From positions 40,058 through 104,057 of the forward strand of contig JAGVZM010000003.1 of the NCBI GenBank assembly GCA_018302545.1: a stretch of 64,000 bases of DNA, written 5' to 3'. Shown piece after piece: positions 1-64,000 of the stretch. The translations under genes and the position numbers were made by a program. Origin of the DNA: Candidatus Woesearchaeota archaeon. Its GTDB lineage: Archaea > Nanobdellota > Nanobdellia > SCGC-AAA011-G17 > GW2011-AR18. The notes below the pieces were generated by a model. That model saw only the letters and a program-made list of their open reading frames with translations. It did not search any database and had not been told where the DNA came from. Position 1 is the first letter of the stretch; every line of letters starts with the position of its first letter.

Positions 1-2
1 TA

Positions 3-671
3 GACGACCATTTTGCAACAATAGTTAATGCAATAAAGGAAGGAAGAGGAATATATAACAATATTAAAAAGTTTATAAGCTATTTATTTTCTTGCAACCT
101 CGCAGAAGTATTAGTTATTTTCATAGCCTTGTTGATTAATTTACCATTACCATTAATTGCAGTACAAATATTATTAATGAACTTATTAACTGATGGGCTT
201 CCTGCCCTTGCATTAGGTATAGATAAAATAGAACAAGATGTAATGTCTCAATCTCCAAGAAATCCTAAAGAACACATAATAACCAAAAAAGATTTATTAT
301 TTATATTATTTCAAGGGGCAATAATGACAACAATAGTATTAAGCTTATTTTATTATTATCTAAAAACAAATAATATAAATTATGCTCAGACAGTTGCATT
401 CTCAGCTCTTGTCCTATGCCAACTATCCAACGCCTATAATTATCACACTGCAAAAAAATCAATATTTAAAACAAATCCATTTTCAAATAAACTCCTAATA
501 GGGGCAATTTTAACCTCTTTAATAATCCAAATAGTAGTAGTTTATTCTCTAAATAATTTATTTAAAACCATACAATTAGGGCTATACACAGTTTGCATAA
601 TTATTGGGGCAAGCCTAATCATGATAATATCCCAAGAATTGATAAAACTGTTCTCTAAACCAAATTACTGA
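3..671 (+). CDS. P-type cation-transporting ATPase, C-terminal fragment (5' end lies outside the window)
   Basis: The reading frame is open from nt 3 and in frame with the listed ORF at 129. Translation DDHFATIVNAIKEGRGIYNNIKKF...LLMNLLTDGLPALALG matches the conserved C-terminal TM region of P2-type ATPases. Confidence 0.7.
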   Translation, partial: DDHFATIVNAIKEGRGIYNNIKKFISYLFSCNLAEVLVIFIALLINLPLPLIAVQILLMNLLTDGLPALALGIDKIEQDVMSQSPRNPKEHIITKKDLLFILFQGAIMTTIVLSLFYYYLKTNNINYAQTVAFSALVLCQLSNAYNYHTAKKSIFKTNPFSNKLLIGAILTSLIIQIVVVYSLNNLFKTIQLGLYTVCIIIGASLIMIISQELIKLFSKPNY

Positions 672-673
672 AT

Positions 674-1347
674 TGTAAAGTAAACGTCACCAAATTTAGT
701 CCTAAAGGAAAAAATTAAATAGAAGGTTTGGTGAAACAAATTATTATAAATATGAACAATTTAAAGGCACCATTTATGAAACGAAGCTCAACAATATTTA
801 TTCAGGTAGTCATTGTGCTCATCGGCATCGGCGCTCTTGCCCTTATGCTTTGGGAACCTCACCTCGAGGGCAGGAATGTGCATGCCACACTTTTTGAAAT
901 TTACTTCAAAGATCCTTTTTTGGCGTATGAGTATATAGCGTCCATTGCGTTTTTCGTGGCGTTATATAAAGCGTTTAAATTGCTCGGATACATCGGGCAA
1001 AATAAGGTATTCTCGCAAGCGGCCGTGAATGCTTTGCGGACTATAAAATACTGTATGATATCTCTTATTGGTTTTATCGTGGGTGCAGAAGCCTACTTCT
1101 TTATAGCTGGAGGAGGTAAGGATGACATCGCTGGAGGCGTAATGATTGGTCTTTTAATGATTTTTTTCTCCGTCATAATCGCCACTGTGGCAACGGTGTT
1201 TGAAAGAGCCATATGCAAAAAGCAAAAACTTATATTTTTATAAATTAAATGAGGATTTTCTTATAAACAACTTTCATAAATTCATTAAGAACCTGAAATT
1301 TAAAAAACTACCTAAAATCATCAAAAATAAATGACGTTTACTTTACA
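674..1347. mobile_element. Inverted-repeat-bounded GC-rich mini-cassette carrying a DUF2975-like gene. It has 16-bp perfect terminal inverted repeats (TGTAAAGTAAACGTCA at 674-689, reverse complement at 1332-1347) and encodes no transposase.
   Basis: The perfect 16-bp inverted repeats were read directly. The enclosed ~640 bp is clearly GC-richer than the flanking DNA. Confidence 0.45.
728..1243 (+). CDS. Small multi-pass membrane protein, DUF2975-like
   Basis: Four predicted TM helices. About 45% GC against roughly 27% background. Topology resembles bacterial DUF2975 proteins. Confidence 0.45.
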   Translation: MVKQIIINMNNLKAPFMKRSSTIFIQVVIVLIGIGALALMLWEPHLEGRNVHATLFEIYFKDPFLAYEYIASIAFFVALYKAFKLLGYIGQNKVFSQAAVNALRTIKYCMISLIGFIVGAEAYFFIAGGGKDDIAGGVMIGLLMIFFSVIIATVATVFERAICKKQKLIFL

Positions 1348-1394
1348 GATCACAAATTACTAATATTTATATAGTCTTATAATATTATCAATAA

Positions 1395-2345
1395 TTGAAA
1401 ATTAAGATGAAAAAAATAACAAATACTGTATTTATAATTTTGTTTCTTGTAATATTCACTATACCTATATTTGCTGAGGATTCTATCAATAACGAATTTT
1501 CTAATGACTGTCTTACAGTAAAAGGAGGAGACGGTTCTTATTGGCTATGTGAGAGAGGTGTATTCTTGCACAATAAAAAAATGGCATTTATAGTTGAAGA
1601 AATTTCAGAAGACATAGTTAAAATAAGAGTAGATGATTCAAAAATTAGAATTAGTTTTACTAATACCTCAGAATTTGGACAAGAATCAAAGTTCGATTAT
1701 ATTGATGTAAAATATAAAATAACCTTTGAAGGTCTTGATAATAACAATACAAAAGTAAGACTAACTATAAATTCAATTACAGGAAAAGAATTAAAACAAA
1801 ATCTGCAAGTTCAAGAATGTAAACCTGGAGAAAGACGTTGTATTGATACAGCTGGAAATTTGAAGTATTCCCAACAAAATACTCAAGGATATTATGGGAT
1901 GCATAAAATATGTTGTGGTGATAATTCAAATTATGATTATAGTCCTGTTTGTGGAGATTTAAGTGGAGTTTGGAAAGATTGGCAACCCGTACCATCCTGT
2001 TCAGAAAATAAAGAAAAAACATCTAACCAAGAAGAAAAAGATGAAGAAAAACAAACAAAAGAATCAAATTCTAAAAAAATAGAAGAAAAATGTAATGGTT
2101 GTAAACAAAATGAAGTTTGCCTTCCAATAGGAACAAGATTAACTGAAGAAAATAAACCAAGATATTGCGATATTGACTTAAATATAAAAGAACAAAAAAC
2201 AAACAGTCAAAATTGCCAAAATAATTACGAATGTTCAACAAATCAATGTAGTAATAATGAGTGTGTAAATCTAACAGAAGAATTAAAAGAAACAAGAAGT
2301 CTTATACAAAAATTATTTGACTTATTAAGTAAGATTTTCGGTTAA
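1395..2345 (+). CDS. Secreted cysteine-rich protein of unknown function, with signal peptide
   Basis: N-terminal hydrophobic signal. Many Cys in CxxC and C-x-C arrangements and a K/E-rich linker. Confidence 0.5.
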   Translation: MKIKMKKITNTVFIILFLVIFTIPIFAEDSINNEFSNDCLTVKGGDGSYWLCERGVFLHNKKMAFIVEEISEDIVKIRVDDSKIRISFTNTSEFGQESKFDYIDVKYKITFEGLDNNNTKVRLTINSITGKELKQNLQVQECKPGERRCIDTAGNLKYSQQNTQGYYGMHKICCGDNSNYDYSPVCGDLSGVWKDWQPVPSCSENKEKTSNQEEKDEEKQTKESNSKKIEEKCNGCKQNEVCLPIGTRLTEENKPRYCDIDLNIKEQKTNSQNCQNNYECSTNQCSNNECVNLTEELKETRSLIQKLFDLLSKIFG

Positions 2346-2354
2346 ATTATATCT

Positions 2355-3700
2355 TCTAGTTCGCAATAACACTCTACTCCTTTAGGTCTGAGTGAATTGC
2401 GAAAATATATTCTCCAATATGTCTCTTATAGAACAATGGTGGACGACACGACAAGGGATACGCGCGTAGAACTTATAAACTAAAATTCCTAAATAATTCT
2501 AATGTTAAAAACTTACAAATTCAGAATATATCCAAACAAAAAACAAGAGATAAAACTATTAGAAACTCTAAATCTTTGTAGGTTCACCTACAATAAACAA
2601 TTAGAACTAAAGATAAACAAATATAAAGAAAATAAAGTAAATTTAACACAATTTGATCTAAATAATAACTTAATAATACTAAAAGAAGAAAATAAAGAAT
2701 TAAAACAAATTCATTCTCAAACATTACAAGATATAAATAAAAGAATTAGTTTAGCTTTTAATGGATTTTACAGAAGATTAAATAAAAGAGAACAAGTAGG
2801 TTTTCCTAGATTCAAAAGTAAATATAGATATGATTCAATAACATATCCTCAATCTGGATTCAAATTAGAAAATCAGCTTTATATTTCTAAAATAGGACAA
2901 ATAAATATTATTAAACACAGAGAAATAGAAGGTAAAGTTAAAACCTTAACAATTAAGAAAACTTCTACAAACAAATGGTTTGCATGTTTCTCAGTAGAAC
3001 AAGAAAGTAAGAGTCACTCTAATCTAACAAATGAAGAAACAATTGGAATAGATCTAGGAATAAATCACTTTTATGCAGATTCTAATGGAAATCTAGTAGA
3101 TAATCCAAAATATCTAAGAAAATCAGAGTTAAAGTTAAAGAAATTACAAAGAAAACATTCTAAAAAGTTAAAAGGTTCTAATAATAGAAATAAATCTAGA
3201 TTAAAACTAGCTAATCTACATGAATTAATAAGTAATCAAAGAAATGACTTCTTACATAAACAATCAAGACAATTAGTTAATAATTATAATACAATAGTAG
3301 TAGAAAGATTACAAATAAGTAATATGACTAAAAACCACTATTTAGCTAAATCTATAAATGATGCTTCTTGGAATAAGTTTCTACAACTACTTTCTTACAA
3401 AGTGGAAGAGACTGGTGGAAAGTTAGTAGAAATAGATCCAAGAAATACTAGTCAATTATGTATTTGTGGCAATAAAGTAGAAAAATCATTAGCTACTAGA
3501 GTGCATAGATGCAATAATTGTGGAATAGAAATGGATAGAGATCTTATGTCTGCTTTGATTATTAAGGAAAAGGGAATAAATGATTTTAGTATTATTACCG
3601 TAGGAACTACGGGAATTCAAGCCTGTCAGAGAACTTCAATAGAAGTTCAGTGAAGCAGGACGCTCGGTCCCTTTAGGGCCGAGTAGTTCACATAAAAAGA
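2355..3700 (+). mobile_element. IS200/IS605-family insertion sequence, TnpB-only (IS1341-like), about 1.35 kb
   Basis: Left-end hairpin TTCGCAAT(2360-2367)...ATTGCGAA(2396-2403). Right-end hairpin CTCGGTCCCTTTAGGGCCGAG (3663-3683). Both ends share the motif CCTTTAGGnCnGAGT. The ends are GC-richer than the background. Confidence 0.65.
2502..3653 (+). CDS. tnpB: TnpB (OrfB), RNA-guided nuclease of IS200/IS605 family
   Basis: N-terminal YKFRIYPNKKQ motif. RuvC-like segments (IGIDLGI, VVERLQIS). C-terminal zinc finger CICG...CNNCG. Confidence 0.85.
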   Translation: MLKTYKFRIYPNKKQEIKLLETLNLCRFTYNKQLELKINKYKENKVNLTQFDLNNNLIILKEENKELKQIHSQTLQDINKRISLAFNGFYRRLNKREQVGFPRFKSKYRYDSITYPQSGFKLENQLYISKIGQINIIKHREIEGKVKTLTIKKTSTNKWFACFSVEQESKSHSNLTNEETIGIDLGINHFYADSNGNLVDNPKYLRKSELKLKKLQRKHSKKLKGSNNRNKSRLKLANLHELISNQRNDFLHKQSRQLVNNYNTIVVERLQISNMTKNHYLAKSINDASWNKFLQLLSYKVEETGGKLVEIDPRNTSQLCICGNKVEKSLATRVHRCNNCGIEMDRDLMSALIIKEKGINDFSIITVGTTGIQACQRTSIEVQ

Positions 3701-3710
3701 TAAATACTTA
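3500..3710 (+). ncRNA. Candidate omega-RNA (reRNA) overlapping the tnpB 3' end and the right-end hairpin. The guide would extend into flanking DNA.
   Basis: Inferred from known TnpB/omega-RNA architecture. Right-end hairpin at 3663-3683. Confidence 0.3.
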
Positions 3711-3736
3711 AGTAGTAATTATATATTTGAAATTAT

Positions 3737-4300
3737 ATGAGTATATTTACTAAAAACAAGGTGGTTATAGTCCACGGTTGTACTTCTGATAAAAATGATT
3801 TAACTTTTAATAAACATTGGATGCCCTGGCTTAAAAAAGAATTAGAAAAATTAAATTTTAAAGTTAAAATACCTAAAATGCCAGAAACTTGGAAGCCAAA
3901 CTATAATAAATTCAAAAAAGAATTTGAAAAGAATAAAATAGATGAAGATACTATATTAATTGGACATAGTTGTGGCTGCGCTTTTATAGTTCGTTGGCTT
4001 GGAGAAACAAAACAAAAAATTAAGAAATTAATATTAATTGCCCCTTGGAAAATTTATGATAAGGATGACAAAATCAGAAAAGAATTTTATAATTATAAGA
4101 TTGACGAAAATATAAAAAAGAGAGTTAAAGAAATTATAATGTTTACTTCTAATAATGAGGAAGAAGATGGCAAAAAAAGCCTAAAGATCTTTCAAAAAGA
4201 GTTAGGCGGTAAAATTATAGAACTAAAAAATAAAGGGCACTATGCATTTGAAGATATGGGTTCAGAGGAATTTCCAGAATTATTAAAAGAGATTATATAA
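3737..4300 (+). CDS. alpha/beta-hydrolase, YdeN/RBBP9-like serine esterase
   Basis: GHSCG nucleophile elbow (GxSxG), about 187 aa. Confidence 0.5.
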   Translation: MSIFTKNKVVIVHGCTSDKNDLTFNKHWMPWLKKELEKLNFKVKIPKMPETWKPNYNKFKKEFEKNKIDEDTILIGHSCGCAFIVRWLGETKQKIKKLILIAPWKIYDKDDKIRKEFYNYKIDENIKKRVKEIIMFTSNNEEEDGKKSLKIFQKELGGKIIELKNKGHYAFEDMGSEEFPELLKEII

Positions 4301-4305
4301 ATAAT

Positions 4306-7035
4306 TTATCTCCTAAAACCCATTCTAGGACCAATTTTTCTAGGACTCTTAATTTCTCTAATAACTGAATCTATTTGGTTATCTCTCCAACCTTTAGATT
4401 TCAAGGCAATCTTTATTTTGCCTTCATTCAATCCCTTATTTAAAGAATTTTGTACAAACATCTTTAATGATTGATGATCCCTTTCAGTTTTAAACAAACC
4501 GCCACCAAAAGATCCTGAAACTGATGAAACAACCTTCCCAAATTTCTTATTCAAAAAACCACCTTTAAAGAACAATCCAAAATAAATTATAATTCCAATT
4601 ACAATAACAGCGACACCAATTAAAATGAATAGGAAAGTATTACCTTTTTTACAATCTTTAGGGCAACTAAGTTCATCTTCATCCTCTTCACAGAAATTAT
4701 TTCCACATTCACTTAATATTTCCACTTCGCCGTTTTTAGTAGTAGACTTATCTACCTCAACACTTTCTAAATCTGCAGGTAACACTGCCGTTCTTGCTTG
4801 TAGGGCTTTATTTAAATCTGTAGTATCTAACTTGTAAGCTATTTCATTTGAATATGCAAAACTATAAACTCCAGAAGCTGCATTAGTAATATTTCCCCCC
4901 TTAAAGACATCATCATTTCCTATTGAAAATCCAAAAGGTAAAAATTCATAAATTTTATTCCCATCACCATTTATAATTTTTTTAATGACTGTATATTCCT
5001 CTTTACTTCCATCAATATACTGTAAGTTCACAACCCTAGCTTCAAAATTCACATTTACATTTTTTTGAGCAGTTAGTAATTTAGTTCTTTGTAATTCTGT
5101 CGTAAACTCACAACAAGATTTAATTTGGTTTAATCCATTTATTTTTCCACCATCATTAAAATTAGAGCTATCTACATTAAAACTAATTGGTATTTTTGAG
5201 GATATAAATCCGGCTTGGCTTAATAAAGGAGCAATTAAACCATTTTTTTGTTGATCAGTTAAAGTAGCATTATTATTTATTCTATCAAATTTATTTTTTA
5301 TATCTGTTAGATTAGCTTCAAAATTATTTAATTTAGAATTTAATCCTATTAAATCAGCTGTATCTTTAACCTTTTCATTACCTTTTCTCAAATTATCTTT
5401 AAATAAACTCAAAGAACTTAAAGTAGTATTAATTATATTTCCACTTCCGCTGCTATCATTGCCAATTTCTATAAATACTTTATCAACATCAATCAAGCCT
5501 TCACTATCTTTAACTTTTAATTTTATCTCATAAACTCCAATTTTAGTATAGGTATAAGTCACAACTGGACCATTTCCTGTTTTTCCATCTCCAAAATCCC
5601 ATGTATAATTAATAATATTTCTTCCAAGAGGAGCAGTACTTGCACTTGCATCAAAAGTAACTAATTCTCCCTTTCCAGGTTTAAATGGATCAATTGTAAA
5701 AAATGCTACTGGAGCATCTACGACTTCAAATTTAGTTTTATTCGTTCTGCTTCCATTAAATTCAACATAAAATTCATAATCATTATCTTTTTCTTTCGGA
5801 GTAAGTACTGTATTTAATGACTCTAAATTTATGTTTACTAATCTATCATATTTTAAAGCTTCAGGAACATGGTTTATTTTCTTAAATTGTCTTTCTGTTG
5901 CAGAACTACCCCCTACTAAATATCTAAAGAATAAATTAGTTATCTTAACATCTCCACCACTACCAACTGTAAAATTAAGAGGCATAACTAAACTTCCAGA
6001 ATCACTCATATAATTATCAATATCCTCTTTTTTTATTTCAACTTGTTTTATATTACTAGGACCAACATTCAAGGCTTTATTATAAGTCATATACTGTCCA
6101 AAAATATAAAAATTCCTATTAAATTGGTTTTCTGCTCCATTAAAAAAAGAATTTTTAGGCTGTGTTGCTTTTGTTTTAATATCAAAATAATCTGTACTAT
6201 CTTCATTCGCGTTTGTTGGGTAAACACAGAAGTATAAAGGTTTATCTTCAGGAATATTCTTTATAATATCACAATCAACTTCTCTCATAGAATTACTTAA
6301 TCCATTAAGAGTACAACAAGGTGTTTCTTCTTGGCAAGCTTGATCTGAATCTCCCAAAACTTCCTCACTAATTGTAGCATTTAATCCAACATTAGGATCA
6401 CTAACCTTTTTCTGAGCAAAAACTTTAACTTTATATTTTCCAGAAGAATTAACATTAATTAATTGACACAAAACACTATTTCCTGTTATGCCCTGAGTTC
6501 CTTCAGTTCCAGAATCTGTAATATGTTTATTACTTAAATCAATAAAACCAGTTTCTCCACCCCTATATTCATAAATTTTTTTCTCCCCTAAATATATAGC
6601 TAGATCTCTCACGTTCCTTCCAATAGCTTCGACATCAAAAGTGAAATTAGTTACATCAACATCTCCAGAAGAAAAACCATTGCCACTTAAATCAACACCA
6701 ACCTCTATTTTAGAACCACCAGAAGAATTAAATTCTAATATTCCATTAGAATTTCCAACAGGACCAAAAGTAGCAGGAACTATATTATTTCCTTTATACA
6801 AATCTGCAGCCTGAAATAATTGCTTTAAAGTAACTTTATTATCTGAATCCCCATTATAAAAAATAACTTCAGAATTAGATGGAATATTTCCAGAGAAATT
6901 AAATTTAAAATAACCATCAAATGTATTATCAGGCCCATATTTTGTTCTTGTTAAATTAGTATCAACAAAAACATTTGCAAAAACAAAATTGCTTAATAAA
7001 ACAATAAATAAAACAATAAATAATCCTCTTTTCAT
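4306..7035 (-). CDS. Large cell-surface (S-layer-like) protein with PKD domain and C-terminal TM anchor
   Basis: Signal peptide. PKD-like segment (TWDFGDGKTG...YTYT). Cys-rich stalk, one C-terminal TM helix and a short basic tail. Confidence 0.55.
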   Translation of the reverse strand: MKRGLFIVLFIVLLSNFVFANVFVDTNLTRTKYGPDNTFDGYFKFNFSGNIPSNSEVIFYNGDSDNKVTLKQLFQAADLYKGNNIVPATFGPVGNSNGILEFNSSGGSKIEVGVDLSGNGFSSGDVDVTNFTFDVEAIGRNVRDLAIYLGEKKIYEYRGGETGFIDLSNKHITDSGTEGTQGITGNSVLCQLINVNSSGKYKVKVFAQKKVSDPNVGLNATISEEVLGDSDQACQEETPCCTLNGLSNSMREVDCDIIKNIPEDKPLYFCVYPTNANEDSTDYFDIKTKATQPKNSFFNGAENQFNRNFYIFGQYMTYNKALNVGPSNIKQVEIKKEDIDNYMSDSGSLVMPLNFTVGSGGDVKITNLFFRYLVGGSSATERQFKKINHVPEALKYDRLVNINLESLNTVLTPKEKDNDYEFYVEFNGSRTNKTKFEVVDAPVAFFTIDPFKPGKGELVTFDASASTAPLGRNIINYTWDFGDGKTGNGPVVTYTYTKIGVYEIKLKVKDSEGLIDVDKVFIEIGNDSSGSGNIINTTLSSLSLFKDNLRKGNEKVKDTADLIGLNSKLNNFEANLTDIKNKFDRINNNATLTDQQKNGLIAPLLSQAGFISSKIPISFNVDSSNFNDGGKINGLNQIKSCCEFTTELQRTKLLTAQKNVNVNFEARVVNLQYIDGSKEEYTVIKKIINGDGNKIYEFLPFGFSIGNDDVFKGGNITNAASGVYSFAYSNEIAYKLDTTDLNKALQARTAVLPADLESVEVDKSTTKNGEVEILSECGNNFCEEDEDELSCPKDCKKGNTFLFILIGVAVIVIGIIIYFGLFFKGGFLNKKFGKVVSSVSGSFGGGLFKTERDHQSLKMFVQNSLNKGLNEGKIKIALKSKGWRDNQIDSVIREIKSPRKIGPRMGFRR

Positions 7036-7144
7036 TAATTTATAATATTATAACTGGTTTAAAAGTTTTCCTGTGAGGGTTTTAATGTCCAAATAGTTAA
7101 CGCATATAATAACACTTATATAAATCCAAATTTATATTTAAGAA

Positions 7145-8089
7145 ATGAAAAAGAATCATGAATATTATGTTTCTAAAATAATACTAAAAGAGTTTAACGA
7201 ATCTCCAATCAGAATAACTAGAATGACTATTGGTATAGTTAATGAGGTTTACTTAGTAGTTTTAAAAAACAAAGAAATAATTGTGCGTTTAAATAAAAAC
7301 AAAGATTTAATATTGGGCTCCAGTAAATACATTCCTCTCTATAGTTCAAAAGGAATTAAGGTTCCTGAAATCTTAGTTGAAAATTATTCTAAAAAGGTTA
7401 TTCATTATTGTTACCAAATACTGAGTAAAATAGAAGGCAAAGACATAGACAAAGTAATTTCAAAGTTATCTAATAAAGAATTAAAAGAAATAGCAAAAGA
7501 GATCGCAAATATAATTATGAAGTTACGTAAAATTCCTACAAATAGAGAGTTTGGTTATGTAAGGACTAAAGAAAAGAATTTGTTTAATTCTTGGTCTGAT
7601 TATATGAATAATATGATTAAGGAAATTGAAAAAAACAACAAGAAAACAAAAGTCTTAGATAAAAACACTCTAGATATTTTAAATGAATTATTAATAAAAT
7701 ACAAAGATTATTTTGATAAAGTAAAATCAGAATTCTATTACGATGATTTAAGTTCTAAGAATGTGATGATAAATAAAGGCAAATTTAATGGAATTGTAGA
7801 TTTGGATGGTGCGATGTATGGCGACCCAATCGAAGCAATTGGGAGAATTAAAGCAAGTTGGTGTGGAAAATATTACGGCGAGTTTTATACTAGTGCGGTA
7901 ATTAAAGAATTAAAGTTAGATAATACTCAAAAAAAAATGGTAACAGTCTATGCAATATTTAACTTAGTTGGTTGGATGTGTGAAACAGGAGATTTTAATG
8001 CAAACGTTTCTAAAGAAATAGATTGGAATGAAGTAAAGAAAGATAAGGAAAAATTAAATAAACTTTACAATGAATTAAGTAAAAAATAA
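7145..8089 (+). CDS. Protein-kinase-like phosphotransferase (APH/choline-kinase fold)
   Basis: Catalytic D-L-S-S-K-N motif (YYDDLSSKNVMI) and DLDG metal-binding motif. Confidence 0.5.
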   Translation: MKKNHEYYVSKIILKEFNESPIRITRMTIGIVNEVYLVVLKNKEIIVRLNKNKDLILGSSKYIPLYSSKGIKVPEILVENYSKKVIHYCYQILSKIEGKDIDKVISKLSNKELKEIAKEIANIIMKLRKIPTNREFGYVRTKEKNLFNSWSDYMNNMIKEIEKNNKKTKVLDKNTLDILNELLIKYKDYFDKVKSEFYYDDLSSKNVMINKGKFNGIVDLDGAMYGDPIEAIGRIKASWCGKYYGEFYTSAVIKELKLDNTQKKMVTVYAIFNLVGWMCETGDFNANVSKEIDWNEVKKDKEKLNKLYNELSKK

Positions 8090-8093
8090 TCTC

Positions 8094-8606
8094 TTACTTC
8101 AAAGATTTAATAAGTTTTCCTCTTTCCATTCCAATGATCTCAACTTTTGCATCATTAAACTTAGTTTTGCATCCAAATAGATCATAAAGAAAGATACCTA
8201 AAGCAGCAATCTCAGAATGTGGTTGGTTTCCAACACTTAAATTATAATCACTTAGTTCATAAAATTCCGGTTCTACTTTTTCCCCACCAACAATGATTAA
8301 TATATTATTATCTAATTTATTTTTAAATTCTTTAAAGTCTTTTCCATAAACTGTAAGATGAACAATTACAAAATCTTCTTTTTTCTTTTCTTTAATCAAT
8401 TTAATTTCATTATCACAATATTTAATTTCAAATGGCCCTCCAAATTTATCAACGATTTTTTTAATACTTTCTTCCATATTAGAATCTTTTTGTCCAGAAT
8501 AATATAATTTAGAAGCACCAAAAGCCCTTGCAGTTAGTCCAACATGGCTGCTTACTCTTTTATCCCTGCTTATCCTATGATTTAATCTAAGAATCTCAAT
8601 TTTCAT
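8094..8606 (-). CDS. trm56: tRNA (cytidine56-2'-O)-methyltransferase aTrm56 (SPOUT)
   Basis: N-terminus [26 protein letters not shown] matches the conserved aTrm56 signature [26 protein letters not shown]. C-terminus has [11 protein letters not shown]. Confidence 0.7.
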   Translation of the reverse strand: [170 protein letters not shown]

Positions 8607-9132
8607 TTTCTAAAATCTCAAAAATATCTTTACTTATTTCATCAACTTTTCTATCCCCTTCAATTAAAATAACCTTTTCTTTATAATGTTTTAATAAAAC
8701 TTCAGTTTGTTCTCGATATATTTTATATCTATTTTTAATAACCTCTTCATTATCATCAGTCCTACCTTCTAATTCAGCTCTTTTTAATAATCTTAATTTC
8801 AAAGTATGAAAAGGAACATCTAAAGCTATAACTTTATCTATATTTGAGATGCTATCAAAAAATTCAGCTTGTTTTAAAGTCCTAGGATATCCATCTAAAA
8901 GATAATTATTTTTAGGAAGAAGATTTTTAATTAAACTATTTATAACCCTATCTGGAGCTAAAACCCCCTTATCATAATCTTCTTTGTTATAAGCCTCAAA
9001 AGAATTATTATTTTTAAAATATTCCCTAAATATTTGTCCTGTAGAAATATGTTTTAAATTTAGTTTCTCAGAAATTATCTTTGCTTGAGTTCCTTTTCCA
9101 GATCCAGGAGGACCAAAAATTATTAATTTCAT
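8596..9132 (-). CDS. adk: Adenylate kinase
   Basis: P-loop GPPGSGKGTQ, plus NMP-binding and LID regions. Confidence 0.85.
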   Translation of the reverse strand: MKLIIFGPPGSGKGTQAKIISEKLNLKHISTGQIFREYFKNNNSFEAYNKEDYDKGVLAPDRVINSLIKNLLPKNNYLLDGYPRTLKQAEFFDSISNIDKVIALDVPFHTLKLRLLKRAELEGRTDDNEEVIKNRYKIYREQTEVLLKHYKEKVILIEGDRKVDEISKDIFEILENEN

Positions 9133-9614
9133 CCAAAATATCTTTCCCCTTCTTCTTTCTTCTGTTCATTCTTCCAAGTATCAATCATCTTCATAACCGT
9201 TGCTTGAATTTCATTCTTGAAATGTTCCCATCTTTTAAAAGTTTTAACAATAAATTGGATATTTTTTTCATCATCAGAAGCTTCAACATCTAAATATATA
9301 GATTCTCTCTCTATAACCATTAATTCTTTATGTATATCTGACAATTTCTGTTTTTCATCATCAGTAAAAAAATTTGCTTCATAAGCACTCAATGCATTTT
9401 GCATACTAGGATAGATTATATTCTCTAGAATCCTACAAAAAAATACAACTTTTTCATTAATTCTCCTTCTTACTCTTCTAATTAAAAAATCTTCTTTATC
9501 AATAGTTGTAATCTCAAAATCTTTACTAAGATCATCAAAACTAGGTAAATCTTTATATTTATTTCTTAATTTTCCATACTCTTTTCTCAAATCAAATTTT
9601 TCTTCTTCACTCAT
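9129..9614 (-). CDS. Hypothetical protein, in operon with adk and trm56
   Basis: ORF only. The start overlaps adk (ATGA overlap). Confidence 0.45.
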   Translation of the reverse strand: MSEEEKFDLRKEYGKLRNKYKDLPSFDDLSKDFEITTIDKEDFLIRRVRRRINEKVVFFCRILENIIYPSMQNALSAYEANFFTDDEKQKLSDIHKELMVIERESIYLDVEASDDEKNIQFIVKTFKRWEHFKNEIQATVMKMIDTWKNEQKKEEGERYFG

Positions 9615-9707
9615 GAGGATTTAAGGAATATTGATAGTATATTTAAAGCTTATTCTGGGCTAAATTAAACAAATAGCCTTTTAAATTTTTTCTATGTCAT
9701 TAATTTT

Positions 9708-11177
9708 ATGTCTGTAACAGAATTAATCAAAACAGAAGCAGAATTAAAAGAAATAGCTGCCATAATGCAAGATAAGTTAAGATTTGATCCTGATGGGCAA
9801 ACTGTCTCTAGATGCACTCGTTTAGTTATTGATTCTGTTAAATTTGTAGACGGAACAAAAACTTCAGAATGCGGAAAAAGTATTTTACAAAATAATGAAG
9901 GAATAGGTGCCAAAACCTATTCCGGGTATAGATCCCCCTATGATCTTACGAAAGGTAATAAAGTAGAATTACTAGTTGCAAGAGATTCAGATCCAGTAAG
10001 GTTTAATTTTCATCCAAAAGGAATACCACTTCCTACAGATGAAAGAGTATATGTTGAAGATATACCTTCTGGCATTGATACTTTCGATCAAGAACTTAGA
10101 GAATTTACAAAATACCATCCAAATACAGAATTAAAAAGAAGATTTTTAGTAGAACAAAAAATTGTTGTTAATTCAGAAGGAGGAATTGCAATACAATCAA
10201 TACCTTTTTTAGGAGTTTATTACCAACAAGGTTTTTCACCACTACCCACTTCTAGAGACATAAACGTAGTATGTGCTTCTGAAGAAGATATTAAAAGATT
10301 TCCTAAATTAATAAAGTATATAGCTGACCCAACTCCAGATGGAAGAATAACTTCCTCTATATCATTTACAGAAGCATTTGATCAATTATACAAACTTGCT
10401 CCATTAAGAATAGAAAAATTAAAAGATCATATTAACATTCCAGGACTAGTAGATGTAGTTATTTTAACAGGCGTTCCAGCACACGAAGTATTTGGACATC
10501 ATTTTGAAGAGCCAATAGATCATCTAAATCAAGGCCAATCAAGCCCATTTTTCCTTGGCCAAAAATTAAAAACACCTAACATAATTCTTAAAGATGATCC
10601 AAATGTTCTAATCGAGGGATTTAGACCAACAGGATTTACTTATTTTGATGCATATGGAAGAACAAGAAAGACTGTAAACCACATAGTAAATGATGAAGTC
10701 TTTGGATTTTTAGGGGGAGAATATGCAGATCCTAAGAAACTAAAAGAATACAACGGATCAGAATTAAGACAATTTTCAGGAAACACATGTCAAGGTATGG
10801 ACGGACAATTTCCCCAGACTAGAATGTCTTGTACAGTTTTAGATGGTGTTCATGAAAACTTAGATTTAGAAGGAAAATTAGTTATTGTTTCTCATTCTGG
10901 ATTCACAGATAGACAAACTAAAGCCTATCAAATCTCAGCTGAAGAATGTTATATAATAAAAAATGGAGAACCTAGAAGAGTAGTACCTGTAAAAGTTGGA
11001 GGAAATATACACCAAGCATTAAGAGACATAACTCTTTTTGATAGGTGGAATTATAATTCAGGAACATGTGGTAAACCAGAACCAATTCATAAAAGACAAC
11101 TTGCAGAAGTTCCAGTCTCCCAATTTTCAAGAGTTCAATTATGGCAAGGGCAATATGTAGAAACTCTCCCAATTTAG
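9708..11177 (+). CDS. TldD/PmbA-family metallopeptidase
   Basis: HExxGH motif (AHEVFGHHFEE). Size of about 490 aa is typical. Confidence 0.55.
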   Translation: MSVTELIKTEAELKEIAAIMQDKLRFDPDGQTVSRCTRLVIDSVKFVDGTKTSECGKSILQNNEGIGAKTYSGYRSPYDLTKGNKVELLVARDSDPVRFNFHPKGIPLPTDERVYVEDIPSGIDTFDQELREFTKYHPNTELKRRFLVEQKIVVNSEGGIAIQSIPFLGVYYQQGFSPLPTSRDINVVCASEEDIKRFPKLIKYIADPTPDGRITSSISFTEAFDQLYKLAPLRIEKLKDHINIPGLVDVVILTGVPAHEVFGHHFEEPIDHLNQGQSSPFFLGQKLKTPNIILKDDPNVLIEGFRPTGFTYFDAYGRTRKTVNHIVNDEVFGFLGGEYADPKKLKEYNGSELRQFSGNTCQGMDGQFPQTRMSCTVLDGVHENLDLEGKLVIVSHSGFTDRQTKAYQISAEECYIIKNGEPRRVVPVKVGGNIHQALRDITLFDRWNYNSGTCGKPEPIHKRQLAEVPVSQFSRVQLWQGQYVETLPI

Positions 11178-11203
11178 GATATTAGGGCATTAACACAATT
11201 AAA

Positions 11204-11590
11204 TTATATATAAGGAATTTGAATTCTTAATCTTTCTTCCTCTTGCGAAATTACAGATCTCAATAATATTTGATCATCTAATTTGGTAAAATCTAATCCT
11301 AATCTCCTTTCTAAATATCTTATCGGATCTGCTGCAACTCTAAATACTAAATCTAAAGGCCCGCCTCTTCTTGTACATCCATAACAAATATATAAATTAC
11401 TTTTAGGCTTTAAGTAAAAAGAAGGTTCTTTCTCATCATGAAAAATACACAAACCTTTATAGTTTGATCCACTTGTTTGTTTTTTTACTCTATCTCCAAT
11501 TAAATCTAATCCAACAAATAAAATATCTAAATTTTCTAATGTTCTAAAAACTAAGTCTTCTTCTCCTCCAAAAAGTAAAAGTTGTTTCAT
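11204..11590 (-). CDS. Stand-alone CHC2 zinc-finger protein (bacterial DnaG primase zinc-binding-domain-like)
   Basis: CIFHDEKEPSFYLKPKSNLYICYGCTRRGG matches the CHC2 finger C-x-F-H-x-E-x-x-P-S-F...Y-x-C-x-x-C. Confidence 0.55.
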   Translation of the reverse strand: MKQLLLFGGEEDLVFRTLENLDILFVGLDLIGDRVKKQTSGSNYKGLCIFHDEKEPSFYLKPKSNLYICYGCTRRGGPLDLVFRVAADPIRYLERRLGLDFTKLDDQILLRSVISQEEERLRIQIPYI

Positions 11591-11595
11591 TATTA

Positions 11596-11681
11596 AGCCT
11601 CTGACGGGATTTGAACCCGCGATCTCCGCCTATTTAGACTATTTTACCAAGGCGATGCTCTACCAACTAAGCCACAGAGGC
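11596..11681 (-). tRNA. tRNA-Thr(GGU) with 13-nt intron at position 37/38. No encoded CCA.
   Basis: Manual fold gives acceptor GCCUCUG/CAGAGGC, D-arm with G18G19, anticodon stem UCGCC/GGCGG, loop UUGGUA|A, T-arm GCGGG-UUCAAAU-CCCGU and discriminator U. Confidence 0.85.
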
Positions 11682-11702
11682 AATGAAAAAATAAAATAAC
11701 TA

Positions 11703-12656
11703 TTATCTAAATAGTTTTGCATATCCTGCAGCAATCCTATTTTCCAACCCTAAATTTTTTGGGGAGAAACTATGAGGCAACCATTCATTAGTATCTGTTT
11801 TAAAAGTTTGTATAGATCCATCATTTCCAACATTAATAATATAAACAGGTAAAGGTTCTCCAGATTTTTCATTCAAAGATTGTATTGCTTCAGCAAATTC
11901 TAAAGCATGTTGTCTATCTTTATACATTACATTAGGAATACTCCCACTAGAAACAACAACTATCTCTTTTACATATCTTCTACTAGAATCATTACTCCCA
12001 TCCCTAAAATTACAGATAGCAGCAGAAATTGGTAGTTCTGGATGATAAGCAACATCTCCTCTAAAACTTCCTCTAAAAAGATTACCATTTTCACATACAA
12101 TAACTGCCCCATAGATTTTAGGACTAGATTCTGTTAAATAAATATCATAAGCACTTTGCTCAGCAAAGATAGCTTGTTTTATAGCATCAAGTCTTGATTC
12201 TTCTCCAATTACTTCTGTAAAATTAGATTTAAAATAGGCATTACCAGGAACAAGTACAGCAGTACCACCCTCTCTTGGAGCATTAATAATTACTAAATTA
12301 GCTAAATCAGTATATTGTTTTATAGCATCTCTACAATTACCGCAAGGATTTGGAATTTCATTACCGCCTAATCCTACAAATGCAATTATTTGAATAGAAT
12401 CTTCACTTCCGAAATTTTCCAATGCAGCAGCAATAACTGCTTCTTCGCCATGAGTCATTCCACTAGATATTCCTATCTCATGATTAGAACCTGCAACTAT
12501 ATTTCCATTTTTTGTGACTGCTCCTGTATTTACATGATATCCTGATTGAATAGGAGTAGCCTTAGATGTTAAAGCAGCCTCTAATGCTAGTAGCCATTTT
12601 GGATCTATATCCATTTTATCTTTATTTAAACCATTTATAAAATTCCATTTTGACAT
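11703..12656 (-). CDS. cdd: Cytidine deaminase, dimeric E. coli Cdd-like type (catalytic N-domain plus degenerate C-domain)
   Basis: HGEE and PCGNCRD zinc motifs in the first domain. The second domain lacks PCxxC. About 317 aa, GC-richer. Confidence 0.6.
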   Translation of the reverse strand: MSKWNFINGLNKDKMDIDPKWLLALEAALTSKATPIQSGYHVNTGAVTKNGNIVAGSNHEIGISSGMTHGEEAVIAAALENFGSEDSIQIIAFVGLGGNEIPNPCGNCRDAIKQYTDLANLVIINAPREGGTAVLVPGNAYFKSNFTEVIGEESRLDAIKQAIFAEQSAYDIYLTESSPKIYGAVIVCENGNLFRGSFRGDVAYHPELPISAAICNFRDGSNDSSRRYVKEIVVVSSGSIPNVMYKDRQHALEFAEAIQSLNEKSGEPLPVYIINVGNDGSIQTFKTDTNEWLPHSFSPKNLGLENRIAAGYAKLFR

Positions 12657-12737
12657 TTTCTTTATTCCTGGACAAACATATATTTTGTCACTTTAAATTT
12701 TCTATAATGTTACAATAACAAATTAAATATTTTTGTA

Positions 12738-14159
12738 TTAACCAGCAATCATATATAATCTCTCTCTATATTCAGCGCCTTTACCATCTCTATTAATTTT
12801 ATTTCTTAACTTCCTTAAAGCTTTATAATAATTTTGTTCTACTGCTTGACGGCTTATACCCCATGAACTAGCTATATCAACAAAACTTTCTTTTTTTCCA
12901 GAAAAACCAATTTTTCTCAAAAGTGCATCCCTTTGTCTTTTAGTTAGTTTAGATTCACCCATTAATAATTGAAGATCTGCTCTCAAAGCAAATCTTTCCT
13001 GTCTTAAAAATGATTCTTCTAAATCTACTGAGAATTTCTCATCTTCTAATAATTCAGAGTAGTCCTCTCCATCTTCATTAGACTGAGCATGTATACTGCT
13101 TGTTTTTGGCATCTCTAATAAAACAGTTTCTATTATTTTACATTCTTTAGCAATAACCTCTGATAATGAACCTTCAAAACCATTAAGGTTAGATCCACTT
13201 TCTTTTAGTTTACCAATTAAACCTTCAAAAGTATCACTTTTTTTCCTATCTCTTTTTAATTTTTTAGCTATTTGATGTTCTAAAGATCTTATTGCAACTT
13301 CTTGTTCAGAAGGATCCCTACGTAATTCTTCACTCAATTCTTTTTTAACTCTTTTAATCTTATTATATTTTATACTCCTATCATTAGGTACTCTTATAGT
13401 CCCACTTTGATCTTTTGATCCCCGTATCATATTCCCTCTAATCCTATGCTCTGCATAAGTAAGAAATCTTAAACCAGACCTATGATCATAGAGTTCTACA
13501 GCTCTTTCTAATCCTAAATTTCCTTCTTGAATAGCATCTAAAAGAGATAAGCCCCTTCTTCGTCTTCCATGAGCGAGAGGCACAACTAGATGTAGATTAC
13601 CTTCTATCAACTTACTCTTTATCCCCCTATACATATAAAGATTTTCTTCAATTCCATCTTTGACACTTTTAAACTCTGAATAATCTCCATCCTGAATAAC
13701 ACTTCTAAGATCTGAAGCTGCTTTTCTAATCACAATTGGAGGAATCTCATTAAAGAATCCTCTATATACTTCTTCAGATTTTTCATCACCAATTAGAGCT
13801 TCCATTAATCTTCTATAAGGATGTTTTTCAGGCAAGGAACCAAAACCATCACTTTCAAAATTTTTAATTTGTTCTTTAGAAAATAAACGCGTTTTTGAAG
13901 TTCCCCTATAACTTAAATAGTGTGGAACTAACAAGTACATTCCTGTTCTTCTTGAATAAACTCCTGTTGCTGAATAAGGGAATACTTGTAATTCTGTTGT
14001 AACAAGATAAGAAGCTAAATTATCATGAACAGCTGTTAACTCACCAACAATTCTTCTTTCATCACACTCATCGATCTTAGGTGTTTTAGCAATATTCCTT
14101 AAATATATTGTTTCTGCACTAAGTCCATTATCTGTATTATTTTTATTTTGTTTTTTCAT
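12738..14159 (-). CDS. RNA polymerase sigma-70 family factor (regions 1.2, 2, 3 and 4 all present)
   Basis: Region 2 GLSLLDAIQEGNLGLERAVELYDHRSGLRFLTYAEHRIRGNMIRGSKDQSGTIRVP versus the RpoD consensus [56 protein letters not shown]. Region 4 HTH LTKRQRDALL...ISRQAVEQ. Confidence 0.8.
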   Translation of the reverse strand: MKKQNKNNTDNGLSAETIYLRNIAKTPKIDECDERRIVGELTAVHDNLASYLVTTELQVFPYSATGVYSRRTGMYLLVPHYLSYRGTSKTRLFSKEQIKNFESDGFGSLPEKHPYRRLMEALIGDEKSEEVYRGFFNEIPPIVIRKAASDLRSVIQDGDYSEFKSVKDGIEENLYMYRGIKSKLIEGNLHLVVPLAHGRRRRGLSLLDAIQEGNLGLERAVELYDHRSGLRFLTYAEHRIRGNMIRGSKDQSGTIRVPNDRSIKYNKIKRVKKELSEELRRDPSEQEVAIRSLEHQIAKKLKRDRKKSDTFEGLIGKLKESGSNLNGFEGSLSEVIAKECKIIETVLLEMPKTSSIHAQSNEDGEDYSELLEDEKFSVDLEESFLRQERFALRADLQLLMGESKLTKRQRDALLRKIGFSGKKESFVDIASSWGISRQAVEQNYYKALRKLRNKINRDGKGAEYRERLYMIAG

Positions 14160-14225
14160 AGGATATTCAGAAGAGCTTTAAAAAGTTTTAAAAGACTTGC
14201 GCTATTCAAATATAATTTTAAAAAT

Positions 14226-14368
14226 GGTGCGAGGGGTAGGATTTGAACCTACGGAGGCCTAAGCCACAGGATTTCTCCCATTCGGTCTTAAGTTTGGCAA
14301 AGCTTCAGAGCTTACCTGCCCATCTAGTCCTTCCTTAAGGAAGATTGACCAGGCTCTGGTACCCTCGC
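14226..14368 (-). tRNA. Intron-containing class-II-like tRNA (Leu/Ser type, isotype unresolved), 143 nt, CCA encoded
   Basis: Acceptor GCGAGGG/CCCUCGC + A + CCA. T-arm GUAGG-UUCAAAU-CCUAC. D-loop GAGCCUGGUCAAU. Variable hairpin GGC-UUAG-GCC. About 55 nt of extra sequence contains two tetraloop hairpins. Confidence 0.6.
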
Positions 14369-14522
14369 ATAAATGTAAGGATCAAGAATTGTTTTATAAA
14401 CGTTTTTATTCTAATAAGATTTATTTCCTTTCTACTAAATTAGTTTTAAAATAAGATACCCCTCACTATGGATACAACTCTAAAGTAGTAATATTTATAA
14501 AGAATACCTGCCCCTATTTTCT

Positions 14523-14966
14523 ATGATAACTGAAGTTACAGCAGATATATTAGAACTTAAAGTAAATGCTATAGCTCATGGTTGTAATACTCAAGGGATT
14601 ATGAATGCAGGTTTGGCTAAGGTCTTAAAAGAACGTTTTCCAATAATGTATAAAGAATATAAAGCCTATTGTGAAACAGAAATGTTTAATCCAGGGGATA
14701 TACATTTTTATAGAAACCCAAAAGGACCAAATATTATAAATATAGCAACACAAATTGAACTAGAGAAGGGTGCAAGATTAGATTATATTGAAGAAGGCTT
14801 AAAAAAAATTGAAGATTCTTATTCAAGATGGGGAATAAATTCATTAGCAGTACCAAGAATTGGTTGCGGTCTTGGAGGTCTAGCTTGGAGAGATGTTAGA
14901 AGAGTTATATACTCTATTTTTGGTTCTTCTAATTTAGATGTAAGGGTTGTAACAAAGCCACATTAA
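14523..14966 (+). CDS. Macro-domain protein (ADP-ribose binding/processing)
   Basis: VNAIAHGCNTQGIMNAGLAKVL resembles the macro-domain N-terminal motif. About 147 aa. Confidence 0.55.
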   Translation: MITEVTADILELKVNAIAHGCNTQGIMNAGLAKVLKERFPIMYKEYKAYCETEMFNPGDIHFYRNPKGPNIINIATQIELEKGARLDYIEEGLKKIEDSYSRWGINSLAVPRIGCGLGGLAWRDVRRVIYSIFGSSNLDVRVVTKPH

Positions 14967-15436
14967 AAGGACAATTTTTCAGCAATGTTCTTAATTACCT
15001 CTTCAGCTTCTAATCCTCCCTTTATAGCATATTTTAAAGGATGATTTTTTTGTACTTTTATAAATACTCTATAAGTCGGGACAGTAAATGTAACCTCAAA
15101 CTTAATTCCAATATCTGTAGCCCCAATTAAGTGTCTTATTTCAGATTCACTAATAGAATTAAAATCATCTTCTACAAAATATATGTGATGTTCAGGGCTT
15201 AGAGCAGTAAACTGTCTATACTGTCTTATTTGAGTACCAAGTTCTCTTGTAGTAAAGTGTTGTCCTTTAATTATAACATTTTTTCCATCCAATAAAAATC
15301 CAGATATCTCTCTTTCATCTACAAATAATTTTTTATTCTTAATTTCTATTTGACATTTATAAGCGTCTAGATTACCCAATTCTATTATTTGATCTAATGG
15401 AATATATTGGGGTCCTTTTGTTGATGGTCTTCTCAT
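14963..15436 (-). CDS. Hypothetical protein
   Basis: ORF only. Confidence 0.4.
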   Translation of the reverse strand: MRRPSTKGPQYIPLDQIIELGNLDAYKCQIEIKNKKLFVDEREISGFLLDGKNVIIKGQHFTTRELGTQIRQYRQFTALSPEHHIYFVEDDFNSISESEIRHLIGATDIGIKFEVTFTVPTYRVFIKVQKNHPLKYAIKGGLEAEEVIKNIAEKLSF

Positions 15437-15567
15437 AAAAATAGTAATAAACTGTAAAAATATAAAGTTTTCTCATCTCATAAATTAAGATTATAAAAAA
15501 GATATCCTGTGGAAAAAATTAAGGGTCTTCCTACAAATCCTTTAACTGGTTTAAAATTAAAGGAAAT

Positions 15568-16038
15568 TCAGTGGGTTCCACTACTTCCAAAACCATCAGA
15601 CCTATTAGTAGAATCTAGATCTTGAACATAGTGAACTTGAACAGTTTCATATTTTTGAATTATAATCTGAGCAATTCTTTCATTTTTAGTTAGATCATAA
15701 GACAAGATTCCATGATTAACAACTATAACACTAATTTCCTCCCTATAGTTTGAATCAATAACTCCTCCCAGAGTATGAATTTCATGTTTAAATGCAAGGC
15801 CACTTCTATCTCTTATGTTGCCCCAATAACCTTGTGGGATTGCCATCTTAATCCCTGTTTTTATTAAAATCCTCTCTCCAGGTTTTAATTGATATTTATC
15901 TTGTTCAATCTCTTTTTTACTAGAATCTAAATCAACAATCCATCTTCCAGAAGCTCTTAAATCTAAACCGCAATCTCCTTGTCTAGAATAACAAATATCA
16001 TCCAAACCTTCAACAAGTTTAATTATCTTTAATTCCAT
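15568..16038 (-). CDS. dut: dUTP diphosphatase (trimeric dUTPase)
   Basis: Conserved dUTPase motifs GLDL, IDSNYREE and C-terminal RSDGFGSSG. Confidence 0.8.
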   Translation of the reverse strand: MELKIIKLVEGLDDICYSRQGDCGLDLRASGRWIVDLDSSKKEIEQDKYQLKPGERILIKTGIKMAIPQGYWGNIRDRSGLAFKHEIHTLGGVIDSNYREEISVIVVNHGILSYDLTKNERIAQIIIQKYETVQVHYVQDLDSTNRSDGFGSSGTH

Positions 16039-16085
16039 TTTCTATATATGCTCTCTTAATTTCTTCAAATGTTGATAAAAATTAT

Positions 16086-18674
16086 TCATTTTAACAAATC
16101 TACATCATGATGTCTGCTTTCTTTCATTCCAGCACCAGTAATCCTAATAAACTCTGCATTTTTCCATAACTCATTAATACTCTTAGATCCACAATAACTC
16201 ATCCCACTTTTCAATCCACCAATTAATTGGTAAATAACTTCTGTAACTTTCCCTCTATAAGGAATAGTCCCCTCAACGCCTTCAGGAACAACATCACTTA
16301 TGTCTGCATCATCTTTACCACTTTCTCTTTCTTTCTTACTTTTATTTGCACCAAAACCAGCCATTCCCCTATAAATTTTATATTTCCTTCCTTCCTTTAT
16401 TATTGTTTGTCCAGGACTTTCATCAGTTCCTGCTAACATATTTCCTAACATAACTGTAGAAGCTCCAGCTGCTAAAGCCTTAACAATATCTCCAGATTGT
16501 TTAATTCCACCATCAGCAATAACTGTAATTCCCACTTCATTCGCAACTTTAGCAGAATCCATAACAGCCGTTAATTGAGGCACACCACAACCAGTCTGAA
16601 TTCTAGTTATACAAATTGAATTATGAACTATTGCATTATTTGCTATAAAACTATGAGTAGGACAATCTATTTCCAAATCATAAACTTTAACACATAAATC
16701 TGTTTTTTCATTTTTTAATAATTTTACAACTTGATAATCTTCAGATAATCTTTTTTCTCCTGTATTTATTATTTCAGAAATATAACTTTGGCTAAAATTA
16801 TCCAAATTAGCATTTTTCAAATTACCTTTACTAATTTTCTTTTTTTGATTATTTGGAAATACACCTTTTAATAAATAGTGAACAATATTAAATAATTCTA
16901 TTAATTTTATTGAAGTATTTGAAAATCTTATTCTTCCCCTTTCTTCTATATTTCCATCTGTATCAATTAAACCATCTAAAATACCTTGCAAATATTCTCT
17001 ATTATTAATTAAATATTTTTGTGGTAATTCTTTATTTTTCTTTTTTCCAAAAGATTGTAAAAAATCTGAAAACGGTTTATAATATAAAATAACTTGAATT
17101 ATATTCTCTTTATATGTTACTTTACATTCTTTATTAAAGATATTTATTATAAATTTCATTAATTTATTAACTTTATCAATTTCATGCTTCCCAAAATACC
17201 ATCTAACAGAACCAACACGAGAATTTTTCTTTGAAATGCCGCTATGTGAAGACCCATCACCTAAAAATGTTCCAAAAATATAACCTAATTCATAACAAGG
17301 TTCAAGACTTACATCATTTAGATATTTATATCGAATTATCCAATTACCCCCAACTCTTTTTTTCAAATTAATTTTAAAATATTGTTCTAGTTCAAACTTT
17401 ATTTCTCTAGGAATTAATAAAACATCTTGTCTAAAATCTTTTACTTCTTTCCACTTGTATTTTGAAGCTTTAGGAATTGTTTTGCTTTGTTTTTGTAATA
17501 ATCTTACATAACCCCTACTTTGTATAGTTTCAATTGAAGAAGTATTCAAGTCTCCTACCCAATACCTATGTTCTGGAGTTACATGGGTTTCTTCATAAAA
17601 TATAGAGTTTCTAATTTTTCTAACTTCTTTAATTCCAGTACAAAATGCTTTTTTAACATTCACAGGTTCTCCATTCTTATTTATTACTCTTTCACCAGCC
17701 TTAATTTCTTCAATATTTTTATAAATTCCATTAGACATTAATACCCTAGTTCCTGCAGCAAAACAGCCCCCTCCAACTCCGACCTTAATACAATCTGCTC
17801 CCGCATTAATTAAATCTAAAGTTCCTTCAGCTGTAGCAACATTTCCAGCAATTATTTGAACATCTCCAAATCTATCTTTAATATTTTTTATAGTAGAAAG
17901 AGTCATATCATGATGTCCATGCGCAACATCTATACAAAGAACATCACATCCAACCTTAATTAAAGCTTCAGTTCTATCCAAATAATCTCCTTTAACCCCA
18001 ACAGCAGCACCAACTAATAATCTCCCTTTCTTATCTTTAGTAGCCAGAGGATGTTTCTCTCTATTAGTTATATCCTTAGCAGTAATTAACCCTTTTAAAA
18101 TTCCTTTACTATCAATTAAAGGAAGTTTCTCAATTTTATTTTGCTTTAATATTTCTTTTGCATTTTCAATATCTTTATTTATGTCACCAATAATTGATTT
18201 TTCTTTTGGAGTCATCAAATCTTTAATTTGTTTTAATAAATTGTCCTCAAACATCATATCTGTGTTTGTTAAAATTCCCACATATCTTCCAACATTATCT
18301 GTAATGGGAATTCCTGTAATATTTTTATCCTGCATTAAAATTTTAGCATCTTTTAAATTATGTTCTGGAGTTAAAGTATAAGGATTCTCTATTACAATTG
18401 CTTCTGATCTTTTAACTTTTAAAATTTCTTTAACTTGGTCGTCTATAGTTAAAAATCTATGAATAATTCCAAGACCCCCTTGTCTTGCCATTTCAATTGC
18501 CATTGCACTTTCCGTAACAGTATCCATATTGGCGCTTATTATAGGCATATTTAGTTTAATTTTATTAGTTAAAAAAGAACTTATATCAACATTTTTTCTA
18601 GAATATATATTGGAAAGTTTAGGAACTAATAAAACATCATCATAAGCTAATGCCTCTCTTATTTCATTATTCAT
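16086..18674 (-). CDS. guaB: Inosine-5'-monophosphate dehydrogenase containing an in-frame intein
   Basis: N-extein carries IMPDH and CBS domains. Catalytic loop VGVGGG|SICITR is split by 382 aa starting with Cys and ending HN. The intein holds two LAGLIDADG blocks. Confidence 0.9.
16620..17765 (-). other. Intein (382 aa) with LAGLIDADG homing-endonuclease domain, inserted at the IMPDH catalytic-Cys loop
   Basis: N-terminal Cys1 (CFAAGTRV). C-terminal ...IVHN with +1 Ser. Endonuclease blocks [13 protein letters not shown] and [14 protein letters not shown]. Confidence 0.8.
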
Positions 18675-18735
18675 TTTACTATAAATCTGAAATTTCTAGA
18701 CTATTTTTAAGTATTATTATCATAAAAGATATAAC

Positions 18736-21087
18736 TTAGAAACTACCTAAATCTAATTGCTTATTACCTTTTAATACATCCTCAAAATTAGTATTGAAAA
18801 AAACAAGAATTGAATCAGCAATAGGTTGTATCTGTCTTTTAATATAATGTTCATAATCGATTTTACTTTTCATCTTCTCTACAGGTTCTGGACCGTCTTC
18901 TGTGATTACATATTTTATTTTATTTGATTCTATTATCCCCCCTCTTTCTAAAAGTTTTCTAGCAGACAAAATGTGGGGTGGTGTAATCTTAGTGTATTCT
19001 TTTAAATCTTTCCTAATACTTTTAGTATAAACTAACATCTCATCATATTTTCCTTTTCTAACATCATCTACAAACTTCTTTGTAAATTTAACAACATCTT
19101 TATTATGAAAGACTCTATCTAATAATTCTTCTTGATATTTTTTAGCTAATTCAGTCCAATCAGATCTCACGGTTTCAAGTCCAGTAAATTCAATTTCCTC
19201 TTTTCCATTCTTAATGACTAAACCCGCATATCTCTTTTTAGCTCCCTCTTCCCTACCTCTAAGTTTAGGCATTAAACATTTAATGAAACATTTTTCATAC
19301 CTCAATTCTAAATAACTTTGACGTTTATACTCTTCTTTAATTAGATGATCATAAAATTCATTTATGTGTTTTTGAATCTTCTTTCCAATCTTATCTGCTT
19401 CTTCTAAATTTTTTGCTTTAGAAACTACAAATGAGCTGTCTGTGTCTTGATAAATTACTTCATAACCTAATTTTTCAATTTCTTTAGAAGTTAATTGAAT
19501 AATATATTGACCAAAATGAGTGATTGCATTTGCAACATTCATATCAAAAAATCTACAACTAGGAGAAGCTAAAACTCCAAAGAAAGAATTACTCAAAATC
19601 TTAATTGCATATCTTGTTAATTCATCTTTTTCTTTTCTTGCTTTTTCCCTTTCATGATATAATTCCGTTAAGATTATTGGCATTATTCCATCTTCATTTC
19701 TAAAGCAAGCTCCATTGGGTGCTTTGATTAAATTTTTACCTTTACAATATTCAACATAAGAGTAAGGATCAATATTAAAACTTCTCATCATACTAGGATA
19801 CAGACTTTTAAAATCTAAAATTAGAATATAATCGTAAATTCCAGGTTTACTCTCCTTAACATATCCCCCTTTAATTGGTTCCTCCTTCAAAGCGAATTTA
19901 GCACTAGGACAAACAATCTTTCTCTTTGTAGTCTCTCTTATATACAAAGAGTCAAGCGAAGCAATTGAAGCATTTACTCTATCTAAGGGCATACCTGTTA
20001 ATAAACTTCTTAATATAGTTAATTCAAATACTCCGCTCTTTTCTAAAATTCTTAATACTAAATCTGCATCTTTAAGATTATATGCAGCTAATTTTTTCTT
20101 ATTATTTCTCCATAGATCATCAATTTCTAAGTATTTATCATGTCCTGTAGTTTTGATTAATTTACCATCCCCTAAAATCTCTCCAGCTACAGTATCAAGT
20201 TTGAAATCTTTAGGTTTAATAAAAGAAACCTTCAATAAATTCAAACCATCTAAAACTTGCCTTCCAATAACATCAACTTTACTATCTTTAAAAAAATCAC
20301 TCTCAATTCTCAACTTAACTTTAGATCTCTCTCTGCCAAAATCAAAAGGAACTTTTAATTTATCACATTTTCCCTTTAAATAATCTAAATCAAAATCAAT
20401 AACATTCCAACCAGTAATAACATCAGGATCTAACTCTATAATATCATTAATAAAATTCTCAAGAACATTAGTTTCACCATTGCAAGAAATAGCACCTTCA
20501 ATTTTATCTTTAGAATTAATGAAAACTTTATTTACATTTCCACAAACATAACCTATGCAATATAATTCATCATTTTTAGGATCACCTTTACTACTTTCTA
20601 TATCAAAACTTAAAATCTTAATATTCTTCGGTTTATAATTATGAATTCCTATTATATCTGGCTCCTTATAAATTCTATCAACTCTTTCACCTATTTCATA
20701 TTCCCCCTCTATCTCTAAACTTCCTTGAATATCATGATCCATCATAAACCTATAAGAAAATCTTATATCTGCTTCATAACTTTCAATTCCTACTTCTGAA
20801 AACTGTTTTTTTAATTTAGGAACTTCTGCAGGAATATCCAAAAAAATCTTAATTACTTTATTGCCATTAAAATTTTGAAAATCGTCATCACTTACTTCAA
20901 AATCAGTTATACCCTTAGCTAATTTTAAATCTTGTTTTTTAATATAAAAATAAGGTTTATAAGAATTAACTGTTAGAAAACTTTCCCCATTCTCTAATCT
21001 TCCATATAAACAAACAAAAGATTTTCCACCAATTACTTTATATGTGGGATAAATAACAAAACCTTTCATAATGATAAAATGTATCAA
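18736..21087 (-). CDS. polB: Family B DNA polymerase
   Basis: Exo I FDIES. Pol motif A DFKSLYPSMM. Motif B KILSNSFFG. Motif C YQDTDS. Confidence 0.9.
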   Translation of the reverse strand: MIHFIIMKGFVIYPTYKVIGGKSFVCLYGRLENGESFLTVNSYKPYFYIKKQDLKLAKGITDFEVSDDDFQNFNGNKVIKIFLDIPAEVPKLKKQFSEVGIESYEADIRFSYRFMMDHDIQGSLEIEGEYEIGERVDRIYKEPDIIGIHNYKPKNIKILSFDIESSKGDPKNDELYCIGYVCGNVNKVFINSKDKIEGAISCNGETNVLENFINDIIELDPDVITGWNVIDFDLDYLKGKCDKLKVPFDFGRERSKVKLRIESDFFKDSKVDVIGRQVLDGLNLLKVSFIKPKDFKLDTVAGEILGDGKLIKTTGHDKYLEIDDLWRNNKKKLAAYNLKDADLVLRILEKSGVFELTILRSLLTGMPLDRVNASIASLDSLYIRETTKRKIVCPSAKFALKEEPIKGGYVKESKPGIYDYILILDFKSLYPSMMRSFNIDPYSYVEYCKGKNLIKAPNGACFRNEDGIMPIILTELYHEREKARKEKDELTRYAIKILSNSFFGVLASPSCRFFDMNVANAITHFGQYIIQLTSKEIEKLGYEVIYQDTDSSFVVSKAKNLEEADKIGKKIQKHINEFYDHLIKEEYKRQSYLELRYEKCFIKCLMPKLRGREEGAKKRYAGLVIKNGKEEIEFTGLETVRSDWTELAKKYQEELLDRVFHNKDVVKFTKKFVDDVRKGKYDEMLVYTKSIRKDLKEYTKITPPHILSARKLLERGGIIESNKIKYVITEDGPEPVEKMKSKIDYEHYIKRQIQPIADSILVFFNTNFEDVLKGNKQLDLGSF

Positions 21088-21140
21088 AACTATATAAATC
21101 TAATCGATAGCAATTTAAAATTTTCTATAAAAATTAAAAT

Positions 21141-21707
21141 ATGCATTCATATAACTTTTTATCAGGAGCAAGAGAAAAGCTAAAGGCTTATAAAAAACCA
21201 AATGACTTAGAGTTACTTGCAGCAACAGATGATCAAATAAAAGAGGAAAGCCCAGATCTACCTAATGAATCCTCAAAAAGATGTTTAAGGTCACAAACAT
21301 ATCTATTCTTAGATGACTGTAGAAGACTAGTCGAAGAGAATAAGCCCTATCGACCTTATCAAATAGGGATGGGAGCATTCTTCGGTGCAATGATTGGAGA
21401 AGGAATAAATCAAGCATTAAACACCAACAGTGTTATAAAAGGAATAGTACATGTAGGGTTTGCAGCAATAGGAACTACATTATGTAGATTGATAGGTGTT
21501 TATTTTAGAGAAGAAAGAATAAGAAATTTTGCAATTATCTATGCTGAAACCCTAGATGAAATACACAAAGGAAATTGCCTAGGAAAAATGGAATATACTC
21601 TTCCAGATAGTCCAGACTATAATCCAAGAACAATAAAGGCAAGAATGAAAAAAGCAAAACCTGAAAAAGTTTTAGAGTATAATCTTGAACTAAAAAACAG
21701 GCAATAA
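21141..21707 (+). CDS. Hypothetical protein (GC-richer)
   Basis: ORF only. Confidence 0.4.
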   Translation: MHSYNFLSGAREKLKAYKKPNDLELLAATDDQIKEESPDLPNESSKRCLRSQTYLFLDDCRRLVEENKPYRPYQIGMGAFFGAMIGEGINQALNTNSVIKGIVHVGFAAIGTTLCRLIGVYFREERIRNFAIIYAETLDEIHKGNCLGKMEYTLPDSPDYNPRTIKARMKKAKPEKVLEYNLELKNRQ

Positions 21708-21718
21708 TTTAAACAAAA

Positions 21719-23554
21719 CTATAAACTTTTAGGCGTAAGAGAAATTTCTTGAGAAACATCAACTTTTTCATCTCCTAAATAACCACCATAAAATTTATAC
21801 ATTGTTGTAGGATCAATATAAGCGCTATAGTTCTTTCTTTCAATTTTAAAATCTAATTTAAAACCAAAGTGCAAATGGACTCCACTCTTACCTTTAACCC
21901 TCCCAGTTCTTCCCATCTGCATAAGATCCTGTCCTAAACCAACTTGATCTAAAGGAGAAACATTAAAAGTATTAGGAACACCATGCAAATAGAATGTTTC
22001 AAATCCTAATTCAGGTTTACCATGTCTAACTTTAACATAATAACCATTAATATTATCTGAACCAGTATCTACAACAACCCCATCCATCACTGAATATATA
22101 GGATCTCCTTGAACTCCAGCTGTAGCAGGAGCAATGTCTATACCGTTATGGTGTCTTCCCCACCTTACCCCAAAATAAGAATTTATCTCAGTATTGACAG
22201 TAGGCCAACCTACACCTTGTTTTAAAGTCAAATAATAAGCCATTACTCTCCTTACATAATCATTTGTTTGATAAGTAAGATGATGTAAAACATCCCAGAT
22301 ATCATTGCTTCCAGCTTTTAGTTTTGCTTCTTTAACTTTTTTAGGACCAGCATTGTAATTTGCTAAAATCTCTACTAAAGAATCTTCTCCTGATGATGGG
22401 GAGTATCTACTATAAAGAGCAATACTATACACCGCTGCTCTTATATTTTCAGATGGATCATTTTTTACTTTATCCCAAGAAAATTCTTCACCACTCAAAA
22501 CCCCGCTTCTAATCAACCTATTTAATTCATCAACATTAATTCTTGTTTGTTGAGTAAGTCCATAAGCATCTTCTCCAGATTTTTTTACTTTTCTTTTCTT
22601 CCCATCAAAGTGTTTGAAATCTCCAGATTCAACAATTGCAATGGCTCTTCCAAAATCAGGATCAACCTCAAAATTATTTCTTTGATTAAATCTTTCTGCA
22701 TGATAGGCAAATGCATCCCAATAAGTTAATTGACCTTGTTCAAAAACATAACCTTCTCTACCTCTCCTTATTTCTTCTTTTCTTTTAATCTCCATTCTAG
22801 GAAGTTCAGGAATTTTTATTCTTTCAACCAAGCCGCTAATATCAGGAGTAGTTAATCCTGGTCTTTCAAGTGCAGCATGTGCAGCGCTAACTGAAAATAA
22901 AGCATATAATAAAGGGACTTTAGATGCCATCCTATTCCTTGCAGGAATCTTAGCTTTTTTTCTATTAAAATATCTTGACAAATCTCTACCAACTTTAACA
23001 CCCAATCCTGAAATTAATCCACCAACACCTAATTTAACCAAATCAAAATCATCTATAACAGTATAACCTAAATGTAAAGTTCCAGCACCAGCCACAAGAG
23101 GTAAAAGATATTTATTATTAACAAATTTATTTTCAGTCAAAAATCTCCTAGCATCAACAATTTTTTGATGCACCTTTCTTAATGCTCCTTTACCTTTAAC
23201 AACATAACTTCCTTTACTTTGATCATATAATCTATATAAATTAATACCTGTAGGAACTGCAATTCCAAATATTCCTGTTAAGCTAGCACCCCATTCTAAT
23301 ATAGAATAAGTTGTATCTCCAATAAACATTCCCATTTGAGTGCTTTCAACACTTAAAGCAAGACCTGCAGCACCAGGAATTAACCATTTCTCAACATGGG
23401 GCTTTATATCTCTTAATGTAGAGTTAAGTCTATCATCTAATTTACCAATTCCTTTTAAGAGTATATCTAATCCCATAACAATACAATTACCACAACTAAG
23501 TAGAAAATTTATAAAGATTTGTATAAGATAAAATTTGTCACTAATAAGAGACAA
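21719..23554 (-). CDS. Membrane-anchored peptidoglycan hydrolase with lytic transglycosylase (SLT) and M23 peptidase domains
   Basis: SLT motif ES...GLTQQ. M23 motifs HNGIDIA and HLHFG. N-terminal TM segments. GC-richer. Confidence 0.7.
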   Translation of the reverse strand: MSLISDKFYLIQIFINFLLSCGNCIVMGLDILLKGIGKLDDRLNSTLRDIKPHVEKWLIPGAAGLALSVESTQMGMFIGDTTYSILEWGASLTGIFGIAVPTGINLYRLYDQSKGSYVVKGKGALRKVHQKIVDARRFLTENKFVNNKYLLPLVAGAGTLHLGYTVIDDFDLVKLGVGGLISGLGVKVGRDLSRYFNRKKAKIPARNRMASKVPLLYALFSVSAAHAALERPGLTTPDISGLVERIKIPELPRMEIKRKEEIRRGREGYVFEQGQLTYWDAFAYHAERFNQRNNFEVDPDFGRAIAIVESGDFKHFDGKKRKVKKSGEDAYGLTQQTRINVDELNRLIRSGVLSGEEFSWDKVKNDPSENIRAAVYSIALYSRYSPSSGEDSLVEILANYNAGPKKVKEAKLKAGSNDIWDVLHHLTYQTNDYVRRVMAYYLTLKQGVGWPTVNTEINSYFGVRWGRHHNGIDIAPATAGVQGDPIYSVMDGVVVDTGSDNINGYYVKVRHGKPELGFETFYLHGVPNTFNVSPLDQVGLGQDLMQMGRTGRVKGKSGVHLHFGFKLDFKIERKNYSAYIDPTTMYKFYGGYLGDEKVDVSQEISLTPKSL

Positions 23555-23557
23555 TAA

Positions 23558-23707
23558 TTACAGTTCATCATCAAATCTATTGTTTAATCTTTTTTGGCAA
23601 GAACTACAAACAATTTTTCTTTTTCCATCAATTTTAATATAAGTTCCATCAATCTTACCAAGAAATAAAGTTTCAACCTTATTTTTACAAATATCACATT
23701 TAGTCAT
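23558..23707 (-). CDS. Small zinc-ribbon protein (49 aa, CxxC...CxxC), not in the supplied ORF track
   Basis: Manual translation MTKCDICKNKVETLF...CSSCQKRL. Confidence 0.35.
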   Translation of the reverse strand: MTKCDICKNKVETLFLGKIDGTYIKIDGKRKIVCSSCQKRLNNRFDDEL

Positions 23708-23737
23708 ATTAATAAAATATTAAATTATTATTTAAAA

Positions 23738-24943
23738 TTATTCTAATTGATTAAATCTTCCATTATACCTATTATCCCCATAACTAGCACCATCAAATTT
23801 TAAATCCCTTAAACAAACGCTTCTGTAAAATACTTCTCTGCCTAAATCTTCAGCACCACCAACAACTTCAATTTCTCCTTCAAAAGGAGCAGGAATACTA
23901 CTCTTACCTTTAATATGTATCATTCTTTGACTCTCTGTAGATGGGTGATTCTTACAATCAACACAGATACCATACATAACTTCAACTTCATCAGCTAAAC
24001 ACATCAAAGCGCTTGTTTCACCAAACCTTTTTCTATTGTAAGTTCTAGCTAATCCAAACACAACAATATCATATCCTTCAGATAATAAATTATGTACAGG
24101 CATATAAAGACCTTTAAGAGGTTCATCTTTTAAACCGATAAATTGAGATTCATCAATAAACACAGTTTTAACATTAGGATTTCTAATTACTCTATCGTAA
24201 ACCTCTTGTCCATTTGTAACCCCTATAGAATCAAATTCAGCCCTATCATGTGTTGCACATTTTCCTGTTTCAGAATACCTATTATCAGCTGCATAATTAA
24301 AAACCATAAATTCATTTTGTCTTAATTCTTCTTCAGCAACTAAATCTCCTAAAGTGGTTGTTTTTCCAACATACATCGGACCTGTTTTTACCATTAATTT
24401 TCCATGTCTTGGCCTTCCACCTTGTTTTGAAAAATGAGTAACACACCTAGGCTCATAATCTCTATCAATTTTAATACTTCTTCCAGCAGGAAGTTCACAA
24501 AAACCATCACCACATATAGCTTTCAAAACCTTAACATCATCAGAAATAGCCATTAAATCTGCCATAGAACCATAAGGCCAACCTTCTGAATCTAAATTTA
24601 AACCATAACCTATAACATTCCTGCCACTTCTAACTAAAGAATCAACTAAATCGACTATTCCTTCCTCCTTTTTAAAATGAGAAATTCCAGAGATTAGTAT
24701 CGCTCTAGTTTCATCAGTAATCAGTTCTGCAATTCCATTAGGATGTTCTAAAACATAGGCTTCATGACCTCCAATTTTACCAGGACTTCCAACATCATCC
24801 ATGGGATGTTTAACAACTAAAAAATTACCATTATGCTTGAAACCACTTGCTCTTGCAGAATTTAGAACTCTTACAGCATGGAATGTTTTTCTGGATTTAA
24901 CCGGACCAGAAAATAAAGTAAATTTCGCTAGTTTATAGGGCAA
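23738..24943 (-). CDS. tdk: Tandem-duplicated thymidine kinase (TK1 type). The N-terminal copy has a degenerate P-loop.
   Basis: C-terminal half has GPMYVGKTT, FIDESQF and a CxxC ribbon. N-terminal half is a TK-like fold with GPVKSRKT. Confidence 0.7.
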   Translation of the reverse strand: MPYKLAKFTLFSGPVKSRKTFHAVRVLNSARASGFKHNGNFLVVKHPMDDVGSPGKIGGHEAYVLEHPNGIAELITDETRAILISGISHFKKEEGIVDLVDSLVRSGRNVIGYGLNLDSEGWPYGSMADLMAISDDVKVLKAICGDGFCELPAGRSIKIDRDYEPRCVTHFSKQGGRPRHGKLMVKTGPMYVGKTTTLGDLVAEEELRQNEFMVFNYAADNRYSETGKCATHDRAEFDSIGVTNGQEVYDRVIRNPNVKTVFIDESQFIGLKDEPLKGLYMPVHNLLSEGYDIVVFGLARTYNRKRFGETSALMCLADEVEVMYGICVDCKNHPSTESQRMIHIKGKSSIPAPFEGEIEVVGGAEDLGREVFYRSVCLRDLKFDGASYGDNRYNGRFNQLE

Positions 24944-25111
24944 TACAGGTATGATCTTAATTCACCTCTCTCGAATTAATTTGAGATTTTTACTCAAACA
25001 AAATTGAGATAATGAGTTTATTAATAAACTTTACTTATGTTAAAAAATATAAAAAGAATTTTAATTCAAAAATCCAAAAATTAATTAAACCTTTGCAAAT
25101 TATTTTAATAA

Positions 25112-26893
25112 ATGAGAAAAGTATTAGCTATTGTAGAAAAAGACAAATGTCATCCAGATAAATGTCAGCATGAATGTATGAAATATGATCCAATAAATAA
25201 AACAGGGGGAGAAGGATTCCATATTAGTGAAGAAACCAAAAAGGCATGTATAAGCGATTCTGTAGTTATGGAAATGCATAAGATTTCAGCAAAAAAATGC
25301 CCCTTTCATGCAATTCACATTGTTAATCTGCCTGAAAAATTAAAAGAAGATCCAATACACAGTTATGGTTTAAACTCATTCGAGCTTTATTCACTGCCTC
25401 ATGTAAAAGAAAAGACAGTAGTTGGAATAATTGGAAGAAATGGAATTGGAAAATCTTCAGCATTACAATTTTTAACAGGAACTATAAAACCAAATTTAGG
25501 AAATTATCAAAAGCCTCTAAAAGAAAATGAAATAATTGAGAGATATTCAAATTCTTGGGTGGGAGAATATTTCAAAAAATTACTAAATAAACAATTAAAA
25601 ATTGCTTACAAACCTCAGCGTGTGGAGTTGCTCACTTCAATTTACAAAGGATATACTGTAAAAGAATTATTAAGCAAAGTAGATGAAAGAAAAATAATTC
25701 ACACACTATTAAATGATTTAGATATCCCAACAATAGAAAATAGAAAAATAGAAGAATTATCTGGTGGAGAATTACAAAGAGTTGCGATAATTGCAACAGT
25801 AGCTAAAAAAGCTGATGTTTATTATTTTGATGAGCCCTCATCTTTTTTGGATATAACTCATAGGATAAAAGCTGCTAGATTAATAAGATCTTTAGCTGAA
25901 AATTCTTCTGTTGTAGTAGTTGAACATGACTTAGCCACATTGGATTATATATCAGATGAAATCCAAATTGTTTATGGAGAACAAGCATGTTACGGTATAT
26001 TCTCTCAATCTAAAGCAGTAAGAAGAGGTATTAATGAGTATATGGAAGGTTTTCTACCTGATGAAAACATAAAGTTCAGACCATACTCAATAAAATTTGA
26101 AGAGCGCCCCATAGATAAATTTGTCTCACAAGAATTAATTTTAGAATTTCCAGAATTAGAAAAATCATATACATCATTTAAATTAAAAACCTCTCCTGGA
26201 AAATTACACAGAGGAGAAGTATTAACAATTATGGGAGCGAATGGTTTAGGCAAATCTACATTCTTAAAACTACTTTCAGGATTAGAAATTTCAGATAAAG
26301 GAAAATTAGAAAAGGTAAGGATAAGTTATAAACCTCAATACTTAAAAAATGATATTGAGGGTAATGTAGAGGATTATCTCAAGGGAATAGCAGGTTCTGA
26401 ATTCAATTCTTCTTGGTTCAAAGCGAATATTTTAGAAAAACTGAATATACAATCAATTTTACAAAATAAAATTTCTGAACTATCTGGAGGAGAATTACAA
26501 AAAGTTCACATAGCTGCTTGTCTAGCTTGTCCAGACAAAGATATAATAACAATGGATGAGCCTTCTGCTTTTATAGATGTAGAAGATAGATTAAATGTAG
26601 CAGAGATAATTAAGGATTTTGTAATAAACAAAAACATCGCAGCAATAATTGTAGATCATGATATCCAATTTATAGATTACTTAGCAGATTCTATGTTAGT
26701 CTTTGAAGGAACTCCTGCAAAGGAGGGACATGTTTTAGGAACTTTATCTAAAAGAGAAGGAATGAACAAAGTTCTAAAAGATTTAGATATTACTTATAGA
26801 AGAGATAAACAAACTGGTAGACCGCGTATCAATAAACCAGGTTCTCAATTAGATCAAGAACAAAGACATAAAGGGGAACATTACTATATCTAA
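25112..26893 (+). CDS. abcE1: ABCE1 (RNase L inhibitor, RLI), ribosome recycling ATPase with twin ABC domains
   Basis: N-terminal CHPDKC...KCPFHAIHIVNLPE, two Walker A/B domains and signature LSGGELQ. Several Fe-S ligand cysteines are replaced. Confidence 0.85.
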   Translation: MRKVLAIVEKDKCHPDKCQHECMKYDPINKTGGEGFHISEETKKACISDSVVMEMHKISAKKCPFHAIHIVNLPEKLKEDPIHSYGLNSFELYSLPHVKEKTVVGIIGRNGIGKSSALQFLTGTIKPNLGNYQKPLKENEIIERYSNSWVGEYFKKLLNKQLKIAYKPQRVELLTSIYKGYTVKELLSKVDERKIIHTLLNDLDIPTIENRKIEELSGGELQRVAIIATVAKKADVYYFDEPSSFLDITHRIKAARLIRSLAENSSVVVVEHDLATLDYISDEIQIVYGEQACYGIFSQSKAVRRGINEYMEGFLPDENIKFRPYSIKFEERPIDKFVSQELILEFPELEKSYTSFKLKTSPGKLHRGEVLTIMGANGLGKSTFLKLLSGLEISDKGKLEKVRISYKPQYLKNDIEGNVEDYLKGIAGSEFNSSWFKANILEKLNIQSILQNKISELSGGELQKVHIAACLACPDKDIITMDEPSAFIDVEDRLNVAEIIKDFVINKNIAAIIVDHDIQFIDYLADSMLVFEGTPAKEGHVLGTLSKREGMNKVLKDLDITYRRDKQTGRPRINKPGSQLDQEQRHKGEHYYI

Positions 26894-28698
26894 TAACCAA
26901 TTTGTTTTCTTATTGCTTTTAAATGAGGCACCAATGCTTTAGTCCAACTTTCTAAAACACCTTCAACTCTTCCACCAATTAAATCATTTATATCCACAAG
27001 ATTACCTTCAACAATAGACTTATCCTTAACTCGAACTTCTCCATCTGTATAAGTAGCATAAATTAATCCAAAATGATCCTTATCTACTTCTTCATCCTCA
27101 ACATATAAAGTTCCTACTAAGCTTGGTTCTGAATATTTTTCTTCAAACGTAACATCTCCTAAAACTTTATCTCTCAAACAATTAGCAATATAATCTGGCC
27201 CATGAGATCTAGCAACATGACCTCCAACTCCAATAGAGATTTTATCAAATAATCTTTTATCTCCATAATCCTTAATGTCACTAGATCTTCTATAAATAAA
27301 CACCTTATCTGAATTAGTAAATATGAGCATATAATCAATTACTTGCAAGACCTCAGGATCGCCTTCACAATCATATCTAGAATGGAAAAATCCTTTTTCA
27401 CATGTTTTTATTATCTCCCCTCTTTGAGCATCAGAATCTATAGATTCAAAACCAAATCTACCTCTTCTATTATTCAATAAACTCTCTTTCTCTTCAACCA
27501 ATACCAATCTATCTAATTTTCCATGTTCTTTAGCAGCACTTTTATAATCAAAATTAGTAAAATGCTTTGAAACTTTTGGGCCCCTCTGTCCTTGATAACT
27601 AGAACCTATTTTAGATCCATAAACTTTATCTGCATCCACTTCACATCTAAAAACATCTAATACACTTATAGGCATGCCATGTTCTAGTGCAATAGGTTTT
27701 AATTCATCTGATCTTACTTCAAAAACCAAATCTCCTAAGAATCCAGGATCTATAAAACCTGCAAAATGTAACATCCCTTGTATTCCAGTATGGTGTGTTG
27801 CCCTAACTTCAGAGCTTAATGCTGGACCAAACCTTAAAATTTCCGCAGAACTAAATAAATAATATTTTTCAGGTTCAATAACAACTCTTCCATCTTTAGC
27901 AAAAACAGGTTCGAAATAATCTTCAGACACTGACCCATTAGACTTTGATAAGTCAACAACAAAAGGAGGTTGTCTAGCCATTAAACCAACAATCCCAGAG
28001 CTAGACTTTCCTTCAAGATTTAATCTAACAACTAATTCTCCATTATCAATCTTAGCAGGAGTTAATGTTCCTCTTTCATCAGAATAGAGAAGCATAGGAT
28101 TTCTAATATGCTCTTCTATAATCTCCTTGTCATTTAACTTAGAATCTAAACCTTGGAAAAATCTAAGTTGGTTTAAAGTTAATCCTTCTGAAGCTTTTAC
28201 ATTAAATACCATAGGTTGTACTAATAACCATAGATCAGAAACACAACTATCTTCTCTTCCAATTAACTCATCAAAACTTGCGCTGTAATCTACTAATAAC
28301 CTAGTATTCAAAAAATTTCTTCCAGTTGTACTTTTAGGAGAAGATTTTACGCGTTGTCCTTCGCTTAATTTAATTTTTTCATTTAATTTTAATAAATAAG
28401 AATACCCAACTAATAAATGATCATCATCAAGTCTTATCTTTCTCCTTTTTCTCTTCTCTAAATGGAGTAAATGTCTATAAACCGAGTCTTTGCTAGTACC
28501 TTTAAAACCAGTAGCATCTAAAACATAACCATCTCCACTTAAAGTAGGTTCAAAAGAAGCAGGTTGCACTCTTTTTTCTAAAGCAGCACAATTATTTATT
28601 TCTTGAGATCCTTTAAAATTTCCCTCAGGAACAACTAACCTTCCTTCAACAATTAAATTTCTAATATCTTGAGAATTTAAAGCATAACCTCTTGTCAT
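26890..28698 (-). CDS. dCTP deaminase/dUTPase-superfamily protein, long form with extra C-terminal domain
   Basis: N-terminal DIRNLIVEGRLVV and HFAGFIDPGFLGDLVFEV resemble dCTP deaminase motifs. 602 aa. Confidence 0.45.
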   Translation of the reverse strand: MTRGYALNSQDIRNLIVEGRLVVPEGNFKGSQEINNCAALEKRVQPASFEPTLSGDGYVLDATGFKGTSKDSVYRHLLHLEKRKRRKIRLDDDHLLVGYSYLLKLNEKIKLSEGQRVKSSPKSTTGRNFLNTRLLVDYSASFDELIGREDSCVSDLWLLVQPMVFNVKASEGLTLNQLRFFQGLDSKLNDKEIIEEHIRNPMLLYSDERGTLTPAKIDNGELVVRLNLEGKSSSGIVGLMARQPPFVVDLSKSNGSVSEDYFEPVFAKDGRVVIEPEKYYLFSSAEILRFGPALSSEVRATHHTGIQGMLHFAGFIDPGFLGDLVFEVRSDELKPIALEHGMPISVLDVFRCEVDADKVYGSKIGSSYQGQRGPKVSKHFTNFDYKSAAKEHGKLDRLVLVEEKESLLNNRRGRFGFESIDSDAQRGEIIKTCEKGFFHSRYDCEGDPEVLQVIDYMLIFTNSDKVFIYRRSSDIKDYGDKRLFDKISIGVGGHVARSHGPDYIANCLRDKVLGDVTFEEKYSEPSLVGTLYVEDEEVDKDHFGLIYATYTDGEVRVKDKSIVEGNLVDINDLIGGRVEGVLESWTKALVPHLKAIRKQIGY

Positions 28699-28845
28699 GC
28701 TCTTGCATTCAATTTAACTTTTAAATACATTTATATCCAGAAAAAGTTACAACAAAACACTATTAAGGCTACAACTAAAATAGTAATAACAACTAAAAAC
28801 ATATTTTCTATTTAAGAAAATTATTTAAATCATTTCAACATCAGA

Positions 28846-28892
28846 ATACTATATTTTGTGTTTTACTTCAAATAAGACACAATATATTGTGT
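28846..28892 (+). promoter_or_regulatory. Two NrdR boxes. Box 2 ACACAATATATTGTGT (28877-28892) is a perfect palindrome. Box 1 is ATACTATATTTTGTGT (28846-28861). Centres are 31 bp apart.
   Basis: Match to the NrdR-box consensus acaCwAtATaTwGtgt. Lies in the divergent intergenic region just upstream of nrdR. Confidence 0.7.
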
Positions 28893-28909
28893 TTACTCTA
28901 GGGTAATAA

Positions 28910-29362
28910 ATGAAATGTATATTTTGTAACAACACAGAAACAAAAGTAGTTGATTCAAGAGAATCAGAAGATTTAACAAGAAGAAGAAGGGAATGTTTAA
29001 TCTGTCAAAAAAGGTTTACAACTTATGAAAGAGCAGAAGATCCGCAAGTATACATAATAAAGAAGGATAATAGAAGAGAATTATACAATAGGGGAAAACT
29101 AAAAGGGGGAATATTAAAAGCCTGTGAAAAAAGACCAATATCATTAGAAAAAATTGATATAGGTATAAACAAGATCGAGTCAAAACTAAGAACCTTAGAA
29201 AATAATGAAATACAAAGTAAGTTGCTTGGTGAAGAAGTAGCAAAAATGTTAAAACAACTTGATAAGGTAGCATACATAAGATTCGCATCTGTTTACAGAG
29301 AGTTTGAGGACATCGGAGACTTTAAAAAAGAAATTCAAATACTATCAAAAAGAAGGGGGTAA
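28910..29362 (+). CDS. nrdR: Transcriptional repressor NrdR (zinc ribbon plus ATP-cone)
   Basis: MKCIFCNNTETKVVDSRESEDLTRRRRECLICQKRFTTYE. Confidence 0.85.
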   Translation: MKCIFCNNTETKVVDSRESEDLTRRRRECLICQKRFTTYERAEDPQVYIIKKDNRRELYNRGKLKGGILKACEKRPISLEKIDIGINKIESKLRTLENNEIQSKLLGEEVAKMLKQLDKVAYIRFASVYREFEDIGDFKKEIQILSKRRG

Positions 29363-29367
29363 TGTAA

Positions 29368-31944
29368 ATGCAAAAAGAAGAAATAAAAAGAGGAGAAGAT
29401 TCTGTTTCTACATTTGAGGAGGGTTTGCAATCTATAGAGGAGTTAGCTACAAAAGGAACTAAAGTTCAGGTTACTGAAAATCAATTAAAGGTTATGCAGA
29501 ATAAATATTTAAGAGGAGATTCTGTTGAATTATGGTTAAGGAGAATAGCAAGAAACATTGCATTGCCAAATGTTTATTATTATTCTAAAGAATTTCAAAA
29601 AGAAATATTAAAAGGAGTAAAACATAAGATTACAATTTCAAATGATGAATATAAATCTGAATCTTTGCTCTTACAATTACCTGAGTTAACCAGAAATGAA
29701 AGAACCCAAAATTTCTATAAGTTTGAAGATAATATTATTAAGTTTGCACAAAAAAATAAAGAAGCAACCAAGATATTAAGATCTAAAGAAGAACAATTTT
29801 TCAAATTTTTATCTAGTTTTGATTTTTTACCAAACTCTCCATGTTTAATGAATGCTGGAAGAGATCTTCAAGGTTTACATGCATGTTATGTAATTCCTGT
29901 AGGAGACTCACTTGAAGAAATTTATTATGCTGTAACTACTATGGCTTTAATTCATCAATCTGGTGGAGGAACAGGCTTTGCATTCTCTAGATTAAGACCA
30001 GAAGGAGATAAAGTTAGATCTACTAAAGGAGTTTCATCTGGTCCTATGTCTTTCATAAAACTCTTTGATACCTCAACAGATGTTGTTCGTCAAGGAGGAA
30101 CTAGAAGAGGTGCAAATATGGGTATTTTACATTACAAACACCCAGATATTAGAAGTTTTATAACCTCAAAATCCAAAGACAAAGGTTTCTTACAGAACTT
30201 TAATATCTCTGTAGGAATAGATGAAGAATTTATTAAAGCAGTTGAAATTGGTGGAGAAATAGACTTAATTAATCCTAGGACTAATCAAGTAGTAAAAAGA
30301 GAAAAAGCAAGAGAGTTATGGGATTTAATGGCAAAATGTGCATGGGAAACAGGAGATCCTGGTTTTGTTGTTATAGATAGAATTAATAATACAAATTCAA
30401 ACCCAACACCAAAATTAGGTCCAGTAGAATCTACTAACCCGTGTGGAGAGCAACCCCTATTACCATGGGAGCCTTGTACTTTAGGTAGTATTAATCTATC
30501 TAATCATGTAACAGAAGAAAAAGGAAAGACAATTGTAGACTATCAAAAATTAGAATACACTTCAAAATTAGCAACAGAGTTTTTAGAGAATGTTGTTGAA
30601 ATGGGCAATTATCCTCTTCCAGAAATTGAAGTAATATCTAAAGGAAATAGACGTATAGGATTAGGAGTTATGGGTTGGGCAGAAATGTTAGTCAAATTAG
30701 AAATCCCCTATGACTCAGAGGAAGCAATAACATTAGCAGAGGAAGTAATGGCATTTATAAATGCTAAAGCTCTAGAAGCTTCTCAAGAACTATCAGAGCT
30801 AAGGGGAGTATTCCCCAATTACAAAGACTCTATCTACGACAAGAAAGGAACCTATTTTAGAGGTCAAGATATAAAAGTAAGAAATTGTGCAACAATAGCT
30901 CCAACAGGCACTATAGCAATAACTGCAGGTCTACAAGGCTCCGGTATTGAACCTTTCTTTGCAATTGCTTACAAAAGATATCAAGCAGAAGCGGTAGATG
31001 CCTTAAAGTTAGGTAAAGAACCAGATTCAAAATATGTTTATTTTGAAGTCATACCTGCCTTTTTGGAAGTAGCAGAAAAACACAATTGGTTCGGAGCAGA
31101 TAAAAATACTTTGCTTAAAAAAATATCAGATAATCACTCTTCTGTAAAAGGAGTTAAAGAAATTCCAGAACATATACAAAAAGTATTTGTGTCTTCTCAT
31201 GACATTCATTGGAAAACACATATAGACCATCAAGCAGCATATCAAAGAAATGTTGATAATGCAGTTTCAAAAACGATTAACATGACTAATTCAGTAACTA
31301 TAGAGGACATACAATCAGCTTACTTATATGCATATAAGTCTGGATTAAAAGGAGTGACTGTTTATAGAGATGGATGTAAAGAAGTACAAGTATTGAATTT
31401 AGCCCAAGACAAAAAAAAACAAGAACAAAAGCAAATACAAAAACAAAAAATAGAAAAAAAAGAAATTGATTATACAAAAGGCGCATCATCTGATTACTAT
31501 GAAATTGAGACAGGTTACGGAACTTTACATGTTAATATAGTTCATGACTCAGATGGTCCTTCAAAAATATTTGCTTCCATACCTCCATTAGGTACAGAGT
31601 TAAGTAATTTGACATGTGTTTTAGGAATATTTATGACTAAAGCATTTGAAGCTGGTTATGATCCTAGAAAAGCAATCAAACACTTAAATTCTGCAAAAGG
31701 AGATAAACCCATTGGATTTGGTGCAAATAGAATTGACTCAATACCTCATGCAATTGCTGTAGCTCTAAAAAGACATTTAGAGAAAACAGGTAAAGTAGGA
31801 GATCAAGAACAAAAAAGATTAACAGAGATGGACATTGGTGTTAAACAAGAACATTGTCCAAAATGTTATTCACCAAATGTAGAATATGTATCTGGTTGTT
31901 CATCTCCAACATGTATAGATTGTGGACATTCAGAATGTAGTTAA
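29368..31944 (+). CDS. nrdJ: Class II (adenosylcobalamin-dependent) ribonucleotide reductase with C-terminal zinc ribbon
   Basis: Active-site NPCGEQPL. C-terminal CPKC...CIDCGHSEC. K/Q-rich low-complexity linker. Confidence 0.85.
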   Translation: MQKEEIKRGEDSVSTFEEGLQSIEELATKGTKVQVTENQLKVMQNKYLRGDSVELWLRRIARNIALPNVYYYSKEFQKEILKGVKHKITISNDEYKSESLLLQLPELTRNERTQNFYKFEDNIIKFAQKNKEATKILRSKEEQFFKFLSSFDFLPNSPCLMNAGRDLQGLHACYVIPVGDSLEEIYYAVTTMALIHQSGGGTGFAFSRLRPEGDKVRSTKGVSSGPMSFIKLFDTSTDVVRQGGTRRGANMGILHYKHPDIRSFITSKSKDKGFLQNFNISVGIDEEFIKAVEIGGEIDLINPRTNQVVKREKARELWDLMAKCAWETGDPGFVVIDRINNTNSNPTPKLGPVESTNPCGEQPLLPWEPCTLGSINLSNHVTEEKGKTIVDYQKLEYTSKLATEFLENVVEMGNYPLPEIEVISKGNRRIGLGVMGWAEMLVKLEIPYDSEEAITLAEEVMAFINAKALEASQELSELRGVFPNYKDSIYDKKGTYFRGQDIKVRNCATIAPTGTIAITAGLQGSGIEPFFAIAYKRYQAEAVDALKLGKEPDSKYVYFEVIPAFLEVAEKHNWFGADKNTLLKKISDNHSSVKGVKEIPEHIQKVFVSSHDIHWKTHIDHQAAYQRNVDNAVSKTINMTNSVTIEDIQSAYLYAYKSGLKGVTVYRDGCKEVQVLNLAQDKKKQEQKQIQKQKIEKKEIDYTKGASSDYYEIETGYGTLHVNIVHDSDGPSKIFASIPPLGTELSNLTCVLGIFMTKAFEAGYDPRKAIKHLNSAKGDKPIGFGANRIDSIPHAIAVALKRHLEKTGKVGDQEQKRLTEMDIGVKQEHCPKCYSPNVEYVSGCSSPTCIDCGHSECS

Positions 31945-31998
31945 ACATATATTTTATTTTTCCATTATTTTTTTAAAGTTTTATTTATTTTATTTTTC

Positions 31999-32718
31999 AT
32001 GAAATCAAATATAACTAGAAGGTTGATAGTATCAGATTTAGACGAGATATTCTTTCCAATAAGACAAGTTTATGTAAATGCAATAAACATGAGATTTGGT
32101 CTTAGTTTAGATTCATCTAGTTATAATTGTTATGGGGTAATGGCTTGGTTAGCTTCTCATCATCCAGAAGTTTTTGCTGAAATTGAAAGAAGAGGAGGAA
32201 AACTTGAACATTTTAAGTGGTTAAGCGTAAATACTAATTTATTACAAGATACTCCTCCAATTCCAGGAACAGCAGAATATGCAGGAGAACTTAAAGATAG
32301 AAAAATATCACTAGGAATTGCAACCCATAGAGCATCTCCAAAAGATCCCCATTATTATTATCAAGATGGTCCAAAAATAACAAGAGAATGGTTAGTAAGA
32401 TTTGGAATACCCTTTGATTTTATAGAATTTACAGGAGAAAAAGCAGCTGCAATAGCAAAAATAGAAGGAGAAGCAGGCTGTTCTGCAGAAGTATATGTTG
32501 AAGACCATCCAGCAAATATAATTGAAACTCTTGAAGCAGGTTACAGAGTAGCATTTCCAGATAAAACTTATAATCAAGCAGATTTAATTTCAGAAGATGC
32601 AGATCCTATAAGTTATGGTAATGGTAGGTTTACTCAAGAAAAATGGACAAACACTTTAAGGTCTCCTAGAGTTCATAGAATAAAGCATTTAAGAGATATA
32701 TCTGATTTAGTTGCATAA
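31999..32718 (+). CDS. HAD-like hydrolase, possible 5'(3')-deoxyribonucleotidase
   Basis: IVSDLDEIF resembles the HAD motif I DxDG. Sits within the nucleotide cluster. GC-richer. Confidence 0.3.
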   Translation: MKSNITRRLIVSDLDEIFFPIRQVYVNAINMRFGLSLDSSSYNCYGVMAWLASHHPEVFAEIERRGGKLEHFKWLSVNTNLLQDTPPIPGTAEYAGELKDRKISLGIATHRASPKDPHYYYQDGPKITREWLVRFGIPFDFIEFTGEKAAAIAKIEGEAGCSAEVYVEDHPANIIETLEAGYRVAFPDKTYNQADLISEDADPISYGNGRFTQEKWTNTLRSPRVHRIKHLRDISDLVA

Positions 32719-32776
32719 ATTTATTACTATTCCATCCTCAATAACTTTAATAAATAAAATAAAAACCACTTAAAAA

Positions 32777-33085
32777 ATGCTAGAATTAAACAAGATAAAT
32801 TACAAAGAAGTAATATCTAAAGGAAAAGTAGTAGTTGACTATTGGGCCCCCTGGTGCGGCCCCTGCAGGGCAATGGCTCCTATATTTGAAGAACTAAGCA
32901 AAGAATTCAAAAAAGTCAAATTCACAAAATTAAATGTAGATGAAAATCAAGAAATTGCTTCTAAGTTAGGGATTCAGGGTATACCCACTTTAATTTTGTT
33001 TAAAGAGGGGAAGGAAATAAAAAGAAGAACAGGTTTACTCTCTAAATCAGCTTTAAAAGAACTTTTAGAAGACAATTTTTCTTAA
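32777..33085 (+). CDS. trxA: Thioredoxin
   Basis: WCGPC active site, about 102 aa. Confidence 0.85.
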
Positions 33086-33179
33086 TTATTATTACTATTA
33101 ATCGATAGTAACAAATAGTAAGGTTTATATATAAATATATACGAAATCTTTTAAACTTATATTTGTAAACAATTATAAA

Positions 33180-34871
33180 ATGGGAAAACATCTTAAATTA
33201 TCAAGAAAACAAAAAGTGTTTGCTGGAGTTTCAGGAGCTGTTGGACTAGGTTTAACAGGGATATTAGCCACTTGTTCTCCAGATGAAAGAATCCCAGAAG
33301 AAACAAAAAAATTTCAAATATCAGAATTTGCAACAGAGTTTGAACCCTTGAGAATTAGAGGAGATGGAAGACAAGTTTTCAGAACTAAAGTAAAACCTGG
33401 AGATGGAGCTTCCCATGTTGCTAAACGTTTTAATTATCTAGATAAAGAACAAGGAGATTTATATGAAGATATTTCTTGGCGAAAAGGCATTGTTAATAAT
33501 CAAGGCGCAGAAATAAGAAGATTTAAAGAAGGAGACGATGCTTATGTTGTCGCTTATAAAAATGAGGTAAGACAAGAATCAACTCCAAAAAGAAGACAAG
33601 AGCCTCCAATAGTAGAAGAAAAAAAACCTTCTCAAGAACCTAAAAAAACAGAACCAAAAAAACCTCAACAACCAAGACAACAACCTATTGTAGAAGAAGG
33701 AAAAATAAAGATTGTAGAGGCTAGAGGAAAATCAGAACCTTATGCAATTCTAATTAATAATGATGGTAGAGAATCAAGGCACTACACAGATAATCCAAAT
33801 AATGCATTTAATGCTTTAAGAAGATTAGGTGTTCCTGCTTGTAATATTTATTTTGTAACAGATCATAATAGAAATGCTTCATGTAAAGATCCTAGTCTAA
33901 ATTTAAGTTTCATAGGAACATCAGGAGGAGTTAGAGATGCTTTTGAGGATTTAGCAACAAGAATTGATTCTAATGATAGATTATTTATTTATATAACAGG
34001 TCATGGCGCAGAAAATGGATTTTTTAGTTTTACAAGAAATAATTCAATTTTAACTTATAATGATATTAGAGGCTATTCAGATGCACTTTCTCCAGAAGTA
34101 ACTATAGCAATGTCTGATCTTTGTTTTGGTGGCGAGATAACAGAAGCATTCAGAGATAGTAAAAGAAAAACTCTAGCATTTTCAAATAATCCAAACTCAA
34201 GGGAAGGAGTATGCAACCTATTTTCACCAGACTTTTTCAATATGCTAAGATATAATATGGCAGATATTGATGGTGATGGTTTAACCTCAATAAAAGAAGG
34301 ATATCTAGTTGCAAAATTAGGATATGAATATGCTCTTGAAAGAGACAGACATTTAACTAGTCATGAGAAAGAAGAAGTTCTAGACGGAGCCATAGAGTAT
34401 GTTACTAAGCAAGGTGGCTTAAGAAATCTAACTTTACCTATTGTCGCAACTGGAGGAATTCAGGATGCAACTTTAGATGGAAGATTGCTTGTTCCAGGTC
34501 AAATAAATCAAAGAACTGTAGAAGGAAGAGTAATTGAATTAAACGCATCTAATTATGAATCAGGGGTAATAGGTTCTAGGATTCCAGTAGTCGTCGATCT
34601 TTATACTAAATGGTGCCCAAATTGTCCAAGAGTAGAGAGACAAATGAAACAATTAGCTCCTTCATATGCAGGCAGAGTTAAATTTATAATGTTTGATGTA
34701 GATCAACCTGGTGCTATTAGTGAAGTAAGAAAATATAGCCCAGAATATGATGGTGCCATTCCAACAGTGTTATTTGTTAATAATGGGAACATTGTAAGGA
34801 CTTTACGTGGTGGTGCTCCAGATGCAAGATCGTTAAGCAAAGAAATAGGTTATGCTTTTTCTAGAAGATAA
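33180..34871 (+). CDS. Lipoprotein-like clan-CD cysteine peptidase (legumain/C13-like) fused to a C-terminal thioredoxin-fold domain
   Basis: Lipobox-like LATC. P/K-rich linker. FIYITGHGAENG (His) and DLCFGGE (Cys) dyad. DIDGDGLTS calcium-loop-like. WCPNCP CxxC. Confidence 0.5.
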   Translation: MGKHLKLSRKQKVFAGVSGAVGLGLTGILATCSPDERIPEETKKFQISEFATEFEPLRIRGDGRQVFRTKVKPGDGASHVAKRFNYLDKEQGDLYEDISWRKGIVNNQGAEIRRFKEGDDAYVVAYKNEVRQESTPKRRQEPPIVEEKKPSQEPKKTEPKKPQQPRQQPIVEEGKIKIVEARGKSEPYAILINNDGRESRHYTDNPNNAFNALRRLGVPACNIYFVTDHNRNASCKDPSLNLSFIGTSGGVRDAFEDLATRIDSNDRLFIYITGHGAENGFFSFTRNNSILTYNDIRGYSDALSPEVTIAMSDLCFGGEITEAFRDSKRKTLAFSNNPNSREGVCNLFSPDFFNMLRYNMADIDGDGLTSIKEGYLVAKLGYEYALERDRHLTSHEKEEVLDGAIEYVTKQGGLRNLTLPIVATGGIQDATLDGRLLVPGQINQRTVEGRVIELNASNYESGVIGSRIPVVVDLYTKWCPNCPRVERQMKQLAPSYAGRVKFIMFDVDQPGAISEVRKYSPEYDGAIPTVLFVNNGNIVRTLRGGAPDARSLSKEIGYAFSRR

Positions 34872-34901
34872 TTTTATTAAGATTTCTAGAATCCAATTAT
34901 T

Positions 34902-35675
34902 ATGTATTTAGTAGCAATAGGAGAAATATTCCTAAAAGGAAAAAACAGAGTAATTTTTGAAAGAAGATTAATTAGAAATATAAGAAAAACTCTAAACTTA
35001 GAAGAAAACGAATTATTAAAATTTAGAAATAGGTACATAATTAAAAAAGAAAACATTGAAAAATTAAAGAGGGTTTTCGGAATAATATTTTATGTAAAAG
35101 TTAAAGAATCTAAAAAAGAGGGGATTAAACAAACAGCATTATCTTTAATAAATAATGAAAATACTTTTAGAATTACAGCAAAAAAATCTCAAACATTAAA
35201 TAAGTCTTCTACAGAGATTAATGAAGAAATAGGTGAATATATTTTAGAAAAAAATCCAGGAATAAAAGTAAAACTAGATAATGCAGAGATAAACATAAAA
35301 ATAGAAGAATTAAGAAATAATTTTTATATTTACAAAGAAAAAGATATTGTTAGATGCTTAGGAGGATTACCAATAGGAACTGGAGGATTTGTACATATAA
35401 ATGTTAAGGATGATATGAAGTCAACAATAACCGCTTTTTTGTTATTAAAGAAAGGGTGCATAATATCTCTGTCTAAAGATTTACCATTAATTAATAAATT
35501 TACAGATTCATTTAATCTAAGGGTCAGACAAGAAAAAGATACAGACATCATAGCAATAGATGAAGACTTAAAGGATATAGAAATAAAAAGAGAAAATAAA
35601 CTGATTCTAAGACCTTTAATAGGTTATTCAGAGAAAGAGATAAAAGACTTATATTCCTTAGTAATCTCCTTGTGA
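34902..35675 (+). CDS. THUMP-domain protein, ThiI N-terminal-like. PP-loop is degenerate or absent.
   Basis: N-terminus GEIFLKGKNRVIFERRLIRNIRKTL resembles the ThiI start. Only 257 aa. Confidence 0.3.
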   Translation: MYLVAIGEIFLKGKNRVIFERRLIRNIRKTLNLEENELLKFRNRYIIKKENIEKLKRVFGIIFYVKVKESKKEGIKQTALSLINNENTFRITAKKSQTLNKSSTEINEEIGEYILEKNPGIKVKLDNAEINIKIEELRNNFYIYKEKDIVRCLGGLPIGTGGFVHINVKDDMKSTITAFLLLKKGCIISLSKDLPLINKFTDSFNLRVRQEKDTDIIAIDEDLKDIEIKRENKLILRPLIGYSEKEIKDLYSLVISL

Positions 35676-35709
35676 AAAACTATATAAACGCCTTAATTAA
35701 ATTTTAATC

Positions 35710-36330
35710 ATGAATCGTACAATAAAATTGTTGATGTTTTCTGATGTTTTCGTTTCTACAGGTTTTGGTTTAATAGAACCCATATTAGCAATCTTTATAA
35801 AAGAAAATTTAATAGGAGGAACTATATTTGCAGCAGGTATGGCAAGCACAATATTCTTTTTAACTAAATGTATTATTCAACTCCCGTTCTCAAAATATGT
35901 AGATAAGCACGATCATAAAATAAGATATTTACTAATAGGCTCATTATTAATAGCTTTAGTGCCATTTCTCTACGCTTTTGCTAAGCATATAAACACAATA
36001 TACCTAGCACAATTTGTTTATGGTATTGGAGCAGGCTTAGCATATCCAGCATGGCTTGGATTATGGAGCACAAATTTAGATAAGCATAATGAAAGTTTTG
36101 AGTGGAGCATGTATTCAACCTTTGTGGGAGTAGGTATAGCTGCAACTGCTGCAATAGGTGCAGGATTAGCACAATTTATAGGATATCATGCAACTTTCTT
36201 TATAGTTGGTTTTATGTCCTTAATAGGATGCGCAATAATATTCTTCCTTGATAAAAAACAAGAAAAATTAAAGAAAACACCAATACATCACTATCATAAA
36301 AAAAGAAAATTAGTAAAAAATCATAGATAA
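35710..36330 (+). CDS. Six-TM membrane protein resembling the C-terminal half of an MFS transporter
   Basis: Six predicted TM helices and a basic C-terminal tail. Confidence 0.4.
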   Translation: MNRTIKLLMFSDVFVSTGFGLIEPILAIFIKENLIGGTIFAAGMASTIFFLTKCIIQLPFSKYVDKHDHKIRYLLIGSLLIALVPFLYAFAKHINTIYLAQFVYGIGAGLAYPAWLGLWSTNLDKHNESFEWSMYSTFVGVGIAATAAIGAGLAQFIGYHATFFIVGFMSLIGCAIIFFLDKKQEKLKKTPIHHYHKKRKLVKNHR

Positions 36331-36338
36331 AATAATAT

Positions 36339-37223
36339 TTACATATTCTCCAATTTTTGAATTCTAGAATTTATATCAGGATGAGTACTAAAGAAATCTG
36401 TTTTCTTAAATGGATTACTAATAAATAAATGAGAAGTTGCCTTACTAGCGCCCCTTAACGCCGGCCCCTTATAATCTCTAAGTTTTTTTAAGGCGTTAGC
36501 TAATCCATTTGGATTTCTAGTTAATTTAGCACCAGAAGCATCTGCCAAAAACTCTCTTTTTCTAGATATTGCCAATTTAATTAATTCAGCAATCAAAGGA
36601 GCCAAAACTGCTAAAATTATACCTATAACTAAGACAACTGCATTACCTCCATCCCTATCATTCCTTCCACCACCAAACAAACTACCATAAAATACAAAAT
36701 CACTAATAATTACAGCCATACCAACCATAACACCCACAATCATCATATATCTTATATCATAATTTTTAATATGACTTAATTCATGTGCAATTACTCCCTC
36801 TAATTCTTCTCTATTCATAAGATTCAATAATCCAGTAGTAACAGCAACATGTGAATTTTCAGGATTTCTTCCAGTTGCAAAAGCATTTGGATTTTCATCA
36901 TTAATAACCCATACTTTAGGTTTAGGAATTCCAGCAGCAATAGCCAGTCCTTCTACTGTATTTATCAAGTAAGTATATTGGGGTTTCTTAGCTTCTACCG
37001 CCCTTGAAACTTTTAAAACAATTGAATCCCCATTAAAATAACTAAACATAATCAAAACAAAAGAAATAAAGAAAGCTAAAATCAATCCAAGTAAAGCATT
37101 ATTAAAAAATATTATACCAACCACATATCCTATAAATAACAGGAGTATCGAAAATAAAATTATTAAAAGAGTAGTCTTTAATTTATTACTCCTTATTTCA
37201 TCATAAAAACTTGTTTTATTCAT
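36339..37223 (-). CDS. htpX: HtpX-like M48 zinc metalloprotease
   Basis: HELSHIKNYD (HExxH) and TM segments. Confidence 0.8.
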   Translation of the reverse strand: MNKTSFYDEIRSNKLKTTLLIILFSILLLFIGYVVGIIFFNNALLGLILAFFISFVLIMFSYFNGDSIVLKVSRAVEAKKPQYTYLINTVEGLAIAAGIPKPKVWVINDENPNAFATGRNPENSHVAVTTGLLNLMNREELEGVIAHELSHIKNYDIRYMMIVGVMVGMAVIISDFVFYGSLFGGGRNDRDGGNAVVLVIGIILAVLAPLIAELIKLAISRKREFLADASGAKLTRNPNGLANALKKLRDYKGPALRGASKATSHLFISNPFKKTDFFSTHPDINSRIQKLENM

Positions 37224-37254
37224 AATAATAAAATAAGAAAAGACTATAAAAAGA

Positions 37255-37830
37255 TTATGAATTTATATTTAATTTCCAAGCTTGCTTATTAAATTTAATT
37301 ATTAACTCCAGAACTTCTTCCACATCTCTTCCAATTATAACTTGCCCATGATTTTTAATATTAATTATTGGAGATTTCTTAAGTAAATACAAAATTTCTT
37401 CACTTTCTTTTTTACTTGCGCCAATTATGCAATTATTAGTACAAGGAATTCTCAATTTATCTCCAAATTTTAAAACTAATAAATCATGTATATGAACTAC
37501 AACATTAATATTTGAAAAAGTACTATAAACTGATTTATGAATAAATAATTCTCTGGAAGGTTTTTTATTGGATTTAATATTAATAATAGAATTCTTAATA
37601 TTTGGTACAAAAACTATTGAATCTGAATCTATATTTCTCTTATCTACCCCACTAGCAGTAATAAAAAATCCATCCTTAAATCTAAGACTAAAGTTACCGC
37701 TACTTCTAAGATTTCCAGATTCTTCTACTATTGGGAGTAAACCTAAAAAACTAAGTTCTCTACCTAAATTTTTCATAACTTTTAATTTGTTAGATTCTCT
37801 TTGCAATTGTTTTTGAATAACATGATTCAT
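37255..37830 (-). CDS. Class II aldolase/adducin-family protein
   Basis: FITASGVDK and VVHIHD metal-binding motif. Confidence 0.5.
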   Translation of the reverse strand: MNHVIQKQLQRESNKLKVMKNLGRELSFLGLLPIVEESGNLRSSGNFSLRFKDGFFITASGVDKRNIDSDSIVFVPNIKNSIINIKSNKKPSRELFIHKSVYSTFSNINVVVHIHDLLVLKFGDKLRIPCTNNCIIGASKKESEEILYLLKKSPIINIKNHGQVIIGRDVEEVLELIIKFNKQAWKLNINS

Positions 37831-38696
37831 TTTTTAACCTCTAAAATATGCAATGTATGGTATTCAGGAACAACTTTTTGATCAAAACCCAATTCAACCA
37901 TTTTATTTTCAATAGCCTTATGTTCAGCAAAAAATTTCTTCCAAGATTGAGGAGTTTGAAAATTAAATGGAACATTAACTTTATTTTCTTCAAATTCACT
38001 AAAATGAATAACCCTATTGTAAAAATGATCAAAAAAAATATTTACTAATCTTTGTTGTTCTTCATTTAAATTGTCATATTTATCAACACCATAAACTGAT
38101 TCTATTACAATGATCTTTCCACTATTTTTTGTAACTCTAACTGCCTCTTTTATAACTTCAACAGGATTATCGCTGTGATGTAAAACGGTTAATAATAAAG
38201 TTGTATCAAACATATTATCATAAAATGGAATTTTTCCTTTTTGATTTATCAAAACAAAAGGCAATTCTAAATTCGAGATGTTCCCATTTCTATAAACATC
38301 TGCTAATATTACTTGTCTACTATTAGATTTAGCAATTAATTCTCCTACTTTACCATCTCCACAACCAAGATCTAAAATTTGATGACCTTGAATAAAATTT
38401 TTTATTTGATTAAATATTAAATTCGCCCTATTTCCTAATTTAACTGGAATTCCCTGAGTAATTCTTTTTTGATCAAATAATTGATGTACTTTTCTTTCAT
38501 AATTTTCTAATTTATCATAACTTTTAGCTTCTTTAATTGCAAATTCAACTACAGATTCAGAATCTTCAATTTCTAGATAATTTAAAACAGAAATTAAAGT
38601 TTTTCTAATATAATTTTCTATCTCAAAATCTTTGAATAATTTTTTTATTTCCGGGATATTTTTCCCAAATGAATTTTTTGTCATTTTTACCTCCAA
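37827..38696 (-). CDS. Class I SAM-dependent methyltransferase
   Basis: ILDLGCGDGKVG motif I. Confidence 0.7.
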   Translation of the reverse strand: MEVKMTKNSFGKNIPEIKKLFKDFEIENYIRKTLISVLNYLEIEDSESVVEFAIKEAKSYDKLENYERKVHQLFDQKRITQGIPVKLGNRANLIFNQIKNFIQGHQILDLGCGDGKVGELIAKSNSRQVILADVYRNGNISNLELPFVLINQKGKIPFYDNMFDTTLLLTVLHHSDNPVEVIKEAVRVTKNSGKIIVIESVYGVDKYDNLNEEQQRLVNIFFDHFYNRVIHFSEFEENKVNVPFNFQTPQSWKKFFAEHKAIENKMVELGFDQKVVPEYHTLHILEVKK

Positions 38697-38756
38697 TAAT
38701 ACTACTAATAGATAGTAAAATAAATATATAAATCTTATTTCCCCTCTAGGGAGGTA

Positions 38757-39512
38757 ATGGAAACAAAAATATTAGAAGAAATTGGTTTAACACCTGGAGA
38801 AATAAAAGTTTATTTAGCTTTAATCGGCTTAGGAGAAACAACAACAGGACCAATAGTTGATGAAGCTAGAGTCTCAATATCTAAAGTTTATTCAATATTA
38901 GAAAGATTATCTAAAAAAGGTTTAGTAAGCCATGTTGTAAAAAATAATGTAAAATATTTTAAAGCAGCAGATCCAAACAGATTATTAATTTACTTGCAAG
39001 AAAAAGAAGAACATCTAAAAAAACAAGAGCAAGAATTAAAAAAATTTATTCCAGAACTAGAATTAAAACAAAATTCTGCTGTAACTCAAGAAACAGCACA
39101 AGTATTTGATGAATTAAGAGGAATACAAACTGCAAGAGAAAGAACTTTAAAAATTATGAAAAAAGGAGACGAGATGTGGATTATCGGAATTGCAAGAACA
39201 CCCTATGATAAATTAACAGCTTACTTTAAAGATTATCACGAAAGAAGATTCAGAAAAGGAATAAAATGTAAATATCTTTATAATGAATATGCAAAAAATC
39301 CCTTTGGTCAAGAAGCTTCAAAATTTCCATTAAGTGAAGTTAAATATATGCCAGAAGAAATGATAACTCATGCTTGGATGGAAATATATGCCGATACAGT
39401 TACTATTGGTATAAATTTTAAAAAAACTTTTTCTATTGTAATACAAAATCAAGATGTAGCTGATTCATTTAGGAATTATGCTAAATTGCTTTGGAGTATT
39501 GCTAAAAAATAA
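38757..39512 (+). CDS. TrmB-family transcriptional regulator
   Basis: N-terminal LTPGEIKVYLALIGLGETTTGPIVDEARVSISKVYSILERLSKKGLV. Confidence 0.7.
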   Translation: METKILEEIGLTPGEIKVYLALIGLGETTTGPIVDEARVSISKVYSILERLSKKGLVSHVVKNNVKYFKAADPNRLLIYLQEKEEHLKKQEQELKKFIPELELKQNSAVTQETAQVFDELRGIQTARERTLKIMKKGDEMWIIGIARTPYDKLTAYFKDYHERRFRKGIKCKYLYNEYAKNPFGQEASKFPLSEVKYMPEEMITHAWMEIYADTVTIGINFKKTFSIVIQNQDVADSFRNYAKLLWSIAKK

Positions 39513-39539
39513 TTTAGCTAATCTTAAAAGCTTTTCTAA

Positions 39540-40232
39540 ATGATTTTATGGATGTTAATATTACATGAAGATTTATCTAAAGAAGCTGATATTGTTGCTG
39601 AAGCTTTAAGAGAAGTCTATAGATTAGATAGTCAAATAGAAGAAATAGATTTAACTACTTTATTTAGTCCAGTTCCAAATTTATCAAATGGTTATTTTGA
39701 TTCTGGAGGAAATCTATATAGAGAACTTAAAGATTTAGAAGCAAGTGTTTTAGTTTTAACTCCAAAAGATTTGTATATGAATACAGGTAATGTCTTTAAT
39801 CCAGAAGATGATTGGGTATTTGGATATCAACTAGAATTCTTTTATGTTGTATCAACTGCTCGTTTAAGAGACACTGATAGTAAACCCTCAACTGAAGTAA
39901 GAGTTAGTAAGGAATTATATCATAATAGAGTTAAAACTGTTGCCTTACATGAGATAGGACATAATGTTGTAAAAGCACATCATTTAAGAGATGCATTTTG
40001 GGTAAATGCTCAAAATGGCAGAAAGTTAAATTTAGGGGCTCATTGCACAGATTATTCATGTTTAATGTACGAATCTGTAGATATAATTGCACCAGATCCT
40101 AGTTTAGGTTATTTAGAAATCGGAGGAGAAAAAAGATATGATGCAGGCTTAGACCAATTATTACAAAGAATGTATCCAAATATGTTATGTAAACCATGTT
40201 TAAAAAGTGTAGATCTTAGTGAAATAAATTAA
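39540..40232 (+). CDS. amzA: Archaemetzincin-like zinc metalloprotease
   Basis: HEIGHNVVKAHH plus GAHC..YSC...CKPC cysteine cluster. Confidence 0.6.
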   Translation: MILWMLILHEDLSKEADIVAEALREVYRLDSQIEEIDLTTLFSPVPNLSNGYFDSGGNLYRELKDLEASVLVLTPKDLYMNTGNVFNPEDDWVFGYQLEFFYVVSTARLRDTDSKPSTEVRVSKELYHNRVKTVALHEIGHNVVKAHHLRDAFWVNAQNGRKLNLGAHCTDYSCLMYESVDIIAPDPSLGYLEIGGEKRYDAGLDQLLQRMYPNMLCKPCLKSVDLSEIN

Positions 40233-40233
40233 T

Positions 40234-40482
40234 TTAGATAGTATATTTATCTCTTAAATTTTGTAACTCAGAATAAAACTTATTTGTAGGATATCTTGCA
40301 ATTCTTCCTTCTTTTCCACTAATTTCAAGTCCAATATCATAAGACTCTTTAAGCAAATCCATATATCTATTTGCTAAAACAGGTGGTAAATTTGCTTCTC
40401 TTATAATTTTTAAAGTTTCATCTAAAACATTAGAAATTCTAACATCTAAAGAGTCTCTTATGTCTTTTAAAGCATTTGGCAT
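40234..40482 (-). CDS. Hypothetical protein
   Basis: ORF only. Confidence 0.4.
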   Translation of the reverse strand: MPNALKDIRDSLDVRISNVLDETLKIIREANLPPVLANRYMDLLKESYDIGLEISGKEGRIARYPTNKFYSELQNLRDKYTI

Positions 40483-40540
40483 AAAAAAAAGAATTTTTAA
40501 TATTTTAAGATCTTGTGTGGGTATCTAATACACCAAAATT

Positions 40541-41101
40541 TCAGAAACTAACTTTAACATTTTTTCTTTCTTCTTCTCTAGTCTCTAAGAAATTCTTTTT
40601 ATCAAAATTAAACACTTTAGAAATTAAATTACTTGGAAAACTCTCAACCTTCACATTCCAAGTTTGAACAGAATCATTAAAATGTTGCCTTGCATATGCG
40701 ATTTTACTTTCAGTTCCGCTTAATTCTTCCTGCAATTGCATAAAATTTTCACTTGCTTTTAAATTCGGATAATTTTCAGAAACAGCAAATATAGTTTTTA
40801 AAGCACCTTCTAATTGATTTTCAGCTTTCATCTTTCCATTTGCATCTTTAGCCTTCATAAAAGATGTTCTTGCTTCAGTAATTTCTTTTAAAGTAGACTT
40901 CTCATGTTTCATATAACCTTTAACAGTTTCCATTAGGTTTGGAATTAAATCAAATCTTCTCTTTAATTGAACATCAATTTGAGACCAAGCATTATCCATT
41001 CTATTTCTTAAATTAATAAATGAATTATAACTTAAAATAAACCAAAGTAATATAATCACTACAACAATAATCAATATCCATAAACCTATTCCTAATACCA
41101 T
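40541..41101 (-). CDS. LemA-family membrane protein
   Basis: N-terminal TM and NAWSQIDVQLKRRFDLIPNL. Confidence 0.8.
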   Translation of the reverse strand: MVLGIGLWILIIVVVIILLWFILSYNSFINLRNRMDNAWSQIDVQLKRRFDLIPNLMETVKGYMKHEKSTLKEITEARTSFMKAKDANGKMKAENQLEGALKTIFAVSENYPNLKASENFMQLQEELSGTESKIAYARQHFNDSVQTWNVKVESFPSNLISKVFNFDKKNFLETREEERKNVKVSF

Positions 41102-41195
41102 ACTTTCAATAAATATTATCTAATTTATAAACTTTATGAAAGTCTTTCAGAAATTTCTAAGAAAATTATATAAATTAATAATTTAAAATAATCAT

Positions 41196-41375
41196 ATGTT
41201 TGTATTGAAAAAAGCACATAGGTATTTTGTAGGAACTGCAGGAGTAATAGGGGCGATCTTGGGAATGACAATTATGGTGCCTTCTTTAATGCAAGACAAA
41301 ACAATAGCTGCAACACTTGCTGGTACATTAATGGTCATAGGTTTTATTCTTATGGCTATAGCTTTAGGAGACTAA
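41196..41375 (+). CDS. Small two-TM membrane protein (59 aa), not in the ORF track
   Basis: Manual translation MFVLKKAHRYFVGTAGVIGAILGMTIMV... Locally GC-rich. Stop abuts the next ORF. Confidence 0.35.
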   Translation: MFVLKKAHRYFVGTAGVIGAILGMTIMVPSLMQDKTIAATLAGTLMVIGFILMAIALGD

Positions 41376-41376
41376 A

Positions 41377-41637
41377 ATGGATTCTAAAATAATAGAAAAG
41401 AATTTATTAGATCTGGATTATAATATGTATTTACAATATTTCAACACTTGTTTAATAATTTTATCAACATATTTTATAGGACTTTTTACATTATTAATGA
41501 CAAAACAGACACAAGAGTATGATTTAATTATTATAATATCGCCCGTATTTGCAGTTTTAATGTTTGGATTATTAATACGCCTAAAAAATAAACTAAAGCA
41601 AACAAAAAATAAAATTAAAAATTTAAACACTAACTAA
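41377..41637 (+). CDS. Small membrane protein
   Basis: Two TM helices. Confidence 0.4.
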   Translation: MDSKIIEKNLLDLDYNMYLQYFNTCLIILSTYFIGLFTLLMTKQTQEYDLIIIISPVFAVLMFGLLIRLKNKLKQTKNKIKNLNTN

Positions 41638-41940
41638 AGAATATTCTTTGTGATTTGAATGATAAGAGAAAACTTCTCCATTAAATCCAGAATCAAAAAC
41701 ACCTCTCCAACCATGACTTAATCCTTCCGGAATAAAAACCCATGAAAATCTAGGCAATTCATAATCTCTACCATTAACAGTTAGAAATTTAACATTCTTT
41801 GCAAAATACATAGAATTTCCATGAGTATGTTCTTTTATAGCCTGGCCTTTATTCAATTCCATGACACAAACATCCGGCGTCTTACTTATATTTTCAATCA
41901 ATTCAAAATTACATTCTCTAATTACAATTCCATCTTTCAT
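41623..41940 (-). CDS. Cupin-domain protein
   Basis: HTHGNSMYF...G-x-x-H-G motifs. Confidence 0.45.
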   Translation of the reverse strand: MKDGIVIRECNFELIENISKTPDVCVMELNKGQAIKEHTHGNSMYFAKNVKFLTVNGRDYELPRFSWVFIPEGLSHGWRGVFDSGFNGEVFSYHSNHKEYSLVSV

Positions 41941-42006
41941 AAATATAAATTGATAAGCACATATTTTAAATTTCTGTTTATATAATATTAATAATTATAA
42001 TAATCT

Positions 42007-42660
42007 TTACTTCCCTTGCAATTCCAATTTCAATTCATCCAGAAACTTAAGTAAAACCCTTTCTCTTCTTTCTGCAATCTTTTTAGCCTTTTTTGTATGC
42101 ATTCTATCTTTAACTCTTAATAGTCTCGAATAAAAAACATCAACACTATATTTCAAATCTTCAGGTTCTCTATTTTCACAAAAAGGGTCGTCTGAATTAT
42201 AATAGGGCCTAAGCATTTGTCCAGAACTGGAAAACGTCCTCATTATTGAAATTACTCCTGTAGACTCTAATTTATCAGCATCTTGCAATATCTTCGCTTC
42301 TTTTAATTCTGGAATTATCCCTTTACTAAATGAGCATTGTTTTATTGCAGTATAAACTTTCCCAACCCTTTCCTTAGGATATTCTTTAATATTTTCCAAT
42401 ATTTCCTTAGCAAGTTCTGCACTTTCATCAGAAGCATCCTTAGATTTTGGATGGTTTTTAGGGTACACAATTATATCATGAAATAAAGCTGAAGGTATAA
42501 TAACGTCAAGATCCCCTCCCTCTTCATTACAAATTCGCTCCGCATTAGCCAATACTCTTAATGCATGTTCAAAATCATGAGAAATATCATCATTAACAAT
42601 TTTTTCTTTTGCGATTGAAATTAATCTATTCTTTAGTTTATCATTCATAAAATTAACCAA
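42007..42660 (-). CDS. HD-domain phosphohydrolase
   Basis: HDFEHALRV and ALFHDI. Confidence 0.7.
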   Translation of the reverse strand: MVNFMNDKLKNRLISIAKEKIVNDDISHDFEHALRVLANAERICNEEGGDLDVIIPSALFHDIIVYPKNHPKSKDASDESAELAKEILENIKEYPKERVGKVYTAIKQCSFSKGIIPELKEAKILQDADKLESTGVISIMRTFSSSGQMLRPYYNSDDPFCENREPEDLKYSVDVFYSRLLRVKDRMHTKKAKKIAERRERVLLKFLDELKLELQGK

Positions 42661-42706
42661 AAACTTATATATTTAAAAATTCCCATTTAATTAGAGAGGC
42701 GAATAT

Positions 42707-43639
42707 ATGAATTATCCCAAATTACAACTAATGCAGGCATTCACAACTAAGAATATTCCAGATTTAGATGTTTGTGTTTTAGCAGCTTTAGAATTATTTA
42801 TTAAAGAAGGTTTACCAAAGTTAAATTTAAAAAAATCAAAAAGACCTTTAGTAGTTGGCTCAGGAAATGCAGCAGCAACAGGAAGAATAATATTTGAAGA
42901 TCAAGATGCGGTTTTTGCAGATGAAGGAACATATGAAAATAAATTAAAAGTTATAAAATCAATAGACCAAGTTATAATAATCTCTGCATCAGGAAGTAAA
43001 CATGCAATTGAAATATCTAAAAAATTAAAAAGGTTAAATCCAGTTTTATTAACCTGTAATAAAAATGCTCCAGCAAAACAATATATAGATAATAAAAATT
43101 TCTACGTTTTCCCAAAAAATAGAGAACCTTACACTTACAATACATCAACATATTTAAGTATGATATTTGCCAAAACCCAAGAAGATCCAAAAGAGATTCT
43201 AAGTTTTTTAAAAACAAAAATTGATCCACTAATTCCTAAAAATTTAAAAAAATTCGATTCTTTCTATTTATTAATTCCAGTAGAATTTGACAACATGAGG
43301 GAAATGGCCTTGACCAAATTTGATGAGTTATTTGGCCCAATAATATCTGGAAGGGTTTTTACCCCAGAACAAACAAAACATGCTAAAACCGTAGTTTCAT
43401 CAAAAAAAGAATTTTTCATTAGTTTTGGTTATCCAAACAATAATTTTGGCTACGAGAATAATAGATTAAATATTCCTCTTCCTAAAAATGCGGATTATGC
43501 TTCTGTTATCTCAATAGTCTATTATATCATAGGTAAAATCCAAAAACAACACAAACCCTATTTCAAAAGAAGCATAGAAGAATATATGAAAAAAGCCTCT
43601 AATATCTTCAGTCTTGAATTAAAACCAATAGTAGAATAA
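42707..43639 (+). CDS. Hypothetical protein, possibly SIS-like fold
   Basis: VVGSGNAAATG...IIISASGSKHAIE. Confidence 0.35.
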   Translation: MNYPKLQLMQAFTTKNIPDLDVCVLAALELFIKEGLPKLNLKKSKRPLVVGSGNAAATGRIIFEDQDAVFADEGTYENKLKVIKSIDQVIIISASGSKHAIEISKKLKRLNPVLLTCNKNAPAKQYIDNKNFYVFPKNREPYTYNTSTYLSMIFAKTQEDPKEILSFLKTKIDPLIPKNLKKFDSFYLLIPVEFDNMREMALTKFDELFGPIISGRVFTPEQTKHAKTVVSSKKEFFISFGYPNNNFGYENNRLNIPLPKNADYASVISIVYYIIGKIQKQHKPYFKRSIEEYMKKASNIFSLELKPIVE

Positions 43640-43760
43640 AAAAGAATATATTATTCACTTGAAAATTTAATAGGTTTAGAAGTAAAGTAATTTTCTTTAA
43701 TAAGTTAAATAAAAATAAAACAAAAAAAAATATTTAATCTATTCAGATAATAAGAATATT

Positions 43761-43961
43761 TTACTCTTCCTTCTTACTTCTATAGCATTCTTTACAAAAT
43801 ACTTCTCTACCTTCAGTCGGTTTAAAAGGAACTTCACATTCCTGACCGCAAGCAGAGCATGTTGCTTTGTGCATTTCTCTAGGTCCGTCGAAACTTCTTC
43901 TATTGTCTCTTCTTGGACCACGGTGCTCTCTTTCCATTATTTGCTCCTCCAATTCTAACAT
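43761..43961 (-). CDS. Small arginine-rich zinc-ribbon protein (zf-trcl-like CxxC...CxxC)
   Basis: CSACGQECEVPFKPTEGREVFCKECY. Confidence 0.5.
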   Translation of the reverse strand: MLELEEQIMEREHRGPRRDNRRSFDGPREMHKATCSACGQECEVPFKPTEGREVFCKECYRSKKEE

Positions 43962-44086
43962 ACAAGAAAACTACAAGAATTTTCTATATGTAATGTAAAT
44001 ATAATATAAGCTCAAGATTTATAAAATTATCTTTAATGCAGAAAAACAGTAAAAAGCTTTAAATTGGGGTAAAAACCGCATATATC

Positions 44087-44836
44087 ATGGAAATTTCATT
44101 TTTTGAAGAATATCCAAATACTAAAAATCTAGAGAAATTAAAATTAATAAATTTTTCAACAAAATTATATTTAGCAGATTACTCCATAGAATCATATAAA
44201 GTTTATAAAAAACAATTGCAAAAAGAGCATAAAAATCTAAAAGAAGTTATTTGGTGGCCTATATTAAATTTCTCTGAAGGTTATTGGCTTTCACCATTTT
44301 CTAAGAGAAGAGCATTATTAAGATTATTTCATGTTTTATTAAAAGAAAGAATTCCAATAATGTGGGACGCAGAGGTTCCTAGAAAAAGATCCTTATTCTT
44401 AACACAATTTTTTAAACATTTTAAAAATAGGGCTCTAATAAGGAAATTCTTTTTAAAATATAAAGGACAGATCTATACAGCAGAGAATTTATTAGAAAAT
44501 TCTTTTCTAGAATATCTATGTTTAAATTTTAATCCAAAAAATTATGATAATATAAAAATAAAAATGATGTATTCTTCAATGCATCTATTACTAAATAAAG
44601 ATCCAGAATTTATGAAAAAAGAAATTAAAAAATTTAAAGACTTATTTGGTGATAAAATTTATATCGGATTGGGAGTTTTAGCAACTGGAGTTATAGGAAA
44701 TGAAAAAACAATGACTCCAGAACTTCTAGAAAGAGATCTAAAAATCTGTAAAGAATTAGATATTAAAGAAATTATTATTTTCAGATTAGGTGGATTAAAT
44801 AAAGAATATTTAAAGATTATAAAAAAATATATCTAA
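44087..44836 (+). CDS. Hypothetical protein
   Basis: ORF only. Confidence 0.4.
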   Translation: MEISFFEEYPNTKNLEKLKLINFSTKLYLADYSIESYKVYKKQLQKEHKNLKEVIWWPILNFSEGYWLSPFSKRRALLRLFHVLLKERIPIMWDAEVPRKRSLFLTQFFKHFKNRALIRKFFLKYKGQIYTAENLLENSFLEYLCLNFNPKNYDNIKIKMMYSSMHLLLNKDPEFMKKEIKKFKDLFGDKIYIGLGVLATGVIGNEKTMTPELLERDLKICKELDIKEIIIFRLGGLNKEYLKIIKKYI

Positions 44837-44895
44837 TTAAAAACCATAAAAACAGCAATAGTTAATATTTTAAAATTTTCTGAAATCTTAACTTT

Positions 44896-45189
44896 ATGAA
44901 ACAGGAATTATCTATAGAAGAAAGAGCCAGGATGGCAAGATCTATCTTAAAATTATTTGGATTTGTATCTGCTGCAGGTCTTGTAGGATTATTGTCCTCT
45001 CTTGGAGGATGTGATGACTCAGCCTGTTCAAGAATAAAAACAGGAATAACATACCAAGCTAATAGCTCTTATATCACCCACGATAGGGGGAAATATGTTA
45101 AAATTGATAGGCCAACAAATGTACCTGTATATTGTTTAGATGGAGAAAATGTTTCAGAAGAAATATACAGAAGAGTAATGGGTTTTTAG
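44896..45189 (+). CDS. Small hypothetical protein with N-terminal hydrophobic segment
   Basis: ORF only. Confidence 0.4.
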   Translation: MKQELSIEERARMARSILKLFGFVSAAGLVGLLSSLGGCDDSACSRIKTGITYQANSSYITHDRGKYVKIDRPTNVPVYCLDGENVSEEIYRRVMGF

Positions 45190-45195
45190 AGTATT

Positions 45196-46308
45196 TCATT
45201 TAAATTTAGCAAATTCTTTAATTTTATCAAGTAAACTTTTTTTCTCTTCAGTTTTTTGTAAATCTTTAAACAATTTTTTTTGTTGAGAACTTAATTTTTT
45301 AGGTGTAAAAACATTAACAATCACATACAAATCTCCTCTACCATATCCATCAACATAAGGTACTCCCTTTCCTTTAAGTCTAAAATTAGTCCCACTTTGT
45401 GTTCCAGAAGGGATCTTTATATTAACTTCATTATCTAAAGTAGGAACTTTTATTTCATCACCTAAAGCAGCTTGGCTAAAAGTAATTGGCACGTATAATT
45501 GCAGGTCATTACCTGTTCTTTCAAATATATCACTAGGCTTAACCTTTAAAATAACATATAAATCTCCAGAAATACCACCCCTCATTCCAGCTTCACCAGC
45601 TCTAGGAATTCTTAATCTAGAACCATTATCAACCCCTTTAGGAATTTTAACTTTAACTGTTTTAATTTTACTTAATCTTCCAGTACCATTACATGCTTTG
45701 CATTTATTTTTAATTTGTTTTCCTTCTCCCCCACAATCACTACAACTACTTACACTAGAAAAAACACCAAAAGGAGTTCTCCTATTCATTCTAACTTGGC
45801 CTGTTCCTTCACAACTTGGACAAACTTCTAATTTGCCATCTGAACTTCCTGTCCCATCACAATCCTCGCAAGTATCTAAGATATTTATTTCTATATCTTT
45901 AATAACACCAAATACTGCCTCTTCAAAATCTATCTCTAATTCATAAGCTAAATCTCTACCTCTGTTTTGCCTTCTCCTACTGCTTCCGCCTCCAAAAAAA
46001 GATTCAAAAGGATCTCCTCCGCCAAATATATCCCCAAAAATATCTCTGAAATCAAAATTCCTAAAAATATCTTCTTGGCTATATTTTTGATGGAATCCTG
46101 CATCACCAAATTGATCATATTTTGTTCTTTTCTGGTCATCACTTAGAACAGCATAAGCTTCAGATATATCCTTAAACTTATTAGCTGCCTCAGGATTATC
46201 AGGATTTCTATCAGGGTGATGTTCCATAGCTAGTTTCCTATAAGCTTTTTTAATTTCATCTTTACTAGCACCCTTCTCTACTCCTAAAGTTTTATAATAA
46301 TCACTCAT
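45196..46308 (-). CDS. dnaJ: Chaperone DnaJ
   Basis: J-domain with HPD. G/F region. Four CxxCxGxG repeats. Confidence 0.9.
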   Translation of the reverse strand: MSDYYKTLGVEKGASKDEIKKAYRKLAMEHHPDRNPDNPEAANKFKDISEAYAVLSDDQKRTKYDQFGDAGFHQKYSQEDIFRNFDFRDIFGDIFGGGDPFESFFGGGSSRRRQNRGRDLAYELEIDFEEAVFGVIKDIEINILDTCEDCDGTGSSDGKLEVCPSCEGTGQVRMNRRTPFGVFSSVSSCSDCGGEGKQIKNKCKACNGTGRLSKIKTVKVKIPKGVDNGSRLRIPRAGEAGMRGGISGDLYVILKVKPSDIFERTGNDLQLYVPITFSQAALGDEIKVPTLDNEVNIKIPSGTQSGTNFRLKGKGVPYVDGYGRGDLYVIVNVFTPKKLSSQQKKLFKDLQKTEEKKSLLDKIKEFAKFK

Positions 46309-46733
46309 CTAAACATCCCTATCAACATCGGTTTTGTATAATCATAAACAGTAAATCTAGATCCTATATTTAACCTTTCTTCTTGACATCTAACAAAATC
46401 ATAAAAAGTTCTAACCAAATCTCCTGCTCTTTGTAAATGTTCTAAATCAGGATTTTTTATATAATTACAAACAGATCTGCATAAAGCTCTTCTAATTCTA
46501 TTCCTTTTCTCTTGGCTTTCACCTAATTCTCTTAAATAATCAACTGCTTCTTCAACATAAGTGGCTAAATTTGTTATAGCTTTATTATCTATACCAAAAG
46601 CATCAAATTCTAAAACAAAAGATTTCCTGCCTAAAAATTTGCTTTCATTTGCATCTAAAAAAGAAATAAATCTATCAACAAGTTCTCTATCATCTGAAAA
46701 TTCAGCCTTTGCAAGAGCTTCTTTAAATTTCAT
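46305..46733 (-). CDS. Hypothetical protein inserted between dnaK and dnaJ
   Basis: ORF only. Overlaps dnaJ start. Confidence 0.45.
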   Translation of the reverse strand: MKFKEALAKAEFSDDRELVDRFISFLDANESKFLGRKSFVLEFDAFGIDNKAITNLATYVEEAVDYLRELGESQEKRNRIRRALCRSVCNYIKNPDLEHLQRAGDLVRTFYDFVRCQEERLNIGSRFTVYDYTKPMLIGMFR

Positions 46734-46759
46734 AATAAAAAATGAAAGGTTATAACCTC

Positions 46760-47125
46760 CTATCTCAATTTACTTTTAGCTTCTATCAATATCTGTTCAC
46801 ATTCATCATTAGGGTCACATAACTCTAGTTTTCCATCTAAACCATTATCAACTACCCTGCCTTCTCTAGCAAATCTAGAAGTATCAATTTTCCTTTTGAA
46901 TAAGATTACTAAGGAATCTTCTTTTCCAAAATTGCCTTTTGGCATTTCATCAGTAAAAATTACTTCTGTTTCATTACCAAATTTATAACTTCGTGAATAG
47001 ACCTCGCCCATTGTTATTTGATATGGTGAACCATTTTCATTCACATATTTAGCAATGTCCTTAATATAATAATTATTGGTACAACCAAAGACCCCAATTA
47101 ACGCTAAAGCGAGTAGTCTATTCAT
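46760..47125 (-). CDS. Small lipoprotein-like protein
   Basis: Signal sequence with Cys. Confidence 0.4.
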   Translation of the reverse strand: MNRLLALALIGVFGCTNNYYIKDIAKYVNENGSPYQITMGEVYSRSYKFGNETEVIFTDEMPKGNFGKEDSLVILFKRKIDTSRFAREGRVVDNGLDGKLELCDPNDECEQILIEAKSKLR

Positions 47126-48993
47126 TACTTATCTTCCTCATCATCTACAATTTCAGCATCAACAACTTTTTCTTTTCCACCATTCTTCTTGTCTTTTTTA
47201 ATTTCTCCATCTTTGGCTTCTTTTTCTTGCTTCATGGCATCTTGATACATTTTTGTAGACATTTCATGTATCTTAGTATTAATTTCATCTATCTTTTTCT
47301 TCAATTTATCTATTTCTTTATTTTTAATTAAGTCTCTAATTTCATTCTTCTCTTTCTCGATCTCAGAAATTTTATCTTTGTCTAATTTATCTCCAAAATC
47401 TTTTACACTTTTATCAATTGTATAAACTAAACTCTCAGCTTGGTTTATTACTTCAATTTCTTCTTTCTTCTTTTTATCTTGATCTGCATATTTTTCAGCT
47501 TCTTTTCTCATTCTATCAATTTCTTCTTTATCTAATTTAGTAGATCCAGAGATCCTAATATTTTGTTCTTTTCCAGTGGCTTTATCTTTAGCACCTACAT
47601 GTAAAATTCCATTTGCATCTATATCAAAAGTAACTTCAATTTGGGGAATTCCTCTAGGAGCAGGTGGAATGCCCATTAAATCAAATTTACCTAAGCTTTT
47701 ATTATCTGCAGCCATCTCTCTTTCACCTTGTAAAACATGAATAGTTACAGCTGTTTGATTGTCATCTGCAGTGCTAAATATCTGGCTTTTTTTAGTAGGC
47801 ACAGTAGTATTCCTATCTATTAATGAAGTTCTAACTCCTCCCAGAGTTTCAATACCAAGAGTTAAAGGAGTCACATCTAGTAATAATATATCTTTAACTT
47901 CGCCCCCTAAAACCCCAGCTTGAACCGAAGCCCCCATAGAAACACATTCCATAGGATCTACTCCTCTCTCAGCTTTAGCATTTAATAAATCCTCAACAAA
48001 CTTTTTAACCATTGGAATTCTTGTTGGACCACCAACTAAGATTACTTTATCAACTTCGCCAACTTTTAGACCTGCATCTTTCAAAGCTTGTAAGACTGGT
48101 TTCTTACATCTTTGGACTATTGAGTCTATTAATTCTTCTAATTTAGATCTTGTTAATCTTAATTGTAAATTATTTTGCTCATGTATAAAAGGCAGATTAA
48201 TATCTGTTTCCATCACAGTACTCAATTCTATCTTTGCTCTTTCACTTGCTTCTCTAATTCTTTGTAATGCAACTTGATCATCATTTAGATCAATTCCCGT
48301 CTCTTTCTTAAATTGGTCAATAACAAAATTCATAAGAGTAACATCCATATCTGTTCCACCAAGTTGAGTATCCCCAGATGTAGACTTAACTTCAAAAACG
48401 CCTCCTCCAAAATCCATAACAGTAACATCTAAAGTACCACCACCAAGATCAAAAACTAAAATTTTAGCCTCTTGATCTTGCTTGTCTAAACCATAAGCTA
48501 AAGAAGCAGCTGTAGGCTCATTAACAATCCTTACAACTTCTAAACCAGCTATCTCACCAGCATCTTTAGTTGCTTGTCTTTGATCATCATTAAAATAAGC
48601 TGGAACAGTAATAACAGCCTTCTCAACTTTTTCTCCTAAAAATTCTTCAGCATCTTTCTTTATTTTTTGCAGAATAAAAGCACTTATTTGTTGAGGTGTA
48701 AACTCTTTACCATGAACCTTATATTTAAAATTAGTACCTATCTTTCTTTTTGCAGCTATAATTGTGCCTTGAGGATTAGAAACAGCTTGTCTTCTAGCTG
48801 GTTCACCTACCAACATATTCCCATCTTTAGTAAAAGCAACCACACTTGGAAATGCTTTTCCATATAAACTAGTTCCTTCAGCACTAGGAATCATAACTGG
48901 TCTTCCTGCTTGCAAAACACTCGCAGCAGAATTTGATGTACCTAAATCTATACCTATAATTTTACTCATTTTTTTTACCTCCGTAAATATCAT
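47125..48993 (-). CDS. dnaK: Chaperone DnaK (Hsp70). The true start is probably the internal [11 protein letters not shown] at 48969.
   Basis: [16 protein letters not shown], canonical Hsp70 along the full length. Confidence 0.95.
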
Positions 48994-49159
48994 TTAATTT
49001 ATTTGCTAATCTCTTCTTTTTTGCAGCAAATTCTCTTCTATTCTTTAATGCAGCACATTTATGTTTAATATAATCTTGTTCAAAATAAAAAAATCTTCTA
49101 CATAAAGGACATTGAAAGGGTGTCCCCAAATTTGTTGATTCAACAATTGTTACGCTCAT
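48962..49159 (-). CDS. Small C2HC zinc-finger protein
   Basis: [19 protein letters not shown]. Confidence 0.35.
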
Positions 49160-49303
49160 TTTTTATATAAATTACCCCCTCTTGAATAATTGAACATAGG
49201 TTGAAATACCGTTTTATAACTAATATTACTAGGACTATACATATTTGATTTACTTATACAATATTTTGTCCCGCTTCCTTCATTTCCATGAGCATTGCAC
49301 ATT

Positions 49304-49549
49304 TTATTCAAAATCCTCCCCTAAATATCTTTTTCTCAAGACACTTCCTACTTGATCTATTGTTAAATCAGGTCTTTGATTTCTTAAACCATCACCAATT
49401 TCTACAATTTCTGAAACAGTAGAGTCATAATTTAATTCGTCTATCCTTCCCATGATTATCATTTCCCTAACTATTGGAATAGCTATATAAGCCGCAGTGT
49501 AAACATCAGTTAATCCTTTAATTCCATATCTATTCATTTTTTCCTCCAA
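49304..49549 (-). CDS. Hypothetical protein between grpE and dnaK
   Basis: ORF only. Confidence 0.4.
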   Translation of the reverse strand: MEEKMNRYGIKGLTDVYTAAYIAIPIVREMIIMGRIDELNYDSTVSEIVEIGDGLRNQRPDLTIDQVGSVLRKRYLGEDFE

Positions 49550-50036
49550 CTTTACTTATTCTAACTTTACTAGGCCTCAAAACTTTATTTTTTAGTATAT
49601 ATCCTCTTTGAATTTCATGAACCACAACATCCTCTTCTTCACCATTTATCATATCTATCACTTCATGTTTATATGGGTCAAATTTTTGACCATGAGACTG
49701 AATAATTTCTAATCCTTCTTCTTTTAAGGTCTTATGAAATTGATCCTCAATCATTTTAACACCTTTTAAAGTCTCTTCATCCTTTATTACTTCTATAGCT
49801 TTCTGAAAGCTATCAGCAACAGTCAATAATTTAGTAATTAATTTATGATTTGAAAAATTGACAAATTCTTGTTTCTCTTTTTCAGTTCTCTTCATATAAT
49901 TTTCAAATTCAGCCTGGAGTCTTCTCAAAGTATCCAAATATTCAACAAGTTGTTTTTCTTGTTCTTCAAGCCTTTTTTTAAGCTCTTGCTCTTGCGTTGA
50001 TTTTTCTTCAACTTTTTTATTCATATTAAACTCCAC
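49530..50036 (-). CDS. grpE: Nucleotide exchange factor GrpE
   Basis: Coiled-coil N-terminus and GrpE C-terminal beta-domain (RPSKVRISK). Confidence 0.85.
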   Translation of the reverse strand: MEFNMNKKVEEKSTQEQELKKRLEEQEKQLVEYLDTLRRLQAEFENYMKRTEKEKQEFVNFSNHKLITKLLTVADSFQKAIEVIKDEETLKGVKMIEDQFHKTLKEEGLEIIQSHGQKFDPYKHEVIDMINGEEEDVVVHEIQRGYILKNKVLRPSKVRISKVGGKNE

Positions 50037-50038
50037 TG

Positions 50039-50055
50039 TTGATCTAAGATCAACT
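50039..50055. promoter_or_regulatory. Perfect 17-bp palindrome GTTGATCTAAGATCAAC between grpE and the divergent wHTH regulator. Candidate heat-shock operator.
   Basis: Read directly. Located 3 bp upstream of the grpE start. Confidence 0.5.
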
Positions 50056-50104
50056 AAATAGATGTAAGACCAACAAATATTTAAACCTTTCTATCTTAGT
50101 AAAA

Positions 50105-50545
50105 TTGGTTAAAATGGCAGAAATAATGGAGTTTAGGGTAGTAAGGCTAAGAAAACCAGATGAAAAATCCCTAAATTTAGATTTACAATGGTTTGCCCAA
50201 AGTTTAGGCTTATTTGGAGATAGAGATAAAGAAAAGTCATGTTTTAGAGTCTTTTTGGAATTACTAAAAGCTAGTAGGCTAAGAAAACCAGTCTCTAGTG
50301 ATGATATAGCATTAAGGTCTAATCTATCTAGAGGAACAGTAGTCCATCATTTACATAGGTTGGAAGATTCAGGTTTAATAATTATAAAGCATAATAGGTA
50401 CTTGCTCAGAGAGCCAAATTTAGAAAATTTAATCCTAGAAATGAAAAAAGATATGCTAAGAACTATTCAAGATATACAAGAGATAGCTCAAGAAATAGAT
50501 GAAGAGTTAGGTCTAGTAAAAAGAGAAAAAAAGGCAGTTTCCTAA
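50105..50545 (+). CDS. Winged-helix transcriptional regulator divergent from the grpE-dnaK-dnaJ operon (candidate heat-shock repressor)
   Basis: wHTH-like segment LSRGTVVHHLHRLEDSGLI. Position is divergent to the operon. Confidence 0.5.
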   Translation: MVKMAEIMEFRVVRLRKPDEKSLNLDLQWFAQSLGLFGDRDKEKSCFRVFLELLKASRLRKPVSSDDIALRSNLSRGTVVHHLHRLEDSGLIIIKHNRYLLREPNLENLILEMKKDMLRTIQDIQEIAQEIDEELGLVKREKKAVS

Positions 50546-50612
50546 TTTATTACTATTATTAAATATACATGTATATACAAACACTTAGAAAGTTAAATTC
50601 TAAACTTAATTT

Positions 50613-52142
50613 ATGGGATTATTAAAAAGTTTAGAAAATGCACTCTTTAATGCAGCTGATAAATTAGAGTCAAATCCAGTTGTAAATAGAAGAGCCCTTT
50701 TACAAGGTGCAGCTGCAACTGCAGGAGCTGTAACTTTAATATCAAAACTGAGAGAATCAACAGCAGCAGAACCAAAATGGGATGTTTCTTATATGTGGCA
50801 TACAGATATAGACTCTGTTCTAGATTATCAAGAAGTTATAGGTCAAAAGTTAGGTCCAGAAGTAGAAAAAGAATTGCATGTTGTAAGAGGTAGATCAGGA
50901 AATTACGGTTTAATATATGATAGAAATGGAACTAAAGAAGAGGCAGAAAAAACTGCAAAAAATCACCAGAGAATACTAAAGAGAATAGGTTTAGAAGAAG
51001 CAACACCAATTCAAGATGAAGGATATTCTAAGCTTTATAACGTGGTTTATGGAAAAGGTCCAAATTTACAACAACTAAAGGGAGATTATAAAATTGTATA
51101 TAGAACATTAGGAATAGGAGTAGGAAAAGATTTAGTAATAGAAAGAATAAATGGAGACTACGCCTTAGTTTGGAGAAGAAGAGGAGATCTAGATTCAACA
51201 TTTGATATAGCAAGAGGACACGCACAAATTCTGAAAAAAGAAAATATAGAAGCATCAGTAATAACAGAAAATAATAATCCTACAGTTTTTGGAGAATCAA
51301 GCCATTTAGATGAAGATATTCCAGTAAAAAAATTAAGAGCAAAAAGACAAAAACCAAAACTGAATAATCTAGAATTAGAAATTGAAACCTTAATAGGAGA
51401 TTTAAGAAAAAAAGGATTAATTGAAGAGGATGAAGTAACTGCCTGGTCTGTTTATGATTTCACAACAGGAGAGAAATTAGTTTCTATTAATGAAGATGTT
51501 CCATTACAATGTGCAAGTATGGTCAAACCATTAGTGGCTTTAGCATTTTTCGATCAAGTAAAAAAAGGAAATCTAAGTTACACATCCAAAGCAAGAATGC
51601 ATATGGAAAGAATGATTCAAAAAAGTAGCAATTCTTCTACAAATTGGGTAATTGATAGATTAGGTGGCCCAGGCCAAGTTCAAAAAACATTAAAAGATTG
51701 TTATGGTAATGTTTGTCAGCAAACAAATGTTGTAGAAAGAATACCTGGAGGTGGAAGAACTTATAGAAATAAAGCATCAACACATGATTATAGCAGATTC
51801 TTGTATAATTTATGGAATAATAATTTACCTTACTCACAAGAAATAAAACGATTAATGGCTCTACCAGGAAGAGACAGGGTTTATACAGGAGCAAAAAAAG
51901 TTCCTGAAGGAACACTTGTTTATAATAAAACAGGAAGTACTGCTAGATTATGTGGAGATATGGGAATATTATATGCAAAAGGAAGAGATGGTGAAAGACA
52001 CGCTTATACTGTAGTAGGAGTAATACAAAAACAAAGAAAAACAAGAAGATATTTACCATGGATTGCATCAAGAGGTAATGTAATAAGAGAAGTTTCTAAT
52101 AAGGTCTATGAACATTTAAGACAAGTACATGATTTAGTTTGA
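50613..52142 (+). CDS. Tat-secreted protein with two SPOR-like peptidoglycan-binding repeats and a C-terminal serine beta-lactamase/PBP-like domain
   Basis: RRALLQGAAATAGA twin-arginine signal. SxxK (ASMVKP), SxN (SSN) and KTG (NKTGST) motifs. Confidence 0.6.
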   Translation: MGLLKSLENALFNAADKLESNPVVNRRALLQGAAATAGAVTLISKLRESTAAEPKWDVSYMWHTDIDSVLDYQEVIGQKLGPEVEKELHVVRGRSGNYGLIYDRNGTKEEAEKTAKNHQRILKRIGLEEATPIQDEGYSKLYNVVYGKGPNLQQLKGDYKIVYRTLGIGVGKDLVIERINGDYALVWRRRGDLDSTFDIARGHAQILKKENIEASVITENNNPTVFGESSHLDEDIPVKKLRAKRQKPKLNNLELEIETLIGDLRKKGLIEEDEVTAWSVYDFTTGEKLVSINEDVPLQCASMVKPLVALAFFDQVKKGNLSYTSKARMHMERMIQKSSNSSTNWVIDRLGGPGQVQKTLKDCYGNVCQQTNVVERIPGGGRTYRNKASTHDYSRFLYNLWNNNLPYSQEIKRLMALPGRDRVYTGAKKVPEGTLVYNKTGSTARLCGDMGILYAKGRDGERHAYTVVGVIQKQRKTRRYLPWIASRGNVIREVSNKVYEHLRQVHDLV

Positions 52143-52799
52143 TTCCTTTTTAAAGATAATTATATTCCCTCTTCCCTTTTTAATTTTCTCTATCTTTCCT
52201 TTGCTTTCCAATTCAGAAATAATCAAACTTATTTTTGCTTCTGAATAAGGAAATAATTTTCTTAAGTCTTTTTGTTTGATTCTCTTTTCATTTTTAATAA
52301 ATTCTAATACCTTATTCACAAGTTCATCATTTTCAAAATTATTTGATTTAACCACTCTATTTTTTCTAAAATTAAAAATTAAAAAAATAATAAGCAATAA
52401 TACTATAATTAGAATTGCCCAAATCCAAGAGTAGTTATTCTCGTTTAAATCTTCTTGAAAATCAGATTCAAGATCCACATCCTCTTCATTTGTATCAAAC
52501 TCAGGAAAGAGTATAATATCTAATTGATAGTTTCCATCATTTATTATAATCAAATTTTCATGCCCTAAAATAGAACCATTTAAGGAAAAAACAAATAGTT
52601 CATAATCTCCATTAGGTAACTCAAAAGAATAACTGCCATTTTTAACAACCTGTTTTTGTATAGGAGAACTATTAACTTCAATAATAATATTCGTAACATA
52701 ATCTAATGAGAAATCATAAATTTCTCCTTGTACTATTGCAGCTGATGAAAATGGAGTAATTAGCAGTATTATAGTAATAAAAGAGATTAACCATTTCAT
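52134..52799 (-). CDS. Membrane-anchored winged-helix protein
   Basis: Signal peptide, one TM helix, C-terminal wHTH (KQKDLRKLFPYSEAKISLIISELESKGKI). Confidence 0.45.
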   Translation of the reverse strand: MKWLISFITIILLITPFSSAAIVQGEIYDFSLDYVTNIIIEVNSSPIQKQVVKNGSYSFELPNGDYELFVFSLNGSILGHENLIIINDGNYQLDIILFPEFDTNEEDVDLESDFQEDLNENNYSWIWAILIIVLLLIIFLIFNFRKNRVVKSNNFENDELVNKVLEFIKNEKRIKQKDLRKLFPYSEAKISLIISELESKGKIEKIKKGRGNIIIFKKESN

Positions 52800-52961
52800 A
52801 TAATAAATTAAAATTCGGTCTATAAATAGCTTTCTTTTGCTAAATTCAAATGATATAAAGTTTCATAAAGTTTTGTAAAGCTTTAAAATAGGCAAAACTA
52901 AAAGTATATTTATATATAAGGAAACTAATAACAACTTATCAAAATTTCATAGGAGGACAAA

Positions 52962-54014
52962 ATGAAAAAGACAATATCCATTGCATTAAGCTTATTGATT
53001 ATAATTAGTATCTTGCCATTCGCTTATGCTGAAAATATAGAAATTGAAAGCGATACAAGAGTATTAACTGATTCAGAAACAAATACAGAATTAGGAGCCT
53101 CAGTAGAAGTGTCTACAGATGATAATGAAAGAGGATCAAGAGAGGAAAATAAAGGAAGAAAAAGAGCAGAAACAAAGATAAAATCGAATATAGAAATTAA
53201 AAATTTGATGAAGGAAAGAATAGAATCAAGAAAGAATTTATTGCACGAATCTAGAAAAGATTTCTTGGATTTAAAAAAGGATTTAAAATCCTGTAGGGGA
53301 AAAGATAATGATAAATGTGATCAGTTAAGAATAGATGTCCAGCTAAAATCAAAAGAATATATGTTAGGTGCAGCAATGAGAATAATAGAAACACTAGAAT
53401 TAGCTAAAGAAAAACTAGAAGAAACAAATATAAATGCTGAAGTAAAAACAGGACTTTTATCTAGACTAGAGACAGATATTAAAGCAATGAATGATGTAAA
53501 AATCAAGATTCAAGGAATAAATGAATCAGAGCCTTCAAAAGAACAAGTAAAAGATGTAGCAGAAGACTTAAAATCAGAATGGAAAAGATCTCAAAGAACA
53601 TTATTAGTTATTAATTATGTTTTAGTTGACTTAAAAGCGAATAATATATTAGAAAAATCCGAAAAGTTGAAAGAAAGATTAAATAAGATAATAGAAAGCT
53701 TAGAATCTAAAGGAGAATTAACTGCTGAAATAAAATTAAAAGTAGATGAATTGAACATTCACCTTAACAAAGCTAAAGAGAAAAGAGAAGAAGCATTAAA
53801 GATCTTTGCTGAAGTTCCAGTAGTTCATGATACAGAAGATCAAGAAGTTTGGAAAAACACAAAAGAGGGACATAAATTACATAAAGAAGCTAGAGAAGAA
53901 CTTAGAAAAGCACATAAATTATTAATCGAAATTGTAAGATTAATAAAAGGTACAGATAACTTAACAGTTATTGCAGAATCAAATACAGAAGTAAATGTAG
54001 AGGAGAGTGCTTAA
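52962..54014 (+). CDS. Secreted coiled-coil protein
   Basis: Signal peptide followed by K/E-rich heptad-like sequence. Confidence 0.45.
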   Translation: MKKTISIALSLLIIISILPFAYAENIEIESDTRVLTDSETNTELGASVEVSTDDNERGSREENKGRKRAETKIKSNIEIKNLMKERIESRKNLLHESRKDFLDLKKDLKSCRGKDNDKCDQLRIDVQLKSKEYMLGAAMRIIETLELAKEKLEETNINAEVKTGLLSRLETDIKAMNDVKIKIQGINESEPSKEQVKDVAEDLKSEWKRSQRTLLVINYVLVDLKANNILEKSEKLKERLNKIIESLESKGELTAEIKLKVDELNIHLNKAKEKREEALKIFAEVPVVHDTEDQEVWKNTKEGHKLHKEAREELRKAHKLLIEIVRLIKGTDNLTVIAESNTEVNVEESA

Positions 54015-54222
54015 AATGAAAATACTTATTTTAGCTTTTTTATTAGTTAGTGTATTTTTAATTGCTTGTACTCCTGAAGAAAAAGTAAATAAAGAAGAAA
54101 TTAATTCAGTAAGTCAACAAGTAGATTCTATTGATGTAGAAACTATCAACGGATTAGATGATGAAATAGATTTAAATGAATTCGAGAATCTAGATGAAAA
54201 TCTAGATTTAGAAGACCTTTAA
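54007..54222 (+). CDS. Small acidic lipoprotein
   Basis: Lipobox-like LIAC. D/E-rich tail. Confidence 0.4.
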   Translation: MLKMKILILAFLLVSVFLIACTPEEKVNKEEINSVSQQVDSIDVETINGLDDEIDLNEFENLDENLDLEDL

Positions 54223-54500
54223 ACCAGTTCTTCTAATTCTTTTTTTATTTGTTTATTGTGCCCAACTAAAGCAGTAACTCTACTTCTAATTTCACTTATT
54301 CTTCTAGAAACATCAATCCCTAAGTGGCAAGCATAAACCTCTGCATAAAATAAAACCTCTGGTAAAGTTGAAAAAGCAATAGGCCCTTCCTTTAAGAAAC
54401 AAGTTGTATCTTTACTAATTTTATCTGCATATTTTAAAAGACTATAAACAGTTATTTCACTTATATCTGCTTTTCCAGAATAAAAACTTGTCATGACCAT
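54219..54500 (-). CDS. Hypothetical protein
   Basis: ORF only. Confidence 0.35.
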   Translation of the reverse strand: MVMTSFYSGKADISEITVYSLLKYADKISKDTTCFLKEGPIAFSTLPEVLFYAEVYACHLGIDVSRRISEIRSRVTALVGHNKQIKKELEELV

Positions 54501-54530
54501 TAACTGACTAAAAAGAAAAATAATTTAAAA

Positions 54531-55535
54531 TTAACTACTAACAGCTTGACTCGCTATAGCAGAAGCAAAACTCGAAGGAATTGAGAATCCTATACCTTCA
54601 GAATTTCCTACTTTATATGTGTTTATTCCAACAATTTGTTTTTTATTATTTATCAAAGGACCACCAGAATTTCCAGGATTAATTGCAACATCTGTTTGTA
54701 TGTATCCAACACCACTACTATCTATATTTCTATTTAAAGCACTAATTATTCCTTCTGTAACTGTAAAACTTAAACCTAAAGGATTACCAACAGCAATAAC
54801 TCTTTCACCAACTTTAATGTCAGAAGAACTAGCAAAACTTAAAGCACTAAAACCACTACTAGAACTTATTTTTAGAACAGCTAAGTCAGCATTACTAGCA
54901 ACACCAATTAAAGTAGCACTATAACTATTGCCATTATAATCAATTGCCTGTATGCTACTTACCCCTTCTATAACATGTTTATTTGTCATTATATAGCCTT
55001 GAGAATTAAAAATAACACCGCTCCCTTGCCCTTTATTCGTTCTTATACTTACAACAGACCTAATTACCTCATCAACTATAGAAGAAAAATCAGCACTACT
55101 AACTTGAATACTAGAAATTTGAGTTTCTAATTCAGAATTTTTTTTATTCAAATTACTAACTTGTCCAGAAACAGACTCTAATCCTTCTTGAGTAGCCTCT
55201 GTAGCACCTCTAACACTATTTAAATCCAGTTTTAATTTGGAAGTTTCAGAATTTAAATTATCTTGTAATGTTTTAAAATTTTTATTTGTTTTTTCTTCTA
55301 TTGCTTTTCTCTGATTAGTACTAAATTCTCTTTCTTCATCTATCTTATTTAATAACTTACTCTCCGTATCATTTAGTTCAGAATCTAAATTATCTAACTT
55401 ACCACCAAGACTACTTATCTGACTTTTATAATCAGTTTTCAATGAATTATAAGTTACATAATTTGTACCAATTAAAATTATTAAGAAAACAAATCCAAAC
55501 AACATTAAATCTGTAAATCTCAAATCAGTTCGCAT
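54531..55535 (-). CDS. Membrane-anchored trypsin-like serine protease (S1C/HtrA-like, no PDZ domain)
   Basis: Catalytic TNKHV (His), DLAVLKI (Asp), GNSGGP (Ser). N-terminal TM and coiled coil. Confidence 0.7.
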   Translation of the reverse strand: MRTDLRFTDLMLFGFVFLIILIGTNYVTYNSLKTDYKSQISSLGGKLDNLDSELNDTESKLLNKIDEEREFSTNQRKAIEEKTNKNFKTLQDNLNSETSKLKLDLNSVRGATEATQEGLESVSGQVSNLNKKNSELETQISSIQVSSADFSSIVDEVIRSVVSIRTNKGQGSGVIFNSQGYIMTNKHVIEGVSSIQAIDYNGNSYSATLIGVASNADLAVLKISSSSGFSALSFASSSDIKVGERVIAVGNPLGLSFTVTEGIISALNRNIDSSGVGYIQTDVAINPGNSGGPLINNKKQIVGINTYKVGNSEGIGFSIPSSFASAIASQAVSS

Positions 55536-55647
55536 TATAAATTAATCATTAATATTATTTAATAATGTTTTGGAATTATCTAGCCACATAGATTTTAAAT
55601 TTGTAGAAAACAAAAAAGTTTAATAGTCTCATTATAAAGAGGAATAT

Positions 55648-56154
55648 ATGGAAAATCCCTTACTAACTTTAAAACCAAGCATTACCAACGCATTATTACC
55701 TTCATTTTTAAAAAATTTATTTTATGCAATCATAATATCAGGAATAGCTTTTTTAATTTCCCTTATATTAAGATTTTTTGATATAATAGATTATACAACC
55801 TCAACATTATTGGTTTCAGCAGCAGTTTTAATTATAGTAGTAGACTTAATTCCAACAATTATAAGATTAATAATATTATACAATACTAAATATTTATTTT
55901 ATCCACACCATTTAATAAGAGAATTTGAGTTAATAATAATTAAAAGATATTCAGTACCTTATAATCAAATAGTAAATATAAAAACAAAAGTATCTTTATG
56001 GGATAGATTATGCAATGCAGGAGATATAATAATACATACAGCAGAAGATAAGGCGCAAGATTTAATTTTACATTATATAAAAAACCCACAAGAATTAGAA
56101 CATAGATTATATAAAATGGCACACATAACTAAAGACAAAAAAGTTCATAACTAA
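55648..56154 (+). CDS. Membrane protein, possibly bacterial-PH (YdbT-like) domain
   Basis: Two or three TM helices plus a soluble domain. Confidence 0.35.
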   Translation: MENPLLTLKPSITNALLPSFLKNLFYAIIISGIAFLISLILRFFDIIDYTTSTLLVSAAVLIIVVDLIPTIIRLIILYNTKYLFYPHHLIREFELIIIKRYSVPYNQIVNIKTKVSLWDRLCNAGDIIIHTAEDKAQDLILHYIKNPQELEHRLYKMAHITKDKKVHN

Positions 56155-56230
56155 ACAAATTCCGTTTTCATCTAATTCCAGTCATTATCCAACCAAAAGC
56201 TTTAAAAACACCCCATTTTTGCTATTTAAT

Positions 56231-56403
56231 GGGCGGTCATAGTGGCTTGGTTCCACCCGATCTCATCGATCTATTCAAGATTGAAAGATCTGAGGAATTC
56301 GAACTCGGAATGAGTTTATCTCTATAAATTCACGAGAGAGTTAAGCAAGCCGACGTTTTATGTTGTACTGTTCTTCGAACGGGAAGCATATTTCGCTGCC
56401 CAC
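56231..56403 (+). rRNA. rrf: 5S rRNA, expanded to about 173 nt with two extra hairpins
   Basis: GGGCGGUCAUAGUGG...CCACCCGAUCUCAU...UUCGAACUCGGAA...UUAAGC...GUACUG...CGCUGCCC. The ends pair (GGGCGG/CUGCCC). A TATA-like GCTATTTAAT lies upstream. Confidence 0.7.
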
Positions 56404-56456
56404 CTTATTTTCTCTTAAAGAATAAAGTTTATATAATATCAATTTCTCAAGATTAT

Positions 56457-57947
56457 ATGAAAAAAAGAGCATTATTTATTGTCTTAATACTCCTTTTAAT
56501 TTTAATATCTTGTACTAAAGAAAAACCAACCCCTAATGAAGTTCTTGATAATATAGATGATCAAAAACCACGAGTTCAAAATAATGAAAATCAACAAGAA
56601 TCTGAAAAACAAGTACAAGAAAATAATCAAAGACCACAAATAAGAAAAAATACACAACCAATTCAAACATCTGTAGGAATTACAGACCCTCTTGCAGTAT
56701 TCAAACCTGCTAAGATAAGTTTACAAGCATTTGGAAAACCATTCAAAGATACAACATTTGGAACTACTTTAACAAGAGTAGGAGAAACAGAAAGACTAGT
56801 TGATGACATTGGTGTTCAGCATTGGGATAGACATACTTATTCTCAATTACAAGCATTTAATTTAGATAATAGTTTAATAATGTTAAACAATAATAATTTA
56901 ATGACTTTTAGAGATATGAATGATAATTTAAAAATTGTATATCAATTTGAAAATGTAATAAATACTCCAAGATGGAACCCAATAAATAAACATGAAGTTT
57001 ATCATTTTAGATTTTTTGAAGAAAGAGTGAGTTTACTAAAAACAAATGTAATGAGTGGAGAAACAGAAACAGTAGTAGAATATCCTGAAAAATATGTTAA
57101 TATAGAAAATACTGTATCTTCAGAAGAACTATCAAATGATGGAAGATGGATTGTTGCCTATTTATTTGACAAAAATGATGATGGTTATTTTGTTGCTTAT
57201 GATCTAATAGATAAAAAATTCGGAGTTCAATTAGGAGAACATACTGAATTATTTAATGGCCCTTGTGGAAAATTCCAAGATAGAGATAATGCTGATGAAG
57301 GAGGCAGTTATGATGCTGGTCCAAATTGGGTAAGAGCTTCTCCTTTAGGAAAAATGGTTATAGCCTGGAATAGGCCTGGAAACGAAAGATGCAGGGGTAT
57401 AGAAGTTTTAGATATTAAAACTGGAAAATATATTGGTCATGTTGGAGAAAGTGGTTCCCATAGTGATGTAGGTTTAGATAAAAATGGAAATGAAGTTTAC
57501 GTTGCTTTCTATGAAGGTTATATTGGAGCAACAACTTTTCCAGGTGCAACCTCTCCAAATACTTTTGAATCTAATCCAGAAAAACCTTATTTCCAAGTTT
57601 TATTAGATCCAGATTATGGACATACTTGGCATTTATCATGTCAAGGTGCACCAGGTGTTTGTGTTGTAACTTCAGAACCAGAAATAAAAGGAAATCCATT
57701 TGATGATGAAATCTATTTAGTTTATTTAGATAGTGATGTTCAAAGAGGAGATAATTCAAATGCTAAAGTTAGAAGATTAGCACATACAAGATTAGATGAT
57801 ACTTCTTGTGAGGTTGATGGAGAATTTAGTTATAGAATGCAGCCTCAAGCAAGTATTTCTAGAGACGGAAGTTATGTTGTATTTGCTTCTAATTGGGGAA
57901 AATGTGGAGATGCAAGTTATTCTTATTTAATAGATTTAAGAAAATAG
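56457..57947 (+). CDS. Secreted lipoprotein, probably beta-rich, function unknown
   Basis: Lipobox LISC. Confidence 0.45.
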   Translation: MKKRALFIVLILLLILISCTKEKPTPNEVLDNIDDQKPRVQNNENQQESEKQVQENNQRPQIRKNTQPIQTSVGITDPLAVFKPAKISLQAFGKPFKDTTFGTTLTRVGETERLVDDIGVQHWDRHTYSQLQAFNLDNSLIMLNNNNLMTFRDMNDNLKIVYQFENVINTPRWNPINKHEVYHFRFFEERVSLLKTNVMSGETETVVEYPEKYVNIENTVSSEELSNDGRWIVAYLFDKNDDGYFVAYDLIDKKFGVQLGEHTELFNGPCGKFQDRDNADEGGSYDAGPNWVRASPLGKMVIAWNRPGNERCRGIEVLDIKTGKYIGHVGESGSHSDVGLDKNGNEVYVAFYEGYIGATTFPGATSPNTFESNPEKPYFQVLLDPDYGHTWHLSCQGAPGVCVVTSEPEIKGNPFDDEIYLVYLDSDVQRGDNSNAKVRRLAHTRLDDTSCEVDGEFSYRMQPQASISRDGSYVVFASNWGKCGDASYSYLIDLRK

Positions 57948-57949
57948 AA

Positions 57950-58252
57950 TTATCTTTTATTAAACTCTTCTAAAGCCAATTTATAAGCATCTAATTCTGT
58001 TTTTTCTTCTCTTGACAATTCTCTTGATTGATGTTCAGCGCCTCCTAAAGTAAATGCCTCCAATTTACCAATTCTTCCTTGAATATCTAAAAATCCTAAT
58101 TGTCCTGATTGATTATAAGAGCCAAAAGAATCTGTACCAATTCTAGTTAAAAGTTCAGAAGCTTGTCTGTAATAGGTAGTATTTCTCAAATAATTATCTC
58201 TATCTCCCTCTCCCTGAATAATAACCAACTTTGGTTTTTTATCTTCTTCCAT
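57950..58252 (-). CDS. Hypothetical protein
   Basis: ORF only. Confidence 0.35.
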   Translation of the reverse strand: MEEDKKPKLVIIQGEGDRDNYLRNTTYYRQASELLTRIGTDSFGSYNQSGQLGFLDIQGRIGKLEAFTLGGAEHQSRELSREEKTELDAYKLALEEFNKR

Positions 58253-58293
58253 ATTAATAAAAATAAAGAAAAAATCTTAAAACTTTCTAAAGT

Positions 58294-58329
58294 TCAATTC
58301 TTCCTATCAGCAATCTTCCATAAATATTA
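58294..58329. repeat. Left copy of a ~36-bp direct repeat duplicating the 3' end of the trmB-like gene. It encodes ...YLWKIADRKN*.
   Basis: TCAATTCTTCCTATCAGCAATCTTCCATAAATATTA versus 58839-58874 TTAATTTTTCCGATCAGCAATTTTCCATAAATATTC. Confidence 0.6.
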
Positions 58330-58389
58330 AAGATTAAATAATATAATCAAAAAAGTAAATTATTTAAATCCTTAAGTATAATTAGAATT

Positions 58390-58563
58390 ATGACAACTGA
58401 AACCCAACAAATACTAGCAGAATTGAAAGCAATAAGATCAGAACTTGATTTTATTAAAGGGCATATTGTAGATCTTGACCTTGTACTTACAGATGCAGAT
58501 TTAAAAACATTAGATGAATCTGAAAAAGAGTTGCAACAAGGAAAGACAAAGAGGCTGGTATAA
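58390..58563 (+). CDS. Antitoxin of a RelE/ParE-type toxin-antitoxin pair (57 aa, not in the ORF track)
   Basis: Manual translation MTTETQQILAELKAIRSELDFIKGHIVDLDLVLTDADLKTLDESEKELQQGKTKRLV. Stop lies 2 nt before the toxin TTG start. Confidence 0.5.
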   Translation: MTTETQQILAELKAIRSELDFIKGHIVDLDLVLTDADLKTLDESEKELQQGKTKRLV

Positions 58564-58565
58564 AT

Positions 58566-58841
58566 TTGTCTTATCAAGTACATCTTTCTAAAAATGCAGA
58601 TGAATTCTTAGAAAAATTAGATAAACACCTAAATGAGAGAATCAAAAAGCGATTAATAAAGCTGGCAGAGAATCCAATACCAACTGATGCAAAATTCATC
58701 ACACGTGATAAATCAGAAGATAAAATTTTTCGATATAGGATTGGAGAATATAGAGCACTTTATAAGATAAAAGAAAAAGAAAGGATTGTTCTTATTGCTG
58801 AGATTGACAAAAGACCAAGAATATATGATAAAATTAATTAA
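58566..58841 (+). CDS. relE: RelE/ParE-family toxin
   Basis: YRIGEYRALYKIKEKERIVLIAEIDKRPRIY matches the RelE C-terminal signature. Confidence 0.7.
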   Translation: MSYQVHLSKNADEFLEKLDKHLNERIKKRLIKLAENPIPTDAKFITRDKSEDKIFRYRIGEYRALYKIKEKERIVLIAEIDKRPRIYDKIN

Positions 58842-59590
58842 TTTTTCCGATCAGCAATTTTCCATAAATATTCAAAATGATTTTTATAAGTTTCAGCTAT
58901 ATCTTTATTTTTAATCATAATTGCAGTTATAGGATTTCCCCAAGTAACAATAACAACTTTATCCCCATAAACAAAGGTATTTGTTGGATTAAAATCTTTA
59001 GCTTCCAAAAACCTATATTCTGTATTAGGTGCAACATCTTTATCAAATAAAAATACATCTTTGCTTTTTACAGTTATAATTCTTTCATTTATTTTATTAT
59101 TTCTCAAATCTCTAAAATATTGCTTCATAAAAATAGGTAAAGCTTCTTCATATTTTTTATCTTCTATGCCTGTAACTAAAACATCTTTTTCAGTTTTAAT
59201 AATGTCTTTAAGAAAATATTTCAAACCTTCACTGCCTCTAAAAACTTCAACAAAAGTATCTTCTCTAGGTAATTTCATAAATGATTCTAATTCTGGAAGA
59301 ATCTTCTCAAAATCTTTTTCTTGTTCATCTAAAATTCTTTTCTTTTCATCTAAATATTGTTTAATTTTTGAAGGATGAACTGCTTGAAAATGTTTCTTTG
59401 CTCCTTTTAAAACAGTTGTTACTAAGCCTTTTTCAATTAATTGTTCCAATTTATCATAGACATGTACCCTATAAATCCTAGTTCTATTAGAAATTTCATA
59501 AGCAGAACTAAGTCCTGATTTTAATAAATCTAAATATATTTTTATCTCATTATCAGTAAGCCCTAATTTTCTTAACACAGTATCATCCAT
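58838..59590 (-). CDS. TrmB-family transcriptional regulator (second copy)
   Basis: LTDNEIKIYLDLLKSGLSSAYEISNRTRIYRVHVYDKLEQLIEKGLV. Confidence 0.7.
   Translation of the reverse strand: MDDTVLRKLGLTDNEIKIYLDLLKSGLSSAYEISNRTRIYRVHVYDKLEQLIEKGLVTTVLKGAKKHFQAVHPSKIKQYLDEKKRILDEQEKDFEKILPELESFMKLPREDTFVEVFRGSEGLKYFLKDIIKTEKDVLVTGIEDKKYEEALPIFMKQYFRDLRNNKINERIITVKSKDVFLFDKDVAPNTEYRFLEAKDFNPTNTFVYGDKVVIVTWGNPITAIMIKNKDIAETYKNHFEYLWKIADRKN
58839..58874. repeat. Right copy of the ~36-bp direct repeat. This is the authentic 3' end of the trmB-like gene.
   Basis: See the left copy. About 31 of 36 positions are identical. Confidence 0.6.
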
Positions 59591-59699
59591 ATTATTCTAA
59601 TCTATTATTTCTTTATATATTTTTCGTACTAATTTGGTACGACAATATTTTAAGTATATTATATGTTTACTACTATTAAGTCAAAAATCGGAGGAAAAA

Positions 59700-60416
59700 A
59701 TGAAAGCAGAAAAACAATTTGTAGAAAAACTAAACAAAGCAATGATTGAAGATTTTGTTGCTGTAAACAAAAAAAGAAATCCAATAGCAAAAAACCTTGC
59801 TAAAGATATGAAAGCACTTCAATATGTAATAGGGCAATATTCAATATTTCCAAAAAACATTGTGAGTTTCTTAGAATTTGCTAAAAACAAAGCAAAAGAA
59901 ATGAATTGGAAAAATGTTGAAGAAGAAATAATTAGAAACATGGGTGAAGAATTAGGATCAAAATCTAATGGAATAACACATTATGACCTTTTAGTAAATG
60001 GTGTAAAAGAAGAATTAGGTTTAGATATAAGTAATATCCAAATATCAGAATCAACAAAAAATTTCATAGAATCAATGAAGTCTATCTTATCTAATAAAAA
60101 TCCTTATTATATTATGGGTGCAACTTATGCATTAGAAGATTCAGCAGTTCCTGAGTTAGCTTTAGTTGTAGAATGGGTAAGTCATTTATTCATAGAAATA
60201 ACTGGAAAACCAATTCAAGATAAGACCTTGAAATTTTTCTTTGACATGCACTTAGGTGTATGGGAACCAGGACATGAAGAAGGACTTAGAAATACAGTAT
60301 TTGAAAAAATATCTAGCGAAGAAGATAGAGATAACTTTGAAGCAGGATTCAGAGAAGTACTAAAAACAATGGACTTTTGGTGGAATGGTTTGTATAATGA
60401 AGCAAGTCAAAATTGA
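59700..60416 (+). CDS. Heme-oxygenase-like/TenA-like multihelical protein (iron-containing redox enzyme family?). Start placed at the internal ATG preceded by GGAGG.
   Basis: The all-helical impression is weak. SD GGAGG lies 6 nt upstream of ATG 59700. Confidence 0.35.
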   Translation: MKAEKQFVEKLNKAMIEDFVAVNKKRNPIAKNLAKDMKALQYVIGQYSIFPKNIVSFLEFAKNKAKEMNWKNVEEEIIRNMGEELGSKSNGITHYDLLVNGVKEELGLDISNIQISESTKNFIESMKSILSNKNPYYIMGATYALEDSAVPELALVVEWVSHLFIEITGKPIQDKTLKFFFDMHLGVWEPGHEEGLRNTVFEKISSEEDRDNFEAGFREVLKTMDFWWNGLYNEASQN

Positions 60417-60429
60417 AGGAGAATAAAAT

Positions 60430-60933
60430 ATGTTTAAAGATTTTGTAAAAGAATCATATAAAAAAGATTGGCCTACAATGGTGAATAATCTAACTTCAAA
60501 TGGATTATCTATATTTAGTGCCTCTGTAGCTTCAGGAATTTGTGATAACTTAGAATATTCAACAGAGACTACTACAGGAATTGCAACTTTAGTAGATTTT
60601 GCTGCATTTTGGGGCACATTTATTCCACAATTAATGTATAGAGATAAAGAATATTTGAAAGATGAAAAAGGAAATTATTCAAAAAATAAAATTAAAGCAA
60701 AAGCAAGAGAATACGGAAGTATGTTTACTCTGCTTGAAGGAACTTACTTAATAGCAAGACCACTAATACAATATTATTTAGATAAAAAAGGCCTAGATCC
60801 TGCTTTAGCTTCTGCTGTGTCTCAAGCAGGTATCATAACTATTTACACTGCATTATTGCCAATAATAAGAACTGGAATAAAAAAATTAAGTAATAAAAAT
60901 TTAGATGATTTGGTTAATGGAGAAGAAAAATGA
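60430..60933 (+). CDS. Hypothetical protein
   Basis: ORF only. Confidence 0.35.
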   Translation: MFKDFVKESYKKDWPTMVNNLTSNGLSIFSASVASGICDNLEYSTETTTGIATLVDFAAFWGTFIPQLMYRDKEYLKDEKGNYSKNKIKAKAREYGSMFTLLEGTYLIARPLIQYYLDKKGLDPALASAVSQAGIITIYTALLPIIRTGIKKLSNKNLDDLVNGEEK

Positions 60934-61343
60934 AAAATAAATTAGTGAGTACAATTTTATGTTTAGCTTTAAGTTTTAATGCATGTAATAAAGAATCACC
61001 TTGTAAAGAAAAAGTTGCTTATGAATTAAAAATAGAACCTATAAAATTAGAAGATAAAACTCTTGAGGAAGTTAGATGTTCATTTGACCCAATGGAACAA
61101 AGAGCAACGATTCGAAATAAATCAGAAAGTTATAGTTTATATGTTGGTTATGGAACCACAGATAATTTAGGTGTTAGATATTCGCAAGTAGAAACTTTGA
61201 ATTTATTAAGTGCTTGTAGAGATACAATTAATGATATAAAAATAAAAGGTATTCCTTTGGTAAGAAAAGATGAAAGAATGATTTATGATGTAATTGAATT
61301 TGAAATTGGAGGTAAAAGATATACTCGTTTTGTATCTGAATAA
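60930..61343 (+). CDS. Small lipoprotein
   Basis: LSFNAC lipobox-like. Confidence 0.4.
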   Translation: MKNKLVSTILCLALSFNACNKESPCKEKVAYELKIEPIKLEDKTLEEVRCSFDPMEQRATIRNKSESYSLYVGYGTTDNLGVRYSQVETLNLLSACRDTINDIKIKGIPLVRKDERMIYDVIEFEIGGKRYTRFVSE

Positions 61344-61350
61344 ATTAAAA

Positions 61351-61824
61351 ATGAAAGAATTTATAGATTCAACAATATTTATGGGTATGCATAATAAAGA
61401 TGAAACAATAAGAATTGCATGTAAAAACTTTTTTGTAAAAAGAATAAAAAAGAAAATTTACATGAGCTTAGAACAAGTTGGTAAGTGTGACGATATAATT
61501 TGGAAATTTGATAGAAGAACCCAAGACGCATATTATCCTTTCATGGACAACTTACATACAATAATGAATATTAAAAGAGTTTCTTATAATGAAAAAGATA
61601 TAAAACATTCAATGTCTATAAAAGAAGATAAGTTGAGTTTTTCAGAAAAATTAACTCTAGGAATGACAATTGCAAGAAAGGGCAGATTAATAACGTTAAA
61701 AAAGTCTTTATTAAATTTAAGAAATAAAAATATTATTTATCTTAAAATTGACGAAAAAGAATTATCATTTCCAGAAGAATTGGAAAAACTTTATCAAGAA
61801 TCTCTAAAAATAAGAATCAATTAA
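61351..61824 (+). CDS. Hypothetical protein (start moved to MKEFIDS to avoid a 50-nt overlap)
   Basis: ORF only. Confidence 0.35.
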   Translation: MKEFIDSTIFMGMHNKDETIRIACKNFFVKRIKKKIYMSLEQVGKCDDIIWKFDRRTQDAYYPFMDNLHTIMNIKRVSYNEKDIKHSMSIKEDKLSFSEKLTLGMTIARKGRLITLKKSLLNLRNKNIIYLKIDEKELSFPEELEKLYQESLKIRIN

Positions 61825-61854
61825 TTTTTATAATCTAATATTTCTAATAAAGTA

Positions 61855-62193
61855 ATGAAAATATCAAAAAAACAAAAAGCAAGAGAAGAAGCTTTAGAAA
61901 AAATTAATGATTTATTCAAACAAGCTAAATCTAATCCAGAAAAAGCAAATTTGTATGTAAAAAAAGCTAGGAAAATAGGCATGAAAGTTAATCTTCCTAT
62001 GCCAAAAGAATACAAAAGAAAATTCTGCAAACATTGTTATAATTATTTCCAAGATAAAAATTATAGAGTAAGGACAAGAAATAAAATGGTTGTTTATTAT
62101 TGTTTAAATTGTAAGAAATATATGAAATTTAAGATGATTATTAAAAATAATTTAAAGAAAAAAAGTTTATTAAAATTAAAACCAAAAAGTTGA
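61855..62193 (+). CDS. rnp4: RNase P protein subunit Rpp21/Rpr2
   Basis: Basic N-terminal helix plus zinc ribbon CKHC...CLNC. Confidence 0.7.
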   Translation: MKISKKQKAREEALEKINDLFKQAKSNPEKANLYVKKARKIGMKVNLPMPKEYKRKFCKHCYNYFQDKNYRVRTRNKMVVYYCLNCKKYMKFKMIIKNNLKKKSLLKLKPKS

Positions 62194-62258
62194 GGCAAAA
62201 AATCTGCAGATACAAGTGAAAAATCGATGAGATAATATACGGAAAAATTTAAAAGTAT

Positions 62259-62693
62259 TTGCCTTATATTTTGTTTATGGATTACGCAGCAGTATTAATG
62301 ATAAAAAATAGAAATGATGAAATTCTATTTGGAAAAAGATCTCCAATTAAAAAAGATTATCCAAATTGTTGGGCATTACCAAGTGAAACCTCACACGAAA
62401 GCGAATCTCCAGAAGACTGTGCGAAAAGAGGAGCAAAAGAAGAGCTAGGAGTTAAGATCAAAATCGAAAAAATTCTTAAGTCCCACACATATAAACGAGA
62501 CTCTGGAAGAGATATAACTATTCATATATATTTATGTTCTATTGAATTTGGAGAACCAAAAAATTTAGCACCTGAAGAAATAACAGAATTAAAATGGCAA
62601 AAATTAGATGAGTTTTACAAACAACATTCCGATCAAGAGATAGCTAAAGGATTACAAGAATTAAGAAAAAATTACAAAGAATTAAATATATAA
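62259..62693 (+). CDS. NUDIX hydrolase
   Basis: Nudix box GAKEELGVKIKIEKIL. Confidence 0.65.
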   Translation: MPYILFMDYAAVLMIKNRNDEILFGKRSPIKKDYPNCWALPSETSHESESPEDCAKRGAKEELGVKIKIEKILKSHTYKRDSGRDITIHIYLCSIEFGEPKNLAPEEITELKWQKLDEFYKQHSDQEIAKGLQELRKNYKELNI

Positions 62694-62696
62694 AAT

Positions 62697-63137
62697 TTAT
62701 CTTCGTTTAAAACCTTTGTCTATCAAATAATGAGAATCTCTAATCTCAAATCCCAAAGATTTAAACAACTCAAGTGAGGCTTTATTAGTCTTTTCAGCAT
62801 GACAAAATATTAAAGGAATTTCAATTTCTTCCAATTTTTGAATAATTTTTTCAATTAATTTTGAAGCAATACCTTGTCTTCTATAATCCTCAATAACTGC
62901 GACCTTTTGTATATAGCCTCTAAATGCACCGTCATGTGTTGCAAAAGCAGAACCGATAATTTTTCCATTATCTTCAGCCACAAAACAAAGCCCCTTATTT
63001 CTATTCAACATATTCAAAAATTTTCCCTTAGAAAAATATGAGTCTTTGAGTTTATTATCATTAAGTAAAAATGAAATATCTTCGAAATCATCTTCTTTTG
63101 TTTCTCTAATATTGATTTTCATATTTACAGTAAACAA
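62697..63137 (-). CDS. GNAT-family N-acetyltransferase
   Basis: QKVAVIEDYRRQGIASKLIE (acetyl-CoA motif A). Confidence 0.7.
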   Translation of the reverse strand: MFTVNMKINIRETKEDDFEDISFLLNDNKLKDSYFSKGKFLNMLNRNKGLCFVAEDNGKIIGSAFATHDGAFRGYIQKVAVIEDYRRQGIASKLIEKIIQKLEEIEIPLIFCHAEKTNKASLELFKSLGFEIRDSHYLIDKGFKRR

Positions 63138-63138
63138 A

Positions 63139-63408
63139 TTATTTTTTATTAGGAATTACAATCCAAGCCAAGAAATAAGCAATAACTGCCATAACATTTG
63201 TAAAAATTAAAAGTAATATTGCAATAACTCTAATAACCGTACTATCCATATCTAAATATTCAGCTATTCCACCGCAAACTCCGCCTATCTTTTTATCCTT
63301 TTCAGATAAAAACAGTCTTTTAATTTGTTTAACCATAATAAAATATAAAGACAAACAATTAAATATCTTTCTAAAACCACCTAAACAAACCTCTAATGGG
63401 TTTAGCAA
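63139..63408 (-). CDS. PspC-domain membrane protein
   Basis: GGVCGGIAEYLDMDSTVIRVIAILL. Confidence 0.6.
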   Translation of the reverse strand: MLNPLEVCLGGFRKIFNCLSLYFIMVKQIKRLFLSEKDKKIGGVCGGIAEYLDMDSTVIRVIAILLLIFTNVMAVIAYFLAWIVIPNKK

Positions 63409-63826
63409 TTATTTTCTGTTTAAGTTTAAATTCTTCATTAGCAATTTTTTGCCATTCTTCTTTAATCCATTTTTTCTCTAATTTTAAAGCCTCACTAAAA
63501 CCTCTTTTCTTTAAATCCTTATTAACAATTCCTCCTTTATGAGGGTGATTATATAATCTAGGTAAGGGGCTATTGAAACCATGGGAGTAGTGAACCAACT
63601 CATGGGCTATTGTCAAATCAATAATATAAGTTGGAATTTTTAAATCTCTAAAATAACCATTAATAACAATCTCTGAATCATTATTTTTTAATTTTTTAAT
63701 ATGTCCAAATTTGTTCTTCCACTTCCCCTTGAATCTAATTTTAACTATATTTTTTCTCTCAACATCATTAAATGCATTATTCCATAAATATTCTAATCTC
63801 TCTCTTAAAAAATAATCATCTCTCAT
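63371..63826 (-). CDS. SprT-like/DUF45 zinc metallo-hydrolase
   Basis: TIAHELVHYSH (HExxH). Confidence 0.55.
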   Translation of the reverse strand: MRDDYFLRERLEYLWNNAFNDVERKNIVKIRFKGKWKNKFGHIKKLKNNDSEIVINGYFRDLKIPTYIIDLTIAHELVHYSHGFNSPLPRLYNHPHKGGIVNKDLKKRGFSEALKLEKKWIKEEWQKIANEEFKLKQKIIAKPIRGLFRWF

Positions 63827-63856
63827 ACATTGAATAACAAATTAGCATTTATTAAA

Positions 63857-64000
63857 TTAACGCAATCTTAAAACTATTTTAGGATTTTCGTTTATTATTG
63901 AACAAAGATGTTGTGCTTCTTTTGTAGCTCCTTGATAAAGTGACTTAAGTGAAAATTTTCTTCTTCTAGAATCATAACAATGTTCTCTAACATTACTTAC
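63857..64000 (-). CDS. C-terminal fragment of a protein whose 5' part lies outside the window
   Basis: The minus-strand frame is open from the window edge to a TAA (reverse complement of TTA at 63857-63859). Confidence 0.3.
   Translation of the reverse strand, partial: VSNVREHCYDSRRRKFSLKSLYQGATKEAQHLCSIINENPKIVLRLR

What the first reader, a model, noticed from the sequence alone, without database searches (positions are those of the whole stretch)
15568..33085. Unusually dense nucleotide-salvage and dNTP-supply supercluster with a dedicated NrdR regulon
About 17 kb contains the following genes.
- dut
- guaB (with intein)
- polB
- a tandem thymidine kinase
- a long dCTP-deaminase-like protein
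- nrdR
- class II RNR
- a HAD nucleotidase-like gene
- thioredoxin
Only ABCE1 and a murein hydrolase are interspersed. Nearby are cdd and adk. Such clustering of DNA-precursor enzymes around the replicative polymerase resembles jumbo-phage or giant-virus modules more than typical archaeal chromosomes. It fits an organism with no de novo nucleotide synthesis that converts scavenged nucleosides into dNTPs. Several members (TK, dcd-like, nucleotidase, cdd) are GC-richer and bacterial-type.
Basis: partly seen in the sequence, partly recalled or inferred. Interest (0 to 1): 0.6.

Follow-up and report, generated by a model that had tools for sequence, protein, structure and literature searches.

The report
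Archaeal dNTP-supply gene neighbourhood with NrdR
A tiny symbiotic archaeon (Woesearchaeota) keeps most of its DNA-precursor enzymes next to its DNA polymerase, but only the ribonucleotide reductase operon carries the bacterial-type NrdR switch, so this is a real, partly conserved neighbourhood of moderate interest, not one regulon and not a virus-like module.

Summary
The genes are real and lie at the stated coordinates. Eight of 14 genes in 15568-33085 act on nucleotides or dNTPs: dut, intein-bearing guaB, tandem TK, long dCTP deaminase, nrdR, class II RNR, a HAD deoxyribonucleotidase-like protein and thioredoxin. PolB lies among them.

The window is chromosomal DNA of a Woesearchaeota (DPANN) archaeon. 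It is not a virus, a defence island or a chimera.

Comparison with 54 related species shows a conserved core: ABCE1, then a variable dUMP-supply gene, then nrdR and an RNR. The variable gene is a long DCD, DCD-Nudix, Nudix alone, a kinase-deaminase fusion or dut. The polB-guaB-dut and TK parts occur only in the closest relatives.

The "NrdR regulon" is a single operator. Two canonical NrdR boxes 31 bp apart lie upstream of nrdR-nrdJ, and this arrangement is conserved across Woesearchaeota. They sit about 22 nt downstream of a TATA-like element, so they probably cover the transcription start. No other site exists in the 64 kb.

The GC-rich/recent-transfer claim fails, because GC3 is uniform.

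Three sub-findings:
- The long DCD is fused to a TM1382-type Nudix domain. The fusion is widespread in DPANN, but the motif is degenerate in this copy.
- The tandem TK has a dead N-terminal half, as in Trypanosoma.
- No paper in the searched library mentions both NrdR and DPANN.

Absence of de novo nucleotide synthesis could not be tested.

The parts
15568..16038 (-). dut, trimeric dUTPase (dUTP -> dUMP + PPi)
   Evidence: PF00692 89 bits; TIGR00576 120.5 bits against a cutoff of 102.6. All five dUTPase motifs are readable in the translation.
16086..18674 (-). guaB (IMP dehydrogenase with a CBS pair) interrupted by an intein
   Evidence: PF00478 466 bits, plus CBS, Hom_end_hint, LAGLIDADG_3 and Intein_splicing. 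The extein is 480 aa.
16620..17765 (-). LAGLIDADG intein (aa 304-685) inserted just before the catalytic-loop SIC(I)T
   Evidence: Junctions GVGGG|CFAAG and VHN|SICITR.
18736..21087 (-). Family-B DNA polymerase (exonuclease plus polymerase domains). It is co-directional with guaB and dut, with gaps of 61 and 47 bp.
   Evidence: PF00136 137 bits and PF03104 72 bits. polB-guaB adjacency is kept in L005 and L012.
21141..21707 (+). Uncharacterised 188-aa ORF. It is an interspersed gene, not a nucleotide enzyme.
   Evidence: No Pfam, NCBIfam, PHROG or PADLOC hit.
21719..23554 (-). SLT lytic transglycosylase plus M23 peptidase (murein hydrolase), interspersed
   Evidence: PF01464 and PF01551. This protein class is already described for Woesearchaeota and Pacearchaeota (PMC8204110).
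24410..24943 (-). Tandem TK, N-terminal TK1-like pseudo-domain (aa 1-178)
   Evidence: PF00265 39 bits on this half alone. The P-loop reads GPVKSRKT. The catalytic 'DExQF' is replaced by 'ISGISHF'. The Zn ligands C144/C149/C167/H170 are invariant.
23741..24409 (-). Tandem TK, C-terminal canonical TK1 domain (aa 179-401)
   Evidence: P-loop GPMYVGKTT, FIDESQF motif and CVDC lasso. PDB TK1 hits reach 6e-15.
25112..26893 (+). ABCE1/RLI ribosome-recycling ATPase, the synteny anchor of the neighbourhood
   Evidence: Fer4_RLI plus two ABC_tran domains. In 35 related loci with at least 6 kb of downstream flank, an nrdJ-like RNR follows in 19 and nrdR in 15.
27547..28698 (-). Long (two-barrel) dCTP deaminase module of the DCD-Nudix fusion (aa 1-384)
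   Evidence: DCD_N and DCD_C. PDB 2r9q at 3e-31. The invariant SPKS..GR and AGF.D.GF...E motifs are kept.
26893..27546 (-). TM1382/COG4112-type Nudix domain of the fusion (aa 385-602), with a degenerate Nudix box
   Evidence: PDB 3e57 at 3e-11 by sequence. The AF2 model has pLDDT 88.4, and Foldseek finds 3e57 at E 5e-13 with TM 0.84, followed by NTP pyrophosphohydrolases. The family motif CLEREVxxEEV reads CLRDK-VLGDV here.
28824..28830 (+). TATA-like element (TTTAAAT) of the nrdR-nrdJ promoter (predicted)
   Evidence: A TATA-like heptamer starts 20-24 nt upstream of box 1 in 9 of the 11 loci examined; one locus had no match and one was at 32 nt. The function is inferred.
28846..28861 (.). NrdR box 1 (ATACTATATTTTGTGT)
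   Evidence: One mismatch to the consensus. It scores 18.2 bits on a PWM built only from relatives' boxes. The best shuffle averaged 13.3 bits, and one of 50 shuffles reached 18.3.
28877..28892 (.). NrdR box 2 (ACACAATATATTGTGT, a perfect palindrome), 31 bp from box 1 and 18 bp before the nrdR ATG
   Evidence: No mismatches. PWM score 23.5 bits. The same tandem arrangement lies upstream of nrdR in L006, L008, L010, L012, L044, L055, L143 and others.
28910..29362 (+). nrdR, Zn-ribbon plus ATP-cone repressor
   Evidence: TIGR00244 176.6 bits against a cutoff of 124.7. E 1e-41 to solved bacterial NrdR structures over the full length.
29368..31944 (+). nrdJ, class II (B12-dependent) ribonucleotide reductase. 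It has no ATP-cone, has a Cys-rich C-terminal tail, and starts 5 bp after nrdR.
   Evidence: TIGR02504 639 bits against a cutoff of 400; PF02867 410 bits; TSCPD. The tail sequence was read.
31999..32718 (+). HAD-fold, NT5C-like putative 5'(3')-deoxyribonucleotidase
   Evidence: A rare family: 24 representatives among 1.84e9 proteins. D13, D15, R111, T128, W131, K148 and D169 are invariant and T109 is nearly so. Model pLDDT is 91.6. The top PDB hit is 3bwv, a deoxyribonucleotidase-like protein; mdN and cdN are among the lowest-rmsd hits. A 39%-identical homologue sits directly after nrdJ in L143/L144.
32777..33085 (+). Thioredoxin (WCGPC), the likely reductant for NrdJ
   Evidence: PF00085 108 bits. 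A trx gene lies downstream of the RNR in L011, L020 and L143, and beside DCD-Nudix in L061.
11703..12656 (-). Two-domain cytidine deaminase (HGE...PCGNC in the N-terminal domain), lying outside the stated interval
   Evidence: PF00383 29.3 bits, above the 25-bit cutoff. PF08211 24.1 bits, just below its cutoff. Motifs were read.
8596..9132 (-). Adenylate kinase, lying outside the stated interval
   Evidence: PF00406 130 bits.

Best explanation
This is an ordinary chromosomal stretch of a Woesearchaeota (DPANN) archaeon in which several independent transcription units for DNA-precursor supply have accreted around a conserved core.

**The core.** The core is ABCE1, then a variable 'dUMP-supply' gene, then nrdR, then an RNR. 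It is shared by many Woesearchaeota.

**How the nrdR-nrdJ operon is controlled (inferred).**
- The operon is the only NrdR-controlled unit.
- A bacterial-type NrdR senses the ATP/dATP ratio through its ATP-cone.
- When dATP rises, NrdR binds as a tetramer to two 16-bp boxes spaced 31 bp apart.
- The boxes lie about 22 nt downstream of a TATA-like element.
- They therefore probably cover the transcription start and the early transcribed region.
- Binding would block RNA-polymerase recruitment or escape at an archaeal promoter.
- NrdJ itself has no ATP-cone, so NrdR would supply the missing dATP feedback.

**The surrounding genes.**
- DCD (dCTP -> dUTP) and dut (dUTP -> dUMP) feed the dUMP/dTTP branch. 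No thymidylate synthase was found in the window.
- TK captures scavenged thymidine. It is a pseudo-dimer with a dead N-terminal domain, which probably raises substrate affinity.
- The HAD NT5C-like phosphatase would bleed off excess dNMPs.
- Thioredoxin would re-reduce NrdJ.
- guaB feeds the guanylate branch.

**Scope.** The polB-guaB-dut and TK units joined this neighbourhood only in the window's closest relatives. They show no NrdR site.

**What is shown and what is inferred.**
- Shown: gene identities, operator sequence and conservation, synteny, folds and motif states.
- Inferred: the enzymatic activities, the transcription start position, the repression mechanism and any selective reason for the clustering.
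For: **Gene identities:**

**Archaeal chromosomal context and taxon:**
- The ABCE1-anchored scan returned Woesearchaeota/Nanoarchaeota MAGs for all but a few weak matches.
- The same gene order appears in four independent assemblies.
- GC3 is uniform.

**Conserved core and variable slot:**
- Among 35 loci with at least 6 kb downstream of ABCE1, 19 have an nrdJ-like RNR and 15 have nrdR. The binomial P is 7e-17 against a 2% chance expectation.
- Near ABCE1, usually between it and nrdR, lies a long DCD (L006, L008, L011, L015), DCD-Nudix (window, L012), Nudix alone (L047) or a kinase-CDA fusion (L010, L044, L047, L020, L024).
- dut follows ABCE1 or the RNR in L030, L038, L039, L040, L049 and L052.

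**Operator:**
- Of 21 sites with at most 2 mismatches in 800 kb of related loci, 17 lie within about 75 bp upstream of nrdR.
- A PWM trained on relatives finds only the two boxes in the window.
- The TATA-to-box-1 distance is 20-24 nt in 9 of 11 loci.

**Independent links:**
- DCD-Nudix lies beside nrdD-nrdG and trx in L061, and near ThyX, tmk and a deaminase in L062.
- A HAD homologue sits directly after nrdJ in L143.

**Literature:**
- The NrdR mechanism and the nrdRJ operon precedent are in PMC9110341.
- The tandem-TK precedent is in PMC9190010.
Against: - No transcript, transcription-start or binding data exist. The start position is predicted only from typical archaeal TATA spacing.
- HAD and trx each have their own TATA-like element about 25 nt before the ATG, and T-runs follow nrdJ. 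They may therefore not be under NrdR control.
- The link between ABCE1 and nrdR has no known functional rationale. It may be inherited gene order only.
- The extended cluster is seen only in close relatives: polB in 5 loci, the tandem TK in 2 loci plus one further contig, and the DCD-Nudix orthologue in 1. Neutral accretion in a small genome is therefore not excluded.
- The Nudix catalytic motif is degenerate in this copy, so the fusion may not be bifunctional here.
- No thymidylate synthase was seen in the window, so the fate of dUMP is unknown.
Confidence: 0.78

Rival explanations
1. The whole 17.5 kb is one co-regulated supercluster, a true NrdR regulon. NrdR would control dut, guaB, polB, TK and DCD as well as the RNR.
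For: - All these genes serve DNA synthesis and are adjacent.
- The DCD-Nudix gene is divergent from nrdR and shares the 211-bp intergenic region that holds the boxes.
Against: - Only two sites in 64 kb exceed background. The next best PWM score is 11.6 bits, against a mean shuffle maximum of 13.3.
- In 800 kb of related loci the boxes lie almost only before nrdR.
- Box 1 is 148 bp from the DCD start codon, beyond where its own promoter would be expected.
- The genes lie on both strands in at least five separate units.
Confidence: 0.05
2. The region is an integrated virus, a giant-virus-like module or a mobile island that carries auxiliary nucleotide-metabolism genes.
For: - Large phages and giant viruses carry RNR, TK, dut, dcd, thioredoxin and PolB together (general knowledge).
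- An intein and a TnpB gene are present in the window.
Against: - There are no capsid, terminase, portal or integrase genes. Ten unknown ORFs gave no PHROG hits.
- IMG/VR contains only short dcd relatives, at 27-39% identity.
- Phage TK matches are below 30% identity and no single phage match spans both TK domains.
- ABCE1, THUMP, M48 and aTrm56 are cellular genes, and their order is kept in other species.
- GC3 is uniform.
Confidence: 0.03
3. The clustering is inherited or neutral gene order in a very small genome, with no selective or functional meaning beyond the nrdR-nrdJ operon.
For: - The ABCE1 linkage has no functional logic.
- The extended part (polB-guaB-dut, TK) is limited to the nearest relatives.
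- The units appear to have separate promoters.
Against: - Different, non-homologous dUMP-producing enzymes occupy the same neighbourhood in different lineages: long DCD, DCD-Nudix, kinase-CDA and dut. Repeated recruitment is hard to explain by ancestry alone.
- In other lineages DCD-Nudix lies beside a class III RNR and trx, or beside ThyX and tmk.
- Enrichment is P <= 2.3e-6 after correction, under assumed genome totals.
Confidence: 0.12
4. The DCD-Nudix, HAD and TK genes form a nucleotide-depletion antiviral defence island rather than housekeeping metabolism.
For: - dCTP deaminases are known anti-phage effectors, as covered in a review found.
- A kinase-CDA fusion that fills the same slot in relatives matches the PADLOC dCTP-deaminase defence model at 2e-40.
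Against: - None of the window's nucleotide enzymes matches any PADLOC model.
- DCD-Nudix is near-universal across Woesearchaeota and Pacearchaeota, with at least 120 clusters at 40-53% identity.
- It sits beside RNR/trx or ThyX/tmk, as expected of a core pathway.
Confidence: 0.03
5. The mix of bacterial-type and archaeal-type genes is a chimeric assembly.
For: Sigma-70, NrdR, SLT/M23 and TK1 sit next to ABCE1, PolB and aTrm56.
Against: - The gene order is identical in four independent assemblies.
- The same interleaving is seen in dozens of other MAGs.
- GC3 is uniform.
- Bacterial-type genes in DPANN are documented, and mis-binning has been ruled out for them (PMC8204110).
Confidence: 0.01

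Closest known systems
Streptomyces coelicolor nrdRJ operon and bacterial NrdR-box operators
   Same: - nrdR lies directly upstream of a class II RNR in one operon.
- The repressor has the Zn-ribbon plus ATP-cone architecture and is about 1e-41 to solved bacterial NrdRs.
- Two partially palindromic 16-bp boxes are separated by a 15-nt linker, close to the transcription start.
- The operon is autoregulated.
- Sources: PMC9110341, PMC13584703.
   Different: - The host is an archaeon with a BRE/TATA-type promoter and a TBP/TFB/RNAP machinery.
- The boxes lie downstream of a TATA-like element rather than over -35/-10 hexamers.
- Only one operator was found, and only one RNR is present in the window.
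- No paper in the searched library mentions both NrdR and DPANN.
Tandem thymidine kinases of Trypanosoma brucei and Giardia intestinalis
   Same: - Two TK1 domains in one polypeptide, one of them catalytically dead.
- They occur in organisms that depend on scavenged nucleosides.
- In T. brucei the first domain is the inactive one, as here, and it raises substrate affinity (PMC9190010).
   Different: - This is an independent, archaeal origin.
- Only 12 clusters were found, those with a source name being Woesearchaeota, at 32-44% identity.
- Some members keep a canonical P-loop in the N-terminal domain.
- Activity and oligomeric state are untested.
Long 2'-deoxycytidine 5'-triphosphate deaminase (PF06559, PDB 2r9q) and bifunctional DCD-DUT enzymes
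   Same: - The same two-barrel DCD architecture with conserved active-site motifs.
- Like DCD-DUT of Methanocaldococcus and Mycobacterium (from my own knowledge), the fusion could make dUMP from dCTP in one protein.
   Different: - The second activity, if present, would come from an appended Nudix domain and not from the DCD active site.
- The protein scores 164 bits on NF005734, below the 283-bit cutoff.
- In this copy the Nudix box is degenerate, and a separate dut gene is present.
TM1382/COG4112 Nudix proteins (PDB 3e57), and possibly B. subtilis YmaB in the nrdI-nrdEF-ymaB operon
   Same: - The same fold and family as TM1382.
- YmaB is a Nudix protein encoded in an RNR operon, with reported dNTP pyrophosphohydrolase activity (PMC5960316). 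That is a precedent for a link between a Nudix protein and an RNR.
   Different: - That YmaB belongs to the TM1382/COG4112 family is my recollection and was not tested here.
- The standalone bacterial homologue P0180 shows no RNR neighbour.
- Here the domain is fused to a DCD.
Mammalian and bacterial 5'(3')-deoxyribonucleotidases (NT5C family: cdN, mdN, 3bwv)
   Same: - HAD fold with DxD, T, K and D motifs.
- These proteins are the best or lowest-rmsd structural neighbours.
- A kinase/nucleotidase substrate cycle with TK is a known way of controlling dNTP pools (general knowledge).
   Different: - There is no sequence-level match to PF06941 or any other Pfam model.
- The family is very rare, with 24 representatives.
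- The substrate is unknown.

Membership tests
NrdR repressor / NrdR-box operator | N-terminal Zn-ribbon (two CxxC) plus a C-terminal ATP-cone, about 150 aa | tested here: met
   PF22811 plus PF03477. TIGR00244 176.6 bits against a cutoff of 124.7. Full-length match to solved NrdRs at 1e-41.
NrdR repressor / NrdR-box operator | Two 16-bp partially palindromic boxes, 15-16 bp apart, upstream of an RNR operon | tested here: met
   Boxes at 28846-28861 and 28877-28892, with a 15-nt linker. The arrangement is conserved in relatives. PWM scores are 18.2 and 23.5 bits, against a mean shuffle maximum of 13.3.
NrdR repressor / NrdR-box operator | Boxes overlap the promoter or transcription start | tested here: inconclusive
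   A TATA-like element lies 20-24 nt upstream of box 1 in 9 of 11 loci. This predicts a transcription start inside box 1. There are no TSS data.
NrdR repressor / NrdR-box operator | dATP/ATP-dependent DNA binding and repression | not testable with these tools
   This needs EMSA or in vitro transcription with archaeal factors.
   No further site above background in 64 kb.
Class II (adenosylcobalamin) ribonucleotide reductase NrdJ | RNR barrel with the NrdJ-specific profile, and a Cys-rich C-terminal tail | tested here: met
   TIGR02504 639 bits against a cutoff of 400. PF02867 410 bits. TSCPD. Tail reads HCPKC...CIDCGHSEC. B12 dependence was not tested.
TK1-type thymidine kinase | P-loop GPMxxGK[ST], catalytic DExQF, and a Zn-binding lasso | tested here: met
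   The C-terminal domain (aa 179-401) has GPMYVGKTT, FIDESQF and CVDC, and matches PDB TK1 at 6e-15.
TK1-type thymidine kinase | The same catalytic motifs in the N-terminal domain | tested here: not met
   The N-terminal domain hits PF00265 at 39 bits, but it has GPVKSRKT, and ISGISHF in place of DExQF. It is a pseudo-enzyme domain.
Long dCTP deaminase (PF06559 / NF005734) | DCD_N plus DCD_C barrels with the KSS..GR and DPGF...E motifs | tested here: met
   Pfam hits of 65.7 and 98.3 bits. PDB 2r9q at 3e-31. The motifs are invariant in A1. The NCBIfam equivalog cutoff is not reached: 164 bits against 283.
Nudix hydrolase | Nudix fold | tested here: met
   Model pLDDT 88.4. Foldseek finds 3e57 at 5e-13 with TM 0.84, followed by many Nudix NTP pyrophosphohydrolases.
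Nudix hydrolase | Catalytic Nudix box (RE..EE glutamates) | tested here: not met
   The window copy reads CLRDK-VLGDV where at least 90% of 20 homologues read C..RE(V)..EE. The box is intact in the relatives.
HAD-superfamily 5'(3')-deoxyribonucleotidase (NT5C) | HAD Rossmann fold with the DxD nucleophile motif and T, K and D motifs | tested here: met
   D13, D15, R111, K148 and D169 are invariant; T109 is nearly so. Model pLDDT 91.6. The top PDB hit is 3bwv; 4mum and 2i7d are among the lowest-rmsd hits.
HAD-superfamily 5'(3')-deoxyribonucleotidase (NT5C) | Sequence membership in PF06941, and deoxynucleotidase activity | tested here: not met
   No Pfam or NCBIfam hit, apart from HAD_2 at E 0.045. 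Activity is not testable here.
Prophage / viral auxiliary nucleotide module | Viral hallmark genes, or viral relatives of the cluster genes | tested here: not met
   No structural or integrase domains appear.
Anti-phage dNTP-depletion systems | Match to known defence dCTP deaminase or dGTPase models | tested here: not met
   No PADLOC hit for DCD-Nudix, TK, HAD, dut or cdd.

The most novel reading that the evidence does not exclude
Three parts, none excluded by the evidence:
1. Woesearchaeota have wired a bacterial NrdR nucleotide sensor onto an archaeal TATA promoter. It acts as the sole dATP feedback on an RNR that lacks an ATP-cone.
2. Beside it they maintain an exchangeable 'dUMP-supply slot'. 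The commonest occupant of that slot, the DPANN-wide DCD-Nudix fusion, is an uncharacterised bifunctional enzyme that converts dCTP to dUMP in one polypeptide. This is a third, independent solution alongside DCD plus Dut and the single-site DCD-DUT.
3. The tandem pseudo-dimeric TK is a convergent high-affinity scavenging device like that of trypanosomes.
Probability: 0.35. Interest if true: 0.55.

Novelty: new variant of a known kind. Interest (0 to 1): 0.4.

Why it matters
**For DPANN biology.** The region gives a concrete, testable picture of how a host-dependent archaeon with little biosynthetic capacity controls its dNTP pools.
- There is a single NrdR-gated RNR operon.
- Around it sit enzymes that make or salvage dUMP and dTMP.

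**For transcription biology.** It offers a clean natural case of a bacterial repressor and its operator working at an archaeal promoter.
- The operator sequence is conserved in at least a dozen of the Woesearchaeota species examined.
- This could be tested in vitro with TBP, TFB and RNAP.

**For enzymology.** It points to two undescribed protein architectures:
- the DCD-Nudix fusion, sometimes with an added NDK domain;
- an archaeal tandem TK pseudo-dimer.

**Limits.** It does not change any major concept. Gene clustering of a pathway, NrdR control of an RNR, and salvage dependence in DPANN are all established.

Tried and rejected
1. **NrdR boxes elsewhere.** I searched the window by consensus with up to 3 mismatches and by a PWM trained on relatives. 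Nothing exceeded background.
2. **GC content as a transfer signal.** Rejected after per-codon-position analysis.
3. **Phage donors.** tblastn of TK against 50,697 phage records gave only matches below 30% identity, none spanning both TK domains in one alignment. An IMG/VR scan with the DCD-Nudix profile gave only short dcd genes.
4. **PHROG scan of 10 unknown ORFs.** No hits.
5. **PADLOC scan.** The window's nucleotide enzymes have no defence-model match.
6. **Sequence-only annotation of the HAD-like ORF.** This failed in Pfam, NCBIfam and PDB phmmer. Structure prediction was needed.
7. **Context of a standalone bacterial COG4112 homologue (P0180).** No RNR linkage was seen, so it was uninformative.
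8. **A link between YmaB and the fused Nudix domain.** I could not verify it by sequence and leave it as a recollection.
9. **Literature on a DCD-Nudix fusion or on NrdR in DPANN.** No paper describing either was found.
10. **Testing for absent pur/pyr pathways.** Not possible.

Full report
**What is there**

The window is 29% GC and carries archaeal markers: aTrm56, ABCE1, family-B DNA polymerase and TrmB regulators. An ABCE1-anchored scan of one genome per GTDB species returned 55 loci. Apart from a few weak matches (Aenigmatarchaeota, unclassified archaea and one bacterial ABC ATPase), they are Woesearchaeota/Nanoarchaeota MAGs, with up to 79% identity. The exact DCD protein is named "Candidatus Woesearchaeota archaeon" in NCBI and lies on a 186-kb contig. 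The same gene order occurs in four independent metagenome assemblies.

- dut
- guaB with a 382-aa LAGLIDADG intein, inserted immediately before the catalytic SIC(I)T loop
- polB
- a 401-aa TK with two TK1 domains
- a 602-aa long dCTP deaminase
- nrdR
- nrdJ
- thioredoxin
- ABCE1, an SLT+M23 murein hydrolase and one unknown ORF interspersed among them
- cdd and adk upstream

The "HAD nucleotidase-like" ORF has no significant sequence-profile hit. It belongs to a very rare family, with 24 representatives among 1.84 billion proteins. The DxD nucleophile motif, K148 and D169 are invariant and T109 is nearly so. The predicted structure has pLDDT 91.6. Its best PDB neighbour is a deoxyribonucleotidase-like protein (3bwv). 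Human mdN and cdN are among the lowest-rmsd matches.

**Is it more than chance?**

Eight of the 14 genes in the interval act on nucleotides or dNTPs, against 2 of about 52 elsewhere in the window (Fisher p = 2e-5). For assumed genome totals of 1000-1500 genes with 20-40 nucleotide-metabolism genes, the probability is at most 2.3e-6 even after correcting for every window position. The clustering is real.

**Is it conserved?**

tblastn of the window's proteins against the 54 related loci shows a two-layer picture.

*The widely conserved core.* Among 35 loci with at least 6 kb downstream of ABCE1, 19 carry an nrdJ-like RNR and 15 carry nrdR. Others carry nrdD-nrdG. The binomial P is 7e-17 against a 2% chance expectation.

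*A variable slot.* Near ABCE1, usually between it and nrdR, lies a gene that differs by lineage but always serves dUMP supply:
- a long DCD without Nudix (L006, L008, L011, L015)
- the DCD-Nudix fusion (window, L012)
- a Nudix domain alone (L047)
- a kinase-cytidine-deaminase fusion (L010, L044, L047, L020, L024, and the contig)
- dut, following ABCE1 or the RNR (L030, L038, L039, L040, L049, L052)

*The lineage-restricted part.* polB, guaB, the murein hydrolase and the tandem TK accompany this core only in the nearest relatives (L005, L006, L007, L010, L012).

*Further synteny.* A close relative (L143; ABCE1 84% identical) keeps this order: ABCE1, nrdR, nrdJ, HAD homologue, trx, THUMP, M48. 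It lacks DCD-Nudix. The HAD gene is thus linked to the RNR in a second species although only 38-39% identical.

**The NrdR part**

NrdR is full-length and canonical. It scores 176.6 bits on TIGR00244 and 1e-41 against solved bacterial NrdRs.

Two boxes lie 31 bp apart, and the second ends 18 bp before the nrdR start codon:
- ATACTATATTTTGTGT at 28846
- the perfect palindrome ACACAATATATTGTGT at 28877

nrdJ follows nrdR after 5 bp.

In 800 kb of related loci, 17 of 21 sites with at most 2 mismatches lie within about 75 bp upstream of nrdR, often as the same tandem pair. A PWM built from the relatives' boxes alone scores the two window boxes at 23.5 and 18.2 bits. The next best site scores 11.6 bits, below the mean best score of shuffled sequence, 13.3. 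The "regulon" in this window is therefore one operator.

Aligning the upstream regions shows a conserved purine-rich/TATA-like element (aaaNcTTATAAA). It starts 20-24 nt before box 1 in 9 of the 11 loci examined. With the usual archaeal spacing of TATA to start site (established knowledge), the start falls inside box 1. This is the position at which archaeal repressors typically block polymerase recruitment. That step is inference.

NrdJ here has no ATP-cone, so NrdR would provide the dATP feedback. The dATP/ATP-dependent tetramer mechanism and the nrdRJ operon arrangement are known from Streptomyces (PMC9110341).

HAD and trx each have their own TATA-like element about 25 nt before the ATG, and T-runs follow nrdJ. 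I do not count them as NrdR-controlled.

**Unusual proteins**

*DCD-Nudix.* The 220-aa C-terminal extension of the DCD matches TM1382 (PDB 3e57, E 3e-11). It folds as a Nudix domain: pLDDT 88.4, Foldseek TM 0.84 to 3e57, followed by NTP pyrophosphohydrolases that include pyrimidine-dNTP enzymes.
- The roughly 600-aa fusion is widespread in Woesearchaeota, Pacearchaeota and Nanoarchaeota. There are at least 120 clusters at 40-53% identity, and two carry an added NDK domain.
- In other lineages it sits next to nrdD-nrdG and trx (L061), or near ThyX, tmk and a deaminase (L062).
- The family keeps a Nudix-like RE..EE motif, but the window copy has lost it: CLRDK-VLGDV. Here the separate dut gene probably does the second step.
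- No paper describing a DCD-Nudix fusion was found.

*Tandem TK.*
- The N-terminal half is a TK1 domain (39 bits) that lacks the catalytic DE and has a non-canonical P-loop.
- The C-terminal half is canonical.
- Only 12 clusters exist; those with a source name are Woesearchaeota.
- The architecture parallels the T. brucei enzyme, whose inactive first domain raises substrate affinity (PMC9190010).

**Claims that fail**

- *GC richness.* The "GC-richer" genes have the same or lower GC3 (0.107-0.148) than polB (0.161) and ABCE1 (0.165). Their extra GC lies in codon positions 1 and 2. There is no sign of recent transfer.
- *Virus-like module.* Nothing viral was found.
- *Defence island.* There is no defence-model match for the window's enzymes.
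- *Novelty of the bacterial-type genes.* Sigma-70, murein hydrolases and DnaK-DnaJ-GrpE in Woesearchaeota are already described (PMC8204110).

**What stays open**

- Whether this genome lacks de novo purine and pyrimidine synthesis could not be tested. The lineage is reported to have minimal nucleotide biosynthesis, with exceptions (PMC8421398, PMC6349945).
- The window holds no thymidylate synthase, tmk or ndk.
- Enzymatic activities, the transcription start and NrdR binding are all unmeasured.

**Verdict**

This is a real, statistically non-random and partly conserved dNTP-supply neighbourhood on a Woesearchaeal chromosome. Its core is an autoregulated nrdR-nrdJ operon of bacterial design placed on an archaeal promoter. 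It is not one regulon and not virus-like. Interest is moderate. It rests on three things:
- the archaeal NrdR operator, for which the searched library holds no paper that mentions both NrdR and DPANN
- the exchangeable dUMP-supply slot
- two uncharacterised enzyme architectures

Noticed in passing
window 12738-14159 (-): A 473-aa sigma-70-family protein (regions 2, 3 and 4) in an archaeal genome, with a weak PADLOC MzaA hit. Sigma-70 genes in Woesearchaeota are already reported (PMC8204110), but their role alongside TBP/TFB is unknown.
   Followed up: partly
window 14523-14966 (+): A standalone macrodomain protein that matches the DarG antitoxin macrodomain (PADLOC, 4e-38). No DarT-like neighbour was recognised. 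The convergent ORF 14963-15436 has no hits.
   Followed up: partly
window 16620-17765 (-); L008, L009, L020, L044, L143: The guaB intein shows 23-26% tblastn similarity to sequences within or adjoining nrdJ in several relatives, and L143's nrdJ (1249 aa) carries an annotated Hint/LAGLIDADG intein. The window's own nrdJ is intein-free. This suggests related homing endonuclease inteins moving between nucleotide-metabolism genes.
   Followed up: partly
P0038, P0053 (relatives of window 26890-28698): Triple fusions of DCD, Nudix and nucleoside-diphosphate kinase (about 765 aa) exist in related archaea.
   Followed up: no
L062:13789-14835 (-); also L010, L044, L047, L020, L024: A nucleotide-kinase plus cytidine-deaminase fusion matches the anti-phage dCTP-deaminase model (PADLOC dCTPase, 2e-40). 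In Woesearchaeota it sits in the housekeeping slot next to nrdR and the RNR, or beside ThyX and tmk. It may be a metabolic relative of the defence enzyme.
   Followed up: partly
window 11596-11681 (-): An 86-nt tRNA detected by Rfam (60 bits) but missed by ARAGORN. It may contain an intron or be otherwise atypical.
   Followed up: no
window 11204-11590 (-): A 128-aa ORF consisting only of a bacterial DnaG-type CHC2 zinc finger.
   Followed up: no
window 2502-3653 (+): A TnpB/IS605 OrfB-type (Cas12f-like TNB domain) transposon-associated nuclease gene.
   Followed up: no
window 45196-50036 (-): A bacterial-type DnaJ, DnaK and GrpE chaperone cluster with two small unknown ORFs between dnaJ and dnaK. 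This is already described for DPANN (PMC8204110).
   Followed up: no
window 33180-34871 (+): A 563-aa protein with only a C-terminal thioredoxin domain recognised. It lies directly downstream of trx, and its N-terminal 450 aa are unassigned.
   Followed up: no

Follow-up and report, generated by a model that had tools for sequence, protein, structure and literature searches.

The guaB gene of a Woesearchaeota archaeon, located in the 64,000-nucleotide stretch of DNA analysed here (the window), encodes an 862-aa IMP dehydrogenase (IMPDH) precursor (ORF 16086..18674, minus strand) whose active-site loop is interrupted in frame by a 382-aa insert. On its motifs and its modelled fold, this insert is a genuine, canonical intein with a putative homing endonuclease. 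With a probability of roughly 0.92 we read it as a class-1 intein with a nested LAGLIDADG endonuclease of the PI-SceI/VMA-like kind, inserted at GVGGG/SICITR, that would splice out of its host protein and home into empty alleles. It belongs to a widespread family of inteins, in which it is unremarkable, and is not new in kind.

The interrupted guaB gene

The precursor (862 aa plus stop codon, 96.5 kDa) is identical to NCBI MBS3167936.1, a protein on a 186-kb contig that is named only "IMP dehydrogenase". The N-extein (IMPDH residues 1-303; 17766..18674, minus strand) contains the N-half of the barrel and the CBS pair and ends in KVGVGGG. It is followed by the intein (16620..17765, minus strand; Cys1 to Asn382, precursor residues 304-685; 44.5 kDa, pI 9.5) and by the 177-aa C-extein (16089..16619, minus strand), which begins with SICITR and supplies Ser+1 as the predicted splicing nucleophile. 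The junctions read ...KVGVGGG/CFAAGTRV...NNAIVHN/SICITR..., so that the intein lies between Gly303 and the Ser of GVGGG/SICITR. The initial annotation had delimited the insert and its 303- and 177-aa exteins correctly to the base, and the ORF runs on the minus strand.

The identity of the host as IMPDH (GuaB) follows from the TIGR01302 equivalog match (524.7 bits, cut-off 481.5), the catalytic Cys loop GGGSICITR and the CBS pair. Pfam recognized IMPDH (E 7.6e-140) in two stretches of the precursor, and CBS also in two stretches. When the exteins were joined (303 + 177 = 480 aa), the spliced sequence aligned with the IMPDH structure of T. maritima (1vrd) without a gap over the junction (E 2e-157), the loop reading 'kvgvgggsicitr' against 'kvgvgpgsicttr' in 1vrd. 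The loop here combines GGG with ICIT, the commoner form being GPG with ICTT, a difference that may affect splicing. The extein-only alignment that had been proposed as a check thus bears out the earlier suggestion that the insert splits the IMPDH active-site loop. The TGT codon at 16611..16613 (minus strand) lines up with the Cys in the 1vrd loop GSICTTR and encodes C-extein residue +3 (Cys688 of the precursor, Cys306 after splicing), which we take, from established IMPDH enzymology, to be the catalytic nucleophile. The intein is therefore placed two residues upstream of the catalytic Cys.

An assembly artefact was ruled out by MBS3167936.1 itself and by a second 862-aa sequence in its 90%-identity cluster, which occurs on two ENA contigs and shows that the intein-bearing gene was assembled independently. 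The insert might instead stay in the protein, as in a pseudogene or a non-splicing fusion, with IMPDH activity lost or supplied elsewhere. Nothing positive speaks for this, apart from the frequent absence of biosynthetic pathways in DPANN archaea. Against it stands an 862-codon frame open in DNA of 29% G+C; for the 382 codons of the intein alone, at that segment's 24% G+C, the chance of remaining free of stops is about 2e-19, and each of the other five frames of the segment contains 16-60 stops. The exteins are 72-74% identical to uninterrupted homologues and score above the TIGR01302 cut-off, all residues needed for the four splicing steps are present and invariant in the family, and the second 862-aa cluster member on two ENA contigs speaks against it as well. 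On the open frame, the invariant motifs and the conserved exteins we ruled this reading out, giving it next to no weight.

The intein is lower in G+C than its exteins (24.3% vs 31.8%). In AT-rich genomes the conserved core of an enzyme usually has more G+C than the remaining coding sequence, and the gap was for this reason not counted as a sign of recent transfer. For annotation, MBS3167936.1 and its relatives, proteins of 860-880 aa called plainly "IMP dehydrogenase", should be flagged as intein-containing.

Splicing motifs and the nested LAGLIDADG endonuclease

The insertion has the features of a class 1 intein: it is in frame, its removal gives a continuous host protein, blocks A, B, F and G are present and the C-extein starts with Ser+1. 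Conservation of the motifs, all on the minus strand, was counted over 103 full-length intein relatives. Block A (17727..17765) holds the nucleophile Cys1 (103/103) and block B (17556..17594) the TxxH motif T63-P-E-H66 (Thr63 102/103, His66 103/103). Block F, VYD363LEIDCPTH371SFIA (16641..16688), contains Asp363 (103/103) and His371 (97/103, 94%), and block G, NNAIVHN (16620..16640), the penultimate His381 and the terminal Asn382 (both 103/103). Thus, Cys1, His66, Asp363, His381 and Asn382 are conserved to 100%, and Thr63 to 99%. The four blocks, whose absence had been named earlier as a possible point of failure, are all there when the intein is aligned with these relatives, and the Cys start, His-Asn end, Ser+1 and two LAGLIDADG motifs first noticed in the sequence are likewise conserved across them.

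The LAGLIDADG homing-endonuclease domain, delimited by AF2 secondary structure and Foldseek, spans about intein residues 150-305 (16851..17318, minus strand). Motif 1 (block C, residues 158-171; 17253..17294) carries the acidic Asp170 (96/103, 93%) followed by Gly171 (100/103), and motif 2 (block E, residues 258-271; 16953..16994) the acidic Asp270 (99/103, 96%). Between them lies a block with a conserved Lys245 (17019..17048; 102/103, 99%). Pfam matched the insert to Hom_end_hint (E 1.5e-8; 35.4 bits, cut-off 32.1), Intein_splicing and LAGLIDADG_3.

In the AF2 model (pLDDT 95.1, pTM 0.92) the intein has an intein and endonuclease fold. The sequences ...FLGD170G and ...IDTD270G end the model helices 158-170 and 256-270, and the endonuclease domain consists of two alpha-beta-beta-alpha-beta-beta-alpha halves. 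Two helices with acidic ends, and the order of the half-domains for a DNA-binding saddle, are what a single-chain, two-motif LAGLIDADG enzyme has. The Hint fold is indicated by the model, by matches to solved inteins in the splicing part as well as the endonuclease part, and by Hom_end_hint. A sequence search of the PDB with the intein returned PI-SceI alone, mostly via block A, and a fold search was therefore needed for a firm structural match. Foldseek placed TliVMA (7qsu) first (E 1.7e-17, TM 0.68/0.71), followed by PhoVMA, PI-SceI, PI-TkoII, PI-PfuI and then I-DmoI; the endonuclease domain by itself matched I-DmoI and the endonuclease halves of PI-SceI, TliVMA and PI-PfuI.

For the splicing of the intein, the activity of its endonuclease and the target of cleavage, we infer the following course from motifs and model. 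Translation of guaB would yield the 96.5-kDa precursor, expected to be inactive because 382 residues split the loop that carries the catalytic Cys. After folding of the Hint domain, Cys1 would attack the carbonyl of Gly303 in an N-S acyl shift assisted by Thr63 and His66, and transesterification would pass the N-extein to Ser+1. Cyclisation of Asn382, with His381 assisting, would release the intein, and an O-N shift would restore a normal peptide bond, giving a 480-aa, 52-kDa IMPDH with a native loop. The predicted junction-spanning peptide of the ligated enzyme is VGVGGGSICITR. The free 44.5-kDa intein would then act as a site-specific DNA endonuclease on intein-less guaB alleles, cutting at the GGG/SIC coding sequence (the reconstructed empty site is GATTGTATTAAGGTCGGAGTTGGAGGGGGC/TCAATTTGTATAACTAGAATTCAGACTGGT), and recombinational repair of the cut allele would copy the intein in. 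The predicted target is a near-universal coding sequence.

Same-site relatives and proposed homing

An exhaustive phmmer search with the intein gave 139 cluster representatives at E<=1e-30, and Pfam found IMPDH in 7 of ten matches analysed. At G/C...HN/SxC of the IMPDH loop sit 126 inteins for which both ends were recovered, and nearly all of 111 fetched loci share the insertion point G/S-x-C. The same-site inteins fall into mini (137-158 aa), intermediate (190-348 aa) and full (350-401 aa) forms, three size groups that fit a homing cycle. Contiguous relatives were found in at least 212 reference species (212 confirmed loci), both archaeal and from many bacterial phyla; contiguous IMPDH intein loci also occur on 31 large viral contigs. 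With its three size groups, the family offers a good data set for cross-domain homing. A homology search with the intein as query had returned only proteins of at most 668 aa and missed the query's own cluster, suggesting N-terminally truncated IMPDH hosts; the exhaustive search and the genome loci gave full-length precursors of 700-960 aa, and the truncated look is thus a property of that search and not biology. Among the other large ORFs of the window, including RNR (858 aa), PolB (783 aa), a PKD protein (909 aa) and dCTP deaminase (602 aa), none matched Hint or LAGLIDADG.

Intein-less guaB alleles, whose presence in relatives had been proposed as a check, do exist: the closest Woesearchaeota alleles (72-74% identity, 478-480 aa) have no intein, and their DNA is uninterrupted at GGG/SIC. 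In two intein-less loci (L001 and L002) the PolB-guaB adjacency of the window is kept. In many pairs the intein is at least as similar as the exteins, for example 53-54% vs 40-47% with the viral loci, which points to horizontal spread. The proposed homing would account for the patchy distribution across lineages.

Many inteins retain endonucleases that look intact yet are inactive, and the intein may splice while its endonuclease is dead, remaining as a fixed, vertically inherited passenger that persists only because an imprecise deletion in the catalytic loop would destroy an essential enzyme. The mini and intermediate forms at the same site indicate that decay does occur in this family, and in several archaeal pairs the intein and extein identities are about equal (L005: 0.73 vs 0.70-0.73), as would fit co-descent within Woesearchaeota. 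Here, however, the full length of 382 aa is kept, and the two catalytic Asp, Lys245 and the Gly-rich motifs have all been preserved and are strongly conserved family-wide. Equally close relatives without the intein, and an intein identity above extein identity towards viral and some archaeal hosts, also speak against a passenger of this kind, and we regard an inactive endonuclease as unlikely, although deserving some weight.

Compatible with the preferred reading of a splicing and homing intein would be a further role beyond that of a selfish passenger: recruited by its host as a conditional switch, the intein would make splicing, and with it GTP synthesis, depend on redox state or some other signal, for instance through a Cys1-Cys+3 disulfide at the catalytic loop. 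The insertion lies two residues from the catalytic Cys, Cys1 and Cys+3 are near each other in sequence, and conservation of the intein family is unusually high compared with that of its host. Conditional splicing is on record for other inteins, RadA and DnaB among them. A switch on guanine-nucleotide synthesis would, if real, explain why the family persists, better conserved than its host, in archaea, in numerous bacterial phyla and in large viruses. Active-site insertion is, however, the general rule for inteins, because homing sites are conserved, and a regulatory function that the cell depends on fits poorly with an intein carried by only some close relatives. We therefore consider a switch very improbable. 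Much more likely than a switch is that the contiguous LAGLIDADG family, so far undescribed, is a cross-domain element that homes actively and from which the split intein IMPDH-1 arose.

Comparison with known inteins and endonucleases

For inteins in nucleotide-metabolism enzymes, a place at a catalytic motif is the norm, and the position in guaB will not surprise specialists. The initial annotation had tentatively treated this site as one without a well-characterised IMPDH intein. This has to be corrected, since the insertion site in IMPDH is already known from IMPDH-1, a naturally split intein of the GOS metagenome described in 2009 by Dassa et al. (PMC2677866) with the native junction GGG/SIC (PMC7090010 supplement, PMC11271493, PMC12350263). 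IMPDH-1 is widely used in protein engineering (PMC7090010, PMC11168065, PMC11271493, PMC12350263). It splices fast with GGG/SIC. In the open-access papers searched, 'IMPDH intein', 'GuaB intein' and like phrases were absent, and inteins were mentioned together with guaB or IMP dehydrogenase only incidentally; IMPDH goes unmentioned in the main text of the intein census by Novikova (2016).

The window intein shares with IMPDH-1 the host enzyme, the six identical junction residues GGG/SIC, Cys1, the terminal His-Asn and Ser+1. Unlike the contiguous window intein, IMPDH-1 is encoded by two genes with a free-standing gene for a Vsr-like endonuclease between them (PMC2677866), and it has 141 aa in total and no LAGLIDADG domain, compared with 382 aa here. 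When the N-terminal splicing region of IMPDH-1 was aligned with the family profile by hhalign, the probability was 91.6% (E 8e-7; 30% identity across 117 columns, the TxxH motif among them), a value that may in part reflect similarity common to inteins of any site. Between IMPDH-1 and the window intein, BLASTP found similarity only in block A (16/32) and in blocks F/G (9/23), and a kinship closer than that of inteins in general is therefore no more than a possibility. The window intein is a clean archaeal example of a contiguous, endonuclease-bearing form at a site that the literature otherwise describes only for split IMPDH-1. Possibly kin to a split intein that splices very fast, and carrying a new predicted LAGLIDADG enzyme, it may serve protein and genome engineers.

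The same architecture, in which a two-motif LAGLIDADG endonuclease is nested in a Hint splicing domain, is found in PI-SceI (yeast VMA1), TliVMA and PhoVMA (1vde, 7qsu, 7qss, 7qst), which gave the strongest structural matches (E 1.7e-17 to 3e-13, with TM as high as 0.71). PI-SceI is also the best sequence match in the PDB: its block A aligns as 'CFAKGTNVLMADG', and its two motifs LLGLWIGDG and LAGLIDSDG align with motifs 1 and 2. These inteins differ in their host (V-ATPase subunit A) and target site and are only 13-16% identical. PI-PfuI and PI-TkoII (1dq3, 2cw7; E 4e-11 to 2e-12) are likewise archaeal LAGLIDADG inteins at catalytic motifs, but their hosts are RNR and DNA polymerase, and they have extra domains, lengths of 454-537 aa and 11-12% identity. 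I-DmoI (2vs7, 1b24) resembles the endonuclease half alone (TM 0.63-0.72 on target) as a single chain with two motifs, whereas it is an intron-encoded, free-standing enzyme that lacks the Hint domain.

Reading frame and splicing features of the guaB insert

The guaB precursor ORF (16086..18674, minus strand) encodes 862 aa, and Pfam and NCBIfam assigned residues 1-303 and 686-862 to IMP dehydrogenase (IMPDH). Between these exteins lies an insert of 382 aa (16620..17765, minus strand; residues 304-685) that starts with CFAAGTRV and ends with AIVHN, followed by SICITR. Translation of the ORF reproduced exactly the coordinates, the length of 382 aa, the extein sum of 303 + 177 residues and the boundary residues proposed in the initial annotation. 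The exteins matched the Pfam IMPDH domain in two stretches (E 7.6e-140) together with a CBS pair, and the host protein scored 524.7 bits against TIGR01302 (NCBIfam; equivalog cut-off 481.5). The 862-aa protein is identical to NCBI MBS3167936.1, ‘IMP dehydrogenase [Candidatus Woesearchaeota archaeon]’, encoded by a contig of 186,493 bp; a second 862-aa sequence, from two ENA contigs, falls into its 90%-identity cluster. The G+C content was 24.3% in the intein, 31.8% in the exteins (16086..16619 and 17766..18674) and 29.1% in the whole window.

At the base composition of the insert itself (24% G+C), 382 stop-free codons would occur by chance with P ~2e-19, and the remaining five frames contain 16-60 stops; thus, the frame is kept open by selection. 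That the insertion is not excised, or that the gene is a pseudogene, is barely credible. Pfam detected Hom_end_hint (exceeding its cut-off), Intein_splicing and LAGLIDADG_3 in the insert. When the insert was aligned with 102 full-length relatives cut out of database proteins (n=103), the block A nucleophile Cys1, His66 of the block B TxxH motif, Asp363 of block F as well as His381 and Asn382 of block G were present in 103/103 sequences, Thr63 of TxxH in 102/103 and His371 of block F in 97/103. The AlphaFold2 model (37-sequence alignment; mean pLDDT 95.1, pTM 0.92) predicted a beta-rich splicing domain around two alpha-beta-beta-alpha-beta-beta-alpha halves. The top Foldseek match in the PDB was TliVMA (7qsu; E 1.7e-17, TM 0.68/0.71), followed by PhoVMA, PI-SceI, PI-TkoII and PI-PfuI, so that endonuclease-associated inteins lead the ranking; I-DmoI, which matched the endonuclease half, ranked after the inteins. 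Among solved proteins, PI-SceI is the closest in sequence, and block A and both LAGLIDADG motifs of the insert align with it. Conserved blocks, Pfam matches and fold therefore agree with the initially proposed intein carrying two LAGLIDADG motifs, and the interpretation as an IMPDH intein was correct. Judged from the conserved residues and the modelled fold, standard class-1 protein splicing (probability roughly 0.9) best explains the locus, and would release a 52-kDa IMPDH and a 44.5-kDa free intein.

The free intein would then home into guaB alleles that lack an intein, at the sequence coding for GGG|SIC. Asp170 of LAGLIDADG motif 1 (96/103), Asp270 of motif 2 (99/103) and Lys245 of block D (102/103) are conserved, and endonuclease activity, taken alone, is probable on the strength of motifs and model. 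That the intein splices while its endonuclease is dead, a rival that would bear on the homing step alone, is unlikely.

Host site, intein-less alleles and neighbouring genes

In the extein-only comparison suggested in the initial annotation, the insert-less protein of 480 aa aligned over its whole length with Thermotoga maritima IMPDH (PDB 1vrd; E 2e-157), and the junction region lies opposite ‘kvgvgpgsicttrvv’ without a gap. In established IMPDH enzymology, the catalytic nucleophile is the Cys of this GSIC motif. Its codon (16611..16613, minus strand) specifies the +3 residue of the C-extein; hence the catalytic loop is interrupted two residues before this Cys, and the unspliced precursor should be inactive. 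Co-option of the intein as a conditional-splicing switch would be compatible with class-1 splicing, and we consider it very unlikely.

Intein-less alleles, for which a search among relatives had been proposed, were found. The closest extein homologues (68-74% identity; the named ones from Woesearchaeota) are only 471-482 aa long and thus lack the intein, and their DNA is continuous at GGG|SIC; in one of these loci (L004) the first 21 nt past the insertion point are the same as in the window. The PolB-then-guaB gene order of the window recurs in two of these intein-less loci (L001, L002). With an extein identity of 70-73%, the nearest intein-bearing genome locus (L005) is about as close as the intein-less alleles; therefore, presence and absence alternate among equally close relatives. 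Such alternation is the signature of a mobile element.

In the window, genes of nucleotide metabolism and replication are densely packed around guaB (about 11700..32000), including a cytidine/dCMP-deaminase-like gene (11703..12656), a macro domain (14523..14966), dUTPase (15568..16038), family-B DNA polymerase (PolB, 18736..21087), thymidine kinase extended N-terminally by 180 aa (23738..24943), a dCTP deaminase of unusual length (602 aa; 26890..28698) and ribonucleotide reductase (RNR, 29368..31944). Other genes of the window look bacterial: those for an M23 peptidase that also has an SLT lytic transglycosylase domain (21719..23554), for Hsp70 (47125..48993) and for a beta-lactamase-family protein (50613..52142). 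None of the four genes checked for inteins (PolB, RNR, dCTP deaminase, M23+SLT) contained one. A sigma factor-like ORF of 473 aa (12738..14159, minus strand; Pfam Sigma70 regions 2, 3 and 4 with E 1.8e-10, 4.4e-5 and 6.5e-5) is a sigma factor of the bacterial type, and NCBI assigns its contig to a Woesearchaeota archaeon; its own 360-aa fragment aside, its best database matches are bacterial primary sigma factors (RpoD/SigC; 32-34% identical). An 86-nt tRNA (11596..11681, minus strand; Rfam 60 bits), missed by ARAGORN, has a 15-nt insertion relative to the model in the anticodon-loop region. This insertion is probably a tRNA intron of archaeal type and thus speaks for the contig being archaeal.

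Size and spread of the intein family

Searched exhaustively with phmmer, 1.84 billion cluster representatives yielded 1302 proteins at E<=1e-3, of which 139 reached E<=1e-30. Ten matches analyzed with Pfam comprised seven IMPDH/GMP-reductase-domain proteins, two adenylosuccinate synthetases and one unrelated protein. IMPDH-type matches with CBS domains are about 860-880 aa long with the intein at about residue 303-317, and those without are about 700-760 aa long with the intein at about 175-200. All 126 inteins with both ends recovered are inserted at G|C...HN|S-x-C, a detail that is partly circular because S-x-C was required by the search pattern. They form mini (137-158 aa), intermediate (190-348 aa) and full (350-401 aa) classes, as expected from a cycle of invasion, endonuclease decay and loss.

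Scanning one genome per GTDB species confirmed 212 intein loci, in archaea including Woesearchaeota (62-73% identity) and in phyla including Planctomycetota, Chloroflexota, Actinomycetota, Deinococcota, Rhodothermota, Pseudomonadota and Myxococcota; cultured carriers include Roseithermus sacchariphilus, Thiocystis minor DSM 178 and Deinococcus pimensis DSM 21231. A further 31 loci come from IMG/VR, where the viral contigs that carry them measure about 5-405 kb and include giant-virus bins. Nearly all fetched loci share the site and an intact frame. Inteins normally evolve fast and IMPDH is a slowly evolving enzyme. In many pairs with the window, intein identity equalled or exceeded extein identity (53-54% vs 40-47% for viral loci, 63-65% vs 50-52% for some archaea), and because the fast-evolving intein is at least as similar as its slow host, these comparisons indicate horizontal spread.

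Some members deviate. In a viral locus (L107; IMG/VR 3300025117_000036, about 3001-4113) the insertion lies two residues further upstream (..FGIG|C...HN|SGGLCTTR). A Gemmatales MAG locus (L011, about 3001-4128) has SISTTR after the intein, i.e. Ser in place of the catalytic Cys, which could be a sequencing error or mark an inactive paralogue. Three IMPDH-domain proteins, P0264 (967 aa), P0286 (1078 aa) and P0288 (1019 aa), carry a second LAGLIDADG region downstream of the catalytic-loop intein, probably two inteins in one IMPDH, implying a second insertion site. Inteins 37-41% identical to that of the window occur in adenylosuccinate synthetase (P0327, P0329) and RtcB (P0040); their ends (CF..DT / IVHN|S) are as in the window, and the PurA insertion lies at ...G|STC.... 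These similarities suggest that the lineage moved between host genes (IMPDH, PurA, RtcB).

Comparison with known IMPDH inteins

IMPDH was reported as an intein host, new at that time, by Dassa et al. 2009 (PMC2677866). In the three metagenomic loci of that study, a split intein leaves IMPDH ‘fractured’, and a gene for a free-standing Vsr-like endonuclease separates the two parts. One of these split inteins, IMPDH-1, later became a standard fast trans-splicing tool, and its native junction GGG/SIC is given by Pinto et al. 2020 (PMC7090010, supplement) as well as in PMC11271493 and PMC12350263. A contiguous form under a phrase such as ‘IMPDH intein’ was not found in the open-access literature subset and may be described elsewhere; the Novikova 2016 intein census does not name IMPDH in its main text. 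The tentative suggestion of the initial annotation that this site has no well-characterised IMPDH intein does not hold: the six junction residues of IMPDH-1 equal those of the window intein, and hence the insertion site was already known. IMPDH-1 is split, whereas the window intein is contiguous and contains a LAGLIDADG endonuclease. BLASTP similarity between the two is confined to blocks A and F/G, and an hhalign comparison of IMPDH-1 with the family gave 91.6% probability and 30% identity over 117 columns, a similarity that may be no more than generic intein homology. Altogether, the window intein is an ordinary case: it belongs to a large family found across hundreds of public genomes, and it is a textbook LAGLIDADG intein that interrupts a nucleotide-metabolism enzyme at a catalytic motif and at an already published site.

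Follow-up and report, generated by a model that had tools for sequence, protein, structure and literature searches.

Gene and start codon

What could a protein that joins a lytic transglycosylase domain to an M23 peptidase domain be doing in a Woesearchaeota (DPANN) archaeon? The first-pass annotation of this DNA had read the product as a membrane-anchored murein hydrolase suited to breaching the cell wall of a bacterial host, or else as phage-derived cargo. The gene, here called SLT-M23, was analysed in a stretch of 64,000 nucleotides (the window) and in related loci from other assemblies.

The reading frame is uninterrupted over 21719..23554 on the minus strand and would encode 611 aa if counted from a TTG codon. 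Since a database copy of the protein (P0001) begins at the ATG at 23476, and a TATA-like box sits inside the TTG extension, the sequence indicates that TTG 23554 is a spurious start and that the true one is ATG 23476, giving a 585-aa protein. Its full-length relatives have 590-709 aa. Residue numbers refer to the 585-aa form, except for the Pfam SLT span (aa 292-421), which is numbered on the 611-aa form.

21719..23476, minus strand: SLT-M23 gene, 585 codons plus stop, ATG at 23476-23474 (ORF list, start of P0001, promoter-like box)

Catalytic domains

22211..22729, minus strand: family-1 lytic transglycosylase (SLT/GH23) domain, aa 250-422 (Pfam, motifs, AF2/Foldseek)
21752..22210, minus strand: Peptidase M23 (LytM/lysostaphin-type) domain, aa 423-575 (Pfam PF01551, PDB matches, AF2)

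Both domains had been named from short motifs in the first-pass annotation, and both assignments held: each scored above its Pfam cutoff, all quoted motifs were present, and the catalytic glutamate of the SLT domain and the zinc ligands of the M23 domain were found in place on alignment.

The SLT match (PF01464, aa 292-421) reached 29.4 bits against a gathering cutoff of 21.3 (E 6e-7). The domain carries the motifs VES (with E283), YGLTQQ (305-310) and NYNAG (373-377). The catalytic glutamate E283, encoded by codon 22628-22630, is invariant in the eight family sequences covering it. Across the family the other two motifs take the forms G(L/I)xQ(Q/H/L) and (A/N/S)Y(N/I)xG, the Y and G of the latter being invariant. 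A profile of the family matched Slt, MltC and EtgA in the PDB (E 4e-5 for P. aeruginosa Slt). The AF2 model of the domain (pLDDT 86.6) adopts the goose-lysozyme-like all-alpha fold, and the best 39 Foldseek matches in the PDB were all Slt/Slt70/MltF/MltC/MltE/MltD structures (TM 0.50-0.66). Profile, motifs and modelled fold place the protein in lytic transglycosylase family 1, and non-hydrolytic cleavage between MurNAc and GlcNAc is predicted.

The M23 domain scored 52 bits against a cutoff of 28.7 (E 8.5e-14) and matched StM23 (PDB 9gy1) at 39% identity (E 6e-15). It contains HHNGIDIA (442-449), YLHG (496-499) and HLHF (534-537). The zinc ligands are H443 (22148-22150), D447 (22136-22138) and H536 (21869-21871), the catalytic histidines H498 (21983-21985) and H534 (21875-21877). 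In an alignment of 46 sequences H443, D447, H498 and H536 were each conserved in at least 90%; H534 is invariant within the family. The AF2 model, with pLDDT above 90, has the M23 beta-sheet core, and Foldseek aligned it to StM23, DipM and LytM with target-normalised TM of 0.75-0.80. Non-catalytic LytM domains of the EnvC/NlpD type have lost the HxxxD and HxH motifs and the middle histidine. All of these are present here (H443-x3-D447, H498, H534-L-H536), so by its residues the domain falls into the catalytically active subgroup, and endopeptidase activity is predicted. In L044, a contig of another assembly with 99.93% identity, the M23 part of the reading frame is interrupted by a stop codon at S473 (window position 22059); if this stop is real, the peptidase would be dispensable in at least some cells.

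No peptidoglycan-binding domain (LysM, SH3, PG_binding or similar) was recognised in the SLT-M23 protein. Two distant SLT plus M23 relatives on archaeal contigs, P0017 and P0021, do carry LysM wall-binding domains.

Membrane region and linker

22865..23476, minus strand: N-terminal family-specific membrane region, aa 1-204 (hydropathy, AF2, loop charges)
22730..22864, minus strand: charged, poorly conserved linker, aa 205-249 (alignment; pLDDT below 50 for aa 208-241)

Residues 1-204 matched no family in Pfam, NCBIfam or PHROG. They include five hydrophobic, Gly-rich helices: h1 (31-45), h2 (59-83), h3 (123-141), h4 (146-165) and h5 (185-204). The N-terminal transmembrane helices proposed in the first-pass annotation gained support from the loop charges, which fit a membrane topology; hydrophobicity, however, is moderate at best (Kyte-Doolittle 19-residue peaks of 1.15-1.34, up to 2.0 in homologues), and the AF2 model of the region is helical with low confidence (low pLDDT). 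Loops 84-122 and 166-184 each have a net charge of +7, loop 46-58 of -1 and loop 142-145 of -3, and this positive-inside pattern is broadly kept across eight homologues. We infer that the protein probably spans the membrane with five helices, its N-terminus inside and its C-terminus outside the cell.

Neighbourhood and related loci

23558..23707, minus strand: 49-aa zinc-ribbon ORF (CxxC...CxxC), syntenic partner directly upstream of SLT-M23
21141..21707, plus strand: 188-aa ORF between SLT-M23 and PolB, on the opposite strand, lineage-specific
18736..21069, minus strand: family B DNA polymerase (PolB; Pfam), conserved downstream neighbour, context only

A word-indexed search with the full protein returned only a truncated identical copy and one M23 plus LysM protein; the family was recovered by an exhaustive search of representatives. 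A metagenome scan yielded 31 loci, two of which are family members, the remainder being M23-alone matches. The sole relative in a named genome, found by a genome-contig profile scan (four-sequence alignment, single MAG), belongs to a 'Candidatus Woesearchaeota archaeon'. Carriers of the family include GCA_964373095.1, GCA_053532595.1, GCA_964395935.1 and the 202-kb contig Ga0209542_10000114. The window itself encodes the archaeal markers ABCE1, aTrm56, PolB, TrmB regulators and DUF7343, and the related loci encode S27e, L44e, deoxyhypusine synthase and TFIIS-type genes. The genome was thus confirmed as archaeal and Woesearchaeota-type. Genes of bacterial type also occur in the window (sigma-70, NrdR, DnaK/J/GrpE), and a TnpB/IS605 gene lies 18 kb from SLT-M23. 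Sigma factors of the bacterial type have been documented in Woesearchaeota (PMC8204110).

The gene order ABCE1/TK, small zinc-ribbon ORF, SLT-M23, PolB was repeated in seven other assemblies. The zinc-ribbon ORF, which has no family match, precedes SLT-M23 in all seven related loci (49-61% identity). PolB is co-directional and directly downstream in six of the six loci that reach that far, at a spacing of 33-109 nt. The 188-aa ORF has no match in Pfam, NCBIfam or PHROG; it is missing from the six related loci and present in the near-identical contig L044. An operon of SLT-M23 and PolB was considered and downgraded: the two genes have their own promoter-like (TATA-like) boxes, and opposite-strand genes have been inserted between them in two lineages, which makes co-transcription unlikely.

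Residence of the gene in the archaeal lineage

23508..23515, minus strand: TTTATAAA, an archaeal TATA-box-like element following an A-rich BRE-like stretch, 31 nt upstream of the SLT-M23 ATG

The sequence AA..TTTATA(A/T)A upstream of SLT-M23 could be aligned in all seven related loci (7/7), in otherwise diverged surroundings. Its similarity to the known archaeal promoter consensus suggests that TTTATAAA acts as a promoter element.

The higher GC content of the gene had been taken as a sign of bacterial origin. Numerically the observation is right (33.1% versus an ORF mean of 29.0%, sd 3.2), but it is unremarkable (z=1.26; rank 5 of 59) and resembles the value of the housekeeping neighbours. 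The conclusion as to origin fails, since GC3 is typical for the window (15.0% versus a mean of 16.0%, z=-0.2); recent transfer, as judged from GC, was rejected after this comparison. Conserved gene order, the conserved BRE/TATA-like box and the typical GC3 argue for long residence with expression signals of its own. The two domains must ultimately be of bacterial or phage origin, but their acquisition by the archaeal lineage is old. Protein identity among relatives is 30-36% for SLT-M23, compared with 64-69% for PolB and 69-84% for ABCE1 (64-84% for the two overall). The comparisons thus showed residence in archaea, old vertical inheritance and fast sequence divergence, the last of which would be typical of surface or interaction proteins.

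Proposed function

It appears fairly probable to us that SLT-M23 encodes a surface-exposed, membrane-tethered, bifunctional murein hydrolase aimed at the bacterial wall. The family-specific N-terminal region of about 200 aa would anchor the protein in the archaeal membrane and display the rigid C-terminal SLT plus M23 module outside the cell. The SLT domain would cut the MurNAc-GlcNAc backbone with E283 as acid/base, leaving 1,6-anhydro-MurNAc ends, and the M23 zinc endopeptidase (H443/D447/H536 with H498/H534) would cut stem peptides or peptide cross-links. Where the archaeon touches a bacterial partner or prey, the enzyme could in this way open or loosen the other cell's peptidoglycan and so help the archaeon to attach, gain access or scavenge. 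Because the protein is tethered and has no wall-binding domain, only a sacculus pressed against the archaeal cell could be attacked, which makes opening the wall of a contacting bacterium the most likely job.

The predicted enzyme chemistry is well supported. That it is directed at peptidoglycan, and at the wall of a bacterium, is what we infer; for the substrate, the LysM domains of the distant archaeal relatives point the same way. SLT and M23 folds occasionally act on other substrates. We know of no cultured DPANN archaeon that lives on a bacterium. Extracellular murein cleavage, and with it the wall-breaching role first suggested for the gene, is nevertheless the best reading, and it agrees with proposals made for Woesearchaeota and Pacearchaeota (PMC8204110, PMC9723730).

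A tentative extension, which we consider possible and somewhat doubtful, is that the family is a lineage-wide, contact-dependent 'wall opener' and that this clade of Woesearchaeota consists of obligate episymbionts or predators of bacteria. If so, the archaeon would feed on a bacterium across domains, breaching the host sacculus at the attachment site with SLT plus M23; the fast evolution of the protein would be the mark of an arms race against the wall chemistry of the host, and M23 specificity could be used to predict hosts.

Alternative explanations

The module might be released, by cleavage after h5 between AHA and AL, to lyse competitors as a weapon or to obtain amino sugars and amino acids by digesting wall debris. 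Helix h5 does resemble a signal anchor, with a positive stretch followed by a hydrophobic segment with an AxA-like end; some archaea do secrete peptidoglycan hydrolases that are lethal to bacteria (PMC12352652), and Pacearchaeota have been proposed to scavenge peptidoglycan (PMC11537232). Against processing of a cleavable signal at this site, the AxA motif is not kept among the homologues. A conserved polytopic region of about 200 aa ahead of h5 would also be pointless in a simple secreted enzyme, and the released form would have no wall-binding domain to keep it on target. We therefore regard release as unlikely.

Quite unlikely, in our judgement, is a substrate other than bacterial murein, such as a chitin-like glycan, an envelope glycoprotein of the host or of the archaeon itself, or a murein-like polymer of its own, perhaps in cell division coordinated with replication. 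SLT-M23 always lies beside the replicative PolB and nucleotide-salvage genes, it is a stable, core-like gene and not a patchy one, and with 64 kb of the genome in view wall-synthesis genes could lie elsewhere. On the other hand, neither the window nor any related locus contains mur, PBP or transglycosylase synthesis genes, and the arrangement of promoter-like boxes and inserted genes described above speaks against co-transcription with PolB. Moreover, in motifs and fold the SLT domain agrees with lytic transglycosylases specific for murein, and the distant archaeal relatives bear LysM. Pseudomurein contains no MurNAc and is no substrate for a lytic transglycosylase.

Very improbable is that the gene is part or remnant of a mobile element, be it a virus tail or ejection protein or a hydrolase of a conjugation or type IV secretion system (CwlT/PrgK/TraG-like). 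Hydrolases of Gram-positive type IV secretion systems (T4SS) share the layout of N-terminal region, SLT and M23. Cyanopodovirus ejection proteins and some tape-measure proteins are likewise built from a helical, membrane-active N-terminal part with SLT and M23 behind it (long Foldseek alignments in BFVD; PDB 9k2v), and the TnpB/IS605 gene is not far away. The likeness to phage proteins is at the domain level only (TM about 0.2), so that the earlier remark, which called the SLT plus M23 combination typical both of tail or ejection proteins of phages and of T4SS hydrolases, is correct for the architecture and for nothing beyond it. A profile scan of IMG/VR viral contigs found no relatives. In tblastn searches of 50,697 phage and 72,556 plasmid records no hit covered at least 80% of both catalytic domains; the M23 part alone was matched, at about 35-38% identity. 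None of the eight loci has virion, integrase, VirB4/VirD4 or relaxase genes nearby, and co-localised secretion or pilus genes, contemplated in the first-pass annotation, are absent from the 59 window ORFs of at least 120 aa and from the related loci. Together with the average GC3 and the fixed position between housekeeping genes, conserved in seven other assemblies, these results speak against phage-derived cargo.

That a piece of bacterial DNA was wrongly binned with, or joined to, an archaeal contig, a possibility raised earlier and seemingly favoured by the bacterial character of SLT and M23 domains and of the sigma-70, NrdR and DnaK/J/GrpE genes, has a practically negligible chance of being correct, as identical junctions recur in seven other assemblies from different samples and in the independent 99.93%-identical contig, GC3 is native, the promoter box is archaeal-type, and bacterial-type sigma factors are known from Woesearchaeota (PMC8204110).

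Significance

Woesearchaeota are among the most widespread uncultured archaea. Murein hydrolases of Woesearchaeota, Pacearchaeota and Nanoarchaeia have already been reported, and the tethered SLT-M23 enzyme is a further, well-defined example that fits earlier proposals that some such archaea live on bacteria. It leaves the existing belief about the phylum unchanged and makes it more precise and testable. As a short, long-maintained gene with intact catalytic residues, SLT-M23 offers a clean experimental handle on whether DPANN archaea live on bacteria: the soluble ectodomain (aa 250-585) lends itself to expression and to assays on sacculi whose chemotype is defined, and the bonds cut would narrow the candidate hosts. 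Surveys that demand a wall-binding domain overlook membrane-tethered archaeal murein hydrolases.

Comparison with known systems

With Slt70/MltC/MltE/MltF and with LytM/StM23/ShyA the SLT-M23 protein has in common the folds, the Glu-Ser, GLxQ and AYNAG-type motifs and the HxxxD...HxH zinc site. Those enzymes are bacterial autolysins that act on their own wall, and their identity to SLT-M23 is 15-25% (SLT) and 26-39% (M23).

The Gram-positive conjugation hydrolases CwlT (ICEBs1), PrgK (pCF10) and TraG (pIP501) combine an N-terminal anchor with a glycan-cleaving and a peptidase domain, and open a local hole in the peptidoglycan at cell-cell contact. SLT-M23 differs in its unrelated N-terminus and in the absence of T4SS genes nearby: VirB4, VirD4, relaxase and pilus genes are missing among the window ORFs and in related loci, and plasmids gave no full-length match, only M23 matches at about 35% identity. 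In contrast to the hosts of CwlT, PrgK and TraG, the archaeon presumably need not get through a wall of its own.

The cyanophage A4 pre-ejectosome (9k2v), the Cyanophage PP endopeptidase and S-CBP4 likewise have a long helical N-terminus followed by LT and M23 domains. SLT-M23 matches such ejection or tape-measure proteins at the domain level (TM about 0.2), and it does not belong with phage tail, ejection or tape-measure lysins: it has housekeeping neighbours and no viral context, the scan of IMG/VR viral contigs yielded no relative, and phage matches are confined to M23.

Experiments by Strock et al. 2025 (PMC12352652) showed that bacteria are killed by archaeal M23 hydrolases; the authors described the M23-PG_binding_1 protein 'Woldo' of Halogranum salarium and M23 homologues in four Nanoarchaeia genomes. 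Like these, SLT-M23 encodes an archaeal M23 domain of bacterial ancestry with its catalytic residues kept. Woldo-type hydrolases are secreted, possess cell-wall-binding domains and are patchily distributed, whereas SLT-M23 has a tether, a second (glycosidase) domain and stable synteny. Without a binding domain it falls outside the definition of a modular peptidoglycan hydrolase used in that study (catalytic plus wall-binding domain), and would escape its screen, which demanded such a domain.

Closest in setting are the murein-like lytic transglycosylases of Woesearchaeota and Pacearchaeota, which have been read as tools against bacteria (PMC8204110, PMC9723730, PMC10936187). They were first noted in AR20 and are represented by fam00969 (Castelle et al. 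2021, PMC8204110; Vigneron et al. 2022, PMC9723730). SLT-M23, an LT-domain protein in a Woesearchaeota/Pacearchaeota genome by its archaeal marker genes and the one named Woesearchaeota MAG, shares with them the phylum, the SLT/GH23 domain, the proposed role against the bacterial wall and the fact that all knowledge comes from metagenomes. Proteins of fam00969 have been described as large and extracellular, reaching about 3,000 aa and carrying an LT domain; by that description SLT-M23 differs in its 585 aa, the added intact M23 domain, the polytopic N-terminal anchor and the fixed place by PolB. Because of the size difference, which extends to its relatives of 590-709 aa, SLT-M23 may form a cluster other than fam00969.

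Gene start and TATA-like box

The open frame of the SLT-M23 gene extends on the minus strand from a TTG codon at 23554 to 21719 and corresponds to 611 aa. Three lines of evidence support the ATG at 23476 as the biologically meaningful start, giving a protein of 585 aa: P0001, the database copy of the same protein, begins with this Met, the alignment of all homologues begins there, and a conserved TATA-like box lies inside the TTG extension.

23515-23508, minus strand: TATA-like box TTTATAAA

The motif AA..TTTATA(A/T)A was found at about -30 from the ATG in all seven aligned loci, where the flanking sequence has diverged, and it fits the archaeal BRE/TATA consensus.

Catalytic domains

The first-pass annotation had described a lytic transglycosylase (SLT) and an M23 endopeptidase in one protein. 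Both domains were recovered by Pfam above cutoff (SLT, 29.4 bits, cutoff 21.3; Peptidase_M23, 52 bits, cutoff 28.7), and the expected catalytic motifs were present (585-aa numbering).

SLT: VES with E283; YGLTQQ, 305-310; NYNAG, 373-377
M23: HHNGIDIA, 442-449 (H443, D447); YLHG (H498); HLHF (H534, H536)

Across the eight to nine family members aligned, invariant positions were the SLT Glu, H443, D447 and H534 of M23, and those of GxxQ, ENIRA and Y.(N)xG. Single members deviated: P0005 has HLD in place of HLH, and P0010 has ET for ES. Over 46 sequences H443, D447, H498 and H536 were at least 90% conserved. AlphaFold2 modelled residues 250-575 as one continuous two-domain module (pLDDT >90). With Foldseek the C-terminal part matched StM23 (9gy1, 39% identity), LytM, DipM and ShyA. 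The SLT part modelled alone (pLDDT 86.6) had Slt, Slt70, MltF, MltC, MltE or MltD as all of its best 39 PDB matches (TM 0.50-0.66), and the family profile matched Slt, MltC and EtgA by sequence. Both domains of the predicted hydrolase thus have every family feature that can be checked in silico.

Predicted N-terminal membrane region

Neither Pfam, NCBIfam nor PHROGs has a match for residues 1-204, and in an exhaustive search the region was limited to the full-length SLT-M23 family. It contains five hydrophobic, glycine-rich helices, which AlphaFold2 also models as helices with low confidence. Their Kyte-Doolittle peaks are modest (1.15-1.34); in homologues the second and fifth helices reach 1.8-2.0. 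Loops 84-122 and 166-184 carry a net charge of +7 each, loops 46-58 and 142-145 of -1 and -3, and the pattern is broadly kept in all eight homologues. Since these charges obey the positive-inside rule, an N-in/C-out topology is predicted, which would put both catalytic domains on the exterior of the cell. The prediction would stand equally if the second and fifth helices alone crossed the membrane.

Genomic context and age of the gene

The window (GC 29%) carries archaeal signatures (ABCE1 with a Fer4 domain, aTrm56, a family B polymerase, three TrmB regulators, DUF7343) together with the bacterial-type genes sigma-70, NrdR and DnaK/J/GrpE, the latter a documented trait of Woesearchaeota (PMC8204110). 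That the gene might sit on a misassembled bacterial fragment ceased to be a worry when an independent ENA contig (ERZ27254845 k141_3144029, L044) was found to match positions 20712-28840 at 99.93% identity over 8,129 bp. Of its six mismatches, four are clustered in the thymidine kinase gene (24544-24641) and one, at 22088, is synonymous. The last, 29 nt away, changes TCA to TAA at 22059 (S473*), which truncates the M23 domain with loss of H498, H534 and H536; it is either a consensus error or a strain variant in which the SLT part works alone.

Exhaustive searching yielded seven full-length relatives (590-709 aa); the sole match in a named genome was in 'Candidatus Woesearchaeota archaeon'. 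Every fetched locus had the same order: ABCE1 and/or thymidine kinase, a zinc-ribbon ORF of 49-51 aa, SLT-M23 and PolB. The seventh related locus ends before PolB, with the upstream order unchanged. NrdR-RNR, IMPDH and dUTPase lie nearby in the related loci, which also carry the archaeal markers S27e, L44e, deoxyhypusine synthase and TFIIS.

23558-23707, minus strand: 49-aa zinc-ribbon ORF (ZnR49; MTKCDIC...CSSCQKRL), directly upstream of SLT-M23
21141-21707, plus strand: 188-aa ORF between SLT-M23 and PolB, also in L044

ZnR49 had no family match; it is conserved upstream of SLT-M23 in all seven related loci (49-61% identity), far better than the hydrolase. The 188-aa ORF matched no family, and the six related loci lack a homologue of it. 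In some relatives a tRNA-Thr gene lies between the zinc-ribbon ORF and SLT-M23 (L002, 2622-2693; L008, 6172-6258). L001 and L004 have similar sequences, which look intron-bearing and were missed by ARAGORN. No tRNA was found at this place in the window.

An operon with PolB was considered and judged less likely. Because a separate TATA-like box belongs to PolB in every locus, and because genes on the opposite strand have come to lie between SLT-M23 and PolB in the window and between ZnR49 and SLT-M23 in locus L007, adjacency to PolB is best read as inherited synteny.

Between loci, identity is 64-69% for PolB, 69-84% for ABCE1 and 58-81% for RNR (69-81% where the gene is complete), against 30-36% for the SLT-M23 protein (tblastn, six syntenic loci). 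The gene therefore dates back to the ancestor shared by a fairly deep clade, and it changes much faster than the genes next to it, as genes for surface or interaction proteins usually do.

The higher GC content had earlier been taken to suggest bacterial origin. The gene has 33.1% GC where the mean over ORFs is 29.0% (z=1.26), resembling TK, RNR and DnaK, and GC3 is 15.0% against 16.0% (z=-0.2), so composition shows no sign of recent import.

Phage, plasmid and wider relatives

An origin as phage cargo, also raised at first pass, or as plasmid cargo was rejected: no relative was found in IMG/VR, and none of 50,697 phage and 72,556 plasmid records matched at least 80% of the two catalytic domains, the M23 part alone giving matches (about 35-38% identity). 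The remark that the architecture is phage-like was fair: in cyanopodovirus ejection proteins and in tape-measure proteins (also 9k2v), SLT and M23 likewise occur together with a helical N-terminus. Foldseek alignments to these viral models were long and poor (TM about 0.2), which makes the likeness an analogy from which ancestry is not demonstrable.

More distant proteins P0017 (740 aa) and P0021 (792 aa) combine SLT and M23 with a C-terminal LysM. P0015 has M23 and LysM with no SLT call from Pfam, and P0016 has TPR repeats in place of LysM. The contigs of P0017 and P0021 encode archaeal histones, CDP-archaeol synthase, diphthamide synthase, L37ae and prefoldin. The catalytic pair thus circulates in several archaeal lineages with differing targeting parts, and LysM in distant relatives supports peptidoglycan as the probable substrate class.

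Other genes in the window

A 509-aa protein (50613-52142, plus strand) has a Tat-like signal (RRALLQGAAATAGA), a class-A beta-lactamase/penicillin-binding fold and all three signature motifs (SMVK, SSN, KTG). As an exported enzyme related to murein or beta-lactams it is the second in a genome presumed to be without murein. Candidate surface or secreted proteins are a 909-aa PKD-domain protein (4306-7035, minus) and a trypsin-like (HtrA-type) protease whose N-terminal segment is either coiled-coil or membrane (54531-55535, minus). One ORF alone, for a DUF2975 membrane protein (728-1243, plus), stands out strongly by composition: its GC is 39.3% and its GC3 43%, where the means are 29% and 16%, and it may have been acquired recently. 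A transposon-associated IS605-family OrfB/TnpB (Cas12f-like TNB domain) lies at 2502-3653 (plus).

The 473-aa sigma-70 (12738-14159, minus) is RpoD/SigA-like with regions 2, 3 and 4; such factors have been reported as common in Woesearchaeota (PMC8204110). Nearby are a stand-alone 128-aa DnaG-type CHC2 zinc-finger ORF (11204-11590) and an 86-nt tRNA (11596-11681, minus; Rfam 60 bits), which was missed by ARAGORN and may contain an intron.

The 401-aa thymidine kinase (23738-24943, minus) consists of two TK-like halves fused in tandem, each seen as a Pfam TK stretch, and lies in surroundings rich in genes for nucleotide salvage and DNA precursors: a 602-aa DCD fusion, dCMP deaminase, dUTPase, NrdR-RNR, adenylate kinase and IMPDH. 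An intein that carries a LAGLIDADG endonuclease splits IMP dehydrogenase (16086-18674, minus). The PolB of the window is intein-free (783 aa) and those of L001, L002, L004 and L007 bear one (about 1,190 aa); an RNR intein is present in L007 and absent from the window.

Proposed role

The protein would act as a tethered ectoenzyme with one glycan-cutting and one peptide-cutting site. Having no diffusible or wall-binding part, it would be limited to sacculus in direct contact and could locally breach or loosen the wall of a bacterial partner. This is the most economical reading of its role, because murein synthesis is not known in archaea of this group and no synthesis genes were found in any locus examined (the 64-kb window and the related loci). 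We are confident in predicting an extracytoplasmic bifunctional murein hydrolase; with a bacterial target included the prediction is still favoured, with some reserve.

In bacteria, membrane-anchored hydrolases combining glycosidase and peptidase are known. Murein hydrolases in DPANN archaea are likewise already known from several papers. The proposed role at the bacterial wall agrees with the way in which GH23 genes of Woesearchaeota and Pacearchaeota have been interpreted (PMC8204110, PMC9723730, PMC10936187, PMC11537232), and also with the killing of bacteria by archaeal M23 hydrolases, which has been demonstrated experimentally (PMC12352652). That survey demanded a wall-binding domain, so the SLT-M23 protein would have escaped it. 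The architecture with a polytopic anchor was not found described in the literature searched. Three points are new: a small, defined family that unites both predicted activities with a lineage-specific polytopic anchor, its fixed housekeeping neighbourhood and its own archaeal promoter signature.
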